From Minisyncoccota bacterium (GTDB lineage Bacteria; Patescibacteriota; Minisyncoccia; Phycocordibacterales; UBA918), in NCBI GenBank assembly GCA_041389025.1, contig JAWKSP010000001.1, forward strand, positions 2 to 64,001: a stretch of DNA of 64,000 bases. Direction: 5' to 3'. Positions 1-64,000 of the stretch are shown one piece after another. Below the pieces are notes generated by a model. The model was not told where the DNA came from and ran no database searches. It saw nothing but the letters and a program-made list of their open reading frames with translations. Position numbers and translations under genes: made by a program. How positions within the stretch are numbered: the stretch's first letter is position 1; the number at the start of each line of letters is the position of its first letter.

Positions 1-1206
1 AGTACCTATTGCTATCTTAATAGTTTTTCCGGAACTAGCGGTAGTTACCCCTTTATCGGTATATAAAGTACCGGAAATTGTAGGATTTGTTGATATTATT
101 TCTTCGCCACCAATAGTCCAAAAACCTGCACTATCTGAAGTGTTATTATAGATAGTTGTTACATCTGCAGACGTAAGAAAACCATCATATACTCTAACAT
201 CATCTATAATAGCTGGAAAATTTCTGTCAGCCGCTCCACCAAGAGTGTGCCCTATATAAAGAATACCGTTGTCAGAAACCGAACCAGAGAACGAACCAGA
301 ACCTACAAGAACACCATCAAGGAACAAGGTCACCGTATTTTTATCCCAAGTTCCCATTATATGATGCCAATCTCGATCACTATCAGCAAAAGTAGCGGTG
401 GCTCTATCAGCTCCTTCCATGATCCAACGTATAGTATTATTTACATAATAAATATTCCAACCACCAGCCCAAGAAGTAGAGTTTGTCTTGCCTAAAAAAG
501 AATCATAATTAGAAGGTGAAGACTGTGGTTTTGTCCAAAATGAAAAAGATAAACCGGTGGTACCAATTGAATTTATAGCTCCGATAGTAACATCATCATC
601 TGTACCATCAAAATCCAAAGCTCCATCAAGATAACCATCAACCAAGTCACCTGACGTCATTGAACCGGAAGTTGTTCCATGGTAATTGTTAGATGTACTA
701 TCATTCATTTGTGGTGCGGTACCGGAAGGGTCTTGTGATAAATTCCATACTCCAACCTCGTTTAAGACTCCATATACACCATTTTCATCACTTTGATCGG
801 TTGCTGATGAATTGCCATAATAAAGCAAAACAGTTTTGTCAGTAGTAGATGATACATCCATCGCTTCAAGATGAAGTACAAATTCCCCCGTTGTACTAGC
901 GTAAGACTCAAAATAAAAATCCAACAAAGAACCGCCGTCACTATTACAATCCGTTCCATCGGTAACTACCACATCAATTGGTAAATCATTGGTGACAATT
1001 TCTATCTTTCCAGAAGAAGAAGTGGCCGCCAAACTAGAAATCGTAGAAGTCGCCACCAAAGCAAATCCAGAAGTAGTGGTAGTAGCTATTTTGCTACTAT
1101 CCATGGTAAGAACCCGACAATAATTGTAATCGGTGTCGAACCAAGCAAAACCATTTGCCGGTATTTGCAAGAAAAGAAATATGATTATTGGTAGTATTTT
1201 TTTCAT
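1..1206 (-). CDS. Partial CDS (C-terminal part runs off the window start). Secreted DUF2341/LamG-like (concanavalin-type lectin) surface protein, N-terminal ~400 aa present.
   Basis: Reverse-strand ATG at 1204-1206 gives MKKILPIIIFLFLQIPANG (signal-peptide-like). Next come a W-x-D-x-D-Y-x-Y-R motif typical of DUF2341 and an LDFDGTDD motif typical of LamG/Laminin_G_3. The frame stays open to position 1. Not in the ORF track because it is truncated by the window edge. Confidence 0.6.
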   Translation of the reverse strand, partial: MKKILPIIIFLFLQIPANGFAWFDTDYNYCRVLTMDSSKIATTTTSGFALVATSTISSLAATSSSGKIEIVTNDLPIDVVVTDGTDCNSDGGSLLDFYFESYASTTGEFVLHLEAMDVSSTTDKTVLLYYGNSSATDQSDENGVYGVLNEVGVWNLSQDPSGTAPQMNDSTSNNYHGTTSGSMTSGDLVDGYLDGALDFDGTDDDVTIGAINSIGTTGLSFSFWTKPQSSPSNYDSFLGKTNSTSWAGGWNIYYVNNTIRWIMEGADRATATFADSDRDWHHIMGTWDKNTVTLFLDGVLVGSGSFSGSVSDNGILYIGHTLGGAADRNFPAIIDDVRVYDGFLTSADVTTIYNNTSDSAGFWTIGGEEIISTNPTISGTLYTDKGVTTASSGKTIKIAIGT

Positions 1207-1269
1207 AATTAAGTAATTTTTTAATCTATTTTACTTATTGGTTTTATATCAAAAGTGTGTTTTTAGTGA

Positions 1270-4200
1270 TTAATTTTCAAGTGGTGGTATATCTTCATTA
1301 TTTTCTTTTAATTCATCTAACTTTTCCTTCCCTCCTTCCTCTTTTACTTCTACTTCTTTTTCTGACTCTATTTTTGGACTTTCCTCTTTTACTTCTATAT
1401 TTTCTATATTATTTATTTCTTCATCAACCTCATTCTTACTGATAGGAATATTGTCCTTTCCTTGTCCGGTATCAATTTTGTTTTGTCCTACATCACTATC
1501 TTGTGTCGGACTTTTTTTATTAGTATCTACTTCTAAGGTGGAAGTCGATTCACTTTCCTTAACTTCTATTTCTGGATTTTCAACCATACCCTCACCGATA
1601 TAGTTGTCAGTGACATTACTTGTACTACTGGTACTACTGGAATTATTTATATCTGTACCAACCTCATCACCATCCACTACTTCTTCATCTACATTTTCTA
1701 TGTAATCATCTTCCTTTTTATTATCATTATTACCAACTTCTTTATCTTCTGTTTTTTGATCAACTGATTCACTATCACCAGAAGACTTGTTTGTTTCTAC
1801 CGTACCATTATCCTGTGACTGGCTTTGTTCTAATAATTTTCTTAAATCATCACCATCCACACACACTCCATCCACACACAACTCATCTTTAACTTCTACC
1901 TTATCTGCTTTAAGTTTTAAAACTGACAATACGCCGTCAACAAAATTATTTGCCAATTGTACCAGTCTCTCCCAAACTGTTTCCTCAGATACACCAACCG
2001 TACTACTAGCACTAGCTTTTAGACCATCAATAACTGCCAACTGAATGTCATCTATATATCGATGTCTTATATCAACAAAAACAATCGCCTGCCCAACATT
2101 AACTATTTGTCCGTTTTCAATTACAACTGTCTGACTTGATTTTTTAGCTAGTTGCGCCAACGCTTCTAACTCATCTTCATACAATACTATAGCTTCTGTT
2201 TCTAAGTCTTCATTTTCATAATCAGAGTGGACACATTCTGCCTCATCAAAATTGCCGCCGCCGCTGTTGTAGCAACCATCATTTTGTTTTGGATCATTTT
2301 GTTTTTGTGGCACAAATACTGAATCAATTAGATCATCACCAAACTGATTTATATAGGTTTTAGAGTAAGCTTTAGTTTCATCAAAGTCTTCCAACGCCAC
2401 ACCAATAATACGTCCGGTAGAAGTAGCTTTCATCGCCACTCCAGGAACAGAAGAAAGCATAAGTTCATCACCAGCCTTAATTTCTCCATTTTCGTTGGAG
2501 AGTTTTATTGGTACACGACCAGATAAAGCCACTGGATAACCAGTCTCACCTTTGTTTAAAGACCGATCATCAAAACCAAGTAAGAGCCCTGGTTTAGTTG
2601 AGACTACTCCGATAATTTTATTTTTGTTATCACTATCAGCTCTACCGATAGACAACCCACCTTTAGTGTAAATAACATCACCTGGCTCAAGTATCTCCTT
2701 AGAAAAATACATTTCTGCCAAGTCAGAGTTGCCGGTATGATATGAAACAGCTGAAATCCGTCCGGTAGTGGAAGCATTACAGGAACCATCATTATCAACA
2801 CAAATACCCCCATAACCAACCTGAATACCGGCGTTTTGAGTAGTGGTTCCATTACCAATAGTAAGCATACCGTAAGGATCAACGGTAAACATTGAGGTAC
2901 CGGCGTTTTGTAGATCAATAAACTTAGAAGCGGTAGTAGAAGAAAATGAACCGCCACTGTTACCAAAATTCATCAATAAACCGGTGCCGGTAAAAGCTGA
3001 TGTGTCTTGGAATAATTTTAATAAAGCAGCACTGGTAATAGTGGATGAGTAACCACGAATCGCATTTCCTTGTGTACTTCCTCCTGTTTCAGCAAATACA
3101 CCGGCTGGTTCATAAGAACCTCCCGCGTCCCCAGAAGTTACTCCACGCACACCAAAAGTACGAGCAAAGCCGGACAAAGCAGTATTCTCACCAAGAGTAT
3201 TTGTCCCTTCGTCAGTTTGCACCTCAAGACCCCTAACAATATTTCCATAACTTGTACTATCATTGAGCCTAAGCATACTACCCACCATAGTAGTAGTAGC
3301 CGTGTTAGTGGCATATATATATGAACGATTAGCGTACTGAATTGCACTGGCAGTATTGTTGGTAAAGCTAAAATACTGATCAAGACCAGCAACCCCAGCT
3401 TCAGAGTAATTCAATTTTTCAATTGCTAAACGCGCCTCTGGTGTAGTGGTACCAATTCCAATGTTGCCACTTGATAAGGTAGTACCAGTACCATCTATTC
3501 CAGTACCGAAGATTAGGTTGCCGATATTTAGTTGGTTTGAACCGGTAGTGGAAGCAATATCTACGTCGTAACCGATGACGATGTTGTTAGCGCCGGTGGT
3601 TAGGTTGTCGGCGGCTTGATAACCAAGAAAGATATTGTTGGAAGCTCCGGTTTGTGCAGCATAGCCGGCGCGGTAACCGAGAGCGGTGTTGTTGACGGCT
3701 TGGAAGATACTTCCTCCATAGAAAGATTCGGCTCCGACTAAAACTGATGAGGTGGATTGTATATAAAGACCGGTTGAATAACCGATCATTTCGTTGTAAT
3801 TGCCGGTGTTGTTGTACCCAGAAAGACGACCTATAAAATTATTAGACGTACCGGTATTGTTATACCCAGCGCTTTGCCCATAAATATTATTACTATCTCC
3901 AGTATTGTTTGCTCCAGCACTGGCGCCAAAGATATTATTGTTGGCACCAGTATTGTTGGTACCAGCAAAATATCCAAATATATTGTTTGATAAACCAGTA
4001 TTATTCAACCCAGCTGAAGCTCCGATATAATTATTATAATCAGCATCGGTAGTAGAAGCATAACGACCAGCTTCATAACCAATCGCCACATTTACTAAGG
4101 TTTGGTTATTAAAGGTTGCACCAGCATTTTGACCAAACAAAATAGACCCGTTAGTACTAGAAGCGTAGAGGTAATTAGTACCACCAAAAGCTAAGTATGA

Positions 4201-6123
4201 TTGAGAGCCTAATCCTAAGTTGGTACCATCAAAAGTAAGGTTTGAAGAATCAGTCACACCAGTACCTCCACTATTAGTAAACAACAACCGGTTAGCAGTG
4301 TATGAAGAAATAGTGTCAGTGAGTCCAAGGAAAGTACCGTCTCCCAGACCTAGTCCGGAAGTCGAGATCCAGTCGGTGCCGGTGCCAGTACTGGAGAGGA
4401 TTTGACCTGCGGTGCCGGAGGCGTTGGTAGAGTCAAAGATAGCTCCGGTAATAAAAGTATCTCCAACAACTGTAAGTTTTGAAGATGGTGTAGTAGTACC
4501 AATTCCAATATTGCCACTTGATAAGGTAGTTCCGGTACCATCAATACCGGTACCGAAGATTAGGTTGCCGATATTTAGTTGGTTTGAACCGGTAGTGGAA
4601 GCAATATCTACGTCGTAACCGATGATAATGTTGTTAGCGCCGGTGGTTAGGTTGTCGGCGGCTCGGTAGCCAAGAAGGATATTGTTGGAAGCTCCGGTTT
4701 GTGCGGCATAGCCGGCGCTGTAACCGAGAGCGGTGTTGTTGACGGCTTGGAAGATTGTCGTACCAGCTCCACCACGGAAGGCTTGACCTCCGATGACAAC
4801 TGATGAAGTAGCTTGGAGGTTAAAACCAGTTTGGTAACCAATCATTTCGTTGTAATTGCCGGTATTATTAAGACCAGCCATATAACCAAACAGATTGTTA
4901 TTGATACCAGAATTATAAAAACCGGCACTTCTACCAATTATATTATTATAAGAACCCGTGTTGTTATAGCCAGCATATTGACCTATAAAATTGTTGCCAC
5001 TAAATAAAGTAGTGGAAGAAGCATACCTTCCTGCCTCAAAACCTAAAGCCACGTTATAGGTAGTGTTAGAGTCAAAACTAGCTCCAGCATTTTCTCCAAA
5101 GACTATAGAGTCATTAGTGGAAGAAGCATAAAGATAACGAGTGCCATTCCAAGCAATACCAGTAGTGGTACCAAGACCGAAATTTGTACCATCGAAAGTT
5201 AATGCTTCATCATCAGTTACTCCATTGGCTCCACTATTAGTAAACAACAACCGGTTAGCAGTGTATGAAGAAATAGTGTCAGTGAGTCCAAGGAAAGTAC
5301 CGTCTCCCAGACCTAGTCCGGAAGTCGAGATCCAGTCGGTGCCGGTGCCAGTACTGGAGAGGATTTGACCTGCGGTGCCGGAGGCGTTGCTACTATCTGC
5401 TAAAGTGCCAGCTATAGCTGCGTTGCCAGTAATAGTTAAATTACCATCAAGGTAAGAGTTTCCAACTACCGTAAGTTTATTATCTGGTGTGGTAGTAGCA
5501 ATTCCCACATTTCCATTATTTAATATAGTAAACATCTCGGTTGCACCACTAAACAAACTTATGAGTTTACCGGCACCGTTTTGAATTATTGTAAGTATGG
5601 CAGAACTACTAGTTGCTTCCATTATATCGCTATCGTCAGATCGTAAAAAAGAAGTAGTAGCTAAACCAGCAAAAGTATTTGCTGTCTCGGCCACAAATGC
5701 TGCTGGCACCGCACCCAAAACTTTTCTTGGACTCATTTCTCCATCCCAAGCCGGAGTACTAGTTCCACCAATTTCTACTCCCAAATAAAGTGTTTGATCA
5801 AAATCTAATCCATCCAAAGAAGATACTTCTCCAAGCATTACTGAAAACAAACCATTAGTAACCGAGACTTGATTCCCTCCCGTTCTTGCCTCAGACCAAA
5901 TAGCAGTTGAAGTTGCAGCAGTGCTTGAAGATAAGAGCCAGAAGTTCATATTGTAATCACCATCTGCCACTGCCACACCAGAAGAATCGGTAAGTTTTCC
6001 TTGATAATTTATTTGTTTATTAAATTGGGCTTGAGTGGAAAAAGTAGAAAATATAAAAACCAAAGTCAGCACAAATGTGCTTATGATTGAAAATTTTATT
6101 TTGTTTTTACGCAAAATTTTCAT
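1270..6123 (-). CDS. Giant (1617 aa) secreted repeat protein with a fibre/adhesin-like beta-helical repeat region and an acidic low-complexity C-terminal tail.
   Basis: N-terminal signal peptide MKILRKNKIKFSIISTFVLTLVFIFSTFSTQAQ. A long region of ~14-residue Gly/Asn/Thr repeats (NN-x-I-G-x-x-AG-x-NNTG) resembles YadA-head or tail-fibre repeats. Two large internal protein repeats are present (..SNASGTAGQILSSTGTGTDWISTSGLGLGDGTFLGLTDTISSYTANRLLFTNSG.. appears twice). The C-terminal ~220 aa are D/E/K-rich low complexity. Confidence 0.75.
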   Translation of the reverse strand: MKILRKNKIKFSIISTFVLTLVFIFSTFSTQAQFNKQINYQGKLTDSSGVAVADGDYNMNFWLLSSSTAATSTAIWSEARTGGNQVSVTNGLFSVMLGEVSSLDGLDFDQTLYLGVEIGGTSTPAWDGEMSPRKVLGAVPAAFVAETANTFAGLATTSFLRSDDSDIMEATSSSAILTIIQNGAGKLISLFSGATEMFTILNNGNVGIATTTPDNKLTVVGNSYLDGNLTITGNAAIAGTLADSSNASGTAGQILSSTGTGTDWISTSGLGLGDGTFLGLTDTISSYTANRLLFTNSGANGVTDDEALTFDGTNFGLGTTTGIAWNGTRYLYASSTNDSIVFGENAGASFDSNTTYNVALGFEAGRYASSTTLFSGNNFIGQYAGYNNTGSYNNIIGRSAGFYNSGINNNLFGYMAGLNNTGNYNEMIGYQTGFNLQATSSVVIGGQAFRGGAGTTIFQAVNNTALGYSAGYAAQTGASNNILLGYRAADNLTTGANNIIIGYDVDIASTTGSNQLNIGNLIFGTGIDGTGTTLSSGNIGIGTTTPSSKLTVVGDTFITGAIFDSTNASGTAGQILSSTGTGTDWISTSGLGLGDGTFLGLTDTISSYTANRLLFTNSGGTGVTDSSNLTFDGTNLGLGSQSYLAFGGTNYLYASSTNGSILFGQNAGATFNNQTLVNVAIGYEAGRYASTTDADYNNYIGASAGLNNTGLSNNIFGYFAGTNNTGANNNIFGASAGANNTGDSNNIYGQSAGYNNTGTSNNFIGRLSGYNNTGNYNEMIGYSTGLYIQSTSSVLVGAESFYGGSIFQAVNNTALGYRAGYAAQTGASNNIFLGYQAADNLTTGANNIVIGYDVDIASTTGSNQLNIGNLIFGTGIDGTGTTLSSGNIGIGTTTPEARLAIEKLNYSEAGVAGLDQYFSFTNNTASAIQYANRSYIYATNTATTTMVGSMLRLNDSTSYGNIVRGLEVQTDEGTNTLGENTALSGFARTFGVRGVTSGDAGGSYEPAGVFAETGGSTQGNAIRGYSSTITSAALLKLFQDTSAFTGTGLLMNFGNSGGSFSSTTASKFIDLQNAGTSMFTVDPYGMLTIGNGTTTQNAGIQVGYGGICVDNDGSCNASTTGRISAVSYHTGNSDLAEMYFSKEILEPGDVIYTKGGLSIGRADSDNKNKIIGVVSTKPGLLLGFDDRSLNKGETGYPVALSGRVPIKLSNENGEIKAGDELMLSSVPGVAMKATSTGRIIGVALEDFDETKAYSKTYINQFGDDLIDSVFVPQKQNDPKQNDGCYNSGGGNFDEAECVHSDYENEDLETEAIVLYEDELEALAQLAKKSSQTVVIENGQIVNVGQAIVFVDIRHRYIDDIQLAVIDGLKASASSTVGVSEETVWERLVQLANNFVDGVLSVLKLKADKVEVKDELCVDGVCVDGDDLRKLLEQSQSQDNGTVETNKSSGDSESVDQKTEDKEVGNNDNKKEDDYIENVDEEVVDGDEVGTDINNSSSTSSTSNVTDNYIGEGMVENPEIEVKESESTSTLEVDTNKKSPTQDSDVGQNKIDTGQGKDNIPISKNEVDEEINNIENIEVKEESPKIESEKEVEVKEEGGKEKLDELKENNEDIPPLEN
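3440..3708. repeat. Intragenic DNA repeat copy 1 (~269 nt, ~93% identical to 4487..4756).
   Basis: Direct comparison: the ggtgtagtggtaccaattccaatgttgccacttgataagg...gacggcttggaagat block recurs 1047 nt downstream. Confidence 0.8.
4225..4427. repeat. Intragenic DNA repeat copy 1 (core 4268..4427 is 100% identical to 5231..5390).
   Basis: A 160-nt exact repeat (ccactattagtaaacaacaaccgg...gcggtgccggaggcgtt). The plus-strand ORF-track artefacts 4220..4405 and 5141..5368 share an identical C-terminus, which confirms it. Confidence 0.85.
4487..4756. repeat. Intragenic DNA repeat copy 2 of 3440..3708.
   Basis: Same as above. It encodes the duplicated GIGTTTP..NLTTGANNI[IV]IGYDVDIASTTGSNQLNIGN protein segment. 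Confidence 0.8.
5188..5390. repeat. Intragenic DNA repeat copy 2 of 4225..4427.
   Basis: See above. Offset 963 nt. Confidence 0.85.
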
Positions 6124-6128
6124 AAAAG

Positions 6129-6662
6129 TTATGGAATATTTGACTTATTATCTAACTCAACCTGATTAGTTTTATCTGGGATTAACACAAAAGGAAATTC
6201 TTTCGTATCGCCATTGTCTTTTTTAAAGGTTAAAACTCCGATTCTTTGATCCAAATACTCGACAGAAATGGGGTCAGAAAATAGATCAGATACTTTATTA
6301 AAATCATCTAAGTTTGATTTTTCCAAGAGCAGTAAAATACCTTCTGCAGCTGACTTCATCGATTCAATTCTAGTTTCATCTACAAATAATGGATAATCTG
6401 TAATGGTGGTAGTTTCTAAAATATTGTCGTTGTTATATGCAATAGTATTGTCATCTTTTTTATCAGCATAATCTTCATAATCAGATAAATTATCAGTATT
6501 CTCTAACACAGCTAACAAAGACACCATTTCTGTACCACGAACAACTTTTGTTAAATCAGTGAAGTTAGGAAAACTATAAAAAATTACTCCGACAAAGAGT
6601 CCTATTGTCACAACTGAAAAAGATTTTGTTAAAGACTCAATAGCTTGTTTATTTTTTTTCAT
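6129..6662 (-). CDS. Hypothetical membrane-anchored protein (N-terminal TM, acidic extracytoplasmic region).
   Basis: 177-aa ORF with a hydrophobic segment SFSVVTIGLFVGVIFYSF. It overlaps the next gene by 14 nt, which suggests an operon. Confidence 0.45.
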   Translation of the reverse strand: MKKNKQAIESLTKSFSVVTIGLFVGVIFYSFPNFTDLTKVVRGTEMVSLLAVLENTDNLSDYEDYADKKDDNTIAYNNDNILETTTITDYPLFVDETRIESMKSAAEGILLLLEKSNLDDFNKVSDLFSDPISVEYLDQRIGVLTFKKDNGDTKEFPFVLIPDKTNQVELDNKSNIP

Positions 6663-6948
6663 AATGAACTTTATTTTTCAGCTCTGTCATTTTTTGACTA
6701 ATAAACATTTCCCTCTTTCTTTCGCTACGAAGTTTATGTTTTCTATTTATCTGCTCTAAGTTTACCCTTTCAATAAATTTGGAAAGTGAGTCAGGTTCAA
6801 TAAACCACTGCCTGCCAACTTGCACACTTAACACTTTTTTATCACGAGCTAACTTAGCTAAATAATCACGAGTATAAGGAACCCGCTTAGCAGCTTCTTT
6901 AAGAGAAAGATATGTATTATTTTTTATTTTGATTTGAGCAGTAGACAT
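6649..6948 (-). CDS. Small DNA-binding protein, excisionase/HTH_17-family-like helix-turn-helix.
   Basis: TYLSLKEAAKRVPYTRDYLAKLARDKKVLSVQVGRQWFIEPDSL fits the HTH_17 pattern (..eaA..lgvs..t.y.l...g.l.....Grrw.i....l). Confidence 0.5.
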   Translation of the reverse strand: MSTAQIKIKNNTYLSLKEAAKRVPYTRDYLAKLARDKKVLSVQVGRQWFIEPDSLSKFIERVNLEQINRKHKLRSERKREMFISQKMTELKNKVHYEKK

Positions 6949-7010
6949 GACTGATATAACTTTAATTATAAAGCCAAATCAGCTAAAAATCAGAATAAAA
7001 TGTTAATAAG

Positions 7011-7841
7011 TTATCGTCCTAAAATAATTTTTAGTTTATTAAAAAAATCAAAAGAAAAAATCGTTTTTTTAGTTAAAGAGTCATCAGTCACGGAAATAGA
7101 AAAATCAAAAAAAAGTATTGCTAAAAGTAATAAAAACAAAAGTAATAATACTAAAAAAGAAAAAAGCTTAAGTAAATAATTTTTTTTATGAACTAATTGC
7201 TTTTCCTTCACTGCATTTGGGGTTAAAGTTGAATTATTAGACGTAATTTTTTCTTTTTCAATAGATTTATTATTTTCAACTATAAAATCAGCTTTATTGT
7301 GGTCATTTTCTATAAAGTCATGGTCTTCAGATGAAATTTTTACCGGTCCTTTCATTAAAACCTCAGGCAAGTCTTCAGATGAAAAATCAGTAGTTTCGTC
7401 TTGTGAAAAACCATTTACTTTAACCGAAACGGCATCAGCCAAATCTATATTAATCTTTTTATTATCTAACTTTGGTAATAAATCTGATTCATCAATTTCA
7501 TATTTGACTGGTTTCCAATCAATTCTATTTATAAAATTTTTACTTTTTTCTTTAGCAAACTTAGTTGCTCTATTTGTTATTACAGGATTAACGTTTATAC
7601 GAGTTTTTGTTATTTTAGAATCTTCCTTAGCAATTTTATCGTTCTCACGAACTTTTTTGTAACGTGACTTTTTATGTTTTTCTAAAGAATCTAAATTTAC
7701 ATACCAACTACGGCCAACTAACTCAGCCTCTACCTTATTTTTACGGCAAAGTTGTCCAACGTAGTCAGTGGTATATTTAAACTTCTTAGCTAAAACGGTA
7801 GCTTTAATATACTCTTTACCATTTACTGTTACAGTATCCAT
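7011..7841 (-). CDS. Paralogous HTH_17-like DNA-binding domain protein with a C-terminal transmembrane anchor.
   Basis: N-terminus KEYIKATVLAKKFKYTTDYVGQLCRKNKVEAELVGRSWYVNLDSL has the same HTH pattern as 6649..6948. C-terminal TM is LLKLFSFLVLLLLFLLLLAILFF. Start is taken at the internal M (MDTVTV); the ORF track extends to 7865. Confidence 0.45.
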   Translation of the reverse strand: MDTVTVNGKEYIKATVLAKKFKYTTDYVGQLCRKNKVEAELVGRSWYVNLDSLEKHKKSRYKKVRENDKIAKEDSKITKTRINVNPVITNRATKFAKEKSKNFINRIDWKPVKYEIDESDLLPKLDNKKINIDLADAVSVKVNGFSQDETTDFSSEDLPEVLMKGPVKISSEDHDFIENDHNKADFIVENNKSIEKEKITSNNSTLTPNAVKEKQLVHKKNYLLKLFSFLVLLLLFLLLLAILFFDFSISVTDDSLTKKTIFSFDFFNKLKIILGR

Positions 7842-7910
7842 GTTAAATACAGTATAACAAAACACTAACAGTAAATACTGTTAGTGTTAACAGGGTTGTT
7901 TATAAATGCA

Positions 7911-9329
7911 CTACTTAGACAACTCTCTCCTTAAAAGATCTGCCAGTAAATTTGGATTAGCTGTTCCCTTTGTTTTTTTCATACCTTGACCAATTAGAAA
8001 CTGTAGCGAATTTTCTTTGCCAGAACGATATTCGCTTATAATATCTGGAAATTCACTAATTATCTCGGAAATAATAGGCAATATATCATCAGGGTTAGAG
8101 CTCTGTAACAAACCTCTACTTTCAGCTTCTTGTCTAGGATTAAAATCTGATTTAAATAATTCCTGAAGCAAATCTTTAGCTACTCTTGAATTAATTAAAC
8201 CTTCATCTATCATCGACATTAATTTGTAGAAATTTTCACTACTAAATTCTATCTTTAGATCATCATTCAATATTGACAAAACATCTGAAGTTAAATAATT
8301 GGCAGCCAACTTAATTATGTTACTAGAGTCTACTTCATTGCTTTCCACTAACATTTTTGAAAAAATTTTATCGAGCTCAGGTGTAGATATTAAAATTTCT
8401 ATCTGTTTACTAGGTATACCGATATCTTTATATTTTAAACGCTTATTATGTGGTAATTCTGGTAAAATATCGCTTAAACGAGATTTAAAAAAGTAAGGGT
8501 ATTCAGCAATTTTCATTTTTACAATATCTGGATCTGGAAAATATCTATAGTCCTTAGCACTTTCTTTAGTTCGCTGACTATAAGTTCTCAACTTTACCTC
8601 ATCCCAACCTCTAGTTTCTTGTTTTACAGTATCATTATTTTCAATAAGCGTAATCTGTCTTTTGATTTCATAATCTATTGCTAACTCAACAGATCGAAAA
8701 GAATTTAGATTTTTTACTTCAACTTTTGTGCCTAAATCTTCAGTTTTACTGACAGATATATTTGCCTCGACCCGCATCTCTCCTTTATTCATTTGTGCGT
8801 TTGATATATTTATTGTTTGCAAAATTAGTTGTAATTCTCTAGCAAATTTGCCAGCTAGGTTAGAATCATGAATGACTGGCTCAGTAACCAATTCCATCAA
8901 AGGCACTCCAGCTCTATTAAAATCAATCAAACTCACTCCGTCATGGTCATGTTGACTACGAGCAGTATCTTCTTCAAGATGTACTCTAGTTAATTCCACA
9001 CCACAAACAGAACCGCCAATTAAAAATGGATAAGCATATTGACTAATCTGATAGGCTTTCGGTATATCGGGATAAAAATAATTTTTACGATCAAACTCAG
9101 AATAGTTGGCTACTTTAGAATTAACCGCTTCACCAAATAAAAGTACCTTAGCAATTGCCTCCTCATTTGGCACAGGTAGTGTACCCGGATGTGCTAGGCA
9201 CACCGGACACACATTACTATTTGGAATGTTATCATGTGGATCATTTTTGCAACCACAAAACATTTTGCTTTTTGTTTTTAACTCAGCATGAACCTCAAGT
9301 CCGATTGTGGCAATATAGTTTGAACTCAT
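7911..9329 (-). CDS. gatB: Asp/Glu-tRNA(Asn/Gln) amidotransferase subunit B
   Basis: 472 aa. The N-terminus IGLEVHAELKTKSKMFCGC and the overall length and architecture are typical of GatB. Confidence 0.9.
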   Translation of the reverse strand: MSSNYIATIGLEVHAELKTKSKMFCGCKNDPHDNIPNSNVCPVCLAHPGTLPVPNEEAIAKVLLFGEAVNSKVANYSEFDRKNYFYPDIPKAYQISQYAYPFLIGGSVCGVELTRVHLEEDTARSQHDHDGVSLIDFNRAGVPLMELVTEPVIHDSNLAGKFARELQLILQTINISNAQMNKGEMRVEANISVSKTEDLGTKVEVKNLNSFRSVELAIDYEIKRQITLIENNDTVKQETRGWDEVKLRTYSQRTKESAKDYRYFPDPDIVKMKIAEYPYFFKSRLSDILPELPHNKRLKYKDIGIPSKQIEILISTPELDKIFSKMLVESNEVDSSNIIKLAANYLTSDVLSILNDDLKIEFSSENFYKLMSMIDEGLINSRVAKDLLQELFKSDFNPRQEAESRGLLQSSNPDDILPIISEIISEFPDIISEYRSGKENSLQFLIGQGMKKTKGTANPNLLADLLRRELSK

Positions 9330-9606
9330 AATTATTTTTATTTATTTAATTTAACAGTCTAAGGTTAATAAATTTAATTTAATGTTTAAAAATATTTTAC
9401 TATATTTAACTTTAATTAAAATACAAGACATATATTATACGATATTGTAGATAATATTGTGTATATGATGTTTTATTTTTCTTTTTATAAAGAATTCTCC
9501 TGTAAACAGTAGCTATTATATTGATTTATTTTTTTAGATATCAATACAAATTAAGTAAAAAATTATCTTTAATTCTCTATAATACTTACTATATTGTAGA
9601 TTAAAG

Positions 9607-10580
9607 TTATTTTTTAGATTGACGAAGATATTTAATTAACTCATCATTGAGATTTTTAATACCATAACCTGTTTTTGTAGATATAACAAATACACGATTC
9701 TCAATTTTGTCAAACTTATTTTTAATACCGTCAATTAAGTCTTTATTTACAACGTCTTTTTTAGTTAAAATAATCCATTGTTCCTTATCTTTTAGCGACA
9801 TATCATAGCTACTTAACTCTTTGATTATGGTCTGGTAACGTTTAAAAACGTCTTTTTCATCTAACGCAATCAAATGAAGTAGCATTTTTGTATGAGTAAC
9901 ATGACGTAAGAAAGTGTGCCCCAAACCTTTACCTGTAGCCGCTCCTTCAATTAAACCCGGTATATCAGCTAATACAAAACCATAAAAATCTCCCAAGTGT
10001 GGTTCAGTTGTAGTGAACGGATAAGAACCGATTTTTGATTTTGAGTTTGTTAAGGTATTTAATAAAGTTGATTTACCAGCATTAGGAAAACCGACCAATC
10101 CAACATCCACAACTAAAGAGAGTTTTATTTCTAACTCCCCTTCTTCCCCTTTGTTACCTTTAGTTGACTCGATTGGGGCACGATTAGTTGATGATTTGAA
10201 GTATTCATTTCCTATCCCCCCTTTTCCACCCTTAAATATTTTTTCAGATTGATTATCTTCAGTAAACTCATATACTCTTCCTCTTTTTAAGTCGGTTACA
10301 ATAGAGCCAACTGGTACTTCTATGACTAGATCTTCACCATTTTTACCAAAACGGCTAAGTGACCCTCCACTCTCTCCGTCACTAGCAGAAAATTTTTTTA
10401 CTCCTGTATATTTAGAAAGTCGATTTACATCTCTAACTGCTGTCATTAATACACTACCACCGTTGCCACCGTTGCCACCAGCTGGACCAGCTTTGGGTTT
10501 AAATTTTTCATGACGCCACCTAACCACACCGTCACCACCATCACCGGCTTTTGCATATATCTTTATTTGGTCTACAAACA
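9607..10580 (-). CDS. obg: GTPase Obg/CgtA
   Basis: MFVDQIKIYAKAGDGGDGVVRWRHEKFKPKAGPAGGNGGNGGSV (Obg fold glycine-rich N-domain), G1 motif GLVGFPNAGKST, DIPGLIEGA. Start is taken at the internal MFVDQ; the track ORF extends to 10638. Confidence 0.9.
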
Positions 10581-10944
10581 TTCGTACAGTAATAGCACAA
10601 AAAAAAGTGATTGTACATATCCAAGCTTCGGTACTCATATATGAAGATTAGTATTCGATCTATCAATAAAAATCTTTACGTATGAATCCTACATATTAGT
10701 AACATCTTTCCTAAAATGAGGAGCCTACAACTTACTACCAAGAATCTTTTATTAGTAATTTTTAGTAAGCCATTGATTTTAATGTTAATAGATTATTATA
10801 AATAAACTACTGCTGATATTAAAATCAATAGTATCGCTAGTTGTAAATATACCAATATTACTCTACTTTGATAGTTTACTTAACATATAAATATTATAGA
10901 TATACAGTAAATCATTTACTGAGGTTAATCTGTTTGTCTTAAAA

Positions 10945-10980
10945 AGAAAAACACCTGAATTTCGTCAGGTGTTTTTCTCG
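10945..10980 (-). terminator. Rho-independent terminator-like hairpin with flanking A/T runs (bidirectional).
   Basis: aaaaacacctga-atttcg-tcaggtgttttt, 12-bp stem followed by a U-run on either strand. Lies between obg and the holin-family gene. Confidence 0.55.
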
Positions 10981-11014
10981 TTTATTAGGAATATCTATAT
11001 TTAACAACCTTAAT

Positions 11015-11350
11015 TTACTGTATATATTTATTTCCAATCGCGCTAATTACGGAAACAATAAGCGATCCTAATAGGGCATGCCAGAAAGTTTGAACTGAAA
11101 AACCGTCAATAAAAGAGGCGGCAAACCAAAATAGAAACGCATTTATAACAATCATAAATAACCCTAATGTAAGTACAGTTATAGGTAAGGTTAAAATAAA
11201 TAAAATTGGTCTTACAAATAGATTAAGTAGACCGATAGTTATCGCAGCTATAATTGCTGGGTAGAACCCGTCTACATTAATTCCTGGGATATAAGCCGCT
11301 ACTACTAGTAAGGTTAGTGCTGTTAGTAGTAACTTAGTTATAAGCTTCAT
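11015..11350 (-). CDS. Small 4-TM membrane protein, Phage_holin_4_2 (YvlD/YqfA-like) family
   Basis: 111 aa, four hydrophobic helices. GFxVDGFxxALxxAxxIGLLNxFVRP-type pattern (YIPGINVDGFYPAIIAAITIGLLNLFVRPIL). Confidence 0.55.
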   Translation of the reverse strand: MKLITKLLLTALTLLVVAAYIPGINVDGFYPAIIAAITIGLLNLFVRPILFILTLPITVLTLGLFMIVINAFLFWFAASFIDGFSVQTFWHALLGSLIVSVISAIGNKYIQ

Positions 11351-11357
11351 AAAAATT

Positions 11358-13880
11358 TTATTTTTTATCTATTATGTTCCAACCTGAACTTAATAAAGCT
11401 TCTGCTTTTTTATATTTTACTTCTTTTGTTTCTCTCCCATCAGTAATAGTCACTAGATCATTTCTACCGTATTGCTTATCACTTTTGACTGGCTGTTTGG
11501 ACCTTTGATCAATACCAGCATTATTGCCAGCTGACTTTTGAGCTGCTTCAGATTGTTTTTTCATTTCTTCTTCTTCCTTTTCCACCAAGACCGGTTGAAG
11601 TTTTGGTAATACTTCTAAAATCCTTATCAATACTGTCTGTTGCATTTCACCAAACAATCTTATTCCTTCTTTTTTATACTCAATCAATGGATCGCGTTGT
11701 CCATAAGCTCTTAGATTTACACTTGATCTGGTGTAATTCATTACTTCTAAATGTTCTACCCAAAGCATATCTATCATCTGAAGAGCTAGTCGTCTAAACA
11801 AACCCCTGAACTCCTCTTCCCCTAATTCAGTTCTTTTGTTTTCTATTATCTCTTTCGCTCCTTCAAATTGACTAATTTCACTCAACACTTCATCCACCTC
11901 TTCACGGTCACCTAAAAGCAATTTATACCTTCTTTCATAAATAACCATCCTTTGTTTGTTTAAAACATCATCATATGCCAATACTTGTTTTCTAGAATCA
12001 AAATGGAAACCTTCAATTCTAGTTTGAGCATTCTCTAGTGCATTAGAAAGCATCTTCATCTCAATCGGTTGATCTTCGGGTATTTTAAAAGTGCCCATTA
12101 GCTTTTTTACTCTATCACCACCAAAGACTCGCATTAGACTGTCGTCCATTGACACATAGAATTGAGTCTCTCCTGGATCACCCTGCCGACCAGATCGCCC
12201 CCTTAGCTGATTATCGATTCTTCTAGCCTCATGTCTCTCTGTACCTAAGACAAACAAGCCTCCTAGCTCTTTTACTTTATCTGAGTCTTCTTTGGACGCC
12301 TCCGGTCCACCAAGTTTAATATCCACTCCACGACCAGCCATGTTAGTAGCTAAAGTTACAGCACCAATTTTTCCAGCATTAGCAATTATTTCTCCTTCAC
12401 TTTCATGATTTTTGGCATTTAGCATTTGATGTTTGACTCCAGCCGTCAACAAAGCCTTGGATAGACGTTCGTTACTTTCAATCGAAGCTGTACCTATCAA
12501 AATAGGCTGTTTTTTATCATGTATTTCTTTTACTTTATTTATTATTGCAGCAAACTTTCCTTTTTCATTTTGAAAAATTAAATCAGTATGATCAATTCTA
12601 GCTACCGGTTTATTAGTCGGTACTGGTATCACTTCTAAATTATAGACCGTAAAAAACTCCTCTTGTGATGTTAGAGCGGTACCAGTCATGCCTGCCAATT
12701 TCTTGTACATACGGAAATAATTTTGGTAAGTAATAGAAGCAAAGGTCTTTGACTCACGCTGAATCGAAACCCCTTCTTTTGCTTCGATTGCTTGATGTAG
12801 ACCTTCTGACCACCGACGTCCCGGTTGTAATCTACCAGTAAATTCGTCTACTATAACCACTTCTCCATCTCTAACTACATATTCTTTGTCTTTAGTAAAA
12901 ATCGCCTTAGCCCGCACCGCGGTTTCTAAGTGGTGGACATACTTTATTCCTTTTTCAGTATAAATATTTTCTATACCTAACATCTTTTCAGCAGCCTCTA
13001 TCCCGGCATCTGTTAAGGCTATGGTTTTAAGCTTTTCATCGATTGAATAGTGTTCTTCTGGTTTTAAGCTGCGAGCAATGTTAGCAAATACTGTGTATAG
13101 ATTTTCAGAATCGTTAGCTGGAGCAGAGATAATTAGCGGAGTTCTTGCCTCATCAATTAAAATAGAGTCTATCTCATCAACAATTGCAAAATTGTGTTGT
13201 TTTTGTCTTAGGTTATCAGACTCATACTCTATATTGTCGCGCAAAAAATCGAAACCAAACTCACTATTAGTACCGTAAGTTATATCAGCAGCGTAAGCTT
13301 CTTGTCTAGTACAAGGACGAAGAAAATCATAGACTACTTTGTAAGCTCCCACCTCATCTCTTTCTTCATCTTTATCTTGATGACTAGGATCATACAAGTA
13401 AGAAGCTCCGTTATTTATTACTCCAACAGTCAAGCCTAAAATGGAATAAATTTGCCCCATCCAAACAGCGTCACGTCGAGACAAATAATCGTTAACAGTC
13501 ACTACATGTACACCTTTTTGGCTCAAGGCATTTAAATATGCTGGCAAGGTACCCACCAAGGTCTTTCCTTCACCAGTACGCATCTCAGTAATTTTACCTC
13601 TATGTAAAATTACTCCACCAATCATCTGAACGTCATAATGACGAATATTTAAGGTTCTCTTAGCAGCTTCTCTAACCAAAGCGAACGCATCTACTAAAAC
13701 ATCGTCTAAACTAGCACCAGAACCAACAACTTCCTTTAACTCTACAGTCTTAGCCTGTAATTGTTCATCTGAAAAATCCTTATAAAAATCCTCTTTTTCG
13801 TTAATAGCCGTAACGATTGGCCTGATTGACTTTAATTCCTTATCATAGGATGGGCCAAAAAATCTATCTAAAAATGACAT
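11358..13880 (-). CDS. secA: Preprotein translocase ATPase SecA
   Basis: MSFLDRFFGPSYDKELK.. N-terminus, DEAD-like motor motifs (MRTGEGKTL, VDEIDSILIDEARTPLIIS), TGRLQPGRRWSEGLHQAIEAKEGV. Start is taken at the internal MSFLDRF; the track ORF extends to 13916. Confidence 0.92.
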   Translation of the reverse strand: MSFLDRFFGPSYDKELKSIRPIVTAINEKEDFYKDFSDEQLQAKTVELKEVVGSGASLDDVLVDAFALVREAAKRTLNIRHYDVQMIGGVILHRGKITEMRTGEGKTLVGTLPAYLNALSQKGVHVVTVNDYLSRRDAVWMGQIYSILGLTVGVINNGASYLYDPSHQDKDEERDEVGAYKVVYDFLRPCTRQEAYAADITYGTNSEFGFDFLRDNIEYESDNLRQKQHNFAIVDEIDSILIDEARTPLIISAPANDSENLYTVFANIARSLKPEEHYSIDEKLKTIALTDAGIEAAEKMLGIENIYTEKGIKYVHHLETAVRAKAIFTKDKEYVVRDGEVVIVDEFTGRLQPGRRWSEGLHQAIEAKEGVSIQRESKTFASITYQNYFRMYKKLAGMTGTALTSQEEFFTVYNLEVIPVPTNKPVARIDHTDLIFQNEKGKFAAIINKVKEIHDKKQPILIGTASIESNERLSKALLTAGVKHQMLNAKNHESEGEIIANAGKIGAVTLATNMAGRGVDIKLGGPEASKEDSDKVKELGGLFVLGTERHEARRIDNQLRGRSGRQGDPGETQFYVSMDDSLMRVFGGDRVKKLMGTFKIPEDQPIEMKMLSNALENAQTRIEGFHFDSRKQVLAYDDVLNKQRMVIYERRYKLLLGDREEVDEVLSEISQFEGAKEIIENKRTELGEEEFRGLFRRLALQMIDMLWVEHLEVMNYTRSSVNLRAYGQRDPLIEYKKEGIRLFGEMQQTVLIRILEVLPKLQPVLVEKEEEEMKKQSEAAQKSAGNNAGIDQRSKQPVKSDKQYGRNDLVTITDGRETKEVKYKKAEALLSSGWNIIDKK

Positions 13881-13909
13881 GAAGCCTAGTATATACGCTA
13901 TTTGGTTTA

Positions 13910-13953
13910 ATTTCAAAAAAAAGAATAACCGTCACATGAAGTGACGGTTATTC
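13910..13953 (-). terminator. Terminator hairpin downstream of the histone-like gene.
   Basis: gaataaccgtcac-atgaa-gtgacggttattc, 13-bp stem, followed on the minus strand by an 8-nt U-run. Confidence 0.5.
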
Positions 13954-13994
13954 TATAAGCTTTACCGGTAAATGGTACGTACCATTTATCAGAG

Positions 13995-14192
13995 TTACTT
14001 TTTTTTGGTAGTGCGTTTTTTAGCAGTAGACTTTTTAGCTGTCTTCTTTACAGCTTTTTTCTTTGTTGTCTTCTTAGCTGTTTTTCGAGCTACCTTCTTT
14101 ACAGCCTTCTTCTTTGGAGCCGCTTTTTTAGTAGTCTTTCGAACCACTTTCTTTGCGGTCTTCTTAGCTGCTGGTTTTTTCTTTGTTGGCAT
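13995..14192 (-). CDS. Small lysine/alanine-rich basic protein (histone H1-like / Hc1- or AlgP-tail-like nucleoid protein).
   Basis: 65 aa, MPTKKKPAAKKTAKKVVRKTTKKAAPKKKAVKK... with KKxAxKK repeats. Composition only. Confidence 0.5.
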   Translation of the reverse strand: MPTKKKPAAKKTAKKVVRKTTKKAAPKKKAVKKVARKTAKKTTKKKAVKKTAKKSTAKKRTTKKK

Positions 14193-14413
14193 TTTTATTT
14201 GCGAGAAATTTTAGTGAATAATATTCGACCGCAAGACCTTCTCTTTTCAAAGAACTATCAGGTGAGAAAGTTTTTGCTTAACACTATTATTGCTTGTAAT
14301 TTTTTTTAATACAATAATTTTTGTAAAAAGAATTTGTGGATAAAAAAATTACTGAAAAAATTTTTGTAAAAATTTTTTCAGTAATTTTTTTTATTTATTT
14401 TATTTTTACTAAA

Positions 14414-15439
14414 TTATTTTAAGTAAAAAACTTCTGGAGTAATTTTTATTTTTGTTTTTTCATAAACTATCTTAATTATTTCATCAGCAAATCTTTTTAT
14501 TTCTTTTGAATTTTTTTCTTTATAATTAACCAAAACCAAAGCTTGTTCACTATAAAGTCCAACATTACCATCTTTACAGCCTTTTAAATTACATATTTTA
14601 TCTAAAATGTAACCTAGCGATAATTTAAATTTACCATTAATCATTTTGTAATTAGGCAAGCCTGGATACATTTCAATCAAACTATCTACAGTCTCTTTAC
14701 TAACAATTGGGTTTTTAAAAAAAGAACCGGCGGTCCCAACCTTTTTCCAATTAGGAAATTTATTTTCTCTTATCTTAATAACGGCTTCTCTAATATCTTT
14801 TTGATCGACTACAACATTATTAAATTTATTTTTTAAATCTCTATACTCTAATTTAGGAGTTGGATTTTTATTAAGTAAAAATGACACACTTAAGATAATA
14901 TAATTCTTACCTTTTTCAGTCTTAAAAAAAGAATCCCTGTAACCGAAGTCACAATCTTTGTTAGTGAAGGTTTCTGTCTGACCAGTAAGCATATTGAAAC
15001 ATGTAACTTCTTTTATTAAATCCTTAACCTCTACTCCATAAGCCCCAACGTTCTGTACTGGTGTAGCCCCTACCGTACCTGGTATGGCAGACAAATTCTC
15101 CAAACCCCAATACCCTTTTCTTACTGTATCAGCAATAACCTCATCCAAAACCTCTCCAGACTTGCAAACTAGTAACACTTTATCATTTTCAATATCTTTG
15201 TACTGAAAACCTTTTATATTATTATGTATCGCCAAACCTTCGTATCCACTATCATCAGCCAGAATATTTGATCCACCACCAAACACAAACCAAGATAAGG
15301 CGGTTTGCGAAGCAAACCGCCTTATCTTCTCCAAATCCTCAACTTCACTAATCATAGCAAAATACTTTGCTTCACCACCGACTTTAAGAGTTGTATATTT
15401 ATAAAGGAGAACTTTTTCCTTAATAAAGCTATCATTCAT
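14414..15439 (-). CDS. murB: UDP-N-acetylenolpyruvoylglucosamine reductase MurB
   Basis: YTTLKVGGEAKYFAMISEVEDL...FGGGSNIL FAD-binding N-domain, ~340 aa. Confidence 0.85.
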   Translation of the reverse strand: MNDSFIKEKVLLYKYTTLKVGGEAKYFAMISEVEDLEKIRRFASQTALSWFVFGGGSNILADDSGYEGLAIHNNIKGFQYKDIENDKVLLVCKSGEVLDEVIADTVRKGYWGLENLSAIPGTVGATPVQNVGAYGVEVKDLIKEVTCFNMLTGQTETFTNKDCDFGYRDSFFKTEKGKNYIILSVSFLLNKNPTPKLEYRDLKNKFNNVVVDQKDIREAVIKIRENKFPNWKKVGTAGSFFKNPIVSKETVDSLIEMYPGLPNYKMINGKFKLSLGYILDKICNLKGCKDGNVGLYSEQALVLVNYKEKNSKEIKRFADEIIKIVYEKTKIKITPEVFYLK

Positions 15440-15441
15440 GA

Positions 15442-17694
15442 CTATTCTTCTTTATTAGGTACACAACCGATTTGTGGATCATTACCAGCCTCAATATTAC
15501 CAATAAAACAATTAGCGGTTTTAGCAAAAGTTGGCTTAGCTTCAATACTACCTCGTAAAGTTTCAACTGCTTTCTCTAACTCGCCATTTTGATAATATAA
15601 GAAAGAAAGCGATACCCAATTCTGTTCATTCTCTGGATCGTTTTTGGTTCTAGCTTCATAAGCTCTAACCAAGAAATCACTATCTCCAGCTTTGTTTGCA
15701 GCGCTTAATAAGAAATCATTACCGGCTAGATTTTGTACATAAGAATCTTCTTTCAACAATTCTTTAGCCTCTTCGTTCTTGTTTTGCATATAAAGAACGG
15801 CAGCATAAAAACCTCTAGCTTCAGTATTCCTGTGATCCAACTCAAAAGCTTCTTTAAAATATTCTTCAGCCTGCTCAACATTACCTTGACTATAAGCAAT
15901 AATGGCTTGTTGAGATATGATTGATTGTTTATTTGGTGACAATTCCCTAGCCGTCTCCATTTGCTCCTTAGCCTTAGATAAGTCACCAACAGCTCGATAG
16001 AAACTTGAGAAGAAAACATGTATGCGAGCATCACCAGGCTTCCACTCTACCAACCGCTTCAATTCTTCCTCTGCAGTCTTTATATAATCCTGTCTAATTT
16101 CTTCAGGAACGTTCGTATTAGATGCTATATTCATAGCCTGTTGAGCCAACTGTTCAGTTATCTCTTGGTAAGCAAATGAATCACGGCTAAGTGCCCTCTT
16201 AAAAGCTTCTAACCTAATTTCTGGATCATTAGAACCATAACCATCAATGATGTCTGACGCAGCATTCATACCAGGAAGATGTAAAGTATAAACAAGAACA
16301 ATAGCAAGTACCAAAGCCACTGGTGCTGCAAATTGATTAATTAAACTTTTCTCAACCTTAACATTTTCAATAGTTTCCACAGGCTTAGCCACCCGACTGT
16401 GTATCAAGGCTAAAATAACTGCAAAGAAAATGTAACTGATAATATTATCGAATACCACCAGATTGTGAGTAAAATATCCAGCTAAAATACCGACCAACAC
16501 AGCTCTTTCCAATACAGTAAATGACTCGTCTTCTTTATTGCGTAAAGGAACTACTACTAGATAATATAAACAAGTTGCAAACACACTCATGTAAGCAATG
16601 AAACCAAGAATACCACCAGTTGTAAGCCAGTCCATTACTATGTTGTGTGAACGATCAAACCATTGCTCTTGATCAAATAAGAAAGGATCGTACTGCTCGT
16701 TAAATATATAATTGAAATTGCTCTGACCCCAGCCAAGAATCGGACGTTCCTTCACCCCTTCAAAGGCCATACCCCAAATAGTCATACGGACCTTTAAGTC
16801 TTCGGCTAAGTTAATATTAGCAATTCGAGATAAGTTAGGATTGTCTTGTATAAAAGCCGAGTCTTTACCTAAAACAAAACCCCCCACCCCAATTGCTAAT
16901 AAAATAAAGAAACCAACCGCTACTTTTCTTAACTCTTTATACCGAGCTCCAAAAATAGCTATATAAGCAACCATAATAGTAATACCGACCCCTAAACCTA
17001 AAGTTGTACCTCTTGTACCAGTCTCAACTAAAGTAAAAATAAACATTAGAGTTAAAAGTCCATATATCACACGGTATAAATTCACCTTACTTTCAACCAA
17101 CATCCAAAGGGCAATAAAGATATGAAAGAACATGTAAATAGCCAAATAAGCAGCGTTACCCAAGTAACTTTCAATACGATTCTTGCCAAAATTAACATCA
17201 CCCAATTGAGCAAGACCATTTAAGGCTACGATAAAAGCTACTACTAAAGTAGTGTGTAAAAAATAACTCCAGAGTTTTTTGGTAGTAAGCACACTACCCA
17301 GCACCAAAACATAAAGAAAGACGTGAACAAGCGTGATATATCCATCCATCCGTTCAAAATTACTCCAAAAACTAGATGGTGGATGTTGTCCAAATAAATT
17401 AGCAAAAAACATTACGACCAAGAGTGAAATTAAACTCAACAGTACCCACGAAAATTTTGGACGATATCTAACTTCAGACAAAGCCAAAACTACCCACGCC
17501 AAAAACGACATTTCAACTAAAATGCGAAAAGCAAAATTTTTACCGGTAATATAAGGAAAGAAATAATCATTAGCGACATAAAGCGTCAAAAAAGGTACAG
17601 CAAAAAGACCGCCGTACACCACTACTTTTAAAAAACTATTCATATGGCAGTCAATATAACATATTTCAAAATTAGTACCCCTATAGACAAACAA
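15442..17694 (-). CDS. O-antigen ligase (Wzy_C) family polytopic membrane protein with C-terminal TPR-repeat domain. Candidate O-antigen ligase, polymerase or O-oligosaccharyltransferase.
   Basis: ~12 TM helices in the first ~470 aa, followed by a ~270-aa soluble helical-repeat (TPR-like) region. Alternative start MNSFLK at 17643. Confidence 0.65.
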   Translation of the reverse strand: MFVYRGTNFEICYIDCHMNSFLKVVVYGGLFAVPFLTLYVANDYFFPYITGKNFAFRILVEMSFLAWVVLALSEVRYRPKFSWVLLSLISLLVVMFFANLFGQHPPSSFWSNFERMDGYITLVHVFLYVLVLGSVLTTKKLWSYFLHTTLVVAFIVALNGLAQLGDVNFGKNRIESYLGNAAYLAIYMFFHIFIALWMLVESKVNLYRVIYGLLTLMFIFTLVETGTRGTTLGLGVGITIMVAYIAIFGARYKELRKVAVGFFILLAIGVGGFVLGKDSAFIQDNPNLSRIANINLAEDLKVRMTIWGMAFEGVKERPILGWGQSNFNYIFNEQYDPFLFDQEQWFDRSHNIVMDWLTTGGILGFIAYMSVFATCLYYLVVVPLRNKEDESFTVLERAVLVGILAGYFTHNLVVFDNIISYIFFAVILALIHSRVAKPVETIENVKVEKSLINQFAAPVALVLAIVLVYTLHLPGMNAASDIIDGYGSNDPEIRLEAFKRALSRDSFAYQEITEQLAQQAMNIASNTNVPEEIRQDYIKTAEEELKRLVEWKPGDARIHVFFSSFYRAVGDLSKAKEQMETARELSPNKQSIISQQAIIAYSQGNVEQAEEYFKEAFELDHRNTEARGFYAAVLYMQNKNEEAKELLKEDSYVQNLAGNDFLLSAANKAGDSDFLVRAYEARTKNDPENEQNWVSLSFLYYQNGELEKAVETLRGSIEAKPTFAKTANCFIGNIEAGNDPQIGCVPNKEE

Positions 17695-17786
17695 AAAGTA
17701 GCAAGGTACAAAGTTGAAAAAATCGCTTAAATAAGAAACCTTTCACTTAAAAGACCTGTTATACTCATATACACAAATTTGCACAC

Positions 17787-19034
17787 ATGAAAAATCACAT
17801 TGTTGGATGGTTAAGACAAACTGAAAAATATACCCGAACCGATATGGTGTACTTGGTCGGTCAAAGTGGCTGGCTTATTGTAGGCCAAGCTGTGGCATTA
17901 ATCAGTTCCCTTACACTAGCTTGGGTATTTGCTAATTTTGTTGAACCTAGTGACTACGGTATATATAGATATGTATTAACATTAGCAATCATTGCCTCTG
18001 TTACTGCACTTACTGGTTTTGGAGTTGCTATAGCTAGAACGGTATCACAAAATTACGAGGTAAATTTAAACAAAATTATGAAAATCAAAATCAAATTTGG
18101 TTTTCTCGGTACAGTAGCTTTTCTCGGTATATCTTTATATTACCTTTGGCAAGAGAATACCATGCTAGCCACTATTTTTGCCACTATAGCTATCTGGATT
18201 CCATTCTATGAATCTCTATCGGATTACCAGTTTGTGTTACAAGGAAAAAAAGACTTCAAACTACAAACCGTCATTCGAACCTTACAGAGAACTTTTGTTA
18301 CCGTTATTGTAATTTTAACTATTTTTATAACAAAAAATATTATTGTAGTTACTTTTACTTATTTTCTAGCCACTACCTTGTCACAATATTTATCTAATCG
18401 TTATACACAAAAAAAATATTTCACCGGAAACGATACAAAAACTCCATACAAAACCATGACTACTTACGCTAAACATTTATCAGTACAAAATATATTTTTC
18501 ATAGGAGTTACACAACTTGATAAAGTTCTTTTGTTTAAATTTCTTGGACCAACTAAATTAGCTATCTATCTATTTGCTATCTCTATCCCAAACGAAATAC
18601 AAGGTATTCTAGGCAACATAAATTCAGTCGCTTTTCCAAAATTAGTAGATCGTGATAGTCGACACTTCAAGATCGCTCTTCTTAAAAAAATCGGAGTTTT
18701 TACTCTAATTCTTCTAATCCCAGTTGCTTTGTATTGGTTAGCTGCTCCTTATATATTTAAATTACTGTTCCCAGTTTATGTAGATTCGATACTTATATCA
18801 CAATTATTCGTCGGCACTATCCTCTTTATTCCGATTAGTTTAATTTGGCATTATTTCTATGCCGTAGAAGATAAGAAAGTTTTATGGTTTGGAACATTCG
18901 TTGGTCCCTTGACTCTTATTTTTAGTATTATCATTCTTGTCCCTATACTAGATTTAGTTGGAGCAGTTCTAGCCGTATACATAAGAGGTTTTGTAGACTT
19001 ACTCTTTGGACTGTATTTCTTTTTGAGAAAATGA
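17787..19034 (+). CDS. Polysaccharide/oligosaccharide flippase (Wzx/MOP superfamily-like), 12-14 TM
   Basis: 415 aa, highly hydrophobic, flippase-like architecture. Divergently transcribed from the Wzy_C-TPR gene. Confidence 0.65.
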   Translation: MKNHIVGWLRQTEKYTRTDMVYLVGQSGWLIVGQAVALISSLTLAWVFANFVEPSDYGIYRYVLTLAIIASVTALTGFGVAIARTVSQNYEVNLNKIMKIKIKFGFLGTVAFLGISLYYLWQENTMLATIFATIAIWIPFYESLSDYQFVLQGKKDFKLQTVIRTLQRTFVTVIVILTIFITKNIIVVTFTYFLATTLSQYLSNRYTQKKYFTGNDTKTPYKTMTTYAKHLSVQNIFFIGVTQLDKVLLFKFLGPTKLAIYLFAISIPNEIQGILGNINSVAFPKLVDRDSRHFKIALLKKIGVFTLILLIPVALYWLAAPYIFKLLFPVYVDSILISQLFVGTILFIPISLIWHYFYAVEDKKVLWFGTFVGPLTLIFSIIILVPILDLVGAVLAVYIRGFVDLLFGLYFFLRK

Positions 19035-19096
19035 AAAGCGGCAAAACATTATAGTCATACCGCTTTTAAAGGCTATTTATTAATAGCCGAATAAAA

Positions 19097-19894
19097 CTAA
19101 TTATTAATAAAGAACTCGTGCTCGGCCAGCCACAAGCAATAATCTCGAACTTCTTCCAGTGAGGCCACATCATCTGTGTAGGCTAAAACTTTTGCAAACT
19201 CACTGGTATGAAAATCTACCTGACTAATTAAACAATCCTTAGAAGAATCTTGGCATGAAATCATCATCAATTCTTTAAACGGACTTATGGCGTGCGGCAC
19301 AGGTATAATTGGAATCTTAACACCTCGCTTGATAAATGCTTTCAGTTGCGTACAAAACGCTCGTGGAAACAGATGTCCAGGAGCTGCCATCAAAGCAATT
19401 GCTTCAATATTATGCTCGACTACCATATCAGTGACCCATTTGGCCTGCTCACCAGTGTGTCTTGCGTGTACTTGAGTGAAAAACTGTGTAGCACCACTCA
19501 AGTCAGCTGCCGCTATAGCATTACCAATCTTATCGACTGAATAATAAGCTCGTGTTCGACCCTTATACCCACCATCAGAACCAGAGTAGGCCAAATGATG
19601 ACCAGCCACCAAGAAATGTGGACTCTCCAACTCATACACAAGATCTATCGCGTCAGATAAGGGATCTTCCGGAATAATTCCCGGATACAAAACTGTAGAT
19701 ATACAACCTTGCGGCGCCGGTCTGTATAAAGAAGCGAGTCCAGACACTGCCATGGTAAGCTTCTGTAAATAATCAATTTCTCGACCAATCTGATCAGCAA
19801 CCGTCTGGTCACCAATCAGTTTTGTAAACTTACCATCAGGACCAAAAATACTGTCTTTGTAAGGTACAACAACATAAGGTTTTTCTGCTGCCAT
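19097..19894 (-). CDS. Hypothetical protein of probable foreign origin. Weak, speculative resemblance of an AGHHLAYSG segment to MEMO/LigB-type PHAGY-YSG motifs.
   Basis: Local GC ~48% versus ~30% for its surroundings. Strong SD taggagggaactta-ATG, which native genes in this window lack. No confident family assignment. Confidence 0.5.
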   Translation of the reverse strand: MAAEKPYVVVPYKDSIFGPDGKFTKLIGDQTVADQIGREIDYLQKLTMAVSGLASLYRPAPQGCISTVLYPGIIPEDPLSDAIDLVYELESPHFLVAGHHLAYSGSDGGYKGRTRAYYSVDKIGNAIAAADLSGATQFFTQVHARHTGEQAKWVTDMVVEHNIEAIALMAAPGHLFPRAFCTQLKAFIKRGVKIPIIPVPHAISPFKELMMISCQDSSKDCLISQVDFHTSEFAKVLAYTDDVASLEEVRDYCLWLAEHEFFINN

Positions 19895-19991
19895 TTAAGT
19901 TCCCTCCTATACATAAATTAATTTAAATGCAGGTTAAAAAATATTGCCCCATGAAAATACCACTTAAGTACCTGTTAGTCAATATTTTCGT

Positions 19992-20888
19992 CCCTGAATC
20001 CATAAACTCAAATAATCTTATTCAAAGCCATGATCTGATAACTCAGTAACACTCGTACATAATGAAGAGCATACCCTGATACAGAACGAGGAAAAGAAGT
20101 AACCAAGTGTAGATGCTCTTTAAGGTAATCAAACACACATTCAACTTTGGAACGTAGGTTAAGTAACCGTAGCTGCTGTGAGGTAGCGATTTTTTTCTTT
20201 TGACTTGGCCACGGTGGAGCGATAATGGCGGTACCATAATTTTCATAAACAATCCTGCTACGACACAATGTTCATTTAAAATATCAGTCATGACCTGAGC
20301 ATCGTGGATGTTAGCTAGTGTGAAAGCCATTCCACACAGTCTACCATCCAAAGCAACACTGGCATGAAGTTTAAATCCATAGTGCCAACCTTGCCAATTC
20401 TTGCCAAAATCAGCTATATTCTTAGCCACTTTATACCTATCTACTCGATGGTTCTTGCAGACCGGTAACATAGTGGAGTCTATTAGTCTGATAGCTTCGG
20501 TGGTACCAAGTAGTTGGTTTAACAGGTAATACATTTGTGGTAATGCCTTATGGCAGTGATTAACAAAGGCTGAGTATTTGGGTAATTTAAAGTCATTGTT
20601 GTGATAAACCAGAATAGTGTCATGAATATCCTTCAGGGTTTTTTGTTTAAGAACAATAGTGTTCCAAATCAATATGGTTATCACTTCAGATTCGGATAAC
20701 AAAGCCGGTCTACCGGTAACATAGGGCTTGGTATCAATCTGTTGGTCTACCCAATAATATAAATCTACTATATGATGTGAATACAAAAAGAGCATAGTAC
20801 GTTATTTATGTTGGTATATAGATATCGTACGTGCTCTTTTTGTGTTTTAAGGGTTTAATTGGGGATACTTGAGTTTATGGATTCAGGG
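19992..20888 (-). mobile_element. IS982-family insertion sequence (~0.9 kb) with 20-bp terminal inverted repeats and a 6-bp target-site duplication.
   Basis: Left IR CCCTGAATCCATAAACTCAA (19992-20011) and right IR TTGAGTTTATGGATTCAGGG (20869-20888) are perfect reverse complements. A flanking direct repeat TTTCGT lies at 19986-19991 and 20889-20894. The internal ORF has IS982 transposase motifs. Confidence 0.75.
20008..20795 (-). pseudogene. IS982-family DDE transposase, frameshifted. The 250-aa and 86-aa ORF-track entries are two frames of one gene.
   Basis: N-terminal frame has IDSTMLPVCKNHRVDRYKVAKNIADFGKNWQGWHYGFKLHASVALDGRL. C-terminal frame has VECVFDYLKEHLHLVTSFPRSVSGYALHYVRVLLSYQI. 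The frames overlap near a T7 homopolymer at about 20200-20210. Confidence 0.7.
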
Positions 20889-20925
20889 TTTCGTTGGTTG
20901 TATTTTAAAAGTTTACTTTTGTAAA

Positions 20926-20969
20926 AAACAAAAGCGCACTTAGCCAACATATCTGGCTAAGTGCTTATT
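20926..20969 (-). terminator. Terminator hairpin downstream of 20970..21440.
   Basis: gcacttagcca-acatatc-tggctaagtgc (11-bp stem), followed on the minus strand by ttttgtttttt. Confidence 0.55.
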
Positions 20970-21440
20970 TTAAGTTTTTCTTGGAGATTGGTTTAACCGA
21001 ATTAACTCTTCTCTCATTCGACTCAAAATATTTTCAACTAATTGTTTATCTCTTGAGTCGTTAAATCTGAAGTCAGCTGATTCTGGCTTTCTTTCTAAAT
21101 CACTTAAATCAAAAATTGCAACAAAAAACTCTTCAGTAGACAAAAGACCTGTAGACTTTTTAGCATAGATTCCTCTACCACTTACATTTGAATAAGACCC
21201 CCCAGCAATAATACGCTCACGAATAACTAAAGGATCTTTGTAATGTGGTTGCAAGACTACAATCATCTCTTTCAAGTATTTATCAAGAACCTTTTTTATT
21301 CTCTTATTATCATCATCAATATAAGCTAGTAAATGTGCTCCACAATATAAAACTACAAATACTAACAATAGTAATAATAATGAATGTGAAACTGAAAATA
21401 AAAATTCTATTACTGGATTTGACATTATCCCTGAAAACAT
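20970..21440 (-). CDS. Hypothetical membrane-anchored protein
   Basis: 156 aa, N-terminal TM LLLLLLVFVVLYCGAHLLAYI. Confidence 0.4.
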   Translation of the reverse strand: MFSGIMSNPVIEFLFSVSHSLLLLLLVFVVLYCGAHLLAYIDDDNKRIKKVLDKYLKEMIVVLQPHYKDPLVIRERIIAGGSYSNVSGRGIYAKKSTGLLSTEEFFVAIFDLSDLERKPESADFRFNDSRDKQLVENILSRMREELIRLNQSPRKT

Positions 21441-21515
21441 ATTTATCCCCTAACAAAAATATAAAAATCTGCTACTATTGAAGCATAAAAGCTTTATTAT
21501 GTCAATATCTAAATT

Positions 21516-22340
21516 TTATCCTCCCTTAATCCGACTTAAAGCCAAATCAAAAAATTGTCCAGTGTCCCACACTGTATAACCTTCCCTAACTAGGTCCAGA
21601 GTCATAACCTTAGAAGTTGGGCCAAGTGAGGTCATGATCAAAGTATCAGCTTTTGGTAGAGTCGAGACCACATTCCTCACCTCTTTCATTAACTGGTCAT
21701 ATTGTAGCCAGGCATCACTCGAAGGACCTTCGACATAAAAAGTTTTTAAGCCGAGCTGTTGGTCTTGAAAGCGAGCTGTGTTACTAGCTACTATCACCAA
21801 ATTCTTAGTCTTTAGGTGATCGATTAAATTATCGTAAGGCAGACCTTTGTTATAGCGACCATGAAAAGTTAGAGCGCTACCGTAGACCTGATCTTTGTTT
21901 ATGTAATCCTTTAGATAAATCTTGCTGTTGGTCCAAAAATGATGTTGCTCCCCGATTCCCTCGGCTTCAAATCCGGCTTTGGTTTTTAGAATAAATTCCG
22001 GGTTAAAACAAACCAGTAAATCTGGGTGGTCGGAAGACAGAACTTCTTTTAGACGCTCGGCCAAAAGCGGATGGTAAGTCTGGTGCCAGTTATCAAAGTA
22101 AAGTCCAACCCCGAGGAGCATATCAAAAACTTCATCACCAAACCGCACGATCGACTTGTTGTTATTTAAAATCTCATTTACTGTCTCGTCGTAGTTAAGA
22201 AACCTGACATCTTTATAATGATCAATATAAGAATCAGCGACTTGATTGTAATACAAATACTTCTTTACAAACGGCACCAAAGCTGGCGGATGGTCAATAA
22301 ATTTCCGCAACCGATTTTTCCATATATATAAAGTCGACAT
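21516..22340 (-). CDS. Hypothetical protein, paralogue of 26940..27782. Tentatively a DUF1792/GT-D-like glycosyltransferase.
   Basis: Shares the S-I-[IV]-R-F-G-D-(G)-E-V motif (NKSIVRFGDEVFDML) with 26940..27782 (GRSIIRFGDGEVYLM). Confidence 0.4.
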   Translation of the reverse strand: MSTLYIWKNRLRKFIDHPPALVPFVKKYLYYNQVADSYIDHYKDVRFLNYDETVNEILNNNKSIVRFGDEVFDMLLGVGLYFDNWHQTYHPLLAERLKEVLSSDHPDLLVCFNPEFILKTKAGFEAEGIGEQHHFWTNSKIYLKDYINKDQVYGSALTFHGRYNKGLPYDNLIDHLKTKNLVIVASNTARFQDQQLGLKTFYVEGPSSDAWLQYDQLMKEVRNVVSTLPKADTLIMTSLGPTSKVMTLDLVREGYTVWDTGQFFDLALSRIKGG

Positions 22341-22372
22341 ATTGTCTGGTATTATACTGATAAATATATTTT

Positions 22373-23164
22373 ATGACCAACAAAGCTACTGAGTTCTCCA
22401 TCATACTACCGACTTATAATCGACCACTTTTGATAAGTAATAGTATTAACAGTGTGATAAAACAAGAATATCAAAATTGGCATCTATACGTAGTGATTGA
22501 TGACATCAATGAGGAATACGCTGTAGCCAAAGAAACCTATGCCGACGAATCAAGGATCACTTTTATTCAAAACGCTGAAAACGTTGGTAAAAATAAATCA
22601 TTAAACCGCGCTCTTGACCAACTAAAGAAGATAAACTTTCTAGGCTATATAGTCTACCTTGATGACGATGATTGGCTATCACCACACTGCCTGACTTATT
22701 TTGTTAGTGCCATAAAAAACGACCCTTACCAAAACTGGTTCGTATCAGAAAGAGTAAATAGTAAGACCAATCTATCCTTTACTACTAATAGAACCGGTAA
22801 AGATGTAATCAGCTACCAATACGACATGTTGCTCCGACGAAAATTTACCGGCGATACCACCCAATGTCTAAACTTCCAAACCATATCCAACGTACGCTTC
22901 CCCACCACTATCAAAAACGCTGAGGAGTGGGTATATTACGCAGAAATATCAACCAAACAAAAAACCTTCAAATACCTACCGGTTGCCGGCACTTACTCTG
23001 AAGGTTATGCGGAAGACGGTCTAACTGATGTGTACCATAGTCAGAACGAGCGCTGGAAAAACAATAAAGCAGTCATAATAGAAATCTGGCAGCGAAAGAT
23101 GTTTTCTCCTTTCATCATATTTTATTTACTTGGACGTCTTGTTAAATCACTAATATCTAGATAA
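22373..23164 (+). CDS. Family 2 glycosyltransferase
   Basis: FSIILPTYNRPLLISNSINSVIKQEYQNWHLYVVIDD...YLDDDD (GT-A N-terminal motif and DxD). Confidence 0.7.
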   Translation: MTNKATEFSIILPTYNRPLLISNSINSVIKQEYQNWHLYVVIDDINEEYAVAKETYADESRITFIQNAENVGKNKSLNRALDQLKKINFLGYIVYLDDDDWLSPHCLTYFVSAIKNDPYQNWFVSERVNSKTNLSFTTNRTGKDVISYQYDMLLRRKFTGDTTQCLNFQTISNVRFPTTIKNAEEWVYYAEISTKQKTFKYLPVAGTYSEGYAEDGLTDVYHSQNERWKNNKAVIIEIWQRKMFSPFIIFYLLGRLVKSLISR

Positions 23165-23165
23165 T

Positions 23166-23198
23166 AAAAAACCGCCGACTAAAGTCGGCGGTTTTTTA
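23166..23198. terminator. Bidirectional rho-independent terminator between convergent genes.
   Basis: aaaaaaccgccgac-taaa-gtcggcggtttttt, GC-rich 8-bp stem flanked by A6 and T6. Confidence 0.7.
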
Positions 23199-23209
23199 TT
23201 ATCTAGATA

Positions 23210-24223
23210 TTACTTTGGAGTCACTACACTTTTTGGCATTGGTGTCTCTGGTACAAATCCAGTATACAAAGCCCTAGCTATCAACCAAGCTCTACCTAAG
23301 TAAGTTCGACTAGGACCCCACTTAATAAGACCAATGAGACAAAGTCCGACGTACCACACCACTACATTTAAAATTAACACAATAAGCCATTGGTCGGTGT
23401 GTCGCTTAGATATTCTAACGGCGTTACGCATCCGATAGTAGACTTTGTAGGTTGGAGTATCAGGATCAAAAAGACCAAAGATATGATAACCGTAACTCGG
23501 AAAAGTCATATCAATATCTGTAATAATTGGCCGAGCACAAGCGTAGGATTGATAGCCAAGCTTACGAATACGCCAAGCATAATCAAGATCTTCTCCATAA
23601 ATAAACATACTAGCGTCTGGCGGCTCAACCTCTCGCACTACCTCAATCGGTAAAAAAGTACCGCCGGTTACAAAAGCTTCTGTTGGTACAATCGGTATAA
23701 AAGGATTTTTAGTTGAAGGTTTTATACCGAGTATCAGCTTAAAAGCATTGATAAGTTTACGAAAACTAAAAACCTCAAATAAAGTTCCGCGTGGTGGTTT
23801 GTCTTGAAGTGGTCTAGAAGTAAAAATATCCTTGTTACCCGGCACATTCACCCGATTACCAACCAATATTACTTTCCTATCCTTAAAGAATTGTAGATTG
23901 GTCACAAAATGATCAATCGCTCCTTCCTCTGGCACCGAATCATCATCCAACACAAACACAAAGTCACAGTCCGTCTCCTGAGCATAAACAATACCTTTGT
24001 TAATCGCCCCCGAATAACCGATGTTTTTCTCCTGTCGCAAAATCACTACCCGTTCTCCATGTTGCCTAACATACTCATCCATAGCTTCCGCATCCTTACA
24101 ACCATTATCGACAATCACAAAAGTGATTACCTGTGAATCGCTAAGACAAGCGTCTGCCACTTGCTTTAAAAGCGGCCAACGAGTACCATATACCACCGTA
24201 ATTACCGTGACTTTGACTTTCAT
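23210..24223 (-). CDS. Family 2 glycosyltransferase with C-terminal membrane segment
   Basis: KVTVITVVYGTRWPLLKQVADACL...VIVDNGCKD, DDD motif, C-terminal TM LIVLILNVVVWYVGLCLIGLI. Confidence 0.7.
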   Translation of the reverse strand: MKVKVTVITVVYGTRWPLLKQVADACLSDSQVITFVIVDNGCKDAEAMDEYVRQHGERVVILRQEKNIGYSGAINKGIVYAQETDCDFVFVLDDDSVPEEGAIDHFVTNLQFFKDRKVILVGNRVNVPGNKDIFTSRPLQDKPPRGTLFEVFSFRKLINAFKLILGIKPSTKNPFIPIVPTEAFVTGGTFLPIEVVREVEPPDASMFIYGEDLDYAWRIRKLGYQSYACARPIITDIDMTFPSYGYHIFGLFDPDTPTYKVYYRMRNAVRISKRHTDQWLIVLILNVVVWYVGLCLIGLIKWGPSRTYLGRAWLIARALYTGFVPETPMPKSVVTPK

Positions 24224-24306
24224 ATTTTTTCAATTTTTACTTGCTTTTGAGGCCATAATAGCATACATTATCACCAAACACAGGGTTGTGTTGGACTGTA
24301 TTTATC

Positions 24307-25245
24307 ATGTTAAATGACGAGAAAATATTCATAACCGGAGGAGCTGGATACCTAGGAAGGAACTTGATCAAGCGTTATTATGATGATAACGAAATCACCA
24401 TCTTTAGTCGTGATGAATCAAAACATTATTATCTAAAAAAACAGTTTCCAAAGATAAGATGCATCATTGGTGACATCCGTAATTACCAACTACTCAAAGA
24501 AGCTTCACGTGGTCATACCATCGGTATTTTTGCTGCCTCATTAAAACAAATTGAAGCAGTTGACCAGAATGTTGAGGAATCTTTACAAGTCATCGTTCAC
24601 GGTGCTATTAACTCTCGCCGCGCTGCTTCTGAAAATGGTTTTAAGGCTGCCACTTTTATTTCGACTGACAAAAGCCGTGGTGCCACCACTATCTATGGTG
24701 CTATGAAGTATGTTGCTGGTGAAGCCTTTATAGCTAATGCAGACGAAACACCAACTCGACTGACTTCAGTTATTTACGGTAACGTATTAAATTCAACTGG
24801 CTCAATAATTCCATTGATCTGGGATTCAATAAAAAATAATTACGAACTAACTCTATACGGTGAAGAAATGACTAGATTCATGATTGACATTGAACAAGCT
24901 ATTGACTGTATTGAATATGCACTCAAAAAAGATAATTTCAATATTATACCAAATTTAAAATCTTTAAAGATCAAAGATCTATTTGAAATATTCGAAGAAG
25001 AATTTCGCTTAAAATGGAAAATGGGGACACCACGCATTTCAGAAAAATTCCACGAACAAATGATTTCTCCTTACGAACGTGAACGAGTAACTTATGACCG
25101 CGAGCACAATATGTTTTTACTTCATAACAAAAATGTCTATTACGAAACAATTCTTTCACCTAAAGGTCTTACTTCAGAAGAATGCCTAGTCACCAAAGAA
25201 GAGTTGCATGATATACTTAAGAAATATAATTATTTTTCTAACTAA
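24307..25245 (+). CDS. NAD-dependent sugar-nucleotide epimerase/dehydratase (CapD/PseB/FlaA1-like 4,6-dehydratase family)
   Basis: KIFITGGAGYLGRNLIKRY Rossmann GxxGxxG, YxxxK region. Start at ATG 24307; the track ORF starts at 24286. Confidence 0.65.
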   Translation: MLNDEKIFITGGAGYLGRNLIKRYYDDNEITIFSRDESKHYYLKKQFPKIRCIIGDIRNYQLLKEASRGHTIGIFAASLKQIEAVDQNVEESLQVIVHGAINSRRAASENGFKAATFISTDKSRGATTIYGAMKYVAGEAFIANADETPTRLTSVIYGNVLNSTGSIIPLIWDSIKNNYELTLYGEEMTRFMIDIEQAIDCIEYALKKDNFNIIPNLKSLKIKDLFEIFEEEFRLKWKMGTPRISEKFHEQMISPYERERVTYDREHNMFLLHNKNVYYETILSPKGLTSEECLVTKEELHDILKKYNYFSN

Positions 25246-25254
25246 GAATCTATA

Positions 25255-26043
25255 ATGAAAATATTAGTTTTAGGTCAAAGAGGAATGCTAGGCCGTACAG
25301 TTATACGTTTTCTAACAGAAAAAACTAACCACGAAGTCTTAACTATAAATAGCCATTGGGGTAAACCAGCTTTTAATGACGAAATCAAAAGTTTGAGAGC
25401 GGAATTTATTATTAACGGGATTGGTAAAATACCTCAAAAAAAACCAGCGCTATTTGACTATAATTTTGTTAATGTTGAGTTACCACGTTTTCTAGAGACT
25501 CTTAATATACCAACCCTCCATCCATCAACTGACTGCGAATTTAAAGGTGATATTCCAATCGGAGAAAGTTACGATAAAAATTCTGTCCGTGATGCTGATG
25601 ACGACTACGGAAAAAGTAAAGCGATCATCTCTGCCGAAATAGAAGATAGTTACAAAAACACCAAAATTATTCGCACTTCGATAATTGGACATGAAGAAAA
25701 TACTAGCCTAGCATTACTAGACTGGTTTCTTGCTCAAACGGAGAGTGTCAAAGGATACAGTAACCATTATTGGAACGGTATAACTACCCTAGAGTGGATC
25801 AAACAAGCTCTACCAATAATCGAAAACTGGCAAGATTATCCAACCCTAAACCAAATCGCCGTCACCGAACATTACTCAAAATTTGATATTTTAAATATTA
25901 CTAGAGAAATCTACGAAAAAGAAATTAAGATAACTCCCTTTGAAACCGAAACTACTGTAAACAAATGTTTAACCCCTGAAATTGAAGCATCAAACCTAAA
26001 AATCCAATTAGTTGAGTTAAGAAATTTTTTTAAAAATAGATGA
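25255..26043 (+). CDS. RmlD-like sugar-nucleotide reductase (dTDP-4-dehydrorhamnose reductase family)
   Basis: MKILVLGQRGMLGRTVIRFL N-terminus typical of RmlD/NAD(P)-binding SDR. ~260 aa. Confidence 0.55.
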   Translation: MKILVLGQRGMLGRTVIRFLTEKTNHEVLTINSHWGKPAFNDEIKSLRAEFIINGIGKIPQKKPALFDYNFVNVELPRFLETLNIPTLHPSTDCEFKGDIPIGESYDKNSVRDADDDYGKSKAIISAEIEDSYKNTKIIRTSIIGHEENTSLALLDWFLAQTESVKGYSNHYWNGITTLEWIKQALPIIENWQDYPTLNQIAVTEHYSKFDILNITREIYEKEIKITPFETETTVNKCLTPEIEASNLKIQLVELRNFFKNR

Positions 26044-26047
26044 ATCT

Positions 26048-26923
26048 TTAAGGTATTAAACAAAGCAGATTAGTATGTAAGTCCTTGAAATCACCATAAT
26101 TTATTTTTTCCTCAAGATTTATATTATTATTGTCTATAACGGTAATTTTATAGCCGAAACTTTTCAAAAAATTGTATAAGTCTTTTGTTTTACCACTAAA
26201 ATCTTGTTCGTAAATATTTGGACTGAATTCAAGAATTATAACTGGTTTAAATTTTTGCAGTAACTCTTTACTACCACGTAATGCTTCAACCTCATTACCT
26301 TCTATATCAATTTTTATTACATCGAGCTTCTCAATAGTTTTAGTAAAATTATCCAATTTATTCACTTCCACCAAAACCTTATCATCAACAATTCTTTCGT
26401 GTTCTATTGTTTTAATAGACGATGCACCAATATTTTCTGAAACCAAAGATAAATCGGCCTGCCCCACCTTATCTGATAATGCAGTTTCATATATTCTTAC
26501 ATTATCTATACGGTTTACCTCTAAACTTTTTTTGATTTGCTTACTTAACCTTGGCAACGGTTCAAAGGAAAAAACTTTTCCTTTATTACCAACAATCAAG
26601 GCAGCATATAGGGTGTGATAACCAATATTGGCGCCAATATCTAGAAAAATACCACCTTCTGGTAAGTATTTTTCAATTACCGCACTAATCTCTGGCTCCC
26701 ATTTACCTAATTTGTAAATTTCATCATCAACTCCACCATTCAAAAAAGGATTTACATAGATGGAAAATTTTTTGTCTCCAACTAAAATATCCACCAAAAT
26801 ATCTTTACCGTTATTGATAGCAAGGCGTGTTTGTTGACGATTTTTTTTTCGCCAAGCTTTAACTTTATCCACTAGAGTTTGAGGTAATATTTTTTTAACA
26901 AAATTTATTAAGGCTTGTTTCAT
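26048..26923 (-). CDS. FkbM-family methyltransferase
   Basis: FLDIGANIGYHTLYAA...FSFEP signature of the FkbM MTase family. Confidence 0.7.
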   Translation of the reverse strand: MKQALINFVKKILPQTLVDKVKAWRKKNRQQTRLAINNGKDILVDILVGDKKFSIYVNPFLNGGVDDEIYKLGKWEPEISAVIEKYLPEGGIFLDIGANIGYHTLYAALIVGNKGKVFSFEPLPRLSKQIKKSLEVNRIDNVRIYETALSDKVGQADLSLVSENIGASSIKTIEHERIVDDKVLVEVNKLDNFTKTIEKLDVIKIDIEGNEVEALRGSKELLQKFKPVIILEFSPNIYEQDFSGKTKDLYNFLKSFGYKITVIDNNNINLEEKINYGDFKDLHTNLLCLIP

Positions 26924-26939
26924 ATTAAAAAATAATTAA

Positions 26940-27782
26940 CTATAACACATTTAAAGTGTCTGTTATAATATGATCCTTATCTTTGTAAGCTACCTCAATC
27001 CCTTGACCAACATCAATTACCTGTATACCATCTTTAGCCAACTCAAAAGCTATCGCCTTACCGGCCGGTCCAAAAGACACCAACACCACAGAATTCTCTC
27101 TACCGTTCTTCACGACCAACTTTTGTATTTGAGCTTTAATAGATTCGTATTCAGAATAAGCATCTGTAGGAGGTGTGTTTACATATTTAATATTTTTAAA
27201 AGGAATATTATTATCTTGACTCAACATATCTATATAATTTTTATTAGCCACAAAAATAAGTTTTTTGCCTAATAGATAAGACTCAAAATATTTTGGTATT
27301 GAATCTCTATAATAAAAAAAGGAAGCATCAAAATAATTTACCTTCTTGTTAAAATATAGGTGGTAATAAATTTTCGACGGTAACCAACAGCTTAGTAGCT
27401 TATGTTTCTTTAGTTCTCTGTTAGTTTTAGATAAAGGGAGACGATTAAGACCTAAAACATAAGGTGAATCCTCTTCATATTCATCAATTATTTTGAAAAA
27501 CAGATCACGTAAACTGACTTCGTATTTTTGAAAAGACAGCCCTCCCCTATTCATTAAATACACCTCACCATCACCAAAACGAATAATAGAACGACCAGTC
27601 TCAAGTATGGAGTTGATATTATCAGCTTCAAAATATTTTATATCCAATTTAAAATAAGGATCAAAATACCTGATGATATAAGAAAAAAAATACTTAGGGT
27701 TATTAAACAAATGTAATCTAATATAACGAATCAGTCGGCCTAATAGCTTCATACCTAAAGCATAACCGTTTATAAAAAACAA
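26940..27782 (-). CDS. DUF1792 / GT-D-type glycosyltransferase-like protein (tentative)
   Basis: GRSIIRFGDGEVYLM motif. Paralogue of 21516..22340. Confidence 0.45.
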   Translation of the reverse strand: MFFINGYALGMKLLGRLIRYIRLHLFNNPKYFFSYIIRYFDPYFKLDIKYFEADNINSILETGRSIIRFGDGEVYLMNRGGLSFQKYEVSLRDLFFKIIDEYEEDSPYVLGLNRLPLSKTNRELKKHKLLSCWLPSKIYYHLYFNKKVNYFDASFFYYRDSIPKYFESYLLGKKLIFVANKNYIDMLSQDNNIPFKNIKYVNTPPTDAYSEYESIKAQIQKLVVKNGRENSVVLVSFGPAGKAIAFELAKDGIQVIDVGQGIEVAYKDKDHIITDTLNVL

Positions 27783-27875
27783 AGCAAATTAAAGCCAAAT
27801 TACGATATAACATGTATTGTCTTATTGTTTAAAAATTATATTAATCTCTATAAAAGTTCAATGTAATAAATTTAA

Positions 27876-28751
27876 TTAAACCTTAAACTTACTACTAATT
27901 ACCAAAGCATAACCATCGCTAACAGGTATTGCCAAAGACTTCACATCCAACCCCAAACCTTTTGTATTTGAACTCAACAAAACAACATCTTTGGTAATAA
28001 TTTTTCTTTGCCGTACCGCCTGAAGATAAAGAACTCCATCAGATAGAACTATGTAAGCATTTGGATAAGGGTCAGTAAGACCTCTAACTAAGTTATAGAT
28101 CTCCACATAAGGTCGATTTTTGACTTTTTCCAAATCTATCTGACCATCATCTTGTTTGCGTCTTTTTAGAGGAGGATGATTTTCTAAGTCAGACTGTGAT
28201 GTAAAGACAATTTGATCATTTATCATATCCTCTAAAAAATTTCGAGTAATCACTGTACCAATATCAATTATTCTGAATAGTATTTCATCTAGAGTACCAG
28301 CCAATGAAAAAGGTATTTGTTCATATATATCACCGCTATCTATACCTTCATTCATTTTTATCACACTAACAGCCGACATGGTTTCTCCTGCCACTATTTG
28401 ATGTTGAATCGGAGTACCACCCCTATATTTAGGTAGCGGTGAAGGGTGAAGGCAAAGACAGATATAATTTGATAAAATTGGTTCTTTCACGATCCATGAC
28501 CAACCATAGAACATAACAACGTCTATCTTATACTTGGCCAACAAAATACTTATTCCTTCTTGATTTTTTCCGTCCAAAATTTCTACCATTAAATTAGGAT
28601 TTATAGACGATAAAGAAAATTCATGTTTAGATGTGGTTATGAGTAAAGGAATTGAATATTCATCGTATTTTGTCATTTGATCAAAAATGGATTGATAAAT
28701 ATCAAACGCCCATTGTCTATAAACAACAAAAGCTACTCTTATCATAATCAA
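27876..28751 (-). CDS. Formyltransferase-domain protein (Fmt/ArnA-N-like). Candidate sugar N-formyltransferase.
   Basis: LCLHPSPLPKYRGGTPIQHQIVAGETMSAVSVIKMNEGIDSGDIY matches the formyl_transferase motif HxSLLPxxRG..PI. Confidence 0.7.
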   Translation of the reverse strand: MIMIRVAFVVYRQWAFDIYQSIFDQMTKYDEYSIPLLITTSKHEFSLSSINPNLMVEILDGKNQEGISILLAKYKIDVVMFYGWSWIVKEPILSNYICLCLHPSPLPKYRGGTPIQHQIVAGETMSAVSVIKMNEGIDSGDIYEQIPFSLAGTLDEILFRIIDIGTVITRNFLEDMINDQIVFTSQSDLENHPPLKRRKQDDGQIDLEKVKNRPYVEIYNLVRGLTDPYPNAYIVLSDGVLYLQAVRQRKIITKDVVLLSSNTKGLGLDVKSLAIPVSDGYALVISSKFKV

Positions 28752-29620
28752 TGTTTTATACTTACTGCCCCAACATCAGACAGAATTTTAAATGTTTTAC
28801 GCAGCATATTCCTAACTTCAGAACGGGCAAATTCATATTCATGTGAATAAACAATTATATAACCATATTTTTTCAACGAATCTAAAAATATTGCTCGCAA
28901 ATCTTCCTCACTATATCTACTATTGGTAAACACCTCAATTCTATATTGTGTTCTAATAAAATCAACATCTTGATATGATGCATGTCCTAACTCTAACAAA
29001 AATTTAGCTGTCTTTTCACACATACGATGACTGCCTATTTCTCGGTCAGTTGTAAAAAGAGCGGTGATATCCTTTTTTTTAAAGTATGACGCTAATTCAT
29101 ATGATTCTGAATAATAATGTAAACGTATCCATTTAGCATAATATTCCCTACCAGCAAATCTATCTATCTCATTATAGATTTTATCAAAGACCAATTCTTG
29201 TTCCTCTGGAGTCTGTTCGAATGGAGCTGTCATATAATTTTTTGCATGAGGACCAAATCGTAACCAATTACCATCTTTTGCCAACTCCCCCCGCAGATCT
29301 CTTACGTCTTTAAGGGTATACAAAACTCCATCGATATCCTTTTCATAAAACAATTCTAAATCTATCTGAGCTCCGTATTCATCATGAATCTCTTTCATTA
29401 AAGCAAAAAAGGGATTATCAAACAAAGGAGTTTTTTTTATAGTTAAGTCTATCAGACTGTCAAAAACATCATCAACAGAAAAATGATACCAAGGTATATT
29501 ATGAAACTCTAAAGGAACTAATTTTCCTATAGGCTCAGTACTTATATTTTTTAAATTCATTGCGGTGATTGTAACATAAAGCTCATATAGAGATAGACAA
29601 ATGATGAAATCATAATCCAC
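28748..29620 (-). CDS. Hypothetical protein within the glycan locus
   Basis: 290-aa ORF with a 4-nt overlap to the formyltransferase gene. No family recognised. Confidence 0.4.
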   Translation of the reverse strand: MDYDFIICLSLYELYVTITAMNLKNISTEPIGKLVPLEFHNIPWYHFSVDDVFDSLIDLTIKKTPLFDNPFFALMKEIHDEYGAQIDLELFYEKDIDGVLYTLKDVRDLRGELAKDGNWLRFGPHAKNYMTAPFEQTPEEQELVFDKIYNEIDRFAGREYYAKWIRLHYYSESYELASYFKKKDITALFTTDREIGSHRMCEKTAKFLLELGHASYQDVDFIRTQYRIEVFTNSRYSEEDLRAIFLDSLKKYGYIIVYSHEYEFARSEVRNMLRKTFKILSDVGAVSIKH

Positions 29621-29884
29621 CTACCTCCTTGTTGTCAAGATATTATAAATTTCAACTTTTTAATACATCTAATTATAATAAAAGGGAAATCAAAAAATAA
29701 AACCCTCCCCGCAATGACTAACTTGAGTATACTAGAATATATTCAGTACTTATAAATACCTTACTAATATGAGTTTAAAAACAAATAAAATGACGGTAGG
29801 CAACCTTAAAGGGAAGTAAAATGACAAAAAATTTGGTTATTCTATATAAATTAAACTTTTACTGTTATAATATATACTTAAACA

Positions 29885-30931
29885 ATGCAAAAAAATATTA
29901 TTGAAAAGAAACCTTTACCATGTTGCCCAGCTTGTAAAGCCTTTGGTATAGAGATGTACACCAACCTTACTGATGACCTATCTAAAACAGATGGTATTTG
30001 GCAAATGAAAAAATGTAGCAACTCCAATTGCGGGACTTACTGGCTTGATCCTACACCAGACCCAGATAATCTATACTTATTATACAAAGATTATACAACT
30101 CACACGGATCCCTTACCGATACAAAATAACAACAAAAGATCAGGTCTAAAGAAACTACTGGATCAAACAAGACAATCTATACTAAACCAAGAACTGGGTT
30201 ACCCAAGCCCTCTTTCTAAAGTAAGAAAGAAATTATTGAACACAATATCATTGATACATCCTGGCTGGCGTAATGAACAACTTAACCAAGTACTATATAT
30301 ACCTTATGTAAATAATGGACACTTATTAGATGTTGGTTGTGGCAGTGGAGCAGCTATGATTGATTTACAGAAAATGGGTTGGAAAGTGACAGGTATCGAT
30401 TTTGACCCAAACGCCATACACAACGCTAAACAGAAAGGACTAAACGTGTATCTTGGTGACTTAAAACAGATTAATTTTCCCGATAATTCATTTGATGCGA
30501 TTCTTATGAGTCATGTAATAGAACACGTACCAAACCCAATAGAAACATTAAAAGAATGTCACCGTATTCTAAAACACAACGGACACTTAATAGCAATCAC
30601 TCCCAACGCTGATTCTCGCGGACATAGACGTTTTAAAGATCATTGGCGAGGACTTGAAGTTCCAAGACATTTGCAAATATTCACTCCAAACTCCTTGAAA
30701 AACATTGGACTAAAAGCTGGTTTCAGAATATCAGAAGAAAAAAATTGTATGCAAGGTATTTACTACATTTGGGACGCTTCTGCTGCACATGAAATGACCG
30801 GTACTTATGAATTACCACCACAAAACACAAAAACTAAGCTAATGGCAAAGCTACGATTATTTGTAGCAGGTATCAGAATGTCGATCAGTCCAAACAAAGA
30901 AGAAACTGCTATACTACACTGTCAAAAATAA
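29885..30931 (+). CDS. Class I SAM-dependent methyltransferase with N-terminal Cys4 zinc-ribbon
   Basis: CCPACKAF...CSNSNC, then LLDVGCGSGAAMIDLQKMGWKVTGIDFDPNAI (motif I), then AILMSHVIEHV. Confidence 0.7.
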   Translation: MQKNIIEKKPLPCCPACKAFGIEMYTNLTDDLSKTDGIWQMKKCSNSNCGTYWLDPTPDPDNLYLLYKDYTTHTDPLPIQNNNKRSGLKKLLDQTRQSILNQELGYPSPLSKVRKKLLNTISLIHPGWRNEQLNQVLYIPYVNNGHLLDVGCGSGAAMIDLQKMGWKVTGIDFDPNAIHNAKQKGLNVYLGDLKQINFPDNSFDAILMSHVIEHVPNPIETLKECHRILKHNGHLIAITPNADSRGHRRFKDHWRGLEVPRHLQIFTPNSLKNIGLKAGFRISEEKNCMQGIYYIWDASAAHEMTGTYELPPQNTKTKLMAKLRLFVAGIRMSISPNKEETAILHCQK

Positions 30932-30953
30932 AGTTAGCTTCAATTTATAACCT

Positions 30954-31802
30954 TCATATTCCAATTCCAACAAATTTACGCCACCAACCTCTAATCAATT
31001 TTGCGTAATACACCATCAGTAGAAAAGATCTCTTTTTAAATGACAAAACTCCATTTCCGGAAAGAAGTTTTAAATACTTCATATTTTCTTCTATTGCTTC
31101 TTTTTCTCTAGTTTTTAAAGCAATCAAATCATCTCTAGTTGAAAATCCCACCATATTATTCTGATGTTGACGATAAGTATTAGTTACTTTATCAATAAAA
31201 AATGGTTTAGCTGGATAGATTGCTAATTGGATCCACGAATCATGAGCTGGACAATAATCTGGTACTGGCATTACACTTTTAAGTAAATCTGTACGGTACG
31301 ATGTCTGAGCCGCTCCAATACAAGTACCCCAAGTATTTTCTAATACGGTTTTATGACGATAATAATCAGATAGAGTATCTTCAATGTAGCCAGTTTCATT
31401 TCCATCACTATCAGTCAACACACATCGATTGAAAGCCCACATTATCGAAGGATCCCTATACGCATCAACGTGACTCTGGATCTTATTTTCAAACCATATA
31501 TCATCCTGATCACAAAGAATAATAATTTCTCCTTTGCACAATAAAATTGCATTTTCAGTATTTTTTCTGAAACCTCGTTCAAGTGGACTTCGTGACCACC
31601 TAAAGCGTTTATCTTTTGCGCAATACTCATTCAAAATAGCCACTGTATCTGGCTCACTGCCGTCATCACTTATTACCACCTCATAATTCTGATAAGTTTG
31701 AACCAATATGGAGTCAAGCTGTTCTTTTAATAATTGACCACCATTAAAGGTAGTGAGAGCAATAGATACAAGTGGACTAAAATCTGTGAAACTAGAATTC
31801 AT
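30954..31802 (-). CDS. Family 2 glycosyltransferase
   Basis: VSIALTTFNGGQLLKEQLDSILVQTYQNYEVVISDDGSEPDT, CDQDDIW. Confidence 0.7.
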   Translation of the reverse strand: MNSSFTDFSPLVSIALTTFNGGQLLKEQLDSILVQTYQNYEVVISDDGSEPDTVAILNEYCAKDKRFRWSRSPLERGFRKNTENAILLCKGEIIILCDQDDIWFENKIQSHVDAYRDPSIMWAFNRCVLTDSDGNETGYIEDTLSDYYRHKTVLENTWGTCIGAAQTSYRTDLLKSVMPVPDYCPAHDSWIQLAIYPAKPFFIDKVTNTYRQHQNNMVGFSTRDDLIALKTREKEAIEENMKYLKLLSGNGVLSFKKRSFLLMVYYAKLIRGWWRKFVGIGI

Positions 31803-31889
31803 ATAAATGTAAATATTTAATTAAACTTTGTTTTATTATAAATATAATTTATATTTATAAGCGTTATCCAATATGTTATCATCACAATC

Positions 31890-32675
31890 ATGAAAAATAA
31901 AATACTAAAGATACTTAAATATCTACCCAATATTCCTAAAGTATTTTTGGAAATTAAAAATCCTGCAACTTTTTTTCTAGGATATTTTAAAACAACAGAT
32001 AATAACATTAATCTATTTGGTGATATTACTCTAAAAACAAAAAATCCAGACGACATTAGTTCTATAAGTGCCATAGTAGTTAAAAATGAATATGGTAAAG
32101 ATTTTAACAAAAATAATAATTGGACCATAATAGACATAGGAGCTAATAAGGGTTTTTTCTCACTGTATGCATCTAAAAACCCTTCAAATATAATATTTTC
32201 TTATGAACCAATAACAGAAACTTACAACGAGCTTCGTGACAATATTGATTTAAACAAAAAAAATAATGTTTATACTTTTAATCTTGGCGTGGCTGGAAAA
32301 GACGGTTATAGAGATTTTTCATATGAGGATGATAAAAGTATCCTATCTTCCATGATTTTTGATGTTGGTAGTGAGTCAAAAAGTGCAAAAGTGCAATGTA
32401 TTACACTTAAAAATTTATTCACCTCCAACAATCTAGAAAAAGTAGATCTATTGAAGATGGATTGTGAAGGGTCAGAGTTTGAAATACTATATGGTACAGA
32501 CAATAGTATCCTCAGTAGAATCAAACGTATCAGAATGGAGTACCACAATTCACCAAAAGAAGAGGCCTATAATATTGATAAGTTGTCTTTATATTTGAAT
32601 AAAAATGGATTTAGATTAACAAAGAAAATTCAATCGAATCAAACACTTGGCATTGCTTGGTTCGAATTAGTTTAA
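31890..32675 (+). CDS. FkbM-family methyltransferase (second copy)
   Basis: IIDIGANKGFFSLYASK...FSYEP. Confidence 0.7.
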   Translation: MKNKILKILKYLPNIPKVFLEIKNPATFFLGYFKTTDNNINLFGDITLKTKNPDDISSISAIVVKNEYGKDFNKNNNWTIIDIGANKGFFSLYASKNPSNIIFSYEPITETYNELRDNIDLNKKNNVYTFNLGVAGKDGYRDFSYEDDKSILSSMIFDVGSESKSAKVQCITLKNLFTSNNLEKVDLLKMDCEGSEFEILYGTDNSILSRIKRIRMEYHNSPKEEAYNIDKLSLYLNKNGFRLTKKIQSNQTLGIAWFELV

Positions 32676-33463
32676 AGTTTACCACCTTCTAGATCCAAAA
32701 TGCTAGACCCGAATTCTTGCTTTAGTTGTCTAACCGATTGCGGAGCATAACCACGAAACTTCAATCCTTTTAAAATCCTAGCTCTATTTGGCAAATGATC
32801 GGCTGTGTATATTATTGGCCTAGTCAATGAATACAATTTTTCTGCTCCTCCTAAACTAACCAAATATGCTCCGGCAAAATATACTGGTCTAAAAAATCTA
32901 ACTGGCCCTGGTGAAAGTTTTTTATATTTATTTCTCATTCCCTCAAATAAACTTAGCGGTATAATGTAAAAAGCCTTAAATATTGCATATAAAGAAAAAG
33001 CTATAGATTTAATCGGTTTATCCTGCCAGAGTTTTTTAACATTTTCAAAAACTCCCTTAACCCATTGTTTTATAAAAGGTATACCTACCACCACATAATC
33101 AAACAACAAATACTCCCAATCCTGATTTTTATTTTTTCCTATCTCTTTTTCTATAATAGTCTTAAAGTTAGACGGAAAGGCGATGTCGTCTTCCAAAACT
33201 AAAGCATAGGATATCCTTTCTTTTACTATGGTTTCAATCACCCGAGCATGTGATAAAGCACAACCTACTTCACCAGGTATTAATGCATGACCACCTTTTT
33301 TTATCGCTTGCTCTTCGTCATATTCATCTTTGGAAGGAGTATACTCTCTACCCGACACCCCTGCTTGTCTACGATAATCAATACTAAGTTTTGTAAGTTC
33401 ATGACGCATGTGATCCATTCGATCTTTGTCTTTATCAAGATTTATAACAAATGTAGTAAACAT
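32672..33463 (-). CDS. Family 25 glycosyltransferase (LPS/LOS-type)
   Basis: FVINLDKDKDRMDHMRHELTKLSIDYRRQAGVSG and GEVGCALSHARVIE are characteristic Glyco_transf_25 motifs. Confidence 0.7.
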   Translation of the reverse strand: MFTTFVINLDKDKDRMDHMRHELTKLSIDYRRQAGVSGREYTPSKDEYDEEQAIKKGGHALIPGEVGCALSHARVIETIVKERISYALVLEDDIAFPSNFKTIIEKEIGKNKNQDWEYLLFDYVVVGIPFIKQWVKGVFENVKKLWQDKPIKSIAFSLYAIFKAFYIIPLSLFEGMRNKYKKLSPGPVRFFRPVYFAGAYLVSLGGAEKLYSLTRPIIYTADHLPNRARILKGLKFRGYAPQSVRQLKQEFGSSILDLEGGKL

Positions 33464-33468
33464 AAAAA

Positions 33469-34167
33469 TTAATAACTATTTCCTTTAATTTTCTTTAAAA
33501 ATTTCATTAACCCTAACCGTCTCAATGCCTTCCTTACATAAGCCAATGGTACCCATGATTCAGCCCAGTGATTCCTAGCATAGGCTACCGCCAACTTTTC
33601 ATCAGTACAATTCTCACCGTCATTACAAGGATTGAAATAACGATAATCATAAACCTCAACCCCTTCATAATTTCCCTTACTCAAAACATCAGTCACCGTC
33701 CTTGGGGAAGTACGTTTCATAGAATATTCACGGTCATTGTCATACACTGCTAAAATAGCTCTTATCGCTGAATGGTATGGTATCGAACCTATAACACCAG
33801 CAGCTGTTACATCATCCTTAGTCTGGCCAAAAAATGCCTCGTGTTTAAGCAACGGGTCAAACGATTGTAAAACCTCCGTATCGGTATCTAAATAAATACC
33901 TCCCTCCTTTTCCAACACCCAAAATCTTATATAGTCTGCCACAAATGCCCATTTCTTTCTCTCATACATCACCTTTACATAATGATGACTCATAGGACTA
34001 TTACTCTCATTCCAAAGCTTTATCTCATAATCAGGTAAGTATCTTTTCCAGCTCTCAATACAACGCTCAGCTAGCGGAGTTAGTGGCTGTTTACCAACCC
34101 AAATGTAATGAATCGTTTTAGGAATTTTATTTTCTTTATCTAACATAAATAACCCATACCCTGTCAC
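33469..34167 (-). CDS. GT32-like glycosyltransferase (Gly_transf_sug, DxD-containing)
   Basis: IPKTIHYIWVGKQPLTPLAERCIESWKRYLPDYEIKLWNE and YLDTDTEVL. Confidence 0.6.
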   Translation of the reverse strand: MTGYGLFMLDKENKIPKTIHYIWVGKQPLTPLAERCIESWKRYLPDYEIKLWNESNSPMSHHYVKVMYERKKWAFVADYIRFWVLEKEGGIYLDTDTEVLQSFDPLLKHEAFFGQTKDDVTAAGVIGSIPYHSAIRAILAVYDNDREYSMKRTSPRTVTDVLSKGNYEGVEVYDYRYFNPCNDGENCTDEKLAVAYARNHWAESWVPLAYVRKALRRLGLMKFLKKIKGNSY

Positions 34168-34220
34168 CCAATCACTTTATCAAAAGCAAGCTATATAATA
34201 AAGTAGTATGCCAATAGATG

Positions 34221-35060
34221 CTAACCCCACTCCTCCGCAAAATCCCTATGTAAAAGATTTGATATGACTTTGATATCTTGTTTATAATATTCTTTTAACT
34301 CCACTTCCAGTTCTTTTGAAATTATTAAACGATTGGCTTTATCTATATCTGAAAGTGTAATTTTCTTAGGTTTTAATTTATCGTTTAAAAAATTTAATAG
34401 AGTCTTGATTTTTTCTTTTATGTAAGAAGTCATTCTTTTAATTAATCCTTTATGGCCTGAATCAGCCTCATCATCAATCATTAAATGTTTCAAGTCGGCT
34501 GGGACAAAACCCGAATCAACTCCTATATGCTCATAAACAGATTTTAATTCTTCTAAGGGTCTATCATTTAAGTCAGAAAGTATAATTACTTTTAAGTTTA
34601 TACTTGAATAAAAACTAAAAAAACTCACCAATTGTTGTCCATACAAAAAATTTTTAAGTAAATTTTTATTAACTGAAATAAACTGCTCAAAGGTATAATT
34701 ATCTCTTTTTTTCCTATCTTTACTTCTTATATATTCCAATTTTAAAGCCAAAATAGGGTTATCAATCACAGCGATCAGATTGGCATCGGGATAAGTTTTA
34801 GCAATCAATTCAGCCGAATCATAATTTTGTAAATAATGGTTAGATAGTTCTCCTTGTTTTTTATCTTCATCTTTTTGAAAAAAACCTTCATACCAATCGA
34901 CTCCTTTTGTATACTTTTCATGGTTACAGAAAAAATCAATAGCTTCTTCCGGTACAGATACTTCTGGATGAACCCTAATATAATTATAAATTTTTTCGGA
35001 AAAACTACCAGTCCCGATACCAATAAACGAAAGTAATTCTCTTTTCTTAATCATAAACAA
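34221..35060 (-). CDS. Hypothetical protein, possibly sulfotransferase-family-like
   Basis: N-terminus FIGIGTGSFSEKIYNYIRVHPEV loosely resembles the 5'-PSB region of Sulfotransfer_3 proteins. Weak. Confidence 0.3.
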   Translation of the reverse strand: MFMIKKRELLSFIGIGTGSFSEKIYNYIRVHPEVSVPEEAIDFFCNHEKYTKGVDWYEGFFQKDEDKKQGELSNHYLQNYDSAELIAKTYPDANLIAVIDNPILALKLEYIRSKDRKKRDNYTFEQFISVNKNLLKNFLYGQQLVSFFSFYSSINLKVIILSDLNDRPLEELKSVYEHIGVDSGFVPADLKHLMIDDEADSGHKGLIKRMTSYIKEKIKTLLNFLNDKLKPKKITLSDIDKANRLIISKELEVELKEYYKQDIKVISNLLHRDFAEEWG

Positions 35061-35092
35061 ATTATTTCTATACTGTATACATTAGTTGAAAA

Positions 35093-36406
35093 TTAATTAT
35101 CTATAATCAAGGCTTTCTCAACTGAATTACGGTAGGCAGTTTTATACTTTTCCGGATCATCATGAAAATGTTTGCGAATCATATTTTGGGCTGACTCTAC
35201 CAAACGACGTCGTAAAGATACGTCATTCATAATCATATTTAACTTAAGACTAAATTCATCTGTATTATCCGGCTCACACAGTAAAGCTGATTCACCATCA
35301 ACAAAAATATCTTCTCTAGCTGGTGTTCTTGATATTACCATTGGTATACCGGCCGCTGCCCCTTTAAGTGCCAACTCATCACCGACAGCGTTAGTATCAG
35401 TAATCACAAGTACACTAGCTGACTTAAGATAAGGTATTGTGTCTTTTACTTTAGGTTCAAAAACTACTTGTTTTTTAATCTCCAAAATTTCTGCCCTCTT
35501 CTCAAACTCTCTTCTGGCCGGACCATCACCCAAAACGACGAGACCAATATGTGGATTTCTGAGCCCAAACCGTCCAGCGTCAATCGCTCTAAAGAGAGTA
35601 CTATCATGACCTAGTCGTCCGATATATAACATAATAAAAACAAAAGGTCGATACTTATCCTTTAAATCGATAGTTGGTTTTACTGATATCAGAGGTTCAT
35701 AGTTGTTAAATTTAGGTAAAATAGCCAAATCTTTTATTTTAAAATTTTTGTTAACACAATCATAAATACCATCGGTTATTACTCTAACACTATCTACTCT
35801 AGATAAAGTATATTTAGCTAAAAGCCGACGCCAACGATTATGTTTTTCTTTTTTTAAAAAAACTGGTTTGGTATAGTCTTCAAGTACATGTACTTGAACT
35901 GAACATTTGAATTTTTTACCAATACGAATAGCTAAAAAAGCGCTTTCAAACGGATCGCGTGCTACCACTAAATCCGGCCTGAAACCTTCGGCAAAAATTA
36001 GTTGTTCCTTTACTAATTTCATCCCAGCGTTTGGTGTAGACCACCAGTCGTCGCTACTAGCTGTATACAACCACACATTATCAGCCACCCGCAAAACTGG
36101 TGTCTTTGACTTAATTCCTTCTCTTAGAATCAAGATATGCACCTCATCAAATAAATCAGATAAATTAGTATAACCATCAAGCGATTGTTTTGAGGGATTA
36201 AGTAATGATTCGTCTCTAGAAATAAATAAAACTCTTGTTTCCTCTCGGTCAGATTTAGCTTGAAATAAAGCCTCTTCATTTACCGCTTCTTCAACCGAAA
36301 CGTACTTAGTATCATCTTTATTCTTCTCTTCTTTCTTTAAAATATAATCAAGATTATATCGCTCAGATTCAGAAGCATCTATTTGTGACAGATCTTTTCT
36401 TGCCAT
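35093..36406 (-). CDS. Family 4 (GT-B) glycosyltransferase
   Basis: C-terminal EDIFVDGESALLCEPDNTDEFSLKL (GT4 EX7E-like region). 437 aa. Confidence 0.6.
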   Translation of the reverse strand: MARKDLSQIDASESERYNLDYILKKEEKNKDDTKYVSVEEAVNEEALFQAKSDREETRVLFISRDESLLNPSKQSLDGYTNLSDLFDEVHILILREGIKSKTPVLRVADNVWLYTASSDDWWSTPNAGMKLVKEQLIFAEGFRPDLVVARDPFESAFLAIRIGKKFKCSVQVHVLEDYTKPVFLKKEKHNRWRRLLAKYTLSRVDSVRVITDGIYDCVNKNFKIKDLAILPKFNNYEPLISVKPTIDLKDKYRPFVFIMLYIGRLGHDSTLFRAIDAGRFGLRNPHIGLVVLGDGPARREFEKRAEILEIKKQVVFEPKVKDTIPYLKSASVLVITDTNAVGDELALKGAAAGIPMVISRTPAREDIFVDGESALLCEPDNTDEFSLKLNMIMNDVSLRRRLVESAQNMIRKHFHDDPEKYKTAYRNSVEKALIIDN

Positions 36407-36476
36407 GACAGATATAAGTATACTAGTTTAAAAAGAAGAATAAACGGTTTTTATCAAGAGTTTTACTGGATAATAT

Positions 36477-37490
36477 TTAGATTTGTTCCAGTATAACATT
36501 AGCTAATTTAGCTGGATCATGTCGCACCAAGCTTCGTTTCAGCATATCACCTTCAGATTTTTTAATTGTAGCTCTTGAAACTAGAGGTTGAGCACTGATT
36601 TCGTATAATTCATTTTTAGTACAATTATTTAATACCGGAAAATTACCTTCCTTCTTATATTCTAAAACTTCTTCTTCACTGAAATTTGTAGAATTTACTA
36701 TTACTATATCTGGAGTATGTTTTGCATACTTAATTATTTCCTCTACATGTTCTTTAGCGTTTAAACCTACTGTCTGTCCTTTCTTAGACATCAGATTACA
36801 CACATAAATTAGTTTGGCTTGACTTTTGTCTAGAGCTTCACAAAAACCATCCACTATAAAATTAGCGATTACACTGGTATACAAATCTCCTGGACCAAGC
36901 ACTATCAAATCAGCTTCACATAAGGCCTCTCTGGCACCTTCATATAATTTAGCTTTTGGTTTTAAAATCAGGTCAATGATGCGTAAGTTATTATATTTTT
37001 CAATTACTTCATCTATTTCATGTTCTCCCACCAATATTTCACCATTCTCATATCTTGCTTCTAAATGTGTTTGATCAGTAGTAACCGGCACAACCTTACC
37101 AGCCACCCTAAGTAAATTAGAGGTAGCCTCAATCGCCAAAACCTCACTACCTAAAATATCAGTAAGAGCCGTCATTAATAAATTTCCAAAATTATGCCCA
37201 CTAAGTCCTTCGCCTTTATTGAATCGATAAGAAAATAATTCTCTTAACAACTTATCATACTCATCACCCTCAGCTGCTAAAGCAGTAAGGGCATTACGAA
37301 CATCACCAATCGGTAAAAAACCAAATTCATCTCTAAGCCTACCAGTCGATCCACCAGAGTCGGCCATACTAACAATTGCGGTTATATCTAAAATATCCGC
37401 ATACGGCCTCAAACCTCGTAAAACTGTGTGAGTACCGGTCCCACCCCCAACCACAACCACCTTTTTCTTTACAGTCACTATTTTTTTCAT
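36477..37490 (-). CDS. yvcK: YvcK/gluconeogenesis-factor family protein (UPF0052, CofD-like)
   Basis: VVVGGGTGTHTVLRGLRP...IVSMADSGGSTGRLRDEFGFLPIGDVRNAL. Confidence 0.8.
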   Translation of the reverse strand: MKKIVTVKKKVVVVGGGTGTHTVLRGLRPYADILDITAIVSMADSGGSTGRLRDEFGFLPIGDVRNALTALAAEGDEYDKLLRELFSYRFNKGEGLSGHNFGNLLMTALTDILGSEVLAIEATSNLLRVAGKVVPVTTDQTHLEARYENGEILVGEHEIDEVIEKYNNLRIIDLILKPKAKLYEGAREALCEADLIVLGPGDLYTSVIANFIVDGFCEALDKSQAKLIYVCNLMSKKGQTVGLNAKEHVEEIIKYAKHTPDIVIVNSTNFSEEEVLEYKKEGNFPVLNNCTKNELYEISAQPLVSRATIKKSEGDMLKRSLVRHDPAKLANVILEQI

Positions 37491-37511
37491 ACCTTTAACC
37501 CATTTAAAAAA

Positions 37512-38963
37512 TCACTTCGGTTTTTTCCCTATAATTAAAATTAAAACTAAAAACAACATTGCAAAAAATACCCAATAAGTCCAATCGTTGGTATTGGTAT
37601 TATTTTCCTCTTTTTCATTATTGTTTAACTTCTCTTTTGAATCAAAAGTAACGTACTCTTGTGCCGTACCGGTAACGTTGTTTATTTTTGTATCATTACT
37701 CTCATTAAAATTTGTGTTAACAAAACCAAAACCATCATTAGCCACAACCGAAACTGACGATGATCTTACTGAATCTTCATAATTTGTTGTCGGTAATATG
37801 TTAGTTTCATTTTTTCTGTCAGCAGAAGAAAAATAAACTTCTGAATCAGATTCAGGTAAATCATAAAAGGTCGAAGTTAGAAGATTATTTTTTCCATCAA
37901 AAAGCGCTACCAGATTGTCTGAACCACCTAATCGTTCTTTAGCAACAGTTATAGTTCCTCTATTTAAAATAAAAGTTTCAGCTGGAAAAACTATCTCCTT
38001 CACTCCTTTAATACTATATCCAGAAATATCAATCTCATAAGGTGAGTTATTATTTATTTGAATATCACCCTCAATGTTTTTGCTTAAAGAAAATTGTACC
38101 GGAAGAACCGTCACTTCTTTTCTAAAAGAAACATTACGGTCGGCATAAGAAGCGTTGACTGACACTACATAATTACCTGGATAATTATAAGTATGACTCA
38201 CCTCTTTACCTTTTGCCGTGTAAGTATCACCAAAATTCCAAGTGAATACCAAAGAATTAGCTACGGTCTTCCCTACTCCTTTAGTAGTTACTAAAAAAGA
38301 TGTGGTTTTATTTACATATAACTGATCAGGAATATCAATCAGTAACTCTAACGGTGTATCTGAAGTCATCAAGCTAACTGACTTCGTATTAGATCTATTT
38401 TTACTAGCCTTACTTGACTGATTCTTAATTTCTTCTTTTTCTTTTGACTCAAAAACTTCTTCCTCTTTTATTTTCACTCGCCCTACACCGTTAACTCTCC
38501 CTGGAGTAGCTGTGTCTGTTACCCAACCAGAGGAAGTGTATTGAGCTGTTTCTTTAGTATCATTATCGCCTCCAATATTCTCCCAATTTTCACCACCTAC
38601 CACCTGATCAATGATTTGCCCATTATTATCTTTCAAAGTCAAAGTGGTTCCGGTATTTACCAAAGCTCCGGTGTAAATCAAAAAAGCTGCTCCGGACACT
38701 GTCTCATCGCTAGTTCTTTCTAAGACCGCGTAAGTTCCGGCTTTTAGTGTACCTGATAAATTGATATTTAAGTTATTATTGTCGGTCAGTACCCAACCAC
38801 TTAAATCAATTGAACCATCAGCTGAATTGTATAACTCCACCCATTCATGGTTTGGAGAAAGTTCGTTCCCCATCCAAGCAACTTCATTTATTATGACAGA
38901 AGCCATAACCGGCATCGGCAAACCAAAGATTAATATCACTAAAAGTATACATCGGTATAACAT
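37512..38963 (-). CDS. Lamin-tail-domain (LTD) plus PKD-domain surface protein with C-terminal TM anchor
   Basis: N-terminal signal sequence followed by INEVAWMGNELSPNHEWVELYN (LTD signature). PKD-like TWNFGDTYTAKGKEVSHTYNYPGNYVVSV. C-terminal TM WTYWVFFAMLFLVLILIIG. Confidence 0.6.
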   Translation of the reverse strand: MLYRCILLVILIFGLPMPVMASVIINEVAWMGNELSPNHEWVELYNSADGSIDLSGWVLTDNNNLNINLSGTLKAGTYAVLERTSDETVSGAAFLIYTGALVNTGTTLTLKDNNGQIIDQVVGGENWENIGGDNDTKETAQYTSSGWVTDTATPGRVNGVGRVKIKEEEVFESKEKEEIKNQSSKASKNRSNTKSVSLMTSDTPLELLIDIPDQLYVNKTTSFLVTTKGVGKTVANSLVFTWNFGDTYTAKGKEVSHTYNYPGNYVVSVNASYADRNVSFRKEVTVLPVQFSLSKNIEGDIQINNNSPYEIDISGYSIKGVKEIVFPAETFILNRGTITVAKERLGGSDNLVALFDGKNNLLTSTFYDLPESDSEVYFSSADRKNETNILPTTNYEDSVRSSSVSVVANDGFGFVNTNFNESNDTKINNVTGTAQEYVTFDSKEKLNNNEKEENNTNTNDWTYWVFFAMLFLVLILIIGKKPK

Positions 38964-38966
38964 AAA

Positions 38967-41126
38967 TCAAGCAGCAAACGGCGATCGCTCATTCCCCCGT
39001 GATTGACGCAACTTTTTTTTAATTTTATCAGCTGATAAAGGATCATCATATTCCCAATCATTACGATTAGCGACTGATCTTGGAATAAATTGATTTACCC
39101 TTTTGTGACTTATATTTGTGTCATAAGTTTGTACTAGGTTTTCTTTACTGTCTGTCATTGAGGTAGTTACAGGATTTTTTGTATCAATACCACTAAAAGC
39201 AGTTTCTACTTCTGCTGATAATTTTTCCAGTTCTAATTTTTCTTGATTTTTTTTGTGAGTATTGAAAGAAAGATTTCTTTTCTCTTTAATTTCCGAATGA
39301 ACATCTATATTTTTAACATCCTTATTATTTACCAATAAAGAAGACAGGGCTCTTTTTAAGTCATCTGATTTTTTCTCTCTGTCATTATTTTGACTTGGTT
39401 CATTTTTTTCTTTTTCCCTAGGTTTTGGTTTGTCATCTCCCCTTTCACTTTTACCCTTATCATTTCCTCCACTTATACCTTTAAGCACCTCACGTAAATC
39501 AGCTACTGACTTTTTTGGATAAATATTCTCATTTCTATTTTGTTTATCATTAAACTTTTGTTTTTGTTCACCTTGATACTTATCTCTATTTATAAACACC
39601 TCATCCATCGCATTTGTCTTTTCATTTTTTAAAGAAAAGTTATTACCTCCATTACGTTTTAATGCACTCTCATTGAAATTTCCTTCTTTATTTTTCTCTA
39701 CCAACCTTTTTCCTTGATCGTAAAAGTTATTTTGCTCTGTTTCGGGTCTAGATTTTCTTTTAAAGTCAGGATTTTTATTAATATTGTTACCATGATTATT
39801 ATTCAAGGCTTTCTTTTTTGATGCCTCAACTTTTACCGGAGTATGAAGATCAGCCACTATCTTCTCCACCTCATCTCGATTTTTTGTATAATTTTTCCGA
39901 CTAGCAGTAACAGCTATCTCTTTATAAGAAATTTGTGGACGTTGAATTGGCGGTAAGGTTATTGCCGAAAAAGGCTGAGAGCCAATCCCGTCAATCATCA
40001 AAGTTAAATAAATCTGAGCAAAACCAAGATTGACCAAATCAGTAGCAGTAAAACGTGGAGCAAACACTGTCTCTAAGACCTCAGCATCAAAAGGCCCGAC
40101 CCGAAAAGCAATGGTGGTACCGACGTTTCCAAATACCGCATTGCGAACATCTTCTTCCATTTGTTCGATATACTGATGAGCGATAATTAAATTTAAGTGG
40201 TACTTACGAGCTTCTGACAAAATATTAGCAAAAGTAGCGTTAGCGAATGACTGAAATTCATCAACATAAAAATAGAAATTTGGCATAGTTCGCATTTTTT
40301 CTACCGGTAAATCAGCCCGACTCATTGCTCCTAAATAAATACGGGTAGTAAGCATCGACCCGAGCAAATTGGCATTAGTCTCACCAACTAGACCTTTAGA
40401 CAGATTCATAATCAAAATCTTTTTCTCATCCATTATTTGTCTAATGTCAAAACTAGAATGGGGTTGACCGATAATATTTCTAATCAAAGGATTACCGGTA
40501 AACTGTCCAATCTTATTTTGAATAGCCGGTAATGCTTCAGCCATAAAACGGTCTGTATAACCTGCAAACTCTTCGGTCCAGAAAGCTTTCACTGCCGGAT
40601 CTTTGATATAGTCAACTACTTTTGCTCGATAAGCCTTATCAGAAAAAAGCCTATTTACTGAAAGTAAAGTTGTATCCGGATATTCAATCAAAGCCAACAA
40701 AGCATTGGTCAAAATATATTCCATTCTGGCACTCCAAGCATCTACCCAAATCTTTTTAAAAGTAGACATCAAACCAGACACTACTAAATGCCTCTTATCT
40801 GGACCAACATCTTCCATTACATTAAAAGAAATTGGATTATTTAAATCAAAAGGAGCAAAATAAATAACATCATTTATCCTATGCTCAGGTACATATTCAA
40901 GCAAAGTTTCAGCGGCTGATCCGTGTGGATCAATAAAAGCCATTCCTTCACCATTTTGAATATCCTGAGCCGCCATATTCTCAAGTAAAGTGGACTTACC
41001 CATACCAGTTTTACCAACCACATACATATGTCGTTGCCTATCTTTAGCTTTAATACCAAAAGGTACCTGTTGCCCACGAGCATCAGTTTTGGCGAAAAAA
41101 GTAATTTTTTCCGGATCAAAGCTCAT
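38967..41126 (-). CDS. VirD4/TraD/TraG-like type IV secretion coupling-protein ATPase (FtsK/HerA superfamily) with basic low-complexity C-terminal tail
   Basis: Walker A VVGKTGMGKST, Walker B-like LIIAHQYIEQM. The C-terminal ~280 aa are K/R/N-rich. Confidence 0.55.
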   Translation of the reverse strand: MSFDPEKITFFAKTDARGQQVPFGIKAKDRQRHMYVVGKTGMGKSTLLENMAAQDIQNGEGMAFIDPHGSAAETLLEYVPEHRINDVIYFAPFDLNNPISFNVMEDVGPDKRHLVVSGLMSTFKKIWVDAWSARMEYILTNALLALIEYPDTTLLSVNRLFSDKAYRAKVVDYIKDPAVKAFWTEEFAGYTDRFMAEALPAIQNKIGQFTGNPLIRNIIGQPHSSFDIRQIMDEKKILIMNLSKGLVGETNANLLGSMLTTRIYLGAMSRADLPVEKMRTMPNFYFYVDEFQSFANATFANILSEARKYHLNLIIAHQYIEQMEEDVRNAVFGNVGTTIAFRVGPFDAEVLETVFAPRFTATDLVNLGFAQIYLTLMIDGIGSQPFSAITLPPIQRPQISYKEIAVTASRKNYTKNRDEVEKIVADLHTPVKVEASKKKALNNNHGNNINKNPDFKRKSRPETEQNNFYDQGKRLVEKNKEGNFNESALKRNGGNNFSLKNEKTNAMDEVFINRDKYQGEQKQKFNDKQNRNENIYPKKSVADLREVLKGISGGNDKGKSERGDDKPKPREKEKNEPSQNNDREKKSDDLKRALSSLLVNNKDVKNIDVHSEIKEKRNLSFNTHKKNQEKLELEKLSAEVETAFSGIDTKNPVTTSMTDSKENLVQTYDTNISHKRVNQFIPRSVANRNDWEYDDPLSADKIKKKLRQSRGNERSPFAA

Positions 41127-41145
41127 ACTAAAACAGTATAACAGA

Positions 41146-42627
41146 CTAATTACTAAAACTTTCCTCAGCGTGCCTTAAAAGACGTTTAACATCATCATTA
41201 CGTCCTTCAGAACCAAGAATAATTATTGCTACCACCCTTTTTGTTCCCTTGACAGTTAAGTGATGTAGACTGATTGATGTCTGCCCAGCTGCCCTAGTCT
41301 CTCCTACCTTACCGCCAATAAAATTATCATTACCGGATATTTCATTAAAATTCTCCAACTTACCGAATTCATCTTTAACATAAGCGGTAGACAAGTCTTG
41401 ATTAGCAGTAATCTCAAATATAAATTTTTTATTAGTGTAAATATAGCGAGTCAAACGAAGTAAATCACTTAGGGTAGAGGTATTTTCAGCCCCCAAACCG
41501 GAAGGATCGATAAAGTGTGTATTATTCATTCCAATTTCAACGGCTTTTCGGTTCATTAAATCAATAAATTTATCCCGTCCAAATTCTGAAGCTATCACTT
41601 CCGCTGCTTCATTTGATGACTCAACCAATAGAAGTTGTAACAGACTGTACATAGATACCTGTTTTCGTTCCTGCAGTCGCGGGATTAAAGACTGTACAAA
41701 AGTCGGTTTGGTTACACTAACATTTTTATCTAAATTTATGTTTTCTGTCATTACCACCGCCGTCATGAGCTTTGTTAATGAAGCGATGGAAGCCACTATA
41801 TCCAAATCACTAGCCGCCAAAACCGTACTACTTTCTATATCGGCAATTAAATAATGCGGGGTTTTCATATCAGGAATTTTTGGTTCATAAAGAAAATCAC
41901 TGGTATTCATATTTTCTTCATGCACTAAAACTGGTGTGTTTATTCTAACTAGATCAAAAAGCTCCTCAGCGGCTTGATCTTTCAGACGAATACAATCACC
42001 AGTAAAGTCATTAGTTACCATCTCATCATTGGCATAAGTTGGTTGGCCATGAATAAAAAAATTACTTTGAAAAGAAAAACTCCAAGGCTGATAAACTTGT
42101 CCCAAACCAGAAAAATGATTTTTTTTCTTACTCTCTACCTTATAAATACCGGACGGTGTCTGACACCAAGAACCGTTTTTGCCCTTAGACAAAATATCTG
42201 ACATTTGCTTCAACACACCCTCCTCAAAATACCTGAGCTTCATTTCTATTAAATCCACATCAACAAAAGTTAGTTGATTATCAATAAAAGCTTCTCTGGT
42301 TTCTTGATAAAAATTTGGTTCTGATAAAGCTATTTGCACTCCATAATTTAATGGCTCCACCGCTGAAGTGAAAGGGTTAACAATTGACATCTGTGTCACT
42401 GAAGCAGTATTAAAAGAAGCCACTGCCCCTACACTAAATACTCCAAGACCAAATAATATAAACACCAACAGTGCCGGAAAAGTCAAAAGTGGGGTGAAAT
42501 GACTAGAAATAAAACTTTTTTTCTTAGCTTGTTTTAAAGGTGGAATCAGCAAACCTCGGGCCGTATTAGGGTGATCATCCTCATGTCTAACAGCATAAAA
42601 TTTTCTTTTACCTGAATCATCAATCAT
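41146..42627 (-). CDS. Fusion protein: N-terminal TM, YkuD-type L,D-transpeptidase domain, and C-terminal serine-type D-Ala-D-Ala carboxypeptidase (peptidase S11/PBP5-like) domain
   Basis: LDT catalytic region FIHGQPTY...TGDCIRL (H...C[IV]R motif). DD-CPase SxxK ASLTKLMTAVV plus SGN-like and KTG-like motifs (VESSNE, IGGKVGET). Confidence 0.6.
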   Translation of the reverse strand: MIDDSGKRKFYAVRHEDDHPNTARGLLIPPLKQAKKKSFISSHFTPLLTFPALLVFILFGLGVFSVGAVASFNTASVTQMSIVNPFTSAVEPLNYGVQIALSEPNFYQETREAFIDNQLTFVDVDLIEMKLRYFEEGVLKQMSDILSKGKNGSWCQTPSGIYKVESKKKNHFSGLGQVYQPWSFSFQSNFFIHGQPTYANDEMVTNDFTGDCIRLKDQAAEELFDLVRINTPVLVHEENMNTSDFLYEPKIPDMKTPHYLIADIESSTVLAASDLDIVASIASLTKLMTAVVMTENINLDKNVSVTKPTFVQSLIPRLQERKQVSMYSLLQLLLVESSNEAAEVIASEFGRDKFIDLMNRKAVEIGMNNTHFIDPSGLGAENTSTLSDLLRLTRYIYTNKKFIFEITANQDLSTAYVKDEFGKLENFNEISGNDNFIGGKVGETRAAGQTSISLHHLTVKGTKRVVAIIILGSEGRNDDVKRLLRHAEESFSN

Positions 42628-42653
42628 GACAAATATAATAACGTAATTTAATC

Positions 42654-44033
42654 TTAATTTTCATCATTAACCACAGAACTGGTAGCGGATCTTCCAGACA
42701 AAGCTACCTCAAAAACAGACGGACCAAGCAGAGCTGATTTAGTGTAGATATTTGATGGTGCCCAAATCATAAAACTCATTACTCCAGCATCATAACTGGC
42801 CTGTATTTGATCTCTAACTTCCTTTGGACCATAATCACCACCGTAATCAAAATCCTGAATCCAAGTTCTCAGTTTATCCGCTGTATAAACAGGTTTTCTG
42901 TAAACTGCCGGAGTACTAGTACCAACTCGTTCGTGCAAAAAACCTTTAACAGATGTAGTGGTAGCCGTCATACGCTCTACTCCTGAAGACATCGCATAAT
43001 TAACAATCTTGTACGGGTATAGATTTGGATTTCCTAAGCCTAAGAAATTCTTAGGATAATGTGACGGATAAACCATCGGAGCAATAAAATCAAAATACGG
43101 AGCCGCTCGTTCGATCACTTGCCCAATCGACAAGTCATCATGATTGGTGGTAGTCATCCCAAACAAATCAACTGATGTCCAAGGCGTGGAAGAAGACCGA
43201 CCAGTATTTTCATGACGATAAGCTGAAAATTTTTCCTCTTTATCCAGATCCTCATTTAGATACTTAAAGAAAGCCTCTAAGTTTGCCTGTTTGTCATTTG
43301 GCCACTCTGAGCCAGCAGTATGTGGAAATGAAATATCTTGCATATTACCGTCACTAGGATAACGCACATAATCAAAATTAAGTTCGTCAAAACCAATATT
43401 ATAGGAATCGACCGAAAGCTTAATTATGTAATCCCAGTATTCACTAGCCGCTACGTCGATAAAAGATAAACCTTTATGGTCTTTCCAGACAGTGTTACCA
43501 TCTAATTTCTTAACAGCTAAATGGGGGAAACGCATCGAATAAAAAGGGTCTTGAAAAACAGTTACACGACCGATGACAAAAATATCTAAATCATGCAGAT
43601 AAGAAATAAAGTCCTTCATGTCTCTAGCTCCACATCGTGCATTTTGCCAAGCTGGTAACCATTCTTCATGCTCTGGATTAAATGAAATAGTACCGGAATA
43701 ATCTTTTATATCAATAACAACACTATTTATCTCAGTTTCCTCAATCAACTTAACCACTCTTGCTCGAAAGTCCGGAGTACCAGCCACGCATGAAGTCATA
43801 TAAATAGCTTTAACTTGCGGCGGTAGTGGTACATGATTTATAACTTCTCTGGTATCAACAATCTCAGGAATCGACTCTTCTACAACAGATGCTGTTTTTT
43901 CTTCTGCTGCCATTAAATCGTTTGATTCTAATCCTCTTTGATAAGCCAAATCAGTCTTGGGAATGTAAGCATAACTAAACACGGCCGCTGTGCCGGCTAT
44001 AACAATTAAAGCTAAGCTTATGTACTTAGACAT
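42654..44033 (-). CDS. Putative extracytoplasmic glycoside-hydrolase-like TIM-barrel protein (GHL/DUF4015-like), N-terminal TM anchor
   Basis: VKAIYMTSCVAGTPDFRARVVKLIEETEINSVVIDIKDYSGTISF resembles glycoside-hydrolase-like family proteins. Tentative. Confidence 0.4.
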   Translation of the reverse strand: MSKYISLALIVIAGTAAVFSYAYIPKTDLAYQRGLESNDLMAAEEKTASVVEESIPEIVDTREVINHVPLPPQVKAIYMTSCVAGTPDFRARVVKLIEETEINSVVIDIKDYSGTISFNPEHEEWLPAWQNARCGARDMKDFISYLHDLDIFVIGRVTVFQDPFYSMRFPHLAVKKLDGNTVWKDHKGLSFIDVAASEYWDYIIKLSVDSYNIGFDELNFDYVRYPSDGNMQDISFPHTAGSEWPNDKQANLEAFFKYLNEDLDKEEKFSAYRHENTGRSSSTPWTSVDLFGMTTTNHDDLSIGQVIERAAPYFDFIAPMVYPSHYPKNFLGLGNPNLYPYKIVNYAMSSGVERMTATTTSVKGFLHERVGTSTPAVYRKPVYTADKLRTWIQDFDYGGDYGPKEVRDQIQASYDAGVMSFMIWAPSNIYTKSALLGPSVFEVALSGRSATSSVVNDEN

Positions 44034-44038
44034 AATTA

Positions 44039-44305
44039 CTATTTTAGCTCATTTTCATCAAAGAGTTGCGGGGTTGTCTCCACAAACGAGTCTACACCTC
44101 TTTCTCCATTTCCTCGATCAATCCTAGATAGATACAAGGCACGCCTCAACATATAACCAATAATAACCAGTACTGCTCCAGCTCCGGCAATAAGGTACTG
44201 TTTCAAAACTTCAGGTAAACCAAAAAACGGTAGTACTGTCAAAAATATACCAATAATAAATACGAGAGTCTCTTTTGACATAGGTTGTACGGTAGTATAC
44301 CGCAT
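44039..44305 (-). CDS. Small 2-TM membrane protein
   Basis: 88 aa, two hydrophobic helices. Confidence 0.35.
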   Translation of the reverse strand: MRYTTVQPMSKETLVFIIGIFLTVLPFFGLPEVLKQYLIAGAGAVLVIIGYMLRRALYLSRIDRGNGERGVDSFVETTPQLFDENELK

Positions 44306-44400
44306 TAAGTGTGATATTCAAAAAACACTGAGAATTTAAGAAAAAACCAATATATAAAGATCACCCTTACCCCTTGCTCTTAATAAAAGTCATCACAATT

Positions 44401-44475
44401 TAAGTAAAGAAACGAGCGCAGCGACTATTCTGAACTTATGTCAGAATTTGTTCTGTCCTTGGGCAAATTCTGACC
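44401..44475 (+). repeat. Structured repeat family, copy A (solo unit)
   Basis: taagtaaagaaacgagcgcagcgactattctgaacttatgtCAGAATTTGttctgtccttgggCAAATTCTG. 9-bp stem with a conserved loop. Related to copies B and D. Confidence 0.65.
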
Positions 44476-45144
44476 CCCTGTTTGTAAAATTACTACAAAC
44501 TCCCCTTTTTGTTTAACCGGCTCCTCGGTCAAAATATTCAAAAGCTCAGTTGGTGTACCCACCAACATTTCCTCATGCAACTTAGTGAGTTCACGTGCTA
44601 ATACCACCTTCCCCTCAGGATTTGTTTTTACTAGTGCTTCTAAAGTTTTTAAAATACGGTGAGTAGACTCAAAAAAAATAGTTGGTTGCGGAAAGGTCGC
44701 GAGACTTTTTAAAAAAGTCTCGCCACCTTTCTTCTGTGGCACAAACCCCAGAAAAGTAAATTGATTGCCAACAATACCAGCAATTGAGAAAGCTGCCGTC
44801 ACCGCTGACGCTCCAGGTATAACATCTATTCGCGCGCCCGCTATGCGGGCGCGCGAGACCAACATCACCCCCGGATCACTCACCCCTGGCGTACCAGCAT
44901 CGCTCACAAGTGCTATATTCTTCCCCTCCCCTAAATCAGTCAAAATCGCTTCATGCACCTTCTCACTAGTATGCGCATCATAGCGCTTCATTGTCGTCTT
45001 GATATCGTAGTGCGACAAAAGTTTACCGGTCACTCGCGTATCTTCACATAAAACATAATCAACCTCACCCAAAATACGAATAGCCCGCAAGGTAATATCT
45101 TCCAGGTTTCCAATCGGTGTCGCTACTATATATAGTGTTCCCAT
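44425..45144 (-). CDS. rsmI: 16S rRNA (cytidine1402-2'-O)-methyltransferase RsmI
   Basis: GTLYIVATPIGNLEDITLRAIRILGEVDYVLCEDTRVTGKLL, tetrapyrrole-methylase fold. The last 17 codons are encoded by repeat element A (see repeats). Confidence 0.8.
   Translation of the reverse strand: MGTLYIVATPIGNLEDITLRAIRILGEVDYVLCEDTRVTGKLLSHYDIKTTMKRYDAHTSEKVHEAILTDLGEGKNIALVSDAGTPGVSDPGVMLVSRARIAGARIDVIPGASAVTAAFSIAGIVGNQFTFLGFVPQKKGGETFLKSLATFPQPTIFFESTHRILKTLEALVKTNPEGKVVLARELTKLHEEMLVGTPTELLNILTEEPVKQKGEFVVILQTGGQNLPKDRTNSDISSE
44826..44860. repeat. Perfect GC-only 12-bp inverted repeat inside the rsmI coding region
   Basis: tcgcgcgcccgc-tat-gcgggcgcgcga. It encodes SRARIAGAR in an otherwise ~30% GC genome. 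Confidence 0.6.
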
Positions 45145-45205
45145 AACCAAGCATGGTAACAGAAAACCTAAAAAAAGAAACCGAGCGCATGCGCCCGGCA
45201 AAATT

Positions 45206-45655
45206 TCAATCCTTATTAGGATTTATTAGAGGTTTAGGTTTAAAGTAAATAGAGATATAACTTATTCCATGTTGAAAATACATCAGATCCCATTCACCAT
45301 CTTTTATCAAGTTTGGTTTCTCACACTGTTCGAAACCAAAATCATGGTTACTTTGTCCTTTGATACTTAAGGTCAACTTAAGTCCGGTTTTTGTCGCTTC
45401 AACTGCCACAAATTTACCCATCAAAATATTGTCTTCTGGAAGACCTCTTTCTTTATTCCATTTTAAAGGCAAAGTAATCTCAACCACATGTGAAGCCAGA
45501 CATTTCTCTACCAACTCCTCAGTCCAACCAATTGGTAAACTAACGAGTTTTTCTACCACTATTTCTTCTCTTAACATCCCCAAAGTTCCGCTTATAAATT
45601 TTCTAATTTTTCCTAAGACAGTATCTGCATTAGGTATATTATAAGAGATGGTAAA
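45206..45655 (-). CDS. Hypothetical protein
   Basis: 150-aa ORF with a 4-nt gap to rsmI. No family recognised. Confidence 0.35.
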   Translation of the reverse strand, partial: FTISYNIPNADTVLGKIRKFISGTLGMLREEIVVEKLVSLPIGWTEELVEKCLASHVVEITLPLKWNKERGLPEDNILMGKFVAVEATKTGLKLTLSIKGQSNHDFGFEQCEKPNLIKDGEWDLMYFQHGISYISIYFKPKPLINPNKD

Positions 45656-45830
45656 CATAAACACCCCCACTTATTTGATTTTCAAAAAAATCCGCCAACA
45701 GCAATTCTGTTGCGGACAAATAGCTTCTAAAAACTAACTATAGCATCTTTAACTAAAAAATCACAACCAAAGTTCGATATAAAATAGAACAACCGCAAAT
45801 CCGTTAGGTTTTGCGGTCAAAAATCAACCT

Positions 45831-46802
45831 TCAATCTTTTTTAAACTTAAAGGCAGGCAGAGTCAATCTGTCCAAGAACTTTTGAAACCACCATCTTTCA
45901 GATTGTAACATTAGTTTTTTTATCTCATTATTTACTTTTAACTCCTCTACTCTTTCCCTCACTCTGATGCACTCAATTAGTGATCTTATCCTGAAGGCGA
46001 GCACATACTCCACAACAATCAGTAACAAACCAACACCAACTGCCCACACACGTGTTTCTAGAGTCATCTCTACGGCAGTAGTATGGTATGTTGCAAGTGC
46101 AAAAATTATACTTGCAAAAAATACCAGTCCACCATCCCCTTTGAACACTTCATGTGAAGAAGAAAATTTCATGACTATATAGAATACAAATATGGACGCA
46201 AGTAAAGGAGTATGTACCCCAAATACCATTACCAAAATAATGTAAGCTGTCACACGATGGAAAGATTCTGCAAAAAGATTTGCAGTCACTATCACCGACG
46301 AAAGTAAGAGTAGTATAATAAATATTGGCCCTGGAGTATCCTCTGTAAAAGGATCTAATTCTATTACCTTAAACTCACCACCTGAATAAGTTAATTTATA
46401 ATAATTGACTAACTTCCAGCCCCATAAACTAGATATCACTTCCTTATAAGGACGGAGAACTCCATCTTCTCCAACTTTTTCAGCTCTAAGAAAATCACTG
46501 TCAGAAAAAACAGGATATTCTCTCTGTAACCCTTCCTTTGTCATGGAAAACCAAGTTTTCTTCCTTACCCTTGTTTCAGTTAAGTTACCATTTTCACGTA
46601 CAGTAGTGGTGATTGTTTTCAAACAATGAATATAGGCATTATTCACCACCTCAGAACAAATTTCGTCCTTTACCGTTACATTACCCTCCTCTTCGTTTGC
46701 TAATGATACAGATGAAACAAAGATAGTAATCAGAAAGAAAAAACCAAAGAATTTATTTTTAAAAGACCACATATCACCCTCCTTTGGTGAAGTTAATTTC
46801 AC
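45831..46802 (-). CDS. Hypothetical polytopic membrane protein with N-terminal extracytoplasmic domain
   Basis: Signal/TM at N-terminus, then ~150-aa soluble region, then 4-5 TM helices. Confidence 0.4.
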   Translation of the reverse strand: MKLTSPKEGDMWSFKNKFFGFFFLITIFVSSVSLANEEEGNVTVKDEICSEVVNNAYIHCLKTITTTVRENGNLTETRVRKKTWFSMTKEGLQREYPVFSDSDFLRAEKVGEDGVLRPYKEVISSLWGWKLVNYYKLTYSGGEFKVIELDPFTEDTPGPIFIILLLLSSVIVTANLFAESFHRVTAYIILVMVFGVHTPLLASIFVFYIVMKFSSSHEVFKGDGGLVFFASIIFALATYHTTAVEMTLETRVWAVGVGLLLIVVEYVLAFRIRSLIECIRVRERVEELKVNNEIKKLMLQSERWWFQKFLDRLTLPAFKFKKD

Positions 46803-46929
46803 TCATCATAAAAGCAATATAATAGATTTATGTCAATATTGACTCAATTGTAATTCGTGCTATTGTATAAAGCAAATAAGTGTTCTTTACTTATTGATCG
46901 TTTCATTCACAACAAAAAAGGAGAGTCTT

Positions 46930-47742
46930 GTGGATATTACAAACTTTTGGATTCCTTGTATTCTGATGGGTTTTGGTATAGCAATTGATGTAACAATCGC
47001 TACTTTGGCGAAATTTCGTGATAGAGAATTATCATTAAGAACTTGGACGATACCTATTACTATTACACATATTGTATTTCCAGCAGTCGGATATTATTTC
47101 TTCTGGGGAATGAGTACATGGATGCCAGGTTTACAAACCATCTTAGGAATTACAGGCTTCCTATTGGTCGCATTATTTTTATATGAAGTATTATGTGAAT
47201 CAATGGGTAAAGAACCTGTTTTTGGCATCTCTAGTTTTGTGGCAAAACTATTTGGGCTTCAAGAAGACGATACTCGACGTTTCATTGCTATCTTAGCAGT
47301 TAGTTGGGATGCACTTTGGAGCGGACCAGCCAAAGAATCACAGGCTGAAGTTGAAAAGTGGACGAATAACGAAGTGTTTTTATCGTTTTTTATAGCAGGT
47401 ATAGCTGTAGCGGTAATTGCTCAAATAGCACTAGCAGCTGCTTATTGGTTGCGCAAAATACGCTTCCATGACCCAGAAAAGCTTTCTAGATTTACATATT
47501 GGGGTAAATACGTAGAACTCTCAGTTATTGGTGGTTTTGGTGTTTTGTCATTATGGTATGGAATCGTCGGAGGTGGTGATTTATACGTCTCAATTGCTGT
47601 AACCTTTGGCATAATGTGGTTTGTTTTCTCAAAATTCAGAGAAGAACTTATGGAAAATGAACTAACTGAAGCCAAAGATGCAGTTGAATACGAAGACAAT
47701 ACCACTGAACAAGAAGTAGTTCTGCCAAGAGAAACGTCTTGA
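46930..47742 (+). CDS. Hypothetical polytopic membrane protein with an SD-GTG start. Possibly horizontally acquired.
   Basis: aaaaaggagag-N4-GTG start at 46930 (the track ORF begins at TTG 46894). Locally higher GC (~38-40%). 6-7 TM helices. Confidence 0.45.
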   Translation: MDITNFWIPCILMGFGIAIDVTIATLAKFRDRELSLRTWTIPITITHIVFPAVGYYFFWGMSTWMPGLQTILGITGFLLVALFLYEVLCESMGKEPVFGISSFVAKLFGLQEDDTRRFIAILAVSWDALWSGPAKESQAEVEKWTNNEVFLSFFIAGIAVAVIAQIALAAAYWLRKIRFHDPEKLSRFTYWGKYVELSVIGGFGVLSLWYGIVGGGDLYVSIAVTFGIMWFVFSKFREELMENELTEAKDAVEYEDNTTEQEVVLPRETS

Positions 47743-47763
47743 CCTAAAATCCAAAAAGCTTAC

Positions 47764-47801
47764 AGCGGGAAATTTCTTCAGAAATTTCCCGCTTTTTTTT
47801 A
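47764..47801 (+). terminator. Rho-independent terminator
   Basis: agcgggaaatttc-ttca-gaaatttcccgct followed by T8. Confidence 0.75.
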
Positions 47802-47879
47802 TTTTTAGTACGAGCTCTTGACTTTTATATTCAATCAAGGGTATAATTTTTACATCACGACGAGAAGGGGCCCAAACGG

Positions 47880-48404
47880 TTAACTACCTAAGGCCCCCTT
47901 TTCTTTTTCTATTTTATGTCTAATATCCTTCTTTCCCAAATCATCAAAATACTTACGGGTTATTTGTTTATATAGGGATGATGCCCTTTTTCCGTCTGGA
48001 AACAATATCTTTTCCAATTTATTTTCTTCAATTAAAAAATCAATCAACATTTTGTAATCACCATCTCCTGAAACGAGAACTATTTTGTTAAATTCCTCAG
48101 CTTTATAAAGCCTTTTCATAATTGAGAAAATAATATCAGAATCTACATTTCCTTTCTTTTTTCCAAGCATAGCTGAATTATGTTCGCGAAATACAAGAAT
48201 AAAACCTGCGCTCTGGATTTCTTCATATAGCGATTCATACTTTTGTCCATCTTGTACAAAACCCAAGTAATAATATGCTTTAGCTACATGGTACTTTTTT
48301 TCTAAATAAATTCTAAACCTAGACAAATCAACCTCCCAAGCATTGTCACAATTTTTAATTCCTAAAAATAGATTTTGACCATCCACATAAGCAATATTTT
48401 CCAT
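47880..48404 (-). CDS. NYN-domain (LabA/PIN-like) protein
   Basis: IAYVDGQNLFLGIK...VLVSGDGDYKMLIDFL, typical NYN motifs. Confidence 0.6.
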   Translation of the reverse strand: MENIAYVDGQNLFLGIKNCDNAWEVDLSRFRIYLEKKYHVAKAYYYLGFVQDGQKYESLYEEIQSAGFILVFREHNSAMLGKKKGNVDSDIIFSIMKRLYKAEEFNKIVLVSGDGDYKMLIDFLIEENKLEKILFPDGKRASSLYKQITRKYFDDLGKKDIRHKIEKEKGALGS

Positions 48405-48547
48405 GTAAAAAATTATAACAAATATTATTCCTATTTATTAACCAACCCCTCCGCCACCATCGTCGTCATGTCCCCTACCCATATATATCCAAAGAGGAAC
48501 CCTTCGTACACACGGAGGGTTCCTCTTTGGAAACTTTGGAAATACTT

Positions 48548-49132
48548 TTACCCTAAGTAATATCGTTTATACTCCACACTATCCATATTCCCCACCCCGT
48601 AACATTCAGTCAGTGAAAAATGTGGAATGTTTACATCCAAAGAAAAATCCTTTAGAGAATTCGCATAATCCAATCCTTTCTGGTACCCAGCTTCATCTAA
48701 ATCAGCAAAGGCTAGCGTGATATGTGGCTTATAGTCTTCAATTCTCGGTAGCCAAACTTCAAATCCATCAGTCACCTCACTCTTTAGTAAATCAAACAAT
48801 CCCTGCAACTCATCATTCACCTCTACTTTTAAGTAGATTACATACGGGGTTATCTTTCCTTCTATCGCTCCTTTCCAATTATCCCAACCACCAAATCCTC
48901 CGGCTTTAATCGAAAAACTTTTAGGCTTATCAGCCACCTCTTTAAATAATTTATCCGCTACCAATAGCTGTTCTTCACCTAATATTATCCCAGTACCAAC
49001 AGTGAGATGCGGTAGCCAATCCACCAAACACTTTTCTGAACCGGTTAGTTTCGATAATTCCTTTTGTATACTTCTTACCTTTTTAAAGTCCTCCTCACTT
49101 AAGTAACTAACTATGGAATAATTCTTTGTCAT
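48548..49132 (-). CDS. 2H phosphoesterase superfamily protein (LigT/2'-5' RNA ligase-like)
   Basis: Two H-x-T/S-x motifs: HLTVGTG and HITLAF. Confidence 0.55.
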   Translation of the reverse strand: MTKNYSIVSYLSEEDFKKVRSIQKELSKLTGSEKCLVDWLPHLTVGTGIILGEEQLLVADKLFKEVADKPKSFSIKAGGFGGWDNWKGAIEGKITPYVIYLKVEVNDELQGLFDLLKSEVTDGFEVWLPRIEDYKPHITLAFADLDEAGYQKGLDYANSLKDFSLDVNIPHFSLTECYGVGNMDSVEYKRYYLG

Positions 49133-49140
49133 AAATATCG

Positions 49141-49455
49141 TTAAGTTAAAGCTAAATATCGAAGATAATCAGACACAGAATCAAAGCCAGCTTTTACAGC
49201 CTTTTGCTCAATTTTACTTTTATCATGAGCTGATACCCGAAAACGCAGTGTCTCACTCTGTTTGGCCTTATGCTCTTTTTCAGCCAAAATAAGACTTGGT
49301 AAATCAAGCAAAAGATTTGGCACATCCTCTGACAAAAAATCCTGATTGATCTTAGCCGCTTCACAAATTACTCTCACTGTATCATTATTCTTCTTTTTTA
49401 TGATATAGCTATATTTTTTATTTTGAACTGTTATGGTAGAAGATATTTCTTTCAT
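49141..49455 (-). CDS. hicB: HicB-like antitoxin with C-terminal ribbon-helix-helix
   Basis: Immediately downstream of hicA. C-terminus ETLRFRVSAHDKSKIEQKAVKAGFDSVSDYLRYLAL (CopG/RHH-like). Confidence 0.5.
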   Translation of the reverse strand: MKEISSTITVQNKKYSYIIKKKNNDTVRVICEAAKINQDFLSEDVPNLLLDLPSLILAEKEHKAKQSETLRFRVSAHDKSKIEQKAVKAGFDSVSDYLRYLALT

Positions 49456-49460
49456 ATTTT

Positions 49461-49697
49461 TTACATTATTTCTCTAATAAATGATTTCGCTTGCTCCTTA
49501 TAAAAATCTTTACATTCATTATTATGTACCGGTATTATTAAATCTTTGGTTAATTTGTAGTGTTTGAACTTAACATGACTGCCTTTTGCTTGTATCTTTT
49601 CAAACTCCAAATATTCAAGAATCATAAGTAGTTGACTATACTTAACAGACTTTGGATTATTTAAAAACTTCTCAACTAACTTGTCTTTCTTAGACAT
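49461..49697 (-). CDS. hicA: HicA-family mRNA interferase toxin
   Basis: AKGSHVKFKH...IIPVHNN matches the HicA GSH..F.H...(I/V)PxH pattern. 78 aa. Confidence 0.6.
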   Translation of the reverse strand: MSKKDKLVEKFLNNPKSVKYSQLLMILEYLEFEKIQAKGSHVKFKHYKLTKDLIIPVHNNECKDFYKEQAKSFIREIM

Positions 49698-49755
49698 TAT
49701 TATATATATTTTTTAATGTAGCTACATTATATATTAATGTAGCTACATGTCAAAC

Positions 49756-51075
49756 CTAATTACCTACCAACCCTTCTGCCACCTCGCTTGTCATATCACC
49801 TGCTCCCATAGTCACCACTACTCCGTTAGTTGGAGTGTTTTTTAGCACTTCCTCTATTGCCTCTTCTGGGCTGGATACAGCAGTCGCCTGACCCCCAGCC
49901 TTCTCAATAGCTTGTGACAATTTTTCACTGGAAACATCTGAGGTATTTTCTTCACGAGCAGCGTAAATAGGCAACAATATTACACAATCAGCCTTACTCA
50001 AAGCTTCCACAAAATCATCAAATAACTCACTGGTCCTAGAATATGTATGCGACTGAAAAACTACCGTTGTTTTATGTTTATTGTACAACTCTCTCGTACC
50101 GTTTATCGTCGCTAATATTTCAGTAGGATGATGTCCATAATCGTCATAAACTGGAACTCTTCCACCTTTCTCTCCCATAAAAGTACCTTTATACTCAAAT
50201 CGACGCCATGTACCAGAAAAATTTTCTAACGCTTGTTTTATAACTTCTTTATCCACACCAACAAATGTGGCGGCGGCGGACGCCGCCGCCGCATTTGTCT
50301 GATTATGAACTCCAGGTTGATGGAGCTTCAAGGACAAATCAATTTTATCTTTATAATCAATCACCTTAGCTGATATTTCTTTAAGTACTGGTAAAACCTT
50401 AGCGTCACTAGTATCAGCTATTACCACACCAGTCTCAGGTACCTTCAAAGCTAATTCACGAAAAGCCGACTGCACATCCGCCAAATCTTTATAATAATCA
50501 ACATGTTCAAATTCAACATTAGTAATCACCAGCACATCTGGTTGTAAAGACAAAAAATCTCGCTTATATTCACAGGCTTCCACCACCGCATACTTACTTT
50601 TTCCTGCTCGAAAATTACTACCGGTCTTCGCTCGTAAAGATCCGATAATAGCCGTTGGATCAAGTTCAGCTTGTTCTAAAATATCAGTAAGCATAGCGGT
50701 GGTGGTAGTCTTACCATGGGTACCTGCCACAGCAATAAGGTAATATTCATTAGCCACTGCTCCTAAAGCTTCAAAGTAACTAACTGACTCAATACCCAAC
50801 TCACGCGCTTTTAAAAGTTCAACGTACCCTTCACTTTTTTCATTAACCGCCATCGTATATACTACCAAATCAATATCTTTAGTAATATTTTCTGCTTGTT
50901 GCGGTGAAAGAACCTCTACTCCTTCATTAGCCAAAGCTTCCGTAATTTTAGATAACTCTCGATCAGAACCACTAACCTCCTTACCTTCGTGTAAGAAAAA
51001 ACGTGCTAGAGCCGACATCCCAATGCCTCCGACACCAATAAAATGTATTTTTTTAATTTCTTTCATATTAAACAT
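49756..51075 (-). CDS. murC: UDP-N-acetylmuramate--L-alanine ligase MurC
   Basis: KKIHFIGVGGIGMSALARFFLHEGKEVSGSD, GTHGKTTTTAM. Confidence 0.9.
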   Translation of the reverse strand: MFNMKEIKKIHFIGVGGIGMSALARFFLHEGKEVSGSDRELSKITEALANEGVEVLSPQQAENITKDIDLVVYTMAVNEKSEGYVELLKARELGIESVSYFEALGAVANEYYLIAVAGTHGKTTTTAMLTDILEQAELDPTAIIGSLRAKTGSNFRAGKSKYAVVEACEYKRDFLSLQPDVLVITNVEFEHVDYYKDLADVQSAFRELALKVPETGVVIADTSDAKVLPVLKEISAKVIDYKDKIDLSLKLHQPGVHNQTNAAAASAAATFVGVDKEVIKQALENFSGTWRRFEYKGTFMGEKGGRVPVYDDYGHHPTEILATINGTRELYNKHKTTVVFQSHTYSRTSELFDDFVEALSKADCVILLPIYAAREENTSDVSSEKLSQAIEKAGGQATAVSSPEEAIEEVLKNTPTNGVVVTMGAGDMTSEVAEGLVGN

Positions 51076-52834
51076 AATTTTCTATAAAAAATTTCAAATC
51101 CTTTTTAGTAAGAGAGGTTAAATCAAGATCAAAAACTTTGTCTAATGGTATCCAGTCAAAATCCGCTCCTTCTCTTAATTTCATTTCACTTTTTTGCATT
51201 ATGGATTTTATATAAAAGACGTTTCTATAAGTTTTCTTTTCTTCATTCAAATAATCACACAAAGGTATTACTTCAGTCTCATCTAACATTACTGTCAACT
51301 CTTCTTTTATTTCACGCAGAAAAGTTTCTAATGGACTTTCATTAAATTCACTTAGACCACCAAAAAAAGCCCACTTGTTTGGATTTATTTCTGTATCACC
51401 GTCTCTCTTGTGAAGTAAGACAGATTTAGTTTCTTCGTTATATAAAAAACCTCCAGACCAGAAATTGTCTTCTTTTTTATATTCTTCTAACAAGTCCAAA
51501 AACTCATCGTTCCTTTCGTACTCATTTTTATATTGAGCAAAAGAAGAGAAAGCTGGAGAAAATAATATAATATCACCATTTTTAGCAACCTCTCTAGCTT
51601 TTACAAAAGCTTGTTTTAAACCTTCTGTAACTACTATATTTACATTGCCATTCATCTCGTCAACCAATTTATCGGTACCATTACCCGGAGTTAGAAAAAC
51701 CTGTTTACAATGTTCCTTTATCGCCTCAGTCAATGAAATTAAGTCGATATTTTTATCTGCCCCACCTGCTATCAAAATTATATTTTTGTTACCAATATCC
51801 AAAGCTTCCAAAGCTACTTTAGTAGCTTGTGGTGTAGTAGCGTTGTTGTCATTATATATCCGAACATTATCTATGGTCTTTACTAGTTGTAGTCTACCCT
51901 CTACTCCCGAAAAACTAGTTAGTCCTTCAAAAATTTCTTCATCACTTAAAGACAAAGACTTTAGAGCTTCATAAGCCAGAGCTGCATTAAGGCGATTATG
52001 CTCACCTGGCATAGCCAACAAGCAATCCTCGGGAATCACCGAAGAGTCGGTTAATCTTATTTCTTGTTTTAAATGTAAATCAGGAAAAATTTTTTTTATC
52101 CACTCAAACACTTCCGGGGTTGTAATCAGAGTTCCGCTTTCATCTTGATGTAAAAATATTTGCGCCTTATCTTTAAAATATAATTCCATCGCTTCTTCTT
52201 TTGTCTTGCCCCCAACGCCATAATAATTTAAATGGTCCTCCATAAAGTTAGTAAAAACTGCTACTTGTGGCGAAAGCCCCGACCAACCAAAACCTTGCAA
52301 TTGCCAAGAATCTAACTCCATCACACAAAGCGAATCTTCCTTAACTTCATTAAGTAACTTTAAATTTGATACTCCTCGTACATTACCACCAAGGAGTATT
52401 TTTTCACCGGTAACAACCGAGAGTACGTGATGAACCATGCCTGTCACGGTACTTTTACCGCGAGTGCCGGTCACACCTATAATGGGGATTTTTGAAAGTT
52501 CGGCAAATAAAGAGGCGGATTGTTTTAGAGGCACGCCAGCTTCGCTGGCGTGCCTTAAATACTCAGAATCCTGAGGAACACCAGCTGACACCAAAACTAA
52601 ATCAACATTTTCAAAATCTTCTTTCTCATGCTTTCCCAAGACAAACTTAATATTCGGTAAATCTTTTAGTTTTGAAACAGAAACTGCCAATTCTTTTTCA
52701 GACTTTAAATCGGTCACAATTACCTCCTTTGCTCCCGATTCAGCAATAAAAAGAGCGTCTCCAACACCACGCCCCAAGAGACCCAATCCCATCACAGTCA
52801 CTTTTTTTCCTTTAAAATAATCTTGAAAATTCAT
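51068..52834 (-). CDS. murD: UDP-N-acetylmuramoylalanine--D-glutamate ligase MurD fused to a C-terminal NUDIX hydrolase domain
   Basis: N-terminus KVTVMGLGLLGRGVGDALFIAESGA and GTRGKSTVTGM (Mur ligase). Residues ~450-588 carry a Nudix box GGLSEFNESPLETFLREIKEELTV. 8-nt overlap with murC. Confidence 0.85.
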   Translation of the reverse strand: MNFQDYFKGKKVTVMGLGLLGRGVGDALFIAESGAKEVIVTDLKSEKELAVSVSKLKDLPNIKFVLGKHEKEDFENVDLVLVSAGVPQDSEYLRHASEAGVPLKQSASLFAELSKIPIIGVTGTRGKSTVTGMVHHVLSVVTGEKILLGGNVRGVSNLKLLNEVKEDSLCVMELDSWQLQGFGWSGLSPQVAVFTNFMEDHLNYYGVGGKTKEEAMELYFKDKAQIFLHQDESGTLITTPEVFEWIKKIFPDLHLKQEIRLTDSSVIPEDCLLAMPGEHNRLNAALAYEALKSLSLSDEEIFEGLTSFSGVEGRLQLVKTIDNVRIYNDNNATTPQATKVALEALDIGNKNIILIAGGADKNIDLISLTEAIKEHCKQVFLTPGNGTDKLVDEMNGNVNIVVTEGLKQAFVKAREVAKNGDIILFSPAFSSFAQYKNEYERNDEFLDLLEEYKKEDNFWSGGFLYNEETKSVLLHKRDGDTEINPNKWAFFGGLSEFNESPLETFLREIKEELTVMLDETEVIPLCDYLNEEKKTYRNVFYIKSIMQKSEMKLREGADFDWIPLDKVFDLDLTSLTKKDLKFFIENYV

Positions 52835-52900
52835 ACTGTTATCATACGCAAATTTTACTACTTTACCACCCCCTAAACATGTTACACTCTAAATAAGGTC

Positions 52901-53485
52901 ATGTTTAGGATAACCAAAAAAATTATACATTTTATTTTCATACTGTTAGCGATCAGTGGTTTCCTTTTGATGTCATTTTATCTAACTCAGTTTGTTATAA
53001 ATAATAGTGAAACCCAAATATTTGTACAAGATTATGGATATGTTGGGATCTTTATCTTAAGCTTTATCGCTGGTTTAAATTTATTTATACCAGTCCCAGC
53101 TGCTACTTTCACCTCTGTTTTTACCGCCGGCGGTATCTCCTTACCAATAATTATAACTATTCTTGTTATCGGGACTATGTGCGCTAATTTTGTTGCTTAT
53201 GGACTAGGTCGACTAGGTCACCGTTTCACTGAAAGTCATTATCCTAAACTTGAAGAAAAGATAAATAAATTATATTTAGAAAAAAGAAAGTGGCTTCCTT
53301 ATTTTGTTTTTTCTTTTGCCGCTTTTGTACCCTTCCCCGATGAAATATACATAATTCCACTTGGACTAATGGGGGTAAAAATAAAAGAATTTATTATTCC
53401 CTTAACCTTAGGCACCATCACTTTCCAGACCCTAACTGCTTTAGGTTTTCAAAACATATTCCAAACTTTAATCAGTATGAATTAA
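52901..53485 (+). CDS. Hypothetical 5-6 TM membrane protein
   Basis: 194 aa, hydrophobic. Confidence 0.4.
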   Translation: MFRITKKIIHFIFILLAISGFLLMSFYLTQFVINNSETQIFVQDYGYVGIFILSFIAGLNLFIPVPAATFTSVFTAGGISLPIIITILVIGTMCANFVAYGLGRLGHRFTESHYPKLEEKINKLYLEKRKWLPYFVFSFAAFVPFPDEIYIIPLGLMGVKIKEFIIPLTLGTITFQTLTALGFQNIFQTLISMN

Positions 53486-53535
53486 ATGGTGGAAAACAGT
53501 CACTATAAGAAAAGTACTTGTTATAATTTAGTTGT

Positions 53536-53724
53536 ATGCAACCAAAGAAACTTGAGGAATATCGTTTTTTTCAACCAATTGCTTGGATAATTTGTTTATC
53601 TTTTGCTGGCTTTGTAGGCTTGCTATCATTACAACTACAGACAGTTGTAGACGACCTACAAGCCTCAAATCTGAACATAGAGGAACGCCTCGATAAACTG
53701 GAAAAAGAAATTTATTCAAATTAA
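53536..53724 (+). CDS. Possible small single-TM protein
   Basis: 62 aa with one TM (IAWIICLSFAGFVGLLSL), followed by a strong terminator. The overlapping minus-strand 63-aa ORF is less plausible. Confidence 0.3.
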   Translation: MQPKKLEEYRFFQPIAWIICLSFAGFVGLLSLQLQTVVDDLQASNLNIEERLDKLEKEIYSN

Positions 53725-53732
53725 TTCATTGA

Positions 53733-53770
53733 AAAACACACCGGTCACTTTAGTGACCGGTGTGTTTTTC
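53733..53770 (+). terminator. Rho-independent terminator
   Basis: aaaaacacaccggtcac-ttta-gtgaccggtgtgttttt. Confidence 0.7.
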
Positions 53771-53800
53771 AATTTGTTCGGTCAAAATTTAGTTAAATAC

Positions 53801-53820
53801 TTTGTCCGCGCTCTAGGATT
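53801..53820 (-). repeat. 20-nt direct repeat of the tRNA-Ile 3' end (att-like partial duplicate)
   Basis: tttgtccgcgctctaggatt matches ttagtccgcgctctaggatt at 54170-54189 (19/20). Confidence 0.6.
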
Positions 53821-53896
53821 AAATGAAGAAAGGAGTATAACGACTATTCTGAATTTATGTCCCAATTTTGTCCTTTCCTAGACAAAATTGCTGGAC
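53821..53896 (+). repeat. Structured repeat family, copy B (type 1)
   Basis: aaatgaagaaaggagtataacgactattctgaatttatgtcCCAATTTTGtcctttcctagaCAAAATTGctgga. Confidence 0.65.
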
Positions 53897-53952
53897 GAAC
53901 AGACTCTAAAATTACATAAAACTTTTGAGATATTTTGTCGTTTGCGTAATTT

Positions 53953-54030
53953 TAAATGAGCAAATGATCAAAGACCATATTGCGAATTTAGTTCCGAATT
54001 CTCCCCTTCCTAGGGCGAATTCTTGGAACA
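53953..54030 (+). repeat. Structured repeat family, copy C (type 2)
   Basis: taaatgagcaaatgatcaaagaccatattgcgaatttagttccGAATTCtccccttcctagggcGAATTCttgg. Confidence 0.6.
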
Positions 54031-54173
54031 GGTTAAGTTCTCACACGGTTTTCAAATAATCCAGCCAACCCTCAAGTATCGTAAACATCGACTTGTTCCT
54101 CCCTATGGTCGGAAACGGAAAAAATGCTACACGCATTTTTTAGCTCGCGCGGACGCAAAAGTCCTCCCCTTAG

Positions 54174-54247
54174 TCCGCGCTCTAGGATTCGAACCTAGGA
54201 CCTTTCGAGTATCAGTCGAATGCTCTAGCCAACTGAGCTAAGCGCGG
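54174..54247 (-). tRNA. tRNA-Ile (anticodon GAU). CCA not encoded.
   Basis: Manual fold: acceptor CCGCGCU/AGCGCGG, D-arm GCUC-AGUUGGCUA-GAGC, anticodon arm UUCGA-CUGAUAC-UCGAA, variable loop AGGUC, T-arm CUAGG-UUCGAAU-CCUAG, discriminator A. Confidence 0.85.
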
Positions 54248-54391
54248 ACTAAGGGGAGGACAAACTAAAACCTCTCTTTAAGTGACCGCTACTATAGCAG
54301 AAAACAAAGAAAAATGTAAGAGTCTCGCATATAAAAATCAAAGGCCTAAAGCATTATAGCAATAGGCCCTTTTGCAAGATAGAAAGATAAA

Positions 54392-54598
54392 TCAATATTT
54401 TCTACCCACCTTGCAATAGTCAACATAATTTTTTTTATTTTTGCCGAGTAATAACAAAACACCCGGCAAGATTAAAAACAAACCTGACAGCTTTATCAAC
54501 AAAAGCTCTAAGTTTGTTAGTTTGTTTGCTGGATCGTCTCCTAATAAAATGAGACAACCCAAAATAAAAAGTACCCCAACTGCGATTTTCATTTTCAT
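54392..54598 (-). CDS. Possible small 2-TM membrane protein
   Basis: 68 aa, hydrophobic. Confidence 0.3.
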   Translation of the reverse strand: MKMKIAVGVLFILGCLILLGDDPANKLTNLELLLIKLSGLFLILPGVLLLLGKNKKNYVDYCKVGRKY

Positions 54599-54705
54599 AT
54601 CAATCTCCAGTATTTAAAGGTGTATACATTAAATCATATTTAATATGTATTGTCAAATGTAAATAGCCTTATTTTGCACGCACTTCATGGGGTATAATTA
54701 TACTA

Positions 54706-55071
54706 ATGAAACAATACAAAATACTGCTAGCTCTGCTTGCTTTGCCACAATTAGCCTTTGCTCAAGCCTCCCTGCAAACTTTCATCCCAAACCTAGTTAA
54801 ATTTGTCAGTAATGTTTTAATTCCTTTCCTTTTTGCGATTGCCTTTTTTATTTTTGTTTTTGCTGCTTTTAAATACTTTGTTTTAGAAAGTGCCAATGAA
54901 GAAGGTCGCGAGAAAGCCAAAAACCTTGCCCTTTACACCATACTAGCCTTCCTTTTCTTAATAATATTTTGGGGATTAATAAATGTTATCGCTAATTCTG
55001 TTGGTCTACAAGGAACCGACCAGCCCTGTCCTGATTATATAATGACAATAGATCCAACCAAATGCCCATAA
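54706..55071 (+). CDS. Small secreted/membrane protein with signal peptide plus two TM helices (VirB2/TrbC-pilin-like topology, speculative)
   Basis: MKQYKILLALLALPQLAFAQA signal sequence, two hydrophobic helices, C-terminal CPDY...CP. Confidence 0.4.
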   Translation: MKQYKILLALLALPQLAFAQASLQTFIPNLVKFVSNVLIPFLFAIAFFIFVFAAFKYFVLESANEEGREKAKNLALYTILAFLFLIIFWGLINVIANSVGLQGTDQPCPDYIMTIDPTKCP

Positions 55072-55101
55072 AAAATATCCCAGTCATATTGACTGGGACT
55101 A

Positions 55102-55647
55102 TCATGTAGGTAAGTCTAGCTCTTCGCTCAACTCTTTGTATACCACTTGATTATTTTTATCTCTTTTACCTAAATAAACGTCCCATACCAACTTCTCTTC
55201 TTTAAGTATTCGAGGAAGAAAAATTCTATCCACCGGTAATAAGTTTAAATTCAAAATATCATCCGGCGCAAAAAAATGTGGTGTTCGCATTTCTTTTTTG
55301 CCTTGAGGTATTCCCTTGTACTTGATAAGAGTGAAGAAATAGACAGTCATGTCAGCTTGGCTATCCTCACTATCAGGCCAAAAGAAATTTATTTTTGCTA
55401 CCAGACACAAATCCTCTTCATACGCCCTAACCCCCGACTCCTCGAATAGTTCTCTTATAGCAGTTTGCAACAAACTTTCATTTGGTAACTTTTTACCACC
55501 ATAACCGTTCCAGACATTTGCGCTGTTTTTAAGCTGGATTCCTTGCTTGTGGATATTACTTACCTTCTGCGCCAAACAAACTCTTCCTCTTTCATCCAAT
55601 AAATAAACTACCGTGGCCAATTCTGTCTTAGCATTCATTGTATTCAT
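55102..55647 (-). CDS. NUDIX hydrolase
   Basis: Nudix box GGKKLPNESLLQTAIRELFEESGV. Confidence 0.7.
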   Translation of the reverse strand: MNTMNAKTELATVVYLLDERGRVCLAQKVSNIHKQGIQLKNSANVWNGYGGKKLPNESLLQTAIRELFEESGVRAYEEDLCLVAKINFFWPDSEDSQADMTVYFFTLIKYKGIPQGKKEMRTPHFFAPDDILNLNLLPVDRIFLPRILKEEKLVWDVYLGKRDKNNQVVYKELSEELDLPT

Positions 55648-55704
55648 AGCAAAATCCTCCTTCAGACTCTTCTTTGCTTAGTATACTTTTATACGACAAT
55701 AAAG

Positions 55705-55740
55705 AAAAGGCACCCTGCTTCGCGTGGTGCCTTTTCTTTT
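55705..55740 (-). terminator. Terminator hairpin just downstream of the 16S rRNA 3' end
   Basis: aaaaggcacc-ctgcttcgcgt-ggtgcctttt. On the minus strand it is followed by ttttctttatt. Confidence 0.55.
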
Positions 55741-57199
55741 AGACAAAACTCTCTTTTGTCTTATCCTTAAAGGTCCGGTCTTTCCCTGGGGTCTGATACC
55801 ATTTCAGAGAATTGAGTATCATCTCTCGTTGCGTGCTCAATTGATACACACAACATCGACCAATTAGCTGTCATTGCAGTTCTGTTACCAGAGTGCGACA
55901 ACGTGTCCAATTGGAATTAATCCACGACCAGCTTCCGCTAGCCGTGCCTTGTTACGACTTAGTCCTTGTTATCGAGTTTACCGTCGGCCCACGCTAGGTG
56001 GGACTTCGGGCACTCCCGACTCCCCTGACTTGACGGGCGGTGAGTACAAGGCTCGGGAACGTATTCACCGCGGCGTTGCTGATCCGCGATTACTAGCGAT
56101 TCCGGCTTCATGAGGGCGAGTTGCAGCCCTCAATCCGAACTGAGGATGGTTTTATTAGGATTTGCTCCACATTACTGTATTGCGTCCCGTTGTACTACCC
56201 ATTGTATCACGTGTGCAGCCCAAGGCATCAAGGGACATGCTGACCTGGCGTCATCCTCACCTTCCTCTCCCGTGAGGGAGCAGTCTCGTCTGACACTTAT
56301 AACAGACAACGAGGGTTGCGTTCGTTTCCCCACTTAAGGGAACAGCTCAAGCCACGAACTGACGACGGCCATGCATCACCTGCCATACACCCTCGAAGGC
56401 TTCTTCGGTTTCCCGAAGCGTGCAGTATGGTTTCTAGCCTTGGTAAGGTTCTTCGCTTAGCTACGAATTAAGCCACATGATCCACCGCTTGTGCGAGCCC
56501 CCGTCTATTCCTTTGAGTTTTAAGCTTGCGCTCGTACTACCCAGGCGGTCTGTTTAACGCGTTAGCTTCGCCACTAAGAGGGTCGATACTCCTAATAGCC
56601 AACAGACAGCGTTTAGGGCGTGGACTACTCGGGTATCTAATCCGATTCGCTACCCACGCTTTCGTGCCTCAGCGTCAAGAATGTGCCAGTAAGCTGCCTT
56701 CGCATTTGGTATTCCCCATGATATCAACGGATTTCACCCCTACACCATGAGTTCTGCTTACCTCTCACACCTTCTAGTTATACCGTTTCGAATGCGGCTG
56801 TAAGGTTGAGCCCTACAATTTAACATCCGACTAATATAACCGCCTACGCACCCTTTACGCCCAGTAAATCCGGATAATGCTCGGGGCCTCTGTATTACCG
56901 CTCCTGCTGGCACAGAGTTGGGAGCCCCTTATTCATGAGGTAACGTCAATAAACTTCCTCCCTCATAAAAGGTGTTTACGTCCCGAAGGACTTCATCCAC
57001 CACGCGGCGTCGCTCCGTCAGGCTTTCGCCCATTGCGGAAGATTCTCGACTGCAGCCTCCCGTAGGAGTATGGACCGTGTCGCAGTTCCATCGGTGGGGG
57101 TCAGGCTCTCACCTCCCCTAGCCGTCGTAGCCTTGGTAAGCCGTTACCTTACCAACAAGCTGATAGCCCGCAGGCCGTTCCAAGAGCGATAAATCTTTA

Positions 57200-57513
57200 C
57201 CCAGCCCTACTTTTTATCTTCAAGCCAACTGGTCTCAATTCTTTTTTTGAGACCTTGTATCGCACTACCATGTTGCTTAAGTTTGTTTTCACGAACTCGT
57301 GCATCACGTTCATTACGATAAGCTTCTGCGTATATCAAAATCCATTTACCTCGCTCTCTCCTAGTAGCTTTATTACTATTAGAATTATGAGAATTTAAAC
57401 GATTTCCTAAATTCTTAGTGAAACCAATATAAATCTCTTTTGTAAGTGAGTGTTGAATCAGATAAACAATAAACATTACCTTGATTGTATCAAAGATAAA
57501 AAGTAGAGCTGGG
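57200..57513 (-). other. Intervening sequence / intron-like insertion in the 16S helix-10 (V2) region, closed by a 21-bp perfect helix
   Basis: Stem strands CCCAGCTCTACTTTTTATCTT (57493-57513, rRNA sense) and AAGATAAAAAGTAGGGCTGGG (57200-57220) pair over 21 bp. They enclose 272 nt that carry an ORF. Confidence 0.7.
57207..57476 (-). CDS. GIY-YIG nuclease-domain protein (homing-endonuclease-like) encoded inside the 16S insertion
   Basis: MFIVYLIQHSLTKEIYIGFTKNLGNRLNSHN fits GIY-x10-YIG...R...H...N. AAGG lies 3 nt upstream of the ATG. Start is taken at M16 of the track ORF 57207..57521. Confidence 0.65.
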   Translation of the reverse strand: MFIVYLIQHSLTKEIYIGFTKNLGNRLNSHNSNSNKATRRERGKWILIYAEAYRNERDARVRENKLKQHGSAIQGLKKRIETSWLEDKK

Positions 57514-57789
57514 ACCATCAAGTATTATTCCGACTTTCGCCGGGTTATCCCTGACTCTTGGGTACGTACCTACGTGTTCCTACCTCGTCTGCCATGAATC
57601 TAAATTCATTCGACTTGCATGCCTCATCCACGCCGCCAGCATTCATCCTGAGCTAGGATCAAACTCTAATTGAAGACAGGTACTGAAAGAAAAAATCTTT
57701 CTGTGTATCTGCGTCTTCTGAGCAATGCGCTTGTACTATTGCGCGCTCGAAGAAGACGATTTACCTAAAGGATAAGACAAAAGAAAGCT

Positions 57790-57865
57790 AAATGAAACAA
57801 GGAGTGAAACTCCTATGTTGAATTTACGTCTCAATTTTTCCTTTCCTAGAAAAAATTGCTAGACG
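57790..57865 (+). repeat. Structured repeat family, copy D (type 1), in the 16S leader
   Basis: aaatgaaacaaggagtgaaactcctatgttgaatttacgtctCAATTTTTcctttcctagAAAAATTGctaga. Confidence 0.65.
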
Positions 57866-57900
57866 CAAACACATTTAGAAATTTTTGTCTTAAAAATTGT

Positions 57901-57978
57901 GCTGATGCATTAAATGAACAAATGTCCGAAGGACATATTGTGAATTTACTTCTCAATTTTTTCCTTTCCTAGAAAAAA
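57901..57978 (+). repeat. Structured repeat family, copy E (type 2), in the 16S leader
   Basis: taaatgaacaaatgtccgaaggacatattgtgaatttacttctCAATTTTTTcctttcctagAAAAAATTGctaga. Confidence 0.6.
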
Positions 57979-58174
57979 TTGCTAGAAGGCTTATCACAAA
58001 TATTCATTCATTTAAAATGCTTACGTCATACATAATGTTGGGCATTATGTATGAATATTTAATTTTCAAATTTCTATGTTCCGTATTGGTGGTAATTCTT
58101 TTTTTCTATTAACCTTACTTTTTAGCAAAGTGCACAAAAGCAAAGTTACTTACCTCCAACGAACAGTGCTGAGC

Positions 58175-58202
58175 ATTATACAGATATAGAAGAATTATGC
58201 AA
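58175..58202 (-). promoter_or_regulatory. Candidate sigma70-type promoter for the 16S rRNA transcript (TTGCAT-N16-TATAAT on minus strand)
   Basis: Minus-strand sequence cTTGCATaattcttctatatctgTATAATgctc. It lies ~500 nt upstream of the 16S 5' end and downstream of the terminators of the preceding gene. Confidence 0.45.
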
Positions 58203-58221
58203 GCACCTAAAGTGAAAAAGA

Positions 58222-58257
58222 GTAAAAGAAAAAGCCACCGAGTATAACCGGTGGCTA
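58222..58257 (-). terminator. Terminator hairpin (second of two downstream of the lipoprotein LDT gene)
   Basis: agccaccg-agtataac-cggtggct followed on the minus strand by ttttctttt. Confidence 0.45.
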
Positions 58258-58260
58258 AAT

Positions 58261-58300
58261 GTACTTGTGTCGGACGAGCAAGCTCGTCCGACACAAGTAC
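58261..58300 (-). terminator. Long perfect hairpin (19-bp stem) immediately downstream of the LDT gene
   Basis: gtacttgtgtcggacgagc-aa-gctcgtccgacacaagtac. Confidence 0.55.
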
Positions 58301-58328
58301 TACCCCTTTACGAAGTGATCTTATAATT

Positions 58329-59069
58329 TTATTTATAAACAATCACTTCTATATCTTCCGGTTCCACATCCGGTCCTAACAATTCTACCAAATTTTTAAT
58401 GGCTCTATTTTGGAGCCTGGTACAACCAAAAGTTTCAATTTCCCAGAAACGACCGTTGTCAGCATACCCTTCCGTACCGTGAATACGATGTAGCTCCCAA
58501 CCTTTAACATCCCACTTGATTTCAAATTTTACTTCACCCATCGCATTAAGTGGATGACCATAAGGTAAACAACCGAGTGGTAAATGAGCCATAACACGAC
58601 GAATGTTTGATGTCGGACACCAAGTCGGCATCGTGTCTATTTTGGTAACAATTCCTCGCACTACATCTTTTGGTAAAGTATCTGGAGAAGGCGTTACTAC
58701 AGCAAAGCCGATGACAGGCTCATACCCATCAAGTCCACGCCTATAATACGCCAATTCTTTGGTGGTGTAGTTTACCGTTATCACATGCTTTTTGTTAGAC
58801 CAAAAAGACAATTCTTCCTTTGGTACAAACTGACCACCGTAAATTTTTCTTTCACCATTCGGTAAAAGTTCTACAGTAAAACGGCCATACTTTTCCATCG
58901 GGTTTTCAGTTTTTTTTACAGTCCTTACCTCTTTAACTTCTGGTCGGTAAGGTTTTGTCTCAATCGGAGTATCTGCAGAACCAAAATGCATCGTTCCACA
59001 GCCAATTAAAGAAATTATAATTATTAAAAAACAAACTATGCGCCAACAAAGCACAAGAATTTTTTTCAC
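58329..59069 (-). CDS. Lipoprotein L,D-transpeptidase (YkuD domain)
   Basis: Lipobox LIGCG. Catalytic region HRIHGTEGYADNGRFWEIETFGCTRLQNRAI (H-x-n-[ST]-x-GC-x-R). Confidence 0.65.
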   Translation of the reverse strand: MKKILVLCWRIVCFLIIIISLIGCGTMHFGSADTPIETKPYRPEVKEVRTVKKTENPMEKYGRFTVELLPNGERKIYGGQFVPKEELSFWSNKKHVITVNYTTKELAYYRRGLDGYEPVIGFAVVTPSPDTLPKDVVRGIVTKIDTMPTWCPTSNIRRVMAHLPLGCLPYGHPLNAMGEVKFEIKWDVKGWELHRIHGTEGYADNGRFWEIETFGCTRLQNRAIKNLVELLGPDVEPEDIEVIVYK

Positions 59070-59380
59070 GAGAAATTCCCCCTACTAAAAAATTGAACCA
59101 ATCAAAACTATACCACATTTATATAAAAAAGCAAAAACCCTACCGAAGTAGAGTTGCATCTTTTTCTCATATAGATTATACGAGAAAATTTTAAATTTAA
59201 GAACAAACAATATGCAAAGATCAAAAGACGGCAAGTTATGTATAAATAAGGCACGGCAGACAGTCCAGCTGTGGCGGTGCGTTAATTTATAATATAGCGG
59301 CGATTTGATTTATCGGTACAATCTCGGCAGACAGTCTTATTTTAAGCTGTGGCGGAGAGACGGATAGTATGCATATTTTG

Positions 59381-59430
59381 GTTTTGAAAAGAAAAAGTTT
59401 TGATGACGAGCGAGCAAGCTCGCTCGTCAT
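59381..59430 (-). terminator. Rho-independent terminator downstream of 59449..60732
   Basis: atgacgagcgagc-aa-gctcgctcgtcat, 13-bp stem, followed on the minus strand by a T-rich run. Confidence 0.65.
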
Positions 59431-59448
59431 TTGTTGCAATTGCTATTT

Positions 59449-60732
59449 TTAAGACACTTGCTTTAACCTAACTGGAAATAACAGGTCTTGCTTATCAGCT
59501 TTTTTAATCATCTTAACAAGACTTCGGGTATTAATGTCAACAATACGCTCTCTTTTTTCACCAGCGTTTCGCGGTATGTTTACCTTAAGCTGATTTTTAT
59601 TGATGCGAGTAACAGTCACCGTTATTTCAGCAGTATCACTACCAAAAGGTTTAGTGACAAGAACGCTGACACTATTAGTGTCACTATCTTTGTCATAACT
59701 TAAGGAATTGATATTTTCTTTACTAAGTAGATGTTTGTCATGTATGACGATCCCAGATAAATCAACAACCTCCTCATCAACCAACTCTTCCAGATCATCA
59801 ACCTGCTCTTCCAGATCATCAAACCGACCATTTACCGAAGCAAATTTTCTTTTGGTTGATATATTAAATCGCCACAAAGCAATCAAAATACCGATAATAA
59901 TAAGAGACAAAGTACCGAACCCTACAAGACCCCAAATTGGGTATCTCTGCATTTTTCTTAGCTCAGCCTCAACCCTTTGCAGCCCACGAGTAGCCTCACC
60001 AAGTAACTTCTGATGACCTTCTTGCACGCCGACGTTAGTAGAATGACCAAGAGCTAATTCCCTTTGCGCTTGCTCAAGCTTTCCCATCAAAGAGCGTAAC
60101 GACTCCAACTCACCCTCAAGTTCATTAATTTTCTGAACCTTAGTGGCGTTATCAGAGTTTTGTTCTCGCAAACGAGCTATTTCAGCTTCTTGCCTCTTTA
60201 TCCGCTCTTGATTGTCCTGAAACTGCTTGGCAAACAAGTAAGCTGGATCTACTTCAGGTTTGGAGCTGGGTTTGATAATTTTTGTTTCCGTTTTTTCAAC
60301 AGAAACAGGTTCATTATTTGACCCAGCTTGTGAAAAAAAACCTGGTGCAATATGAAACAGTCCTCGGTTATCACGAATCTGAAAAAACTCCTCCACAGTG
60401 AGTTGGGCCGGCAGATTATTGTACTTAACCCACGCTTCCGCACACTTAAGAGGGTTATCCCTTATTCGCTCAGGCAATTTATCGAATGCATAAAACGCTC
60501 GAGTTTCAGCATTCGCACCCATCGTCTCACAGGCAGCCACTCCAAGTGCAAAAGCAAGTCCGTATTGCTGAATCACTTTCGGCACATCTGCATAGTTTAC
60601 AAATTGCTTCATAGCTTCTGGTGTCATTTTAGTAAAAGCTGGTTTTGGCTCAAAGACCTCTTCCGCCACTACCAACAAACTACACGTCAAAAAATAAAAC
60701 AAAATAGCAATTTTAGTGAATTTTTTCATCAC
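59449..60732 (-). CDS. Hypothetical secreted/membrane protein with coiled-coil region and one internal TM
   Basis: Signal peptide MMKKFTKIAILFYFLTCSLLVVA. Coiled coil around EAEIARLREQ...ELESLRSL. TM is IWGLVGFGTLSLIIIGILIALW. Confidence 0.45.
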   Translation of the reverse strand: MMKKFTKIAILFYFLTCSLLVVAEEVFEPKPAFTKMTPEAMKQFVNYADVPKVIQQYGLAFALGVAACETMGANAETRAFYAFDKLPERIRDNPLKCAEAWVKYNNLPAQLTVEEFFQIRDNRGLFHIAPGFFSQAGSNNEPVSVEKTETKIIKPSSKPEVDPAYLFAKQFQDNQERIKRQEAEIARLREQNSDNATKVQKINELEGELESLRSLMGKLEQAQRELALGHSTNVGVQEGHQKLLGEATRGLQRVEAELRKMQRYPIWGLVGFGTLSLIIIGILIALWRFNISTKRKFASVNGRFDDLEEQVDDLEELVDEEVVDLSGIVIHDKHLLSKENINSLSYDKDSDTNSVSVLVTKPFGSDTAEITVTVTRINKNQLKVNIPRNAGEKRERIVDINTRSLVKMIKKADKQDLLFPVRLKQVS

Positions 60733-60883
60733 TTTTTCTCCTTTTCAAAGTTTCAAAGTTCTTCACGAGCTATTCTCGTGTTGGCAATCTTGTACCATAT
60801 TTTTTACAAAAATGCAAGCGTATGGTGTTTGAAATAGAAAAAAGCGGGATGTAAGCGTCCCGCTTTAGTTTTGCAAAATTTTT

Positions 60884-61318
60884 TTACATTTGTTTAGCTG
60901 GCAATCGAAAACCAACTTCGCTTCGGCCAATTTTTAGAAATTGGTCAATTGAAATCAATTCAACGATTCCCACCAAATTCCCGTTGCGATCAATCCTTGC
61001 TAATTCTTCATGTAAGCCGGCATTATAACCAAGGAAAGCATCAGTATAGCCATCGATTGTTCTATACTCTTCTGGTACAAACTTAAGACAATCATTTTTT
61101 TCAGCTTCTTGTCTGGCAAATACACCGAGAATTCTCGGCGAGAATTTGTTGTCATTAATATAATTAGCAAATTTTGCCAGAAAGTCACCCCTACCGAGAC
61201 CGGTCTCAACTATAAATATTTTCTCAAAACAAACGTTATTCTGAGTATTTTGTGCTAAAACTGGTTGAACGAACAATAGTAATGTACAAATCGAAAATAT
61301 AAAAAATACCTTCTTCAT
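60884..61318 (-). CDS. Small secreted hypothetical protein
   Basis: Start at the internal MKKVFFIFSICTLLLFVQPVLAQ (signal peptide). The track ORF extends to 61369. Confidence 0.4.
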   Translation of the reverse strand: MKKVFFIFSICTLLLFVQPVLAQNTQNNVCFEKIFIVETGLGRGDFLAKFANYINDNKFSPRILGVFARQEAEKNDCLKFVPEEYRTIDGYTDAFLGYNAGLHEELARIDRNGNLVGIVELISIDQFLKIGRSEVGFRLPAKQM

Positions 61319-61443
61319 TTCAATACTCCTACTCAAATTAAAAAGTTGGCCTTCTATTTTATAACACATTTTTCACAAAAAAGCAAGAAAAACAGGTGTA
61401 ATGTTTCTACATCACACCTGTTGTTTGTAGTAGGACTAAAAGT

Positions 61444-61956
61444 TTATTTTGCCCACAATATTTGACCACCTGAACCCATAGTGTTACTCATTTCAGTTAT
61501 AGATTCAGACATAGATCCAGATTGAGCCATAGGATTACTAACATTGAACAGACCACAGTTAAATCCACGACACGCTTTAGCTGCCATAGCTTCTCTGAAG
61601 AAGTGACCTTGAATAGCCGCCGCTCCAGTACCACCTAGCACTGCCAGAATGGCTCTGTCGAGAATAGAATCAGATTCAAGTATATGAACAGTCCTCTTCC
61701 AATTACCACTAAGCTGTTCACCGGTTTCAGGATTAACTCCGCCTAAATTTTCGCCAGTAACAGGATCAATTCCTCGCCAGTCGGCAACAACCAGAGTTAC
61801 CACCTTGCCATTCAAATGAGTCCGGTTAGTAACTGTCTCCAGTCTAGCAGAATCAGTTTCTGTACTTGATTTTTTTGTGTAGATGTTTGACGCACATCCT
61901 GACAAAAATAACATCAAAGCTAAAAACAGTAGCAATAGAAACTTATTTCTATTCAT
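61444..61956 (-). CDS. Putative lipoprotein
   Basis: MNRNKFLLLLFLALMLFLSGCASN lipobox. Confidence 0.45.
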   Translation of the reverse strand: MNRNKFLLLLFLALMLFLSGCASNIYTKKSSTETDSARLETVTNRTHLNGKVVTLVVADWRGIDPVTGENLGGVNPETGEQLSGNWKRTVHILESDSILDRAILAVLGGTGAAAIQGHFFREAMAAKACRGFNCGLFNVSNPMAQSGSMSESITEMSNTMGSGGQILWAK

Positions 61957-62314
61957 TTTCTTTTACCTCCTCTTCAATGTAGTATGGTGGTGGACAATCA
62001 GGGTATATATCAACCCTAAGATGTGAAGTTGATGTCGGAAAATATCCAGCACCACCAATACCACCGCCACCATCACAGTTACAAAAACCAACCATGACCG
62101 GTGTAATAAAACCACCACCGCCACTCTGAGTATAATACTTCTCTTCTCTTACTTTACACTCAGGTATTACCAAGACCTGTCTCATAACAACTTCTTTTGG
62201 TGCAGGATCAACTGACAACAAAGTAGACTTTGAACTAATTTTGTTATCAGCCAAAACTAAAGAAGAAAGGCTCAAGAAAACAATTGAAACTAAAACAAAA
62301 ATTTTAATCTTCAT
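61949..62314 (-). CDS. Small secreted Cys/Gly-rich protein
   Basis: Signal peptide MKIKIFVLVSIVFLSLSSLVLA. GGGG runs, CxC motifs. Confidence 0.4.
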   Translation of the reverse strand: MKIKIFVLVSIVFLSLSSLVLADNKISSKSTLLSVDPAPKEVVMRQVLVIPECKVREEKYYTQSGGGGFITPVMVGFCNCDGGGGIGGAGYFPTSTSHLRVDIYPDCPPPYYIEEEVKENE

Positions 62315-62484
62315 TTAAATAACTCCTTCTTTGCAAAGAACACAAAAATAACTGTGTGCCAACCTTTTACCATATTTTTTACAAAAAAGCAACTATGTGG
62401 TGACAAAAAAACGTTGGCCGAATTACTGTGGCCAACGTTTTAATAATACTTATTATTTTGTTTGAAGAAAATTTCCGAAAATTT

Positions 62485-62949
62485 TTACGGCTGATAATTC
62501 TGCCAGAATGCACCTACACCAGCATCAAATATACCATGTGAGCTGGTTACAGCAGTAGACCCAGCCGGACCACCTTCAGTCATTGACTGATTAAAGGCAC
62601 CGGAGTGCGAAGATACGAAGCCTTCAAATCCAACAACCGCTTGGTTATTAGCGCAGTCAGCTGTGCAATCAGAATTTGGCGCAAAAATTGTCCCAGTCGT
62701 ATCGGTGCGAAGTTTCATATTTTCCTCCACTTTGGCAAAGGTTTCAGTTTTAGTGAAATCACCATAACCCCAACCTTCAGAATCAGATTGAACATTGGAA
62801 TTGAATTCTCCAAACCCCACAACTCCAAAAGCTGATTCTCCGGTATTTCCTCCCATGTCCGAACACCCGTATACACAGGTAGCAGAAGCGGTCGCTGAAA
62901 AGAAAAACAGAACAGAAACAACGATAGACAAAAAAATGGTTTTCATCTC
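62485..62949 (-). CDS. Small secreted Cys-containing protein
   Basis: Start at the internal MKTIFLSIVVSVLFFFSATASA. The track ORF extends to 63015. Confidence 0.4.
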   Translation of the reverse strand, partial: EMKTIFLSIVVSVLFFFSATASATCVYGCSDMGGNTGESAFGVVGFGEFNSNVQSDSEGWGYGDFTKTETFAKVEENMKLRTDTTGTIFAPNSDCTADCANNQAVVGFEGFVSSHSGAFNQSMTEGGPAGSTAVTSSHGIFDAGVGAFWQNYQP

Positions 62950-63202
62950 AATTTCCTTTTTAAAAAATTTATTTAAAATAACAAAGTTGGAGTGATGTTG
63001 AGTAACAAAAGTCACCCAACATCGATTTTTGCCCCGCCGAAGCGGGGAGTTTGGCGAATTGTCTAACTAATTTGACTATCCCCACTCCAACGGAACTGGC
63101 ACTAATATACATGGATTTAAAAATATGTCAAGCAAGTAATTGTGAACTTTTGTCAATGTCTAAATTTGCAAAACTTTTAGACTTTTTAAATACTTTTCTA
63201 AT

Positions 63203-63745
63203 TTAGTTGCATAAAAAGTACACAATATTATCATCATCATAAGCACAGGCATTTGAAGAAGTGTTTCCATTTGGTCCACACGAAACCAACACACTAGAGT
63301 TTGTAGCTCCGCCGTCATCTATACCTCGACAACCTCTAGTGTTAGGTCTACACTCGTAATCTTCATCTAGATAATATGGTTCACCCCATGGATCAATTGC
63401 ATTTTTTATATACGGACCTCTCCAACTAGAACCAAAACTTCCATCTGTACCAACAAGACCTGAAGTATTCAAAGATAAATCTTTTTCATTATTACCAGGA
63501 AGAGGGGGTGAAAACGGTGGACAGTAATTAGAGTTTCCATTTGGATATATATTTGTATCTAAATTTAGCATTGTCATAGCTTTAAAGATACTATTAAGTT
63601 CAGCTTGTGCCTTAGCTATTTTGGCTTGCTCCCTCGCATCATTTAGAGATGCTAATACTACCGCTGCTAAAATACCAATAATCGCGATCACTACCAAAAG
63701 TTCTATTAGAGTAAAGCCTTTTATTGAAAAGCTATTTTTTTTCAT
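63203..63745 (-). CDS. Type IV pilin / pseudopilin (prepilin-type N-terminal cleavage/methylation domain)
   Basis: MKKNSFSIKG|FTLIELLVVIAIIGILAA, canonical class III signal (G-1, F+1, E+5). Confidence 0.75.
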   Translation of the reverse strand: MKKNSFSIKGFTLIELLVVIAIIGILAAVVLASLNDAREQAKIAKAQAELNSIFKAMTMLNLDTNIYPNGNSNYCPPFSPPLPGNNEKDLSLNTSGLVGTDGSFGSSWRGPYIKNAIDPWGEPYYLDEDYECRPNTRGCRGIDDGGATNSSVLVSCGPNGNTSSNACAYDDDNIVYFLCN

Positions 63746-63843
63746 AACACTATAAAAATAATTCCTTAAATTATAACATCCTCTGTTACCTAACTAAGCT
63801 TAGTTTTACTATTCCCTAATTATTGGTTGAAATTGATGTAAAA

Positions 63844-64000
63844 ATGGGTACAATGCCAAATACTATGTCTAAAATCGAAACCATTGTTATATCAGTTGGT
63901 GGTTCACTGATAGTACCGGATCAGATTGATACGGCTTTTTTAACCAAACTTAAAAATTTTATTACTGAAGAAACGACCAATAATGGTCGTCGTTTTATTA
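63844..64000 (+). CDS. Partial CDS (N-terminus only): amino-acid kinase family, probably UMP kinase (PyrH-like)
   Basis: ..MSKIETIVISVGGSLIVPDQIDTAFLTKLKNFI resembles the N-terminus of UMP kinases (ISLGGS..). Runs off the window end. Confidence 0.45.
   Translation, partial: MGTMPNTMSKIETIVISVGGSLIVPDQIDTAFLTKLKNFITEETTNNGRRFI

What the first reader, a model, noticed from the sequence alone, without database searches (positions are those of the whole stretch)
15442..36406. Large surface-glycan locus: Wzy_C-TPR membrane protein, flippase and a 15-kb GT/sugar-modification block with two GT-D (DUF1792)-like paralogues. Candidate protein O-glycosylation system.
The locus opens with a Wzy_C (O-antigen-ligase family) protein carrying a C-terminal TPR domain, transcribed divergently from a Wzx-like flippase. 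It contains three GT2, one GT4, one GT25 and one GT32-like glycosyltransferase. It also has two paralogous proteins sharing an SI[IV]RFGDGE motif reminiscent of DUF1792/GT-D enzymes, which are known from serine-rich-repeat adhesin glycosylation. Further genes are a 4,6-dehydratase-like SDR, an RmlD-like reductase, a sugar N-formyltransferase, two FkbM O-methyltransferases and a Zn-ribbon SAM-MTase. This would make a formylated and methylated deoxy-amino sugar glycan. Wzy_C proteins include the PglL/PilO O-oligosaccharyltransferases, and the TPR domain would suit protein-substrate recognition. The window also encodes a type IV pilin and giant Ser/Thr/Asn-rich surface proteins as possible acceptors. 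Inference: a general O-linked protein glycosylation system rather than LPS, since no lipid A/core genes are evident and this is plausibly a monoderm CPR-type organism.
Basis: inference. Interest (0 to 1): 0.6.

Follow-up and report, generated by a model that had tools for sequence, protein, structure and literature searches.

The report
Variable surface-sugar island with conserved TPR ligase
An ultra-small candidate-phyla bacterium carries a 21-kb block of sugar-building genes beside a membrane enzyme, conserved across its whole class, that probably attaches finished sugar chains to something on the cell surface; what it attaches them to (protein, lipid or cell wall) cannot be decided from sequence.

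Summary
Corrections: one "unknown" gene is a carbohydrate sulfotransferase; a frameshifted IS transposase sits inside the locus; the 64-kb window has no aminotransferase, priming phosphoglycosyltransferase or separate Wzy/Wzz.

The organism is a Paceibacteria (CPR) bacterium. The Wzy_C-TPR protein has a WaaL-like 12-helix core with the catalytic Arg and His conserved. A 13th helix places the TPR domain outside the cell.

The family is very large: at least 551 species genomes and 2476 clusters at E<=1e-30, all with the same ~730-aa architecture. The gene is fixed directly upstream of murB-secA-obg-gatB. The other side is a hypervariable glycan island (Jaccard 0.08 against 0.43 downstream). Wzx-type and ABC-type islands never occurred together in one locus.

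This is the logic of a conserved en-bloc ligase, not a polymerase. Protein O-glycosylation (WsfB/PglL-like) is the leading reading, at about 0.4. A TacL-like glycolipid ligase or a cell-wall ligase is not excluded. PglL_A and Wzy_C_2 domains are absent. Verdict: partly supported; a new variant of a known kind; moderate interest.

The parts
15442..17643 (-). Conserved ligase: WaaL-fold 12-TM core (Wzy_C), a 13th TM helix, and an extracytoplasmic TPR domain of about 260 aa. The mechanical ORF extends to 17694; the likely start is ATG 17643.
   Evidence: Pfam. AF2 pLDDT 86, pTM 0.82. Foldseek to WaaL 7TPG, TM 0.55-0.62. Invariant R211, R273, P301, G304, G306, H333, D399 in 223 sequences. Topology and positive-inside pattern.
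14414..15439 (-). murB, starting 2 nt after the ligase stop codon; the conserved downstream operon partner.
   Evidence: Pfam. MurB is the next gene in 52 of 74 related loci and second in 6 more.
17787..19034 (+). Wzx-type flippase, divergent from the ligase.
   Evidence: Polysacc_synt 1.4e-15. A Wzx homologue is present in 38 related loci.
19097..19894 (-). Unknown 265-aa soluble protein. It travels with the Wzx/GT-D/GT2/SDR module in relatives.
   Evidence: No Pfam, NCBIfam or PDB hit. Orthologues sit next to Wzx in L006 and L040.
20008..20795 (-). Frameshifted DDE transposase (IS remnant) inside the island.
   Evidence: DDE_Tnp_1_3 3e-19 covers only profile positions 2-79 of 155. The C-terminal part lies in an overlapping ORF, 20008-20268.
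20970..21440 (-). Unknown 156-aa protein with one N-terminal TM helix.
   Evidence: No family hit. TM prediction.
21516..22340 (-). GT-D glycosyltransferase, paralogue a, with variant metal motif GD[DE]V.
   Evidence: PF08759 5.3e-19. TIGR03728 9.5e-23, below cutoff. Motif.
22373..23164 (+). GT2 glycosyltransferase.
   Evidence: PF00535 2.7e-21.
23210..24223 (-). GT2 glycosyltransferase, rhamnosyltransferase-like, with a C-terminal TM helix.
   Evidence: PF00535 5.5e-13. TIGR01556 1.8e-16, below cutoff. TM prediction.
24286..25245 (+). PseB/FnlA-like UDP-HexNAc 4,6-dehydratase (SDR).
   Evidence: Polysacc_synt_2 6e-43. PseB 3e-48 and FnlA 8.5e-36, both below cutoff.
25255..26043 (+). RmlD-like reductase (weak assignment).
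   Evidence: RmlD_sub_bind 29.2 bits against cutoff 27. Always paired with the SDR in relatives.
26048..26923 (-). FkbM methyltransferase.
   Evidence: PF05050 2.5e-25. TIGR01444 1.8e-31.
26940..27782 (-). GT-D glycosyltransferase, paralogue b, with an intact DXE motif (DGE).
   Evidence: PF08759 1.9e-20. Motif.
27876..28751 (-). Formyltransferase with an intact HxSxLPxxRG motif; plausibly a sugar N-formyltransferase.
   Evidence: Formyl_trans_N 1.5e-12. PDB hits: 1zgh 6e-18, ArnA 6e-9, WlaRD 9e-7. Well below the fmt cutoff.
28748..29620 (-). Unknown 290-aa protein overlapping the formyltransferase start by 4 nt.
   Evidence: No hits. Adjacent to the formyltransferase also in L040.
29885..30931 (+). 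Zn-ribbon plus class I SAM methyltransferase.
   Evidence: Methyltransf_23 7e-28. Cys pairs in the N-terminus.
30954..31802 (-). GT2 glycosyltransferase.
   Evidence: PF00535 1.8e-23.
31890..32675 (+). FkbM methyltransferase.
   Evidence: PF05050 6.3e-24.
32672..33463 (-). GT25 glycosyltransferase.
   Evidence: PF01755 2e-26.
33469..34167 (-). GT32-like DXD glycosyltransferase.
   Evidence: Gly_transf_sug 1.3e-15.
34221..35060 (-). In some relatives it lies directly upstream of the ligase.
   Evidence: Family profile A3 against PDB: HS 3-O-sulfotransferase 2.7e-27. Order GT4-sulfotransferase-ligase-murB in L022, L026, L029, L033, L068; in L032, whose contig starts within the sulfotransferase gene, only sulfotransferase-ligase-murB is seen.
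35093..36406 (-). GT4 glycosyltransferase with a conserved 60-aa N-terminal extension; the island boundary gene next to cofD.
   Evidence: Glycos_transf_1 2.7e-17. Profile A4 against PDB: BshA-like 1e-20, PglH 5e-13. 10 related loci.
36477..37490 (-). CofD/YvcK-family gene, the conserved flank on the far side of the island.
   Evidence: PF01933 5.9e-82. cofD-GT4-(sulfotransferase)-ligase order in L021, L022, L029, L035.

Best explanation
The region is a strain-variable surface-glycan island that feeds a lineage-conserved en-bloc glycan ligase.

Proposed mechanism:
1. An oligosaccharide of up to about nine or ten sugars is built on undecaprenyl phosphate at the inner face of the membrane. The builders are eight soluble or peripheral glycosyltransferases: 2 GT-D, 3 GT2, GT25, GT32 and GT4.
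2. The sugars include 6-deoxy-HexNAc-type sugars made by the PseB/FnlA-like dehydratase and the RmlD-like reductase.
3. The glycan is decorated by methyl groups (2 FkbM, 1 Zn-ribbon methyltransferase), a formyl group and sulfate.
4. The priming phosphoglycosyltransferase, any aminotransferase and PAPS synthesis are encoded elsewhere.
5. The lipid-linked glycan is flipped by Wzx.
6. The 13-TM Wzy_C-TPR enzyme transfers it as a block to a conserved acceptor on the outer face. It uses the WaaL-type Arg/His site in its large external loop. The external TPR domain holds the acceptor.

What is shown: gene content, fold, conserved catalytic residues, topology logic, synteny and island variability.

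What is inferred: the ligase role rather than a polymerase role (I put this at about 0.8), and the acceptor. I commit to secreted or surface proteins as the most likely acceptor, that is an O-oligosaccharyltransferase like WsfB/WsaB/PglL acting on S-layer-like giant proteins and possibly pilins. I put that at only about 0.4.
For: Ligase family and fold:
- Wzy_C scores 66.6 bits against a cutoff of 31.7.
- The AF2 model has pLDDT 86.
- WaaL 7TPG is the only solved membrane fold that matches.
- R211 sits in an invariant T-R-G motif, matching E. coli WaaL R215. The H333-N-x9-G-x2-G motif matches WaaL H338. P301 matches WaaL P303.

External TPR:
- A 12-TM WaaL-like core plus one extra helix, with K/R-rich predicted cytoplasmic loops.
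- TPR residues P536, D538, R540, S569, P570 and K572 are conserved in most of 223 sequences (181-221 of 223).

Conserved ligase, variable glycan:
- At least 551 species genomes encode a full-length relative.
- 2476 50%-identity clusters score E<=1e-30, and the top 150 all share the same length.
- murB is the next gene in 52 of 74 loci.
- Upstream family Jaccard is 0.078 against 0.426 downstream, over 741 locus pairs.
- Islands in relatives carry heptose, nonulosonic-acid, PAPS, O-acetyl and aminotransferase modules.

Not a polymerase:
- 38 loci have Wzx and 13 have ABC exporters; none has both.
- No Wzz and no second polytopic protein occurs in the window island.

Lipid-linked pathway:
- A Bac_transf priming enzyme lies directly next to the ligase in L075 and L084.

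Protein acceptor:
- WsfB of Paenibacillus alvei (a monoderm S-layer O-OTase candidate) and PglL are described as Wzy_C enzymes with a C-terminal TPR motif (PMC2943079).
- The PxxG304xG306 motif has the same spacing from the loop Arg as PglL P313/G316/G318. The paper reports those glycines as PglL-specific, and E. coli WaaL lacks them.
- A giant secreted S/T/N/G-rich protein is conserved in the same syntenic block in 18 loci.
- secA is in the same conserved gene string.
Against: - No acceptor can be read from sequence.
- PglL_A (PF15864) and Wzy_C_2 (PF11846), which mark PglL/PglS O-OTases (PMC12645811), gave no hit at E<=0.01.
- The PglL glycine comparison rests on published residue numbers, not on an alignment to PglL.
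- hhalign against E. coli WaaL was not significant.
- The tight, conserved operon with murB points at least as much to the cell wall as to secreted proteins.
- Conserved gene order in these small genomes need not mean functional coupling.
- TPR domains also act as polysaccharide-export scaffolds (cited in PMC2943079).
- R286, the spacing equivalent of WaaL R288, is Arg in only 102 of 223 sequences; the invariant Arg is R273.
- The pilin gene is unlinked.
- The priming enzyme is missing from the window.
Confidence: 0.42

Rival explanations
1. TacL-like ligase. The enzyme transfers the flipped glycan from undecaprenyl diphosphate to a membrane glycolipid. The product is a lipid-anchored lipoglycan, a monoderm counterpart of LPS or pneumococcal type IV lipoteichoic acid, whose sugar part varies between strains.
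For: - TacL of S. pneumoniae is a Wzy_C-domain protein that ligates Und-PP-linked teichoic acid chains to a glycolipid in a monoderm (PMC5727136; PMC11324232 abstract).
- A conserved ligase with a variable glycan is exactly WaaL logic.
- The catalytic residues are WaaL-like.
- A GT4 gene lies directly upstream of the ligase, or is separated from it only by the sulfotransferase, in about 9 related loci. It could in principle make an anchor.
Against: - TacL and WaaL are about 400 aa and need no TPR domain. Here a conserved external TPR domain of about 260 aa is a fixed part of the family.
- The GT4 profile is closest to BshA-like and PglH-type enzymes, not to glycolipid synthases.
- No teichoic-acid-type genes were found in the window.
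- Parcubacteria are reported to lack phospholipid biosynthesis (PMC4508563), although scavenged lipids could still serve.
Confidence: 0.22
2. Cell-wall ligase. The enzyme attaches the glycan to peptidoglycan or to lipid II during wall synthesis. This would be the job LCP enzymes do in Firmicutes. The TPR domain would dock on the wall-synthesis machinery.
For: - The ligase stop codon is 2 nt from the murB start.
- This pairing holds in 52-58 of 74 loci, down to 36% identity.
- The window is rich in wall genes: MurC/MurD-like ligases, a YkuD plus S11 fusion, and DUF4015.
- TPR domains are common protein-protein docking modules.
Against: - No Wzy_C-family enzyme is known, to my knowledge, to transfer to peptidoglycan.
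- The same string also contains secA, obg and gatB, so the linkage may be mere conserved gene order.
- I could not check whether these genomes have LCP enzymes.
Confidence: 0.15
3. Wzy-type polymerase. The protein polymerises flipped repeat units into a capsule-like or secondary wall polysaccharide. The TPR domain would act as a chain-length or export scaffold.
For: - The Pfam Wzy_C family also contains polymerases.
- The window island has no other candidate polymerase.
- TPR scaffolds are known in polysaccharide export (cited in PMC2943079).
Against: - In my understanding Wzy polymerases are repeat-unit specific and hypervariable. This protein is 36-75% identical across a class while the adjacent glycan genes turn over completely.
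- It is also present next to 13 ABC-exporter islands that lack Wzx, where no Wzy is needed.
- The WaaL ligase motif H-N-x9-G-x2-G is intact.
Confidence: 0.06

Closest known systems
WsfB (Paenibacillus alvei) and WsaB (Geobacillus stearothermophilus), predicted S-layer protein O-oligosaccharyltransferases
   Same: - Monoderm hosts.
- Wzy_C core.
- WsfB carries a C-terminal TPR motif; WsaB has a separate TPR protein next door (PMC2943079).
- Fed by a lipid-linked glycan cluster containing methyltransferases and rhamnose-type genes.
   Different: - Sequence relatedness to WsfB could not be tested.
- The CPR family is fixed next to murB rather than inside an S-layer glycosylation cluster.
- It is conserved over a whole class.
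- No S-layer gene is adjacent.
PglL / PglS / TfpO / TfpM O-oligosaccharyltransferases of Gram-negative bacteria
   Same: - WaaL-like fold.
- Conserved Arg/His.
- En-bloc transfer from Und-PP with relaxed glycan specificity, which would fit the variable island.
- A PxxGxG motif at the spacing reported for PglL.
   Different: - No PglL_A or Wzy_C_2 domain.
- An extra 13th TM helix and a large TPR domain.
- Not adjacent to a pilin gene.
- Monoderm host.
WaaL O-antigen ligase (E. coli; Cupriavidus structure 7TPG)
   Same: - The only solved structure matching the membrane core (TM 0.55-0.62).
- R215/H338/P303 equivalents are conserved.
- A conserved ligase serves variable glycans from either Wzx or ABC pathways.
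   Different: - There is no lipid A-core acceptor in a monoderm CPR cell.
- 733 aa against about 400-420 aa.
- External TPR domain.
- Far higher sequence conservation than WaaL shows between genera.
TacL lipoteichoic acid ligase (Streptococcus pneumoniae)
   Same: A Wzy_C enzyme in a monoderm that ligates a flipped Und-PP-linked polymer to a membrane acceptor.
   Different: TacL is 397 aa without a TPR domain. No teichoic-acid chemistry genes occur in this locus.
O-antigen and capsule loci as recombination hot spots between conserved flanks
   Same: - Hypervariable glycan gene content between fixed flanking genes (here cofD or other genes on one side, ligase-murB on the other).
- Low G+C patches.
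- IS remnant in the window; toxin-antitoxin and excisionase-like genes in relatives' islands.
   Different: Here the conserved flank is the ligase itself, and the host is a class of ultra-small, probably episymbiotic bacteria.
TPR-bearing protein glycosyltransferases (eukaryotic TMTC1-4, OGT, SPINDLY)
   Same: A TPR superhelix is attached to a glycosyltransferase and is used to select protein substrates. The TPR part of the model is structurally closest to the OGT/SPY TPR among natural proteins.
   Different: The catalytic folds are unrelated and the donors are different. The resemblance is an analogy only.

Membership tests
WaaL/Wzy_C superfamily (PF04932) | Wzy_C domain above the Pfam gathering score | tested here: met
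   66.6 bits against cutoff 31.7, residues 214-369 of the 750-aa ORF.
WaaL/Wzy_C superfamily (PF04932) | About 12 TM helices with a large extracytoplasmic loop after TM9; fold like WaaL 7TPG | tested here: met
   Helix map from the AF2 model, with an 80-aa loop at 259-334. Foldseek 7tpg_B: E 1.8e-4 with TM 0.62 for the full model, and E 2.4e-4 as the sole hit for the TM-only model.
WaaL/Wzy_C superfamily (PF04932) | Essential residues equivalent to E. coli WaaL R215, R288 and H338 | tested here: met
   R211 and H333 are invariant in 223 sequences. The H-N-x9-G-x2-G motif is shared with E. coli WaaL. At the R288-equivalent spacing, R286 is Arg in 102 of 223, but the nearby R273 is invariant. 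The alignment is by motif; hhalign was not significant.
PglL/PglS-class protein O-oligosaccharyltransferase | PglL_A (PF15864) domain | tested here: not met
   No hit at E<=0.01 in the Pfam scan. The feature is defined in PMC3643930 and PMC12645811.
PglL/PglS-class protein O-oligosaccharyltransferase | Wzy_C_2 (PF11846) domain | tested here: not met
   No hit at E<=0.01.
PglL/PglS-class protein O-oligosaccharyltransferase | PglL-specific residues G316/G318 after the conserved Pro | tested here: inconclusive
   P301-x-x-G304-x-G306 is invariant and lies 15 residues after R286, the same spacing as PglL R298 to P313. E. coli WaaL has P-F-S-F-R-S. No PglL sequence was available for a direct alignment.
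PglL/PglS-class protein O-oligosaccharyltransferase | Transfer of glycan to Ser/Thr of proteins | not testable with these tools
   Needs biochemistry or glycoproteomics.
WsfB-type monoderm S-layer O-OTase | Wzy_C core with a C-terminal TPR | tested here: met
   The WsfB architecture is taken from PMC2943079.
WsfB-type monoderm S-layer O-OTase | Sequence relatedness to WsfB, and location in an S-layer glycosylation cluster next to the S-layer gene | not tested
Here a giant secreted protein lies about 9 kb downstream and is syntenic in 18 loci, but it is not adjacent.
TacL-type lipoteichoic acid ligase | About 400-aa Wzy_C protein without extra domains, working with teichoic-acid genes and a glycolipid anchor | tested here: not met
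   733 aa with a TPR domain. No teichoic-acid-type genes occur in the window. The GT4 is not glycolipid-synthase-like. The mechanism remains possible.
Wzy O-antigen polymerase | Repeat-unit-specific, hypervariable sequence that co-varies with the glycan locus | tested here: not met
   36-75% identity over the full length in at least 551 species, while upstream gene content has Jaccard 0.078.
Wzy O-antigen polymerase | Restricted to Wzx/Wzy-dependent loci, usually with Wzz | tested here: not met
   13 loci have ABC exporters and no Wzx. No Wzz-like or second polytopic protein occurs in the window island. The caveat is that only 10 kb upstream was examined.
GT-D glycosyltransferases (DUF1792, PF08759) | PF08759 above the gathering score | tested here: met
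   69.3 and 74.1 bits against cutoff 27.
GT-D glycosyltransferases (DUF1792, PF08759) | DXE metal-binding motif (PMC9804384, citing Zhang 2014) | tested here: inconclusive
   26940-27782 has D-G-E. 21516-22340 has D-E-V and its orthologues have D-D-V, which is a conserved subfamily variant.
Serine-rich-repeat adhesin glycosylation system | SRR adhesin, accessory SecA2/SecY2/Asp and GtfA/B next to the GT-D gene | tested here: not met
   None of these occurs in the window. The only SecA is the housekeeping 852-aa protein. GT-D genes occur only as island components, in 5 related loci plus the window.
Wzx flippase (Polysacc_synt, PF01943) | Domain above the gathering score; polytopic protein | tested here: met
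   57.9 bits against cutoff 28.2. At least 7 strong TM segments by hydropathy.

The most novel reading that the evidence does not exclude
Across the class Paceibacteria, a 13-TM WaaL-fold enzyme with an external TPR clamp is a core, near-universal envelope enzyme, co-transcribed with murB and secA. It would run a general protein O-glycosylation system, or another envelope glyco-conjugation system without precedent in monoderms. Its glycan would be swapped between strains at a dedicated hot spot. This would make the sugar coat the main variable surface determinant of these episymbionts, governing host or phage recognition. It would also define a new O-OTase class distinct from PglL, PglS, TfpO and TfpM.
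Probability: 0.3. Interest if true: 0.7.

Novelty: new variant of a known kind. Interest (0 to 1): 0.5.

Why it matters
Candidate-phyla-radiation bacteria make up a large share of bacterial diversity and many are thought to live attached to other microbes (all cultivated Patescibacteria are episymbionts, PMC11623550). Their surface chemistry is essentially unknown.

This analysis shows that one class keeps a single, highly conserved glycan ligase of unusual build at a fixed chromosomal site. The sugar-building genes beside it turn over almost completely between species. The range includes nonulosonic acids, heptoses, sulfate, and methyl, formyl and acetyl groups.

That provides:
- a concrete enzyme to test in glyco-engineering E. 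coli strains;
- a marker locus for typing surface variation in metagenomes;
- a defined question, namely which acceptor the TPR domain holds.

If the acceptor is protein, this would be a new class of O-oligosaccharyltransferase and the first described glycosylation system in CPR bacteria.

Tried and rejected
1. Sequence searches of the membrane domain against PDB found nothing, either as a single sequence or as a 17-sequence profile. Only the fold comparison found WaaL.
2. hhalign of the family profile against E. coli WaaL was not significant (Prob 0.18). Residue equivalences therefore rest on motifs and spacing.
3. A TM-only AF2 model, made to escape the TPR hits, was poor (pLDDT 62). It still gave WaaL as the sole hit, and no PglL or Wzy structure was among the PDB Foldseek matches listed to discriminate further.
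5. I first took invariant C712/C727 as a disulfide marking an external TPR. In the 223-sequence alignment the pair holds in only about 45 sequences, so I dropped that argument.
6. I tested whether the neighbouring GT4 looks like a glycolipid-anchor synthase, which would have favoured a TacL-like role. It does not stand out from generic GT4 enzymes.
7. I treated GT4-sulfotransferase-ligase-murB as an ancestral core. The GT4 family is present in only 10 related loci, adjacent or near-adjacent to the ligase in about 9, and the sulfotransferase in 6, so it is a sublineage feature.
8. Literature searches found no description of this family or of glycosylation machinery in Parcubacteria/Paceibacteria. 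For Saccharibacteria, pilin glycosylation is only predicted.
9. The unknown proteins at 19097-19894, 20970-21440 and 28748-29620 gave no family or PDB hits.

Full report
**What is in the window.** The window is a low-G+C (about 35%) bacterial chromosome segment. It carries a 16S rRNA gene and one tRNA. The ligase protein is identical to a database entry from a 'Candidatus Paceibacterota bacterium' contig of 623 kb. All relatives are Patescibacteria of the Paceibacteria/Parcubacteria group. The flanks are housekeeping and cell-wall genes:
- gatB, obg, secA and murB on one side;
- cofD/yvcK, a lamin-tail/PKD protein, a VirD4-like ATPase, a YkuD-S11 fusion and Mur ligases on the other.

No lipid A or core genes were seen in the window.

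**Checking the observation.** The two motif-sharing proteins are true GT-D (PF08759) members (5e-19 and 2e-20). They are distant paralogues of each other, at 28% identity.

Corrections and additions:
- The ligase most likely starts at ATG 17643, giving 733 aa.
- Only the 26940 paralogue has the canonical DXE motif. The 21516 paralogue and its orthologues carry a conserved GD[DE]V variant. The motif definition comes from PMC9804384.
- ORF 34221-35060 is a carbohydrate sulfotransferase (family profile against PDB, 2.7e-27).
- 20008-20795 is a frameshifted DDE transposase.
- Three ORFs remain without any assignment.
- The window contains no DegT aminotransferase, no Bac_transf priming enzyme and no PAPS synthase.
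- The island has no polytopic protein other than Wzx and the ligase.

The 'formylated amino sugar' and the sulfation therefore both depend on genes outside the window.

**The ligase itself.**
- Hydropathy and the AF2 model (pLDDT 86, pTM 0.82) give nine helices, an 80-residue loop with short helices, three more helices, a 13th long helix, and then about 13 TPR-type helices.
- With the N-terminus inside, the K/R-rich short loops fall on the cytoplasmic side. The large loop and the TPR domain both fall outside.
- The only solved membrane protein matching the core is the WaaL O-antigen ligase 7TPG, with TM-score 0.55-0.62.
- The TPR part resembles designed TPRs and the OGT/SPINDLY TPR domains.
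- Against E. coli K-12 WaaL, the motifs line up as follows: T-R211-G with T-R215-A; L-x-x-R286 with L-G-A-R288; P301 with P303; and H333-N-x9-G-x2-G with H338-N-x9-G-x2-G. These WaaL residues are the functionally essential ones, shared with PglL (PMC3643930).
- In a 223-sequence alignment spanning the family, R211, R273, P301, G304, G306, H333 and D399 are invariant. R286 is not invariant.
- The P-x-x-G-x-G motif reproduces the spacing of PglL P313/G316/G318. The paper reports those glycines as PglL-specific, and E. coli WaaL lacks them.
- However, the PglL_A and Wzy_C_2 domains that mark PglL/PglS O-OTases (PMC12645811) are not detected.

**Comparative genomics, which is the most informative part.**
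- The family is very large and uniform. More than 3000 hits appeared in the word-indexed search, with the top 120 at 58-75% identity.
- At least 551 species-representative genomes encode a relative.
- 2476 50%-identity clusters score E<=1e-30, and the top 150 are all about 700-830 aa and full length.
- Across 83 non-redundant loci, the gene after the ligase is murB in 52 of 74 cases and the second gene in 6 more. It is followed by secA, obg, gatB, two small unknown genes and a giant secreted protein.
- The gene before the ligase is different almost everywhere.
- In 39 loci with at least 8 kb on both sides, family-content Jaccard similarity is 0.078 upstream and 0.426 downstream, over 741 pairs.
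- Upstream families, annotated by Pfam, are glycan genes of many kinds: SDR epimerases/dehydratases, NeuB and CMP-sugar synthetases, PAPS synthase (13 loci), DegT aminotransferases, GT2/GT4/GT-D/GT25, FkbM and other methyltransferases, AT3-SGNH O-acetyltransferases, GtrA-fused and PMT_2 membrane proteins, and asparagine-synthase homologues. They also include toxin-antitoxin and excisionase-like genes.
- A WbaP-type Bac_transf priming enzyme sits directly beside the ligase in two loci. This ties the system to undecaprenyl-phosphate carriers.
- Wzx is present in 38 loci and ABC exporter components in 13, and none has both. The caveat is that only 10 kb upstream was available.
- In some relatives the order is cofD-GT4-sulfotransferase-ligase-murB on one strand. 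In the window, the 16.5 kb from Wzx to GT32 is wedged between the sulfotransferase and the ligase.
- A sub-module (Wzx, the 265-aa unknown, GT-D a, two GT2, SDR, RmlD-like, with or without the formyltransferase and the 290-aa unknown) recurs in L006, L017 and L040.

**Interpretation.** A fixed, highly conserved Wzy_C enzyme sits beside a freely exchanging glycan island and serves both flippase-type and ABC-type assembly. That is the logic of a ligase such as WaaL, PglL or WsaB, which are indifferent to glycan structure. It is not the logic of a Wzy polymerase, which in my understanding co-varies with its repeat unit and is not needed in ABC pathways. I put ligase over polymerase at about 0.8.

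With eight glycosyltransferases and no polymerase or chain-length regulator, the window's product is most simply one large decorated oligosaccharide.

**The acceptor.** The acceptor must be something conserved across the class. The conserved external TPR domain suggests that a macromolecular partner is held next to the active site.

Three acceptors are compatible:
- Protein. This is favoured by the WsfB/PglL TPR precedent (PMC2943079), the PglL-like glycines, the TPR analogy to protein glycosyltransferases, and the presence of abundant giant secreted proteins and pili in these organisms.
- Glycolipid. TacL gives a proven monoderm precedent (PMC5727136).
- Peptidoglycan or lipid II. The conserved operon with murB points this way.

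I commit to protein as the single most likely acceptor, at about 0.4, with glycolipid at 0.2 and cell wall at 0.15.

The inference that this is not LPS and not a conventional polymerase is supported. The specific claim of a general protein O-glycosylation system is plausible but unproven. The GT-D genes are ordinary island components with no serine-rich-repeat or SecA2/Y2 context. The pilin is 45 kb away.

**Novelty and score.** I found no description of this family or of CPR glycosylation machinery in the searchable literature. For Saccharibacteria, pilin glycosylation is only predicted. Databases name the protein 'O-antigen ligase family protein'.

The system is a new variant of a known kind: en-bloc Und-PP-glycan ligation with a hypervariable glycan locus. 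It is distinguished by three things:
- the 13-TM plus external-TPR build;
- class-wide conservation;
- a fixed position at the head of a murB-secA gene string.

Interest is moderate (0.5). The pattern is clear and testable, but the key biological claim, the acceptor, cannot be settled computationally here.

Noticed in passing
window 55910-57674 (-): The 16S rRNA gene spans 1765 nt against a 1533-position model. That implies about 230 nt of inserted sequence. I understand such insertions to be common in CPR rRNA genes (from memory).
   Followed up: no
window 51068-52834 (-): A MurD-like Mur ligase (N, M and C domains) is fused to a C-terminal NUDIX hydrolase domain (588 aa). It sits next to a MurC-like ligase at 49756-51075.
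   Followed up: no
window 41146-42627 (-): A single 493-aa protein combines a YkuD L,D-transpeptidase domain with a Peptidase_S11 D-Ala-D-Ala carboxypeptidase domain.
   Followed up: no
window 37512-41126 (-) and 54706-55071 (+): A lamin-tail plus PKD surface protein, a TrwB/VirD4-like coupling ATPase (719 aa) and a T4SS_pilin-family small protein. Together they hint at a type IV secretion or conjugation-like apparatus next to the glycan locus.
   Followed up: no
window 1270-6123 (-), 6129-6662 (-), 7011-7865 (-): A 1617-aa secreted protein (42% S+T+N+G, no Pfam hit), preceded by two small unknown membrane proteins. The trio is syntenic downstream of gatB in many Paceibacteria (the giant in 18 loci, the small proteins in 38). 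It is a candidate S-layer or adhesin and a possible glycan acceptor.
   Followed up: partly
related loci L011, L012, L031, L037, L039, L042-L047, L061, L065 (gene just upstream of the ligase in 8 of them): A bifunctional ATP-sulfurylase/APS-kinase (PAPS synthase, 551 aa) lies in the glycan island of 13 loci. Together with the sulfotransferase family, this implies sulfated surface glycans in Paceibacteria. To my knowledge sulfated surface glycans are uncommon in bacteria.
   Followed up: partly
window 20008-20795 (-): An IS remnant (frameshifted DDE_Tnp_1_3 transposase) lies inside the island. In relatives the islands also carry RelE/antitoxin-like pairs and excisionase-like HTH genes, consistent with a recombination hot spot.
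   Followed up: partly
window 26001-30000: The G+C fraction drops to 0.30-0.32 in the middle of the island, against 0.34-0.39 around it. This is typical of horizontally exchanged glycan genes.
   Followed up: no
window 15442-17643 (-), residues 300-333 of the ligase model: In the full-length AF2 model the external loop helices are confident (pLDDT about 86-88). In the model without the TPR domain the same residues fall below 50. This may mean the TPR packs on the catalytic loop, but the second alignment was also shallower (17 against 40 sequences).
   Followed up: no
window 28748-29620 (-) and 19097-19894 (-): Two soluble proteins (290 and 265 aa) have no detectable family or solved homologue. 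They travel with the formyltransferase and with Wzx respectively in related islands. They are candidate novel sugar-modifying enzymes; the 290-aa protein might replace the missing aminotransferase step.
   Followed up: partly
window 60884-63015 (-): Several small secreted or lipoprotein-like ORFs (161, 170, 121 and 176 aa) lie beside the type IV pilin-like gene at 63203-63745. None matched pilin models.
   Followed up: no

Follow-up and report, generated by a model that had tools for sequence, protein, structure and literature searches.

Our main finding is that a GC-rich gene (gene X) and the insertion sequence (IS) next to it, which an earlier note on this DNA had read as a foreign mini-island, very probably are a native, syntenic gene and a solo, defective IS. 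In the scenario that we propose, gene X would have been inherited vertically within a Wzx/Wzy-type surface-glycan cluster of a Candidatus Paceibacterota genome, and an IS982-family element would have transposed into an intergenic spacer, duplicating the sequence TTTCGT and sparing the promoter, the Shine-Dalgarno (SD) sequence and the open reading frame (ORF) of gene X. The IS would not have brought gene X in; the two would be unrelated things lying side by side. If so, an atypical GC content, an SD and a neighboring IS did not signal a mobile island here, and a tempting misreading is corrected.

The IS is a decayed element of an ordinary kind. As for gene X, it encodes a hypothetical protein (protein X) that several Parcubacteria lineages, of which the surface biochemistry is almost unknown, keep in their glycan clusters. 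We put forward a family for it, the first to be assigned, and a testable hypothesis on its active site. The features discussed below are collected in Table 1; they lie in a window of 64 kb, the whole stretch of DNA that was analyzed.

Table 1. Coordinates in the window of gene X, the neighboring IS and the surrounding glycan genes
Position	Strand	Feature	Basis or remark
15442..17694	-	Wzy_C (O-antigen ligase/polymerase-like) protein with C-terminal TPR repeats	Pfam; syntenic in L001, L014, L017
17787..19034	+	Wzx-type flippase (Polysacc_synt), convergent with gene X	Pfam
19097..19894	-	Gene X: 265-aa soluble protein, probably of a divergent DUF218 (YdcF/ElyC/SanA)-like family	ORF list
19902..19908	-	SD-like AGGAGGG	7 nt 5' of the gene X ATG
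19954..19982	-	Predicted promoter of gene X: TTGACT, 17-nt spacer, TG-TATTTT (extended -10)	Consensus scan
19986..19991	.	Target-site duplication, copy 1, TTTCGT, 6 bp	
19992..20888	-	Defective IS982-family IS, 897 bp	Inverted repeats and alignment to intact copies L006, L007
19992..20011	.	Terminal inverted repeat, transposase 3' end, side facing gene X	Perfect 20 bp, CCCTGAATCCATAAACTCAA
20008..20256	-	Transposase C-terminal part, aa 193-272, catalytic Glu region	tblastn frame +3
20256..20257	-	Junction of the 37-nt deletion	DNA alignment to L006, L007
20257..20795	-	Transposase N-terminal part, aa 1-180 of 274, first catalytic Asp region	tblastn frame +1
20775..20845	-	Hairpin in the IS 5' leader, pairing over the transposase start codon	Inverted repeat
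20869..20888	.	Terminal inverted repeat, transposase 5' end	Perfect 20 bp, CCCTGAATCCATAAACTCAA
20889..20894	.	Target-site duplication, copy 2, TTTCGT, 6 bp	
20936..20964	-	Terminator-like hairpin after the 156-aa ORF: 12-bp stem, T-rich tail	Sequence scan
20970..21440	-	156-aa ORF, one N-terminal TM helix, in the variable slot between GT-D and gene X	
21516..22340	-	GT-D fold glycosyltransferase	Pfam; syntenic, 66-74% identical to orthologs
22373..23164	+	Family 2 glycosyltransferase (GT2)	Pfam; syntenic

A solo IS982-family element upstream of gene X

The earlier note had described an 897-bp IS982-family element with perfect 20-bp inverted repeats (IRs) and a TTTCGT duplication, and this description was borne out. 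Ends of the element were set by alignment to two intact copies, L006 and L007. The 20-bp IRs are identical in L006, and none of the dinucleotide-preserving shuffles of the window gave an IR match; L007 likewise has a 6-bp duplication, of sequence AAATAA. Metagenome scans for the IS end and for the deletion junction described below found nothing. The hairpin of the 5' leader has a predicted RNA fold of -21.9 kcal/mol (z = -8.4), with arms that are for the most part preserved in L006 and L007.

Elements of the IS982 family consist of one ORF without passenger genes. The present element resembles the family in its DDE transposase, its one gene between short IRs, its 6-bp duplication and its size near 1 kb, the intact form (which would measure 934 bp and encode 274 aa) being at the family's short end; it differs in that 37 nt are missing from this copy, the second catalytic Asp with them, and the frame is shifted. 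The insertion point precedes the -35 box of the predicted gene X promoter by 4 nt. As a solo, intergenic IS just upstream of a promoter and oriented as the downstream gene, it is comparable to the promoter-proximal IS insertions of polysaccharide loci, but differs from them in that the native -35, -10 and SD of downstream gene X are intact. No sign of an outward-reading or hybrid promoter from the IS was obtained.

A 37-nt deletion in the transposase gene

The transposase had been noted to be split over two frames, and we find the same: in tblastn, the intact transposase P0156 aligns to the IS at 86% identity in both parts, which lie in different frames, and NF033520 (IS982) matches both fragments (E = 1.6e-31, positions 1-149; E = 4.4e-7, positions 171-242). 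On NF033520, whose cutoff is 130 bits, the intact relatives P0156 and P0162 reach 153 and 138, and the broken fragments each stay under the cutoff. The closest intact transposase relative, from a metagenome contig, is only 86% identical in protein. The deletion (37 nt, that is, 12 codons plus 1 nt) removes VGDTIYGAKVMG, with the second DDE Asp (GD(T)xYG motif). When the 37 nt of L006 were put back in silico, a single 274-aa ORF resulted. As assembled, and judging from these alignments, the transposase gene is thus a pseudogene owing to a 37-nt deletion, which agrees with one of the two options offered previously. The removal of the second Asp and the shift of frame would render the element dead and non-autonomous, and this copy could move only with an intact transposase supplied in trans.

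The other option was that the split arose at a nearby T7 homopolymer, by sequencing error or by a programmed (slippage) frameshift, the IS being actually functional. A T7/A7 run does exist within the transposase gene (20190-20196), and two overlapping ORFs are present. However, the run encodes a conserved KKK and sits inside an in-frame alignment to intact 274-aa transposases that is continuous across it. The frame breaks 60 nt away, upstream of the run in the sense of the gene, at the place where the 37 nt with the catalytic motif are missing, so the break had been wrongly attributed to the vicinity of the run; a corrected run length would still leave the protein broken. Over 100 relatives have one ORF of about 274 aa, with no conserved two-ORF organization to suggest programmed frameshifting. 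A functional IS is therefore hardly credible.

Gene X in a conserved glycan cluster

Locally, the genes follow one another in the order MurB, Wzy_C-TPR, flippase, gene X, variable slot, GT-D, GT2, GT2, dehydratase/epimerase and RmlD-like reductase. Protein X is identical to a protein encoded on a 623-kb contig of a Candidatus Paceibacterota MAG. At least four other lineages of Parcubacteria type, all of them IS-free, have a gene X ortholog at the equivalent place in the cluster. The cluster arrangement is kept in OLB19/L001-L003, L004, L014/L015 and L017, and the pairing with the flippase alone in L016; the convergent orientation of this pair is common to L001-L004, L014, L016 and L017. When GTDB species representatives were searched with a four-sequence alignment of the family, only OLB19 was recovered. 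The proteins beside gene X are 45-88% identical between the window and the loci of its relatives, and the ranking of the loci by gene X identity follows that of the neighbor proteins.

The variable slot is occupied in the window by a 156-aa ORF that had no family match in family searches and no similarity to the 279-aa genes that L001 and L004 have there. Truncation of the slot gene by the IS was considered, and was dropped given this lack of relationship. A terminator-like hairpin parts the 156-aa ORF from the gene X transcription unit, and hairpins of this kind precede the gene X promoter in L001 and L004.

Expression signals and composition of gene X

From the consensus scan, which places the predicted promoter between the IS and gene X, we infer a sigma70-type promoter activity upstream of the gene. 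A TTGACA/TTGACT box with identical spacing stands 5' of the orthologs in L001 and L004, and TTGACA boxes stand 5' of those in L014, L016 and L017. Across the lineages compared, the region upstream of gene X showed no conserved leader RNA element. Gene X would form its own transcription unit: a terminator would insulate its sigma70-type promoter, a leader of about 55 nt would follow, and the SD is canonical. This SD (AGGAGGG) had been singled out as setting the gene apart from native ones. It is indeed present and of a rare kind, GGAGG or AGGAG being found upstream of only 6 of the 51 long ORFs of the window (about 12%), but the motif is a lasting attribute of the gene, as GGAGG/GGAGA is kept 5' of the orthologs in L001, L004, L013, L014, L017, L005 and L012. 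The genome is largely leaderless, and the 3' tail of its 16S rRNA reads AUUCC, not CCUCC.

The GC content of gene X, previously put at about 48% in a context of about 30%, measures 42.6% versus 35.9% for the whole window. This difference of 6.7 points makes gene X the third of the 51 window ORFs by GC (z = 1.7). The earlier note had also proposed a comparison of GC3: at 0.34, gene X is slightly high relative to the mean of the 51 ORFs (0.28; z = 1.1), but below its neighbors GT-D (0.42) and GT2 (0.39). In each lineage examined (eight loci), no cluster gene is richer in GC or diverges faster than gene X, whose protein identity is 47% versus 56-88% for the cluster neighbors. The GC of gene X reaches 0.59 in L005 (versus 0.38), 0.59 in L014 (versus 0.43-0.50) and 0.57 in L016 (versus 0.41), and GC3 is also raised in these three loci. 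In the window, as in its nearest relatives, it is mainly GC1 (0.50-0.55) that is in excess, and this reflects amino-acid composition rather than codon choice.

Native gene, IS cargo or exchanged cassette

The mini-island proposed earlier would make gene X a piece of foreign cargo, recently acquired together with the IS and possibly mobilized by it. The position of gene X directly beside an IS with intact ends invites this reading, as do its GC excess over the window mean, its high rank among the window ORFs and a canonical SD that few of them share; yet orthologs stand at an equivalent position in at least four IS-free lineages, behind the same promoter and SD. The TTTCGT duplication brackets the IS alone, not gene X, and a single IS copy is present, no second one having been found within the 64-kb window. 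Moreover, GC3 of gene X is inside the range of its neighbors (0.24-0.42), and a passenger gene would be foreign to the single-ORF design of IS982 elements. Since the GC excess is common to the gene X family in every lineage examined, it gives no sign of a recent IS-linked import, and we regard the cargo hypothesis as very improbable.

It is less far-fetched, and still unlikely, that gene X has been passed around repeatedly among Parcubacteria as a cassette, through homologous recombination, as are O-antigen and capsule genes, which would make it locally foreign in composition yet syntenic. A gene that is both GC-richest and fastest-diverging in every lineage could have undergone lateral exchange among related lineages: the gap in GC is large in L005, L014 and L016, protein X is the most divergent of the cluster, the adjoining slot is variable in content, and gene X has an autonomous promoter and SD. 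Against such exchanges, the identity ranking of gene X across loci parallels that of its neighbors, the excess in the window and nearest relatives is mainly a matter of GC1 and hence of amino-acid composition, and no recombination junctions were identified. We therefore keep to a native gene next to a solo defective IS as the preferred reading. In a more speculative reading, of rather low likelihood, the autonomous promoter, the GGAGG SD and the GC excess, taken together with the largely leaderless genome and the AUUCC tail of the 16S rRNA, could speak for a recurrently exchanged cassette, or for a special translation regime reserved to a few genes.

Protein X as a probable divergent member of the DUF218 superfamily

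Gene X itself matched nothing in Pfam, NCBIfam (E <= 0.1), PADLOC, PHROGs or PDB sequences. The AGHHLAYSG segment, once suspected to be MEMO/LigB-like, has no Pfam or NCBIfam match, and its AGHH is better described as the (S/A)G motif that follows the DUF218 core beta-strand. A profile search with the gene X family returned 252 cluster representatives (about 250 clusters at 50% identity), a word-indexed protein search with a 67-sequence profile returned only 4 proteins, and a search of PDB sequences with the family profile returned nothing. PF02698 (DUF218) is matched by 28 of the 67 aligned family members (E <= 0.01; best E 7e-8), and no other family is matched by more than one of them; the two of these DUF218 matches chosen for inspection had scores of 17.8 and 21.8 bits, under the gathering cutoff of 27.6. 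In hhalign comparisons, the family profile aligned to ElyC (E = 2.2e-5, probability 76%) with the motifs in register, pairing AG-H with GG, T-x-x-Q-A with T-x-x-E-A, and HLPRA with HLPRA. The alignment to YgjQ had E = 1.9e-6, but its later motifs were out of register, and those to SanA and YdcF were insignificant. The four E. coli DUF218 paralogs were also aligned with MAFFT, but too poorly for the alignment to serve as a profile.

The AF2 model of protein X has a pLDDT of 91.9; an earlier model, based on 4 sequences, reached a mediocre pLDDT of 69.5 and found no match at E < 1e-3 in a PDB fold search. Foldseek with the better model likewise found no PDB match at E < 1e-3, YdcF being absent from the top 50, and its weak PDB matches are generic Rossmann/HUP folds (USP, pantothenate synthetase, cryptochrome N-domain). 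Among viral models (BFVD), by contrast with PDB, DUF218/YdcF-annotated ones were matched at probability 1.00, 0.93 and 0.77 (ranks 2, 12 and 26), with target-normalized TM-scores of 0.47-0.61, in the company of cytidylyltransferase and NMNAT-like models. The modeled structure thus suggests a HUP/Rossmann-like fold. No TM segment was found in protein X (maximum 19-residue Kyte-Doolittle hydropathy 1.11).

We consider it probable that protein X belongs to the DUF218 superfamily, as a divergent, cytoplasmic branch that Pfam does not annotate. One could instead imagine a separate HUP/Rossmann-like family with a superficial likeness to DUF218 and, for example, a nucleotidyl-transferase-like or regulatory role, in keeping with the lack of a direct Pfam match and of a significant PDB fold match, the generic HUP-class nature of the best weak ones, and the cytidylyltransferase and NMNAT-like models of the viral search. 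This is improbable in our opinion: DUF218 alone recurs among the family members, the motif order and HLPRA agree with ElyC, and DUF218/YdcF models rank 2, 12 and 26 in BFVD. Moreover, YdcF has been described with an adenine-nucleotide alpha-hydrolase-like fold (PMC12176290), so that HUP-class matches are expected for a DUF218 relative.

With the known DUF218 proteins (YdcF, ElyC, SanA, YgjQ), protein X shares the motif order beta-strand-(A/S)G, T-x-(E/D)-(Q/N)-A, H-x-x-R-A and a downstream Glu and, as modeled, the Rossmann/HUP-like alpha/beta core. Like YdcF, it would be cytosolic and has no membrane anchor, whereas ElyC, SanA and YgjQ are membrane-anchored and periplasmic. It also differs from the superfamily in escaping detection by the Pfam model, in having Gln for the usual Asn of the T-x-E-N-A motif, in an extra N-terminal helical segment (residues ~22-56), in a helical extension at the C-terminus, in which Y239 and Y252 are conserved, and in its genomic setting, that of a partner of a Wzx flippase in CPR-type glycan clusters.

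By their conservation in the alignment of 67 sequences, T147 (58/67), H174 (67/67), R178 (67/67) and E232 (65/67) are candidate catalytic residues. The Thr/His/Glu set of protein X (T147/H174/E232) mirrors T125/H149/E182 of SanA, which are required for function (PMC12176290). Thr and His are in register with ElyC in the hhalign alignment, and the Glu match (SEFAK versus REFAA) was made by inspection only.

Possible function of protein X

To our knowledge, no member of DUF218 has been assigned a biochemical activity. Genetically, ElyC and SanA control the flux of undecaprenyl-phosphate-linked envelope glycans, and a tie to envelope glycan assembly via lipid-linked precursors is a further trait that protein X would share with DUF218 proteins (PMC12176290; bioRxiv 10.1101/2025.01.14.632903). 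By analogy with ElyC and SanA, and because of the conserved flippase pairing, protein X would most likely be an enzyme, acting on a nucleotide- or lipid-linked glycan precursor on the cytoplasmic side, before flipping. A specific biochemical role in the glycan precursor step of the cluster is a tentative proposal drawn from this analogy. A small, soluble, flippase-linked protein might be easier to study biochemically than the membrane-anchored ElyC and SanA. More speculatively, and with a rather low likelihood, protein X might stand for a distinct, unannotated enzyme family (cytoplasmic, DUF218-like, with a Thr-His-Glu/Arg site) that is a fixed partner of Wzx in CPR/Parcubacteria glycan clusters and carries out an undescribed step of precursor processing or flux control.

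Conserved context of the 265-aa gene

The IS982-family element is an ordinary, decayed insertion between genes of a conserved CPR glycan cluster, at a slot whose content varies, and the native gene beside it, a 265-aa gene hereafter called X, now finds a place in a divergent DUF218-like family that was previously unannotated. X matches, residue for residue, a hypothetical protein encoded on a 623-kb contig of a Candidatus Paceibacterota MAG, and a word-indexed search returned only three close relatives. X lies among genes for a Wzy_C/TPR protein, a convergent Wzx-type flippase, and GT-D and GT2 glycosyltransferases. The block common to relatives comprises MurB, Wzy_C-TPR, flippase, X, GT-D, GT2, GT2, a Polysacc_synt_2-type dehydratase/epimerase and an RmlD-like reductase: it is full in Parcubacteria OLB19 (loci L001-L003), an ENA contig (L004), L014/L015 and L017, while L016 has the X-flippase pair alone, and L005 and L012 show sugar-nucleotide and flippase contexts. 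The IS is absent from every compared X locus (L001-L005, L012, L014-L017). Cluster neighbours are 45-88% identical to the window proteins and X 37-48%, and the ranking of X identities across loci tracks that of its neighbours. The earlier note had read X and the IS as a foreign mini-island; this interpretation fails, since orthologs of X occupy the same block without the IS and keep the SD upstream. The comparison argues that X is native to the glycan cluster, and not IS cargo.

The contents of the slot between GT-D and X are unrelated between lineages (see table), and the slot has the look of a local gene-turnover hot spot.

Coordinates of the features discussed (window positions unless a locus is named)
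Feature	Position	Remark
Large ORF	1270..6123 (-)	1617 aa
Hairpin AAAAGCGG/CCGCTTTT	19035-19067	flippase/X gap
Hairpin GGCTATT/AATAGCC	19072-19089	flippase/X gap
X	19097..19894 (-)	265 aa
Slot, window	19895..21515	unrelated 156-aa membrane (TM) ORF and IS
SD of X, AGGAGGG	19902..19908 (-)	7 nt before ATG
X promoter TTGACT-17-TG-TATTTT	19982-19954	predicted
Target duplication TTTCGT	19986-19991 and 20889-20894	
IS982-family IS	19992..20888	897 bp
T7 run	20190-20196	
Deletion junction	20256/20257	
IS leader hairpin	20775..20845 (-)	
Terminator upstream of X transcription unit	20936-20964	predicted
tRNA-Ile(GAT)	54173..54247	~1.66 kb downstream of 16S
ORFs between 16S and tRNA-Ile(GAT)	54706..55071 (+), 55102..55647 (-)	
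16S rRNA gene	55910..57674 (-)	1765 nt
Slot, L001	6955-8000	279-aa EamA-like gene
Slot, L004	4820-5897	279-aa short-chain dehydrogenase (adh_short)
Slot, L014	7901-8000	no gene
Slot, L017	7389-8000	128-aa gene, opposite strand

A decayed IS982-family element

The ends of the IS are as the earlier note described them, with perfect 20-bp inverted repeats (0 matches in dinucleotide-preserving shuffles of the window) and a 6-bp target duplication. The IS982-family transposase model NF033520 matches both fragments, the 250-aa ORF (profile positions 1-149) and the 86-aa ORF (profile positions 171-242), and Pfam finds the DDE domain. Relatives of the transposase number more than 1000; close ones are single ORFs of ~274 aa, and two of these pass the curated IS982 cutoff.

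The split over two frames is real, but it does not lie near the T7 run, as had been proposed: the junction is 60 nt away. In a tblastn search, P0156, the closest intact protein (86% identity), aligned in two different frames, which cover aa 1-180 and aa 193-272 respectively; the twelve residues missing from the window copy are VGDTIYGAKVMG. DNA alignment with two intact IS relatives, L006 and L007, reveals identical terminal repeats and shows that the window copy lacks 37 nt in one clean gap. We therefore reject a slippage error at the T7 run, which encodes a conserved KKK inside continuous in-frame homology, as well as a programmed frameshift, given the 37-nt deletion and the single ORFs of close relatives. 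In-silico repair with the 37 nt of L006 gives one 274-aa ORF and a 934-bp element. The lost segment includes the GD-x-x-Y motif, which we take to hold the second catalytic Asp in IS4/IS5/IS982-type DDE transposases, so that the window copy is catalytically dead as well as frame-shifted.

A strong leader hairpin (-21.9 kcal/mol, z = -8.4) is predicted to sequester the transposase start codon (AUG), across which it pairs; its arms are largely kept in both intact relatives. IS elements commonly use such start-codon hairpins to guard against being activated by read-through transcription. No further IS copies were found in the window, and the JGI metagenome collection yielded neither the deletion junction nor the IS end.

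Start signals and composition of X

The upstream layout of orthologs (terminator hairpin, TTGACA box, 16-17-nt spacer, TA-rich -10 box, leader, GGAGG, (C)TTAA, ATG) is the same in the window. The IS lies between the terminator and the X promoter, its target duplication ending 4 nt before the -35 box, and leaves the predicted promoter, SD and ORF of X untouched. As the transposase gene and X share orientation, read-through from the former into the latter is conceivable. The reported AGGAGGG SD is present, and SD-bearing genes are indeed a minority type, since GGAGG or AGGAG precedes only 6 of 51 long ORFs (6-7 ORFs in all have an SD-like motif); judged from the upstream regions, however, the SD of X is an ancestral property of the gene, not an import mark. 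A TAnnnT (-10-like) box ends 3-14 nt before the start codon in 25 of 50 window ORFs, which suggests widespread leaderless or short-leader mRNAs. On the other side of X, inspection of the 62-bp gap separating it from the convergent flippase brought out two hairpins (within 19035..19090), probably the terminators of both genes; a terminator scan reported neither.

The GC contrast claimed earlier, 48% in 30%, was overstated: X has 42.6% GC (GC1/2/3 = 0.55/0.39/0.34) in a window of 35.9%, and ranks third (z = 1.7) among 51 non-overlapping long ORFs. Nor does GC3 single it out, being only 1.1 sd above the mean of these ORFs and below that of the GT-D and GT2 neighbours. X is nevertheless the GC-richest cluster gene in 8 of 8 loci (window, L001, L004, L005, L012, L014, L016, L017), and in each lineage examined no other gene of the cluster is as divergent. 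The gap is 3-7 points in the window and closest relatives, mainly at first codon positions, and larger in L014 (0.59 versus 0.43-0.50), L016 (0.57 versus 0.41) and L012 (0.54 versus 0.41); the extreme is L005 (0.59 versus 0.38; GC3 0.71 versus 0.29), where X lies terminally on a contig of 38% GC. Amino-acid composition and expression-linked codon bias could account for this excess. Repeated exchange of X among lineages is an unlikely source of it, and such exchange would not tie X to the IS.

Family and possible role of X

Searched alone, X matched nothing in Pfam, NCBIfam, PADLOC, PHROGs or PDB sequences; the MEMO/LigB-like segment suggested earlier finds no support in Pfam or NCBIfam. A four-sequence profile searched against 1.84 billion representatives retrieved 252 proteins at E <= 1e-3 (114 at E <= 1e-10). 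When 67 aligned members were each scanned against Pfam, 28 matched DUF218 (PF02698; best E 7e-8), the two matches inspected both being under the gathering score, and no other family matched more than once. The family signature comprises P71-G72, A97-G98-x-(H/N), Q141-x-x-A-x-(H/N)-T147-x-(E/D)-Q150-A-x-W153, H174-L-x-R178-A-x-x-T182, E232-x-x-(R/K)-x-x-x-Y239 and Y252; H174 and R178 are invariant in the alignment. Using hhalign against E. coli DUF218 proteins (sequences from NC_000913.3), the family aligned with ElyC (E = 2.2e-5, probability 76%, 96 columns), the three core motifs all falling in register, HLPRA on HLPRA, and with YgjQ (E = 1.9e-6) with later motifs out of register; SanA and YdcF gave no significant alignment.

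The AlphaFold model from the 67-sequence alignment is confident (pLDDT 91.9, pTM 0.90): its alpha/beta core has five parallel-type strands flanked by helices, and further helical parts are added at the N and C termini. A Foldseek search of the PDB gave no match at E < 1e-3, the weak ones being HUP-class Rossmann-like proteins. In a viral predicted-structure library, two DUF218-annotated models (probabilities 1.00 and 0.77) and one YdcF-annotated model (0.93; rmsd 4.7 over 196 columns) matched, standing among cytidylyltransferase-like models. X has no hydrophobic segment. It is best filed as a putative divergent, cytoplasmic branch of the DUF218 superfamily, a membership that is supported, short of proof.

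No substrate is known for any DUF218 protein (PMC12176290). YdcF is a cytosolic S-adenosylmethionine binder whose fold is adenine-nucleotide alpha-hydrolase-like; ElyC restricts the synthesis of enterobacterial common antigen, and when ElyC is lost peptidoglycan synthesis runs short of undecaprenyl phosphate; SanA acts as a brake on peptidoglycan synthesis and needs each of T125, H149 and E182, which suggests catalysis (PMC12176290). Equivalents of the Thr, His and Glu are all present in X, together with an invariant Arg. DUF218 domains also occur in exopolysaccharide gene neighbourhoods (bioRxiv 10.1101/2025.01.14.632903), and X is soluble and fixed beside the Wzx/Wzy-type cluster flippase, even among proteins ~28-36% identical. 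Homology, conserved residues and conserved neighbourhood lead us to propose, tentatively and with some doubt, an enzyme acting at the cytoplasmic face on a precursor of the cluster glycan, whose substrate and chemistry we infer: X would modify a nucleotide-activated or polyprenyl-phosphate-linked intermediate, or control its flux, before flipping.

Other features of the window

Near model position 188 the 16S rRNA gene carries an insertion of 293 nt. The gene ends in the 3' tail GGATTAATTCCAAT, not GGATCACCTCCTTA, the anti-SD core CCUCC being replaced by AUUCC, and no canonical tail was found near the gene. Computed pairing of the GGAGG genes, X included, is -8.7 to -13.4 kcal/mol with the canonical tail versus only about -4 kcal/mol with the AUUCC tail. 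As no 23S gene follows the 16S gene within the window and two ORFs separate the latter from tRNA-Ile(GAT), the rRNA operon appears unlinked or interrupted. Elsewhere, the very large ORF of the window has an above-average GC content of 40%.

Follow-up and report, generated by a model that had tools for sequence, protein, structure and literature searches.

A two-hairpin repeat of about 78 nt, apparently undescribed, in the spacers of Parcubacteria/Paceibacteria-type bacteria

What are the similar hairpin-forming segments that lie beside the 16S rRNA gene, the tRNA-Ile gene and the end of rsmI in this 64-kb stretch of DNA (the window)? The original prediction described a five-copy repeat family and offered three identities, namely a lineage-specific rRNA/tRNA processing or antitermination element, a small MITE-like repeat, or an operator family. 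The family itself was borne out. A repeat search grouped exactly five direct copies, A to E, all on the minus strand, and a covariance model scored them at 68-98 bits. The same model found no sixth copy in the 64-kb window, the runner-up match scoring 13.7 bits, and a strict pattern matched B-E with 0.00 matches expected in shuffled sequence (Table 1). The predicted coordinates of A-D agree with ours, whereas those of E (57901-57978) are about 10 nt off its core. As the stable-RNA genes and rsmI all lie on the minus strand, the preferable reading of the unit is the reverse complement of the version first written.

Table 1. Positions of the repeat copies and of the neighbouring features in the window
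Feature	Position	Strand	Evidence
Copy A	44401-44475	minus	covariance model 68.2 bits + fold
Copy B	53820-53897	minus	covariance model 97.9 bits + fold
Copy C	53953-54029	minus	covariance model 87.0 bits; fold z-score -3.8
Copy D	57789-57865	minus	covariance model 87.6 bits; leader alignment A5
Copy E	57911-57988	minus	covariance model 93.3 bits; leader alignment A5
tRNA-Ile 3'-end duplicate, 17 nt exact, AATCCTAGAGCGCGGAC	53804-53820	minus	exact-match search
tRNA-Ile(GAT), upstream of C and B	54173-54247	minus	ARAGORN; Rfam 72.2 bits
16S rRNA gene, downstream of E and D	55910-57674	minus	Rfam SSU_rRNA_bacteria 1361.5 bits
16S promoter TTGCAT(58202-58197)-N16-TATAAT(58180-58175)	58175-58202	minus	read from sequence; alignment A5
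rsmI ORF, TP_methylase domain	44425-45201	minus	ORF list; Pfam PF00590 1.7e-34; C-terminal comparison

Every copy folds into two adjacent hairpins in a unit of about 78 nt. Hairpin 1 comprises GUYC, a conserved AG bulge, a covarying stem of 9-10 bp, a purine-rich loop (usually CUAGGAAnGG) and the return strand. Hairpin 2 has UAAAU/AUUUA, then an internal loop (UC/UC) and 4 bp of covarying stem, and its apical part is variable. One hairpin per copy had been predicted; it corresponds to the first, and the second (TAAAT..ATTTA) had been missed. The claim that stems differ between copies while remaining complementary was confirmed in the folds and in the covariation test, with 96.1% of cells paired, double-sided changes in 21 of 25 pairs and a covariation value of 0.494 against 0.147 in shuffled data (0 of 500 shuffles reached the observed value). 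Slid controls were at most 48% paired, and RNAalifold independently gave the same two hairpins. The 63 copies outside model building were 93.5% paired, and the closing stem also covaries in copies outside the search pattern (TAAGT/ACTTA, GAAGT/ACTTC, AAAAT/ATTTT and TGTTT/AAACA). With compensatory pairing exceeding both the shuffled and the slid controls, the repeat is a generic structured nucleic-acid element. The arms covary rather than being conserved in sequence, which argues against an operator family, that is, a protein site in double-stranded DNA.

The window copies differ in detail. Copy A belongs to a diverged subtype, in which the AG bulge is absent, the loop is CCCAAGGACAGAA and the closing stem of hairpin 2 is TAAGT/ACTTA. 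Copy B has a type I hairpin 2 and the loop AGUCGUUAUACUCC. Copies C and E are of type II, with apical parts GGUC-UUU-GAUC (a fully paired stem-loop) and GUCC-UUC-GGAC, respectively. Scanning of the window against Rfam 15 at gathering thresholds returned only the 16S and tRNA genes and none for the repeats, and permissive scans of both repeat regions gave sub-threshold chance matches only.

Does the element serve the rRNA and tRNA operons? As predicted, D and E are located downstream of the TTGCAT-N16-TATAAT promoter and ahead of position 57674, where the 16S gene starts, and B and C lie 3' of tRNA-Ile(GAT). Four of the five window copies therefore flank 16S and tRNA-Ile, and tRNA-Ile-linked copies recur in loci L048 and L009. 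However, neither OLB19 (L048), a close relative with a 16S gene 96.8% identical to that of the window, nor L009 carries D and E, yet both retain the promoter, the leader and the leader-trailer processing stem (alignment A5). Copy D lies directly 5' of the processing-stem strand, outside the stem itself. Matches to boxA are at chance (37 versus 41.8 expected, 0 of them in the 16S leader). More than 90% of the copies elsewhere adjoin protein genes, and most copies abut ordinary housekeeping genes, against the suggested association with stable-RNA genes. Comparison with the boxA/boxB/boxC leader elements was rejected on the conserved L048 and L009 leaders and the boxA count. The element is not a required part of the 16S leader, and a lineage-specific boxB-like processing or antitermination element is very improbable.

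D and E are probably insertions particular to this lineage, placed in the 16S leader immediately outside the leader-trailer processing stem. Relative to OLB19 and L009, copy D is a clean insertion of about 79 nt: alignment A5 reads GTGTTTG[CGTCTAGC..CATTTAG]CTTTCTTTTGTC in the window, TTATTTAT|CCTTTCTTTTGTC in L048 and AAATTTGT|AATTTCTTTTGTC in L009. No target-site duplication was found at D, as comparison of the filled window site with the two empty sites revealed no duplicated bases. Copy E together with 26 nt upstream (TAAATGAATGAATATTTGTGATAAGC) replaces a hairpin region of about 33 nt in OLB19.

At the tRNA-Ile site, a 17-nt duplicate of the tRNA-Ile 3' end abuts the 3' end of copy B (2 exact matches versus 0.00 expected), and the duplicate and the intact gene bracket a segment of about 350 bp containing C and B. 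Partial tRNA-Ile copies likewise follow the element in L048 and L009. The orthologue of copy B in OLB19 (L048 1177-1254) shares this junction; the two sequences are separated by three double changes, all compensatory. C and B would occupy a hot spot at the tRNA-Ile 3' end. As for copy A, the prediction that it supplies the last codons and the stop of rsmI was upheld: the ORF enters the copy for 16-17 codons, the 5' two-thirds of the copy being translated as C-terminal codons, and stops at TAG (44425-44427) inside hairpin 2. In L012 and L055, with whose orthologues the RsmI C-terminus was compared, the orthologues of copy A are flanked by rsmI and the gene for the same small membrane protein. 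Copy A may have lost its spacer and become fused to rsmI.

The search of relatives showed that the element is not specific to one lineage. Pattern scans recovered about 150 copies, almost all in Patescibacteria (CPR) contigs and spread over many MAGs and metagenomes; viral contigs lacked it. The 65 genome loci held 56 true matches, all in Patescibacteria MAGs, and the covariance model gave 74 matches in 65 genome loci and 75 further in metagenome contigs. Each genome has few copies, roughly 5-15 as estimated from a census of 8-20-kb loci. The family is apparently undescribed and widespread in Parcubacteria/Paceibacteria-type (CPR) bacteria. Its neighbours are diverse housekeeping genes, such as those for S19, S14, L11, RecR, DnaG, GyrA, FtsZ, SecY and ABC transporters, with no transposase, integrase or reverse transcriptase among them (562 ORFs of the first loci; 46 neighbours by Pfam).

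Orientation follows no rule: among 142 distinct copies, 31 were tandem-sense, 35 tandem-antisense, 19 convergent and 16 divergent. Relative to GC skew no orientation bias was found (37 versus 25, a small sample with a weak skew signal from 8-kb loci). In the flanks, T stands at -1 in 43 of 75 cases, a weak composition bias, and no fixed tetranucleotide was found in the copies examined. At its 3' end (UCAUUUA) the element is often in contact with a start codon or with the stop codon of a convergent gene. A gene boundary lies within 10 nt of the 3' end in 49 of 128 cases and of the 5' end in 3 of 115, and the side closer to a gene is the 3' side in 70 cases versus the 5' side in 28 (p=2.6e-5). 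Fifteen convergent genes terminate inside the element, and can end in its TTAAATGA.

Comparison of orthologous sites revealed both gain or loss and strong conservation. Upstream of S19, some clades carry the element and others do not; 151 kb of sequence surrounding S19 in three further clades held none, although the promoter and leader of S19 are conserved there. Copies that are nested or chimeric are present in L064, L013, L043, L020, L050 and L063, and there are arrays with duplicated flanks, among them one site with a third, diverged copy. Flanking direct repeats of 11-12 nt or longer are confined to a minority of the copies, where they are segments of 17-63 nt of the neighbouring gene. The element is inherited vertically at fixed sites, and from time to time it is gained or lost precisely as a unit, with neither terminal inverted repeats (TIR) nor target-site duplication (TSD). 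S19-linked orthologous copies remain 88-100% identical where the S19 third-codon positions are 51-74% identical and synonymous sites are near saturation, and L027 and L063 have FtsX-linked copies that match at 78/78 positions versus about 80% in their flanks. Such conservation is far above neutral and not expected of a decaying selfish insert, and points to a host-level or cis constraint.

We propose, with a probability of about 0.5, that the five copies belong to a non-autonomous, structure-dependent interspersed family of about 78 nt in Parcubacteria/Paceibacteria-type CPR bacteria, analogous to ERIC, REP and bcr1. The element sits, in either orientation, in short transcribed spacers of core housekeeping genes, with its AU-rich 3' end typically at an ORF boundary. 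It may persist because its self-folding leaves the neighbours undisturbed, and a start codon could directly abut it because the lineage scarcely uses Shine-Dalgarno (SD) sequences: an SD-like 4-mer precedes 24 of 258 confident starts (control 14), and the 16S 3' tail has no CCUCC. The pairing would be kept by selection on a single-stranded form. Nearly all pairs are Watson-Crick (2674, versus 25 GU and 44 AC) and the copies are oriented at random, so that ssDNA or RNA of both strands is as likely a form as one sense RNA.

A host-functional cis-acting RNA module, occasionally copied to new genes, is possible though clearly less probable. Such a self-folding 5'-UTR or intergenic element would mark ORF boundaries without SD pairing, possibly as a processing or punctuation site releasing leaderless or nearly leaderless mRNAs, as a stabiliser, or as a regulator site at the AGGA-type loop. 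The purifying selection on orthologous copies, which includes loops and internal loops, is consistent with this role, as are the location within transcribed spacers of essential operons, the missing SD/anti-SD pairing, and the 3' ends 0-9 nt from the start codons of S19 (about 15 loci), S14, L11, RecR, EF-P, PilB-like, FtsX-like and ABC genes. However, half of the copies, equally well conserved, run antisense to the genes on both sides, and close relatives do without the element at the 16S and S19 sites. For a sense-RNA structure the share of G-U pairs (0.9%, fewer than A-C) is unusual; moreover, the loop sequence varies among subfamilies and there is no Rfam family.

The Watson-Crick-only covariation and random orientation also suit a DNA-level site that acts single-stranded. 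It could serve recombination or attachment, or be the terminus of a mobile system that depends on hairpins (HUH or Xer/integron-like), with the folded strand as the substrate. The extrahelical AG bulge is conserved, rearrangement junctions fall at the hairpin-1 loop, and the element abuts duplicated target segments, namely 3' parts of tRNA-Ile in the window, L048 and L009 and the ends of genes in L018, L019 and L117. Nevertheless we consider such a site unlikely: flanking duplications are missing at most copies, the copies examined show no fixed flanking tetranucleotide and, in a small sample, no replication-strand bias, a match to the attC R-box consensus is absent, viral contigs are without the element, and no recombinase or transposase lies nearby.

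Still less probable is a family of independent small-RNA genes, multicopy paralogues with their own promoters. Synteny is conserved in both orientations, a small GC hairpin with a T-run often follows type II copies, and a minority of copies have a weak TTYRGAGY box 4-8 nt upstream. However, no conserved upstream promoter was found, copy D was inserted as a bare 79-nt core, and about 25 copies run into a start codon, which leaves no space for a terminator or promoter.

How does the proposed interspersed family compare with known systems? The MITE-like repeat was the nearest of the three original options, and there is evidence of past or present mobility (D/E absent in OLB19 and L009, the S19 site variably filled, nested copies). 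However, the class (including ERIC, Correia and RUP) was rejected, as the 5' GTTCCAG.. and 3' ..TCATTTA ends are not reverse complements in any of 61 aligned copies, the inverted repeats being internal and in two separate hairpins, and a TSD is lacking at D. Several observations weigh against the proposed family itself. The available loci hold no mobilising enzyme, autonomous relative, target sequence, TSD or TIR, the copies are few, orthologous copies exceed neutral DNA in conservation, and start codons could adjoin the 3' end for a functional reason, not through spacer loss.

Like the element, ERIC are low-copy, structured, found in either orientation, better conserved across genera than spacers, and variable in presence; for this likeness Wilson and Sharp are reportedly a further source, from 2006. 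ERIC have terminal inverted repeats, one long imperfect palindrome, and TA flanks or a target duplication, whereas the element has two unrelated hairpins, no TIR or TSD, no sequence similarity and another host phylum. ERIC are transcribed intergenic repeats of about 100 nt, structured and of low copy number, in either orientation and with presence/absence differences between relatives (PMC3184786). REP/REPIN are hairpin-defined extragenic repeats thought to act as single-stranded hairpins (PMC3116915), and share with the element compensatory evolution, the lack of classical TIR/TSD and frequent pairing. However, REP are GC-rich palindromes of 20-40 nt in hundreds of copies that flank a RAYT (Y1 HUH) gene, and the element, with 78 nt, two different hairpins, conserved loops and few copies, misfits them in unit size and copy number. 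About 1 Mb of loci showed nothing resembling a RAYT gene (562 ORFs of the first loci; 46 neighbours by Pfam).

The ends of IS200/IS605 resemble the element in having subterminal hairpins without TIR or TSD, and their orphan stem-loops (e.g. in Borrelia) show compensatory changes beside gene 3' ends. Their signature is a conserved target of 4-5 nt beside the left end and a lagging-strand template bias, against T at -1 in 43/75 and a GC-skew orientation of 37:25 here, from a small sample with weak skew in 8-kb loci; neither tnpA nor tnpB was seen in the loci examined. In an integron attC site a single hairpin has R''/R' boxes (RYYYAAC ... GTTRRRY) at its base and stands beside promoterless cassettes. 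This candidate was rejected, since the base of hairpin 1, GTYC../..GRAC (GTTCC/GGAAC), misfits GTTRRRY and the neighbours are core housekeeping genes.

The bcr1 repeats of the Bacillus cereus group are alike in size (about 80-155 nt), transcription, fold-preserving compensatory changes and a distribution that differs among related strains, but have flanking direct repeats of 5 bp, a duplication not found at copy D. Rickettsia palindromic elements, for which the source is said to be Ogata in 2000, are likewise small palindromic repeats in or near essential genes of a reduced genome and can join an ORF. They are inserted in frame and translated through, whereas the element usually ends the ORF that enters it, as in rsmI and the 15 convergent genes.

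A repeat search of the window, which belongs to an AT-rich genome of the CPR type, returned a single direct-repeat family of five members, the copies A to E of the original prediction. The covariance model, run on the window with filters off, recovered only these five copies, the next-best score being 13.7 bits. Their predicted surroundings were also recovered: E and D are preceded by a TTGCAT-N16-TATAAT promoter, C and B are located 3' of tRNA-Ile, and the rsmI reading frame enters copy A. The natural C-terminus of the RsmI orthologues (loci L012 and L055 from other genomes) is 16-17 residues short of that of the window RsmI. No 23S gene was found within the window, indicating that the rRNA operon is broken up. 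The gap of about 1.7 kb between 16S and tRNA-Ile (54250-55910) holds a 68-aa ORF in addition to the two genes listed in the table.

Coordinates of the element copies and surrounding features in the window
Feature	Position	Strand	Remark
Copy A	44401-44475	minus	end of rsmI
Copy B	53820-53897	minus	3' of tRNA-Ile
Copy C	53953-54029	minus	3' of tRNA-Ile
tRNA-Ile(GAT)	54173-54247	minus	
T4SS-pilin-like small protein	54706-55071	plus	between 16S and tRNA-Ile
NUDIX hydrolase gene	55102-55647	minus	between 16S and tRNA-Ile
16S rRNA gene	55910-57674	minus	
16S insertion of ~300 nt with a 104-aa GIY-YIG protein	57207-57521	minus	~model position 165-472 of the window copy
Copy D	57789-57865	minus	16S leader
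Copy E	57911-57988	minus	16S leader

Folding of each copy on the minus strand, which is the strand of 16S, tRNA-Ile and rsmI, revealed two adjacent hairpins. Hairpin 1 consists of GUYC, an AG bulge, a stem of 9-10 bp, the loop CUAGGAAnGG and the return strand, and hairpin 2 of UAAAU, UC, a 4-bp stem, a variable apical part, the return strand, UC and AUUUA. The single hairpin proposed earlier corresponds to hairpin 1, hairpin 2 having been missed. In type I copies, hairpin 2 carries the conserved loop AGUCGCUACGCUC, whereas in type II copies, including C and E, the apical stem is fully paired. An A-like subfamily is devoid of the bulge, and several loop variants occur among the copies. RNAalifold yielded the same two hairpins.

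The proposed covariation of the stems was strongly supported. In an alignment of 61 copies, 96.1% of the cells were paired and 21 of the 25 pairs showed changes on both sides; the covariation score was 0.494 against 0.147 in shuffles, with none of 500 shuffles reaching the observed value. Sliding the partners lowered the pairing to at most 48%, and the 63 copies outside model building were 93.5% paired. Most copies were found with a search pattern that fixes CTAGGAA, TAAATTC and TCATTTA, so the invariance of these motifs is partly by construction, and variants do exist; in copies that escape the pattern, the closing stem of hairpin 2 covaries (TAAGT/ACTTA, GAAGT/ACTTC, AAAAT/ATTTT and TGTTT/AAACA). 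The pairs are almost exclusively Watson-Crick (2674, against 25 G-U and 44 A-C), which leaves the wobble-pair test without a usable signal and unable to name a transcribed strand. This purity argues against a structure selected solely as one sense RNA; the selected form might instead be single-stranded DNA or RNA of both strands. An operator family, as had been suggested, is not borne out, as covarying arms do not fit a double-stranded site.

Several other readings of the sequence were rejected. Matches to the 16S of the organism itself, direct or complementary, were no longer than 7-9-mers, giving no sign of mimicry or pairing. Stops in all six frames, expected of a stop cassette, were present in just 51 of 124 copies compared to 30% of shuffles, the sole constant stop feature being the terminal TTAAATGA (TAA/TGA) of the antisense strand. 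The open frame over hairpin 1 (..PGICPRKGxNSELNSE*) tracks nucleotide conservation and shifts with the stem covariation, and is thus not a peptide gene. An upstream box or a pseudoknot was likewise considered; a TTYRGAGY box is present in a minority of copies, has no consistent pairing partner and does not belong to the core.

A scan of one genome per species with a pattern derived from copies B-E gave 65 loci. The full two-hairpin unit was found in 56 of them, all 56 from Patescibacteria MAGs labelled Paceibacteria, Parcubacteria, Kaiserbacteria, Nomurabacteria, Elulimicrobium and 'Saccharibacteria' (TPA records); the remaining nine are chance matches in unrelated phyla. The covariance model, built from 61 copies, identified 74 copies in genome loci and 75 across 80 metagenome loci. 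The element is therefore not lineage-specific, which had been suggested as one possibility. Viral contigs gave only chance matches at 23 bits and no copy, which leaves no link to phages. Rfam holds no family for the element in gathering or permissive scans, and no description of it was found in the literature on Patescibacteria repeats, structured RNA and leaderless mRNA. The 16S of the 'uncultured Candidatus Saccharibacteria bacterium' records (L003/L009/L039, CAYFXS01, and other TPA MAGs) is 92% identical to that of the window and of Parcubacteria OLB19, and these binned assemblies appear to have been wrongly labelled as Saccharibacteria.

Comparison of related loci revealed gain and loss of copies. 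The loci L048 (Parcubacteria OLB19) and L009, with 16S identities to the window of 96.8% and 91.9%, share the 16S promoter and leader with the window, as well as the leader strand of the processing stem, but are devoid of D and E. Against these empty sites, D is a clean insertion of about 79 nt with zero duplicated bases, and E together with 26 nt upstream stands in place of a small hairpin region. The upstream promoter and structured leader of S19 are conserved in eight loci; the element lies directly ahead of the ATG in four of them, and the other four, including OLB19, carry a 10-nt or unrelated short spacer. The covariance model found no copy in 151 kb of element-less S19 loci. The absence of D and E from the OLB19 and L009 leaders, together with neighbours that are core protein genes, contradicts the view that the element is specific to rRNA.

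Rearranged copies were also found. In L064, an A-type copy is nested within hairpin 2 of another copy; in L013, L043, L020 and L050, element ends adjoin the loop and the 3' arm of a second hairpin 1; and in L063, a 95-nt insertion separates the two hairpins. At a minority of sites, the sequence 3' of the element is duplicated upstream of it: the 17-nt 3' end of tRNA-Ile in the window, 33-38 nt of the tRNA end and trailer in L048, a tRNA 3' half in L009 and, in L018, L019 and L117, the ends or starts of genes. A diverged third copy is present at one of these sites, which argues for independent events at one place. Partial tRNA-Ile 3' copies lie downstream of the real tRNA in L048 (1290-1400, minus) and L009 (3790-3860, minus); they share an insert of about 55 nt in the T-loop (..GACTGAAAGRARTATAAAAAYRGAAAT..CTTGTGGTGC), which was not seen in any other retrieved locus.

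In its behaviour, the element resembles small structured interspersed repeats such as ERIC, REP/REPIN, bcr1 and RPE. We therefore file it as a variant of this known repeat class: it is probably non-autonomous and structure-dependent, moves occasionally and is otherwise inherited vertically. The suggestion of a MITE-like repeat holds as far as an interspersed structured repeat is concerned, but the defining traits of MITEs, terminal inverted repeats and target duplication, are missing. The R-box of integron attC sites is unmatched, and REP elements, with regard to RAYT and copy number, look a poor fit from the loci covered. For an IS200/IS605-type origin, the flanks showed a weak composition bias (T at -1 in 43 of 75) and no fixed tetranucleotide as a target, and the small sample gave a weak strand signal, which neither favours nor disfavours such an origin.

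The surroundings of the copies were analysed on loci of 8-20 kb around pattern matches, with genes called by a longest-ORF heuristic. Orientation relative to the neighbours is random among 142 distinct copies (31 tandem-sense, 35 tandem-antisense, 19 convergent and 16 divergent). The neighbours include the ribosomal proteins S19, S14, L5, L2, L11 and L9 as well as SecY, GyrA, DnaB, DnaG, FtsZ, ATP synthase, RecR, EF-P, SHMT, PilB-like ATPases and ABC transporters. Inspection of the neighbour genes in the examined loci revealed no transposase, integrase or reverse transcriptase. Clustering of 562 ORFs gave no recurrent partner protein, only ribosomal and housekeeping clusters recurring, and the genes between inverted copies (L9, PPIase, L27, NusG and similar) do not suggest a composite transposon. 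The five window copies are all on the G-rich strand, yet the ratio by local GC skew is 37:25 across loci; no replication-strand bias stands out in this small sample with its weak skew signal, and the idea was dropped. Neither inspection by eye nor a scan gave support to an outward-facing promoter within the element's 3' end or to a fixed one upstream.

Orthologous copies are far better conserved than neutral DNA. The S19-linked copies are 88-100% identical, compared to 51-74% at S19 third-codon positions, and the copies of L027 and L063 are identical at 78 of 78 positions with flanks of about 80%. Copy B differs from its OLB19 orthologue by three compensatory double changes, and orthologous copies in antisense orientation are conserved as well. 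Together with gain and loss, this indicates that the element is dispensable at a given site yet constrained where present. Such strong purifying selection is the main observation left unexplained by an interspersed repeat, and it keeps alive the reading of the element as a functional RNA module, which we regard as rather unlikely. As an interspersed repeat, the element might persist because it folds on itself and is harmless beside genes that do not use Shine-Dalgarno (SD) pairing.

The two ends of the element differ in their relation to genes. A gene boundary falls no more than 10 nt from the 3' end (UCAUUUA) in 49 of 128 cases, compared to 3 of 115 for the 5' end, with median distances of 33 nt and 169 nt, respectively; the 3' side is the closer one in 70 cases versus 28 (p=2.6e-5). 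About 25 same-strand genes begin 0-9 nt past the 3' side, and 15 convergent genes terminate within the last bases of the element, which read TTAAATGA on the opposite strand. In L018 (6590-6860, plus), there are three tandem 83-nt units, in each of which hairpin 1, represented by its 5' half and loop (..CCCTAGGAAGGGG), is joined to AATAAT-ATG and an 18-codon hydrophobic ORF (MSKIFYSIGFLTAFGFTF*), so that the loop occupies the position expected of a ribosome-binding site.

A start codon abutting the element is not a problem, since these genomes hardly use Shine-Dalgarno sequences. An SD-like 4-mer was found in 24 of 258 confident starts (about 9%) against 14 in the control region, and the 16S 3' tail, GGAUUAAUUCC..., lacks CCUCC. 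No CCUCC was present anywhere near the 16S 3' end in the regions compared (window 55760-55930, minus; L048 2420-2650; L009 6250-6480). The lineage appears to start translation without SD pairing. Many genes of these genomes have a TATAAT-like box 3-17 nt ahead of the ATG.

The 3' junctions might arise by loss of spacer. Alternatively, the element could be a self-folding gene-boundary module peculiar to SD-less CPR bacteria, its exact 3' end joined to the first nucleotide of the ORF. On RNA it would signal punctuation or processing, with a cut directly after UCAUUUA producing leaderless mRNAs, or would provide a platform for ribosome loading; it might spread via an RNA intermediate. This would account for the precise junctions to start codons, for those at tRNA T-loop and anticodon-loop positions, and for the variable 5' 'leader' and duplicated target segments (L018, L019, L048 and L117), but we consider it improbable, more so than an RNA module in general.

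CPR/Patescibacteria genomes are regarded as streamlined and repeat-poor, and to our knowledge almost nothing is known of their RNA and regulatory biology. A conserved element inside essential operons is now defined; it has very strong covariation support, about 150 known copies and a covariance model ready for use, and it occurs in no RNA-family library or paper among those searched. If only selfish DNA, it would be a rare mobile element thriving beside essential genes of minimal genomes, and useful for telling strains apart. Should the purifying selection have a functional cause, the element could reveal how genes are delimited or expressed in an SD-less lineage. For annotation, the element accounts for the odd RsmI C-terminal tail, for unusual gene ends and for spurious small ORFs in these MAGs.

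Further features of these loci were observed. The 16S 3' end ...GUCGUGGAUUAAUUCCAAUUGG is followed by about 140 nt conserved in three genomes. The leader CUUUCUUUUGUCUUAUCCUUUAGG (57764-57787, minus) and the trailer CCUUUAAGGAUAAGACAAAAG (55762-55782, minus) are complementary over at least 15 nt, are conserved in L048 and L009 and presumably form the 16S processing stem. The unusual 3' extension is enclosed by this stem, with copy D directly outside. In these bacteria, a break between L2 and S19 divides the S10 operon (L025 1420-1660, minus; L073 1560-1786; L074; L077), and S19 possesses a TTGACT-N17-TACTCT promoter of its own as well as a leader of about 200 nt. This leader, a candidate ribosomal-protein leader or attenuator, contains the highly conserved blocks GTTCCAACCTCA and GGACGGCCGTTACCTTTCTTT along with a covarying hairpin, after which comes TTTATTCGTAT. 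The L5-S14-S8 spacer is likewise expanded and variable. The GIY-YIG insertion of the window 16S is missing from the 16S of OLB19 and L009 and resembles a mobile intervening sequence carrying an ORF of the homing-endonuclease type. Large near-identical direct repeats at 3439-5392 (270 nt at 94% and 216 nt at 91%, spaced about 1 kb, with shorter 63-nt repeats) probably represent a repetitive surface-protein gene or a gene duplication. In addition, a 46-nt motif (..ACCATATTTTTTACAAAAAWGCAAG..) occurs three times, 0.6-1 kb apart (60782-60827, 61351-61396 and 62357-62402), and may mark repeated promoter or regulatory regions.
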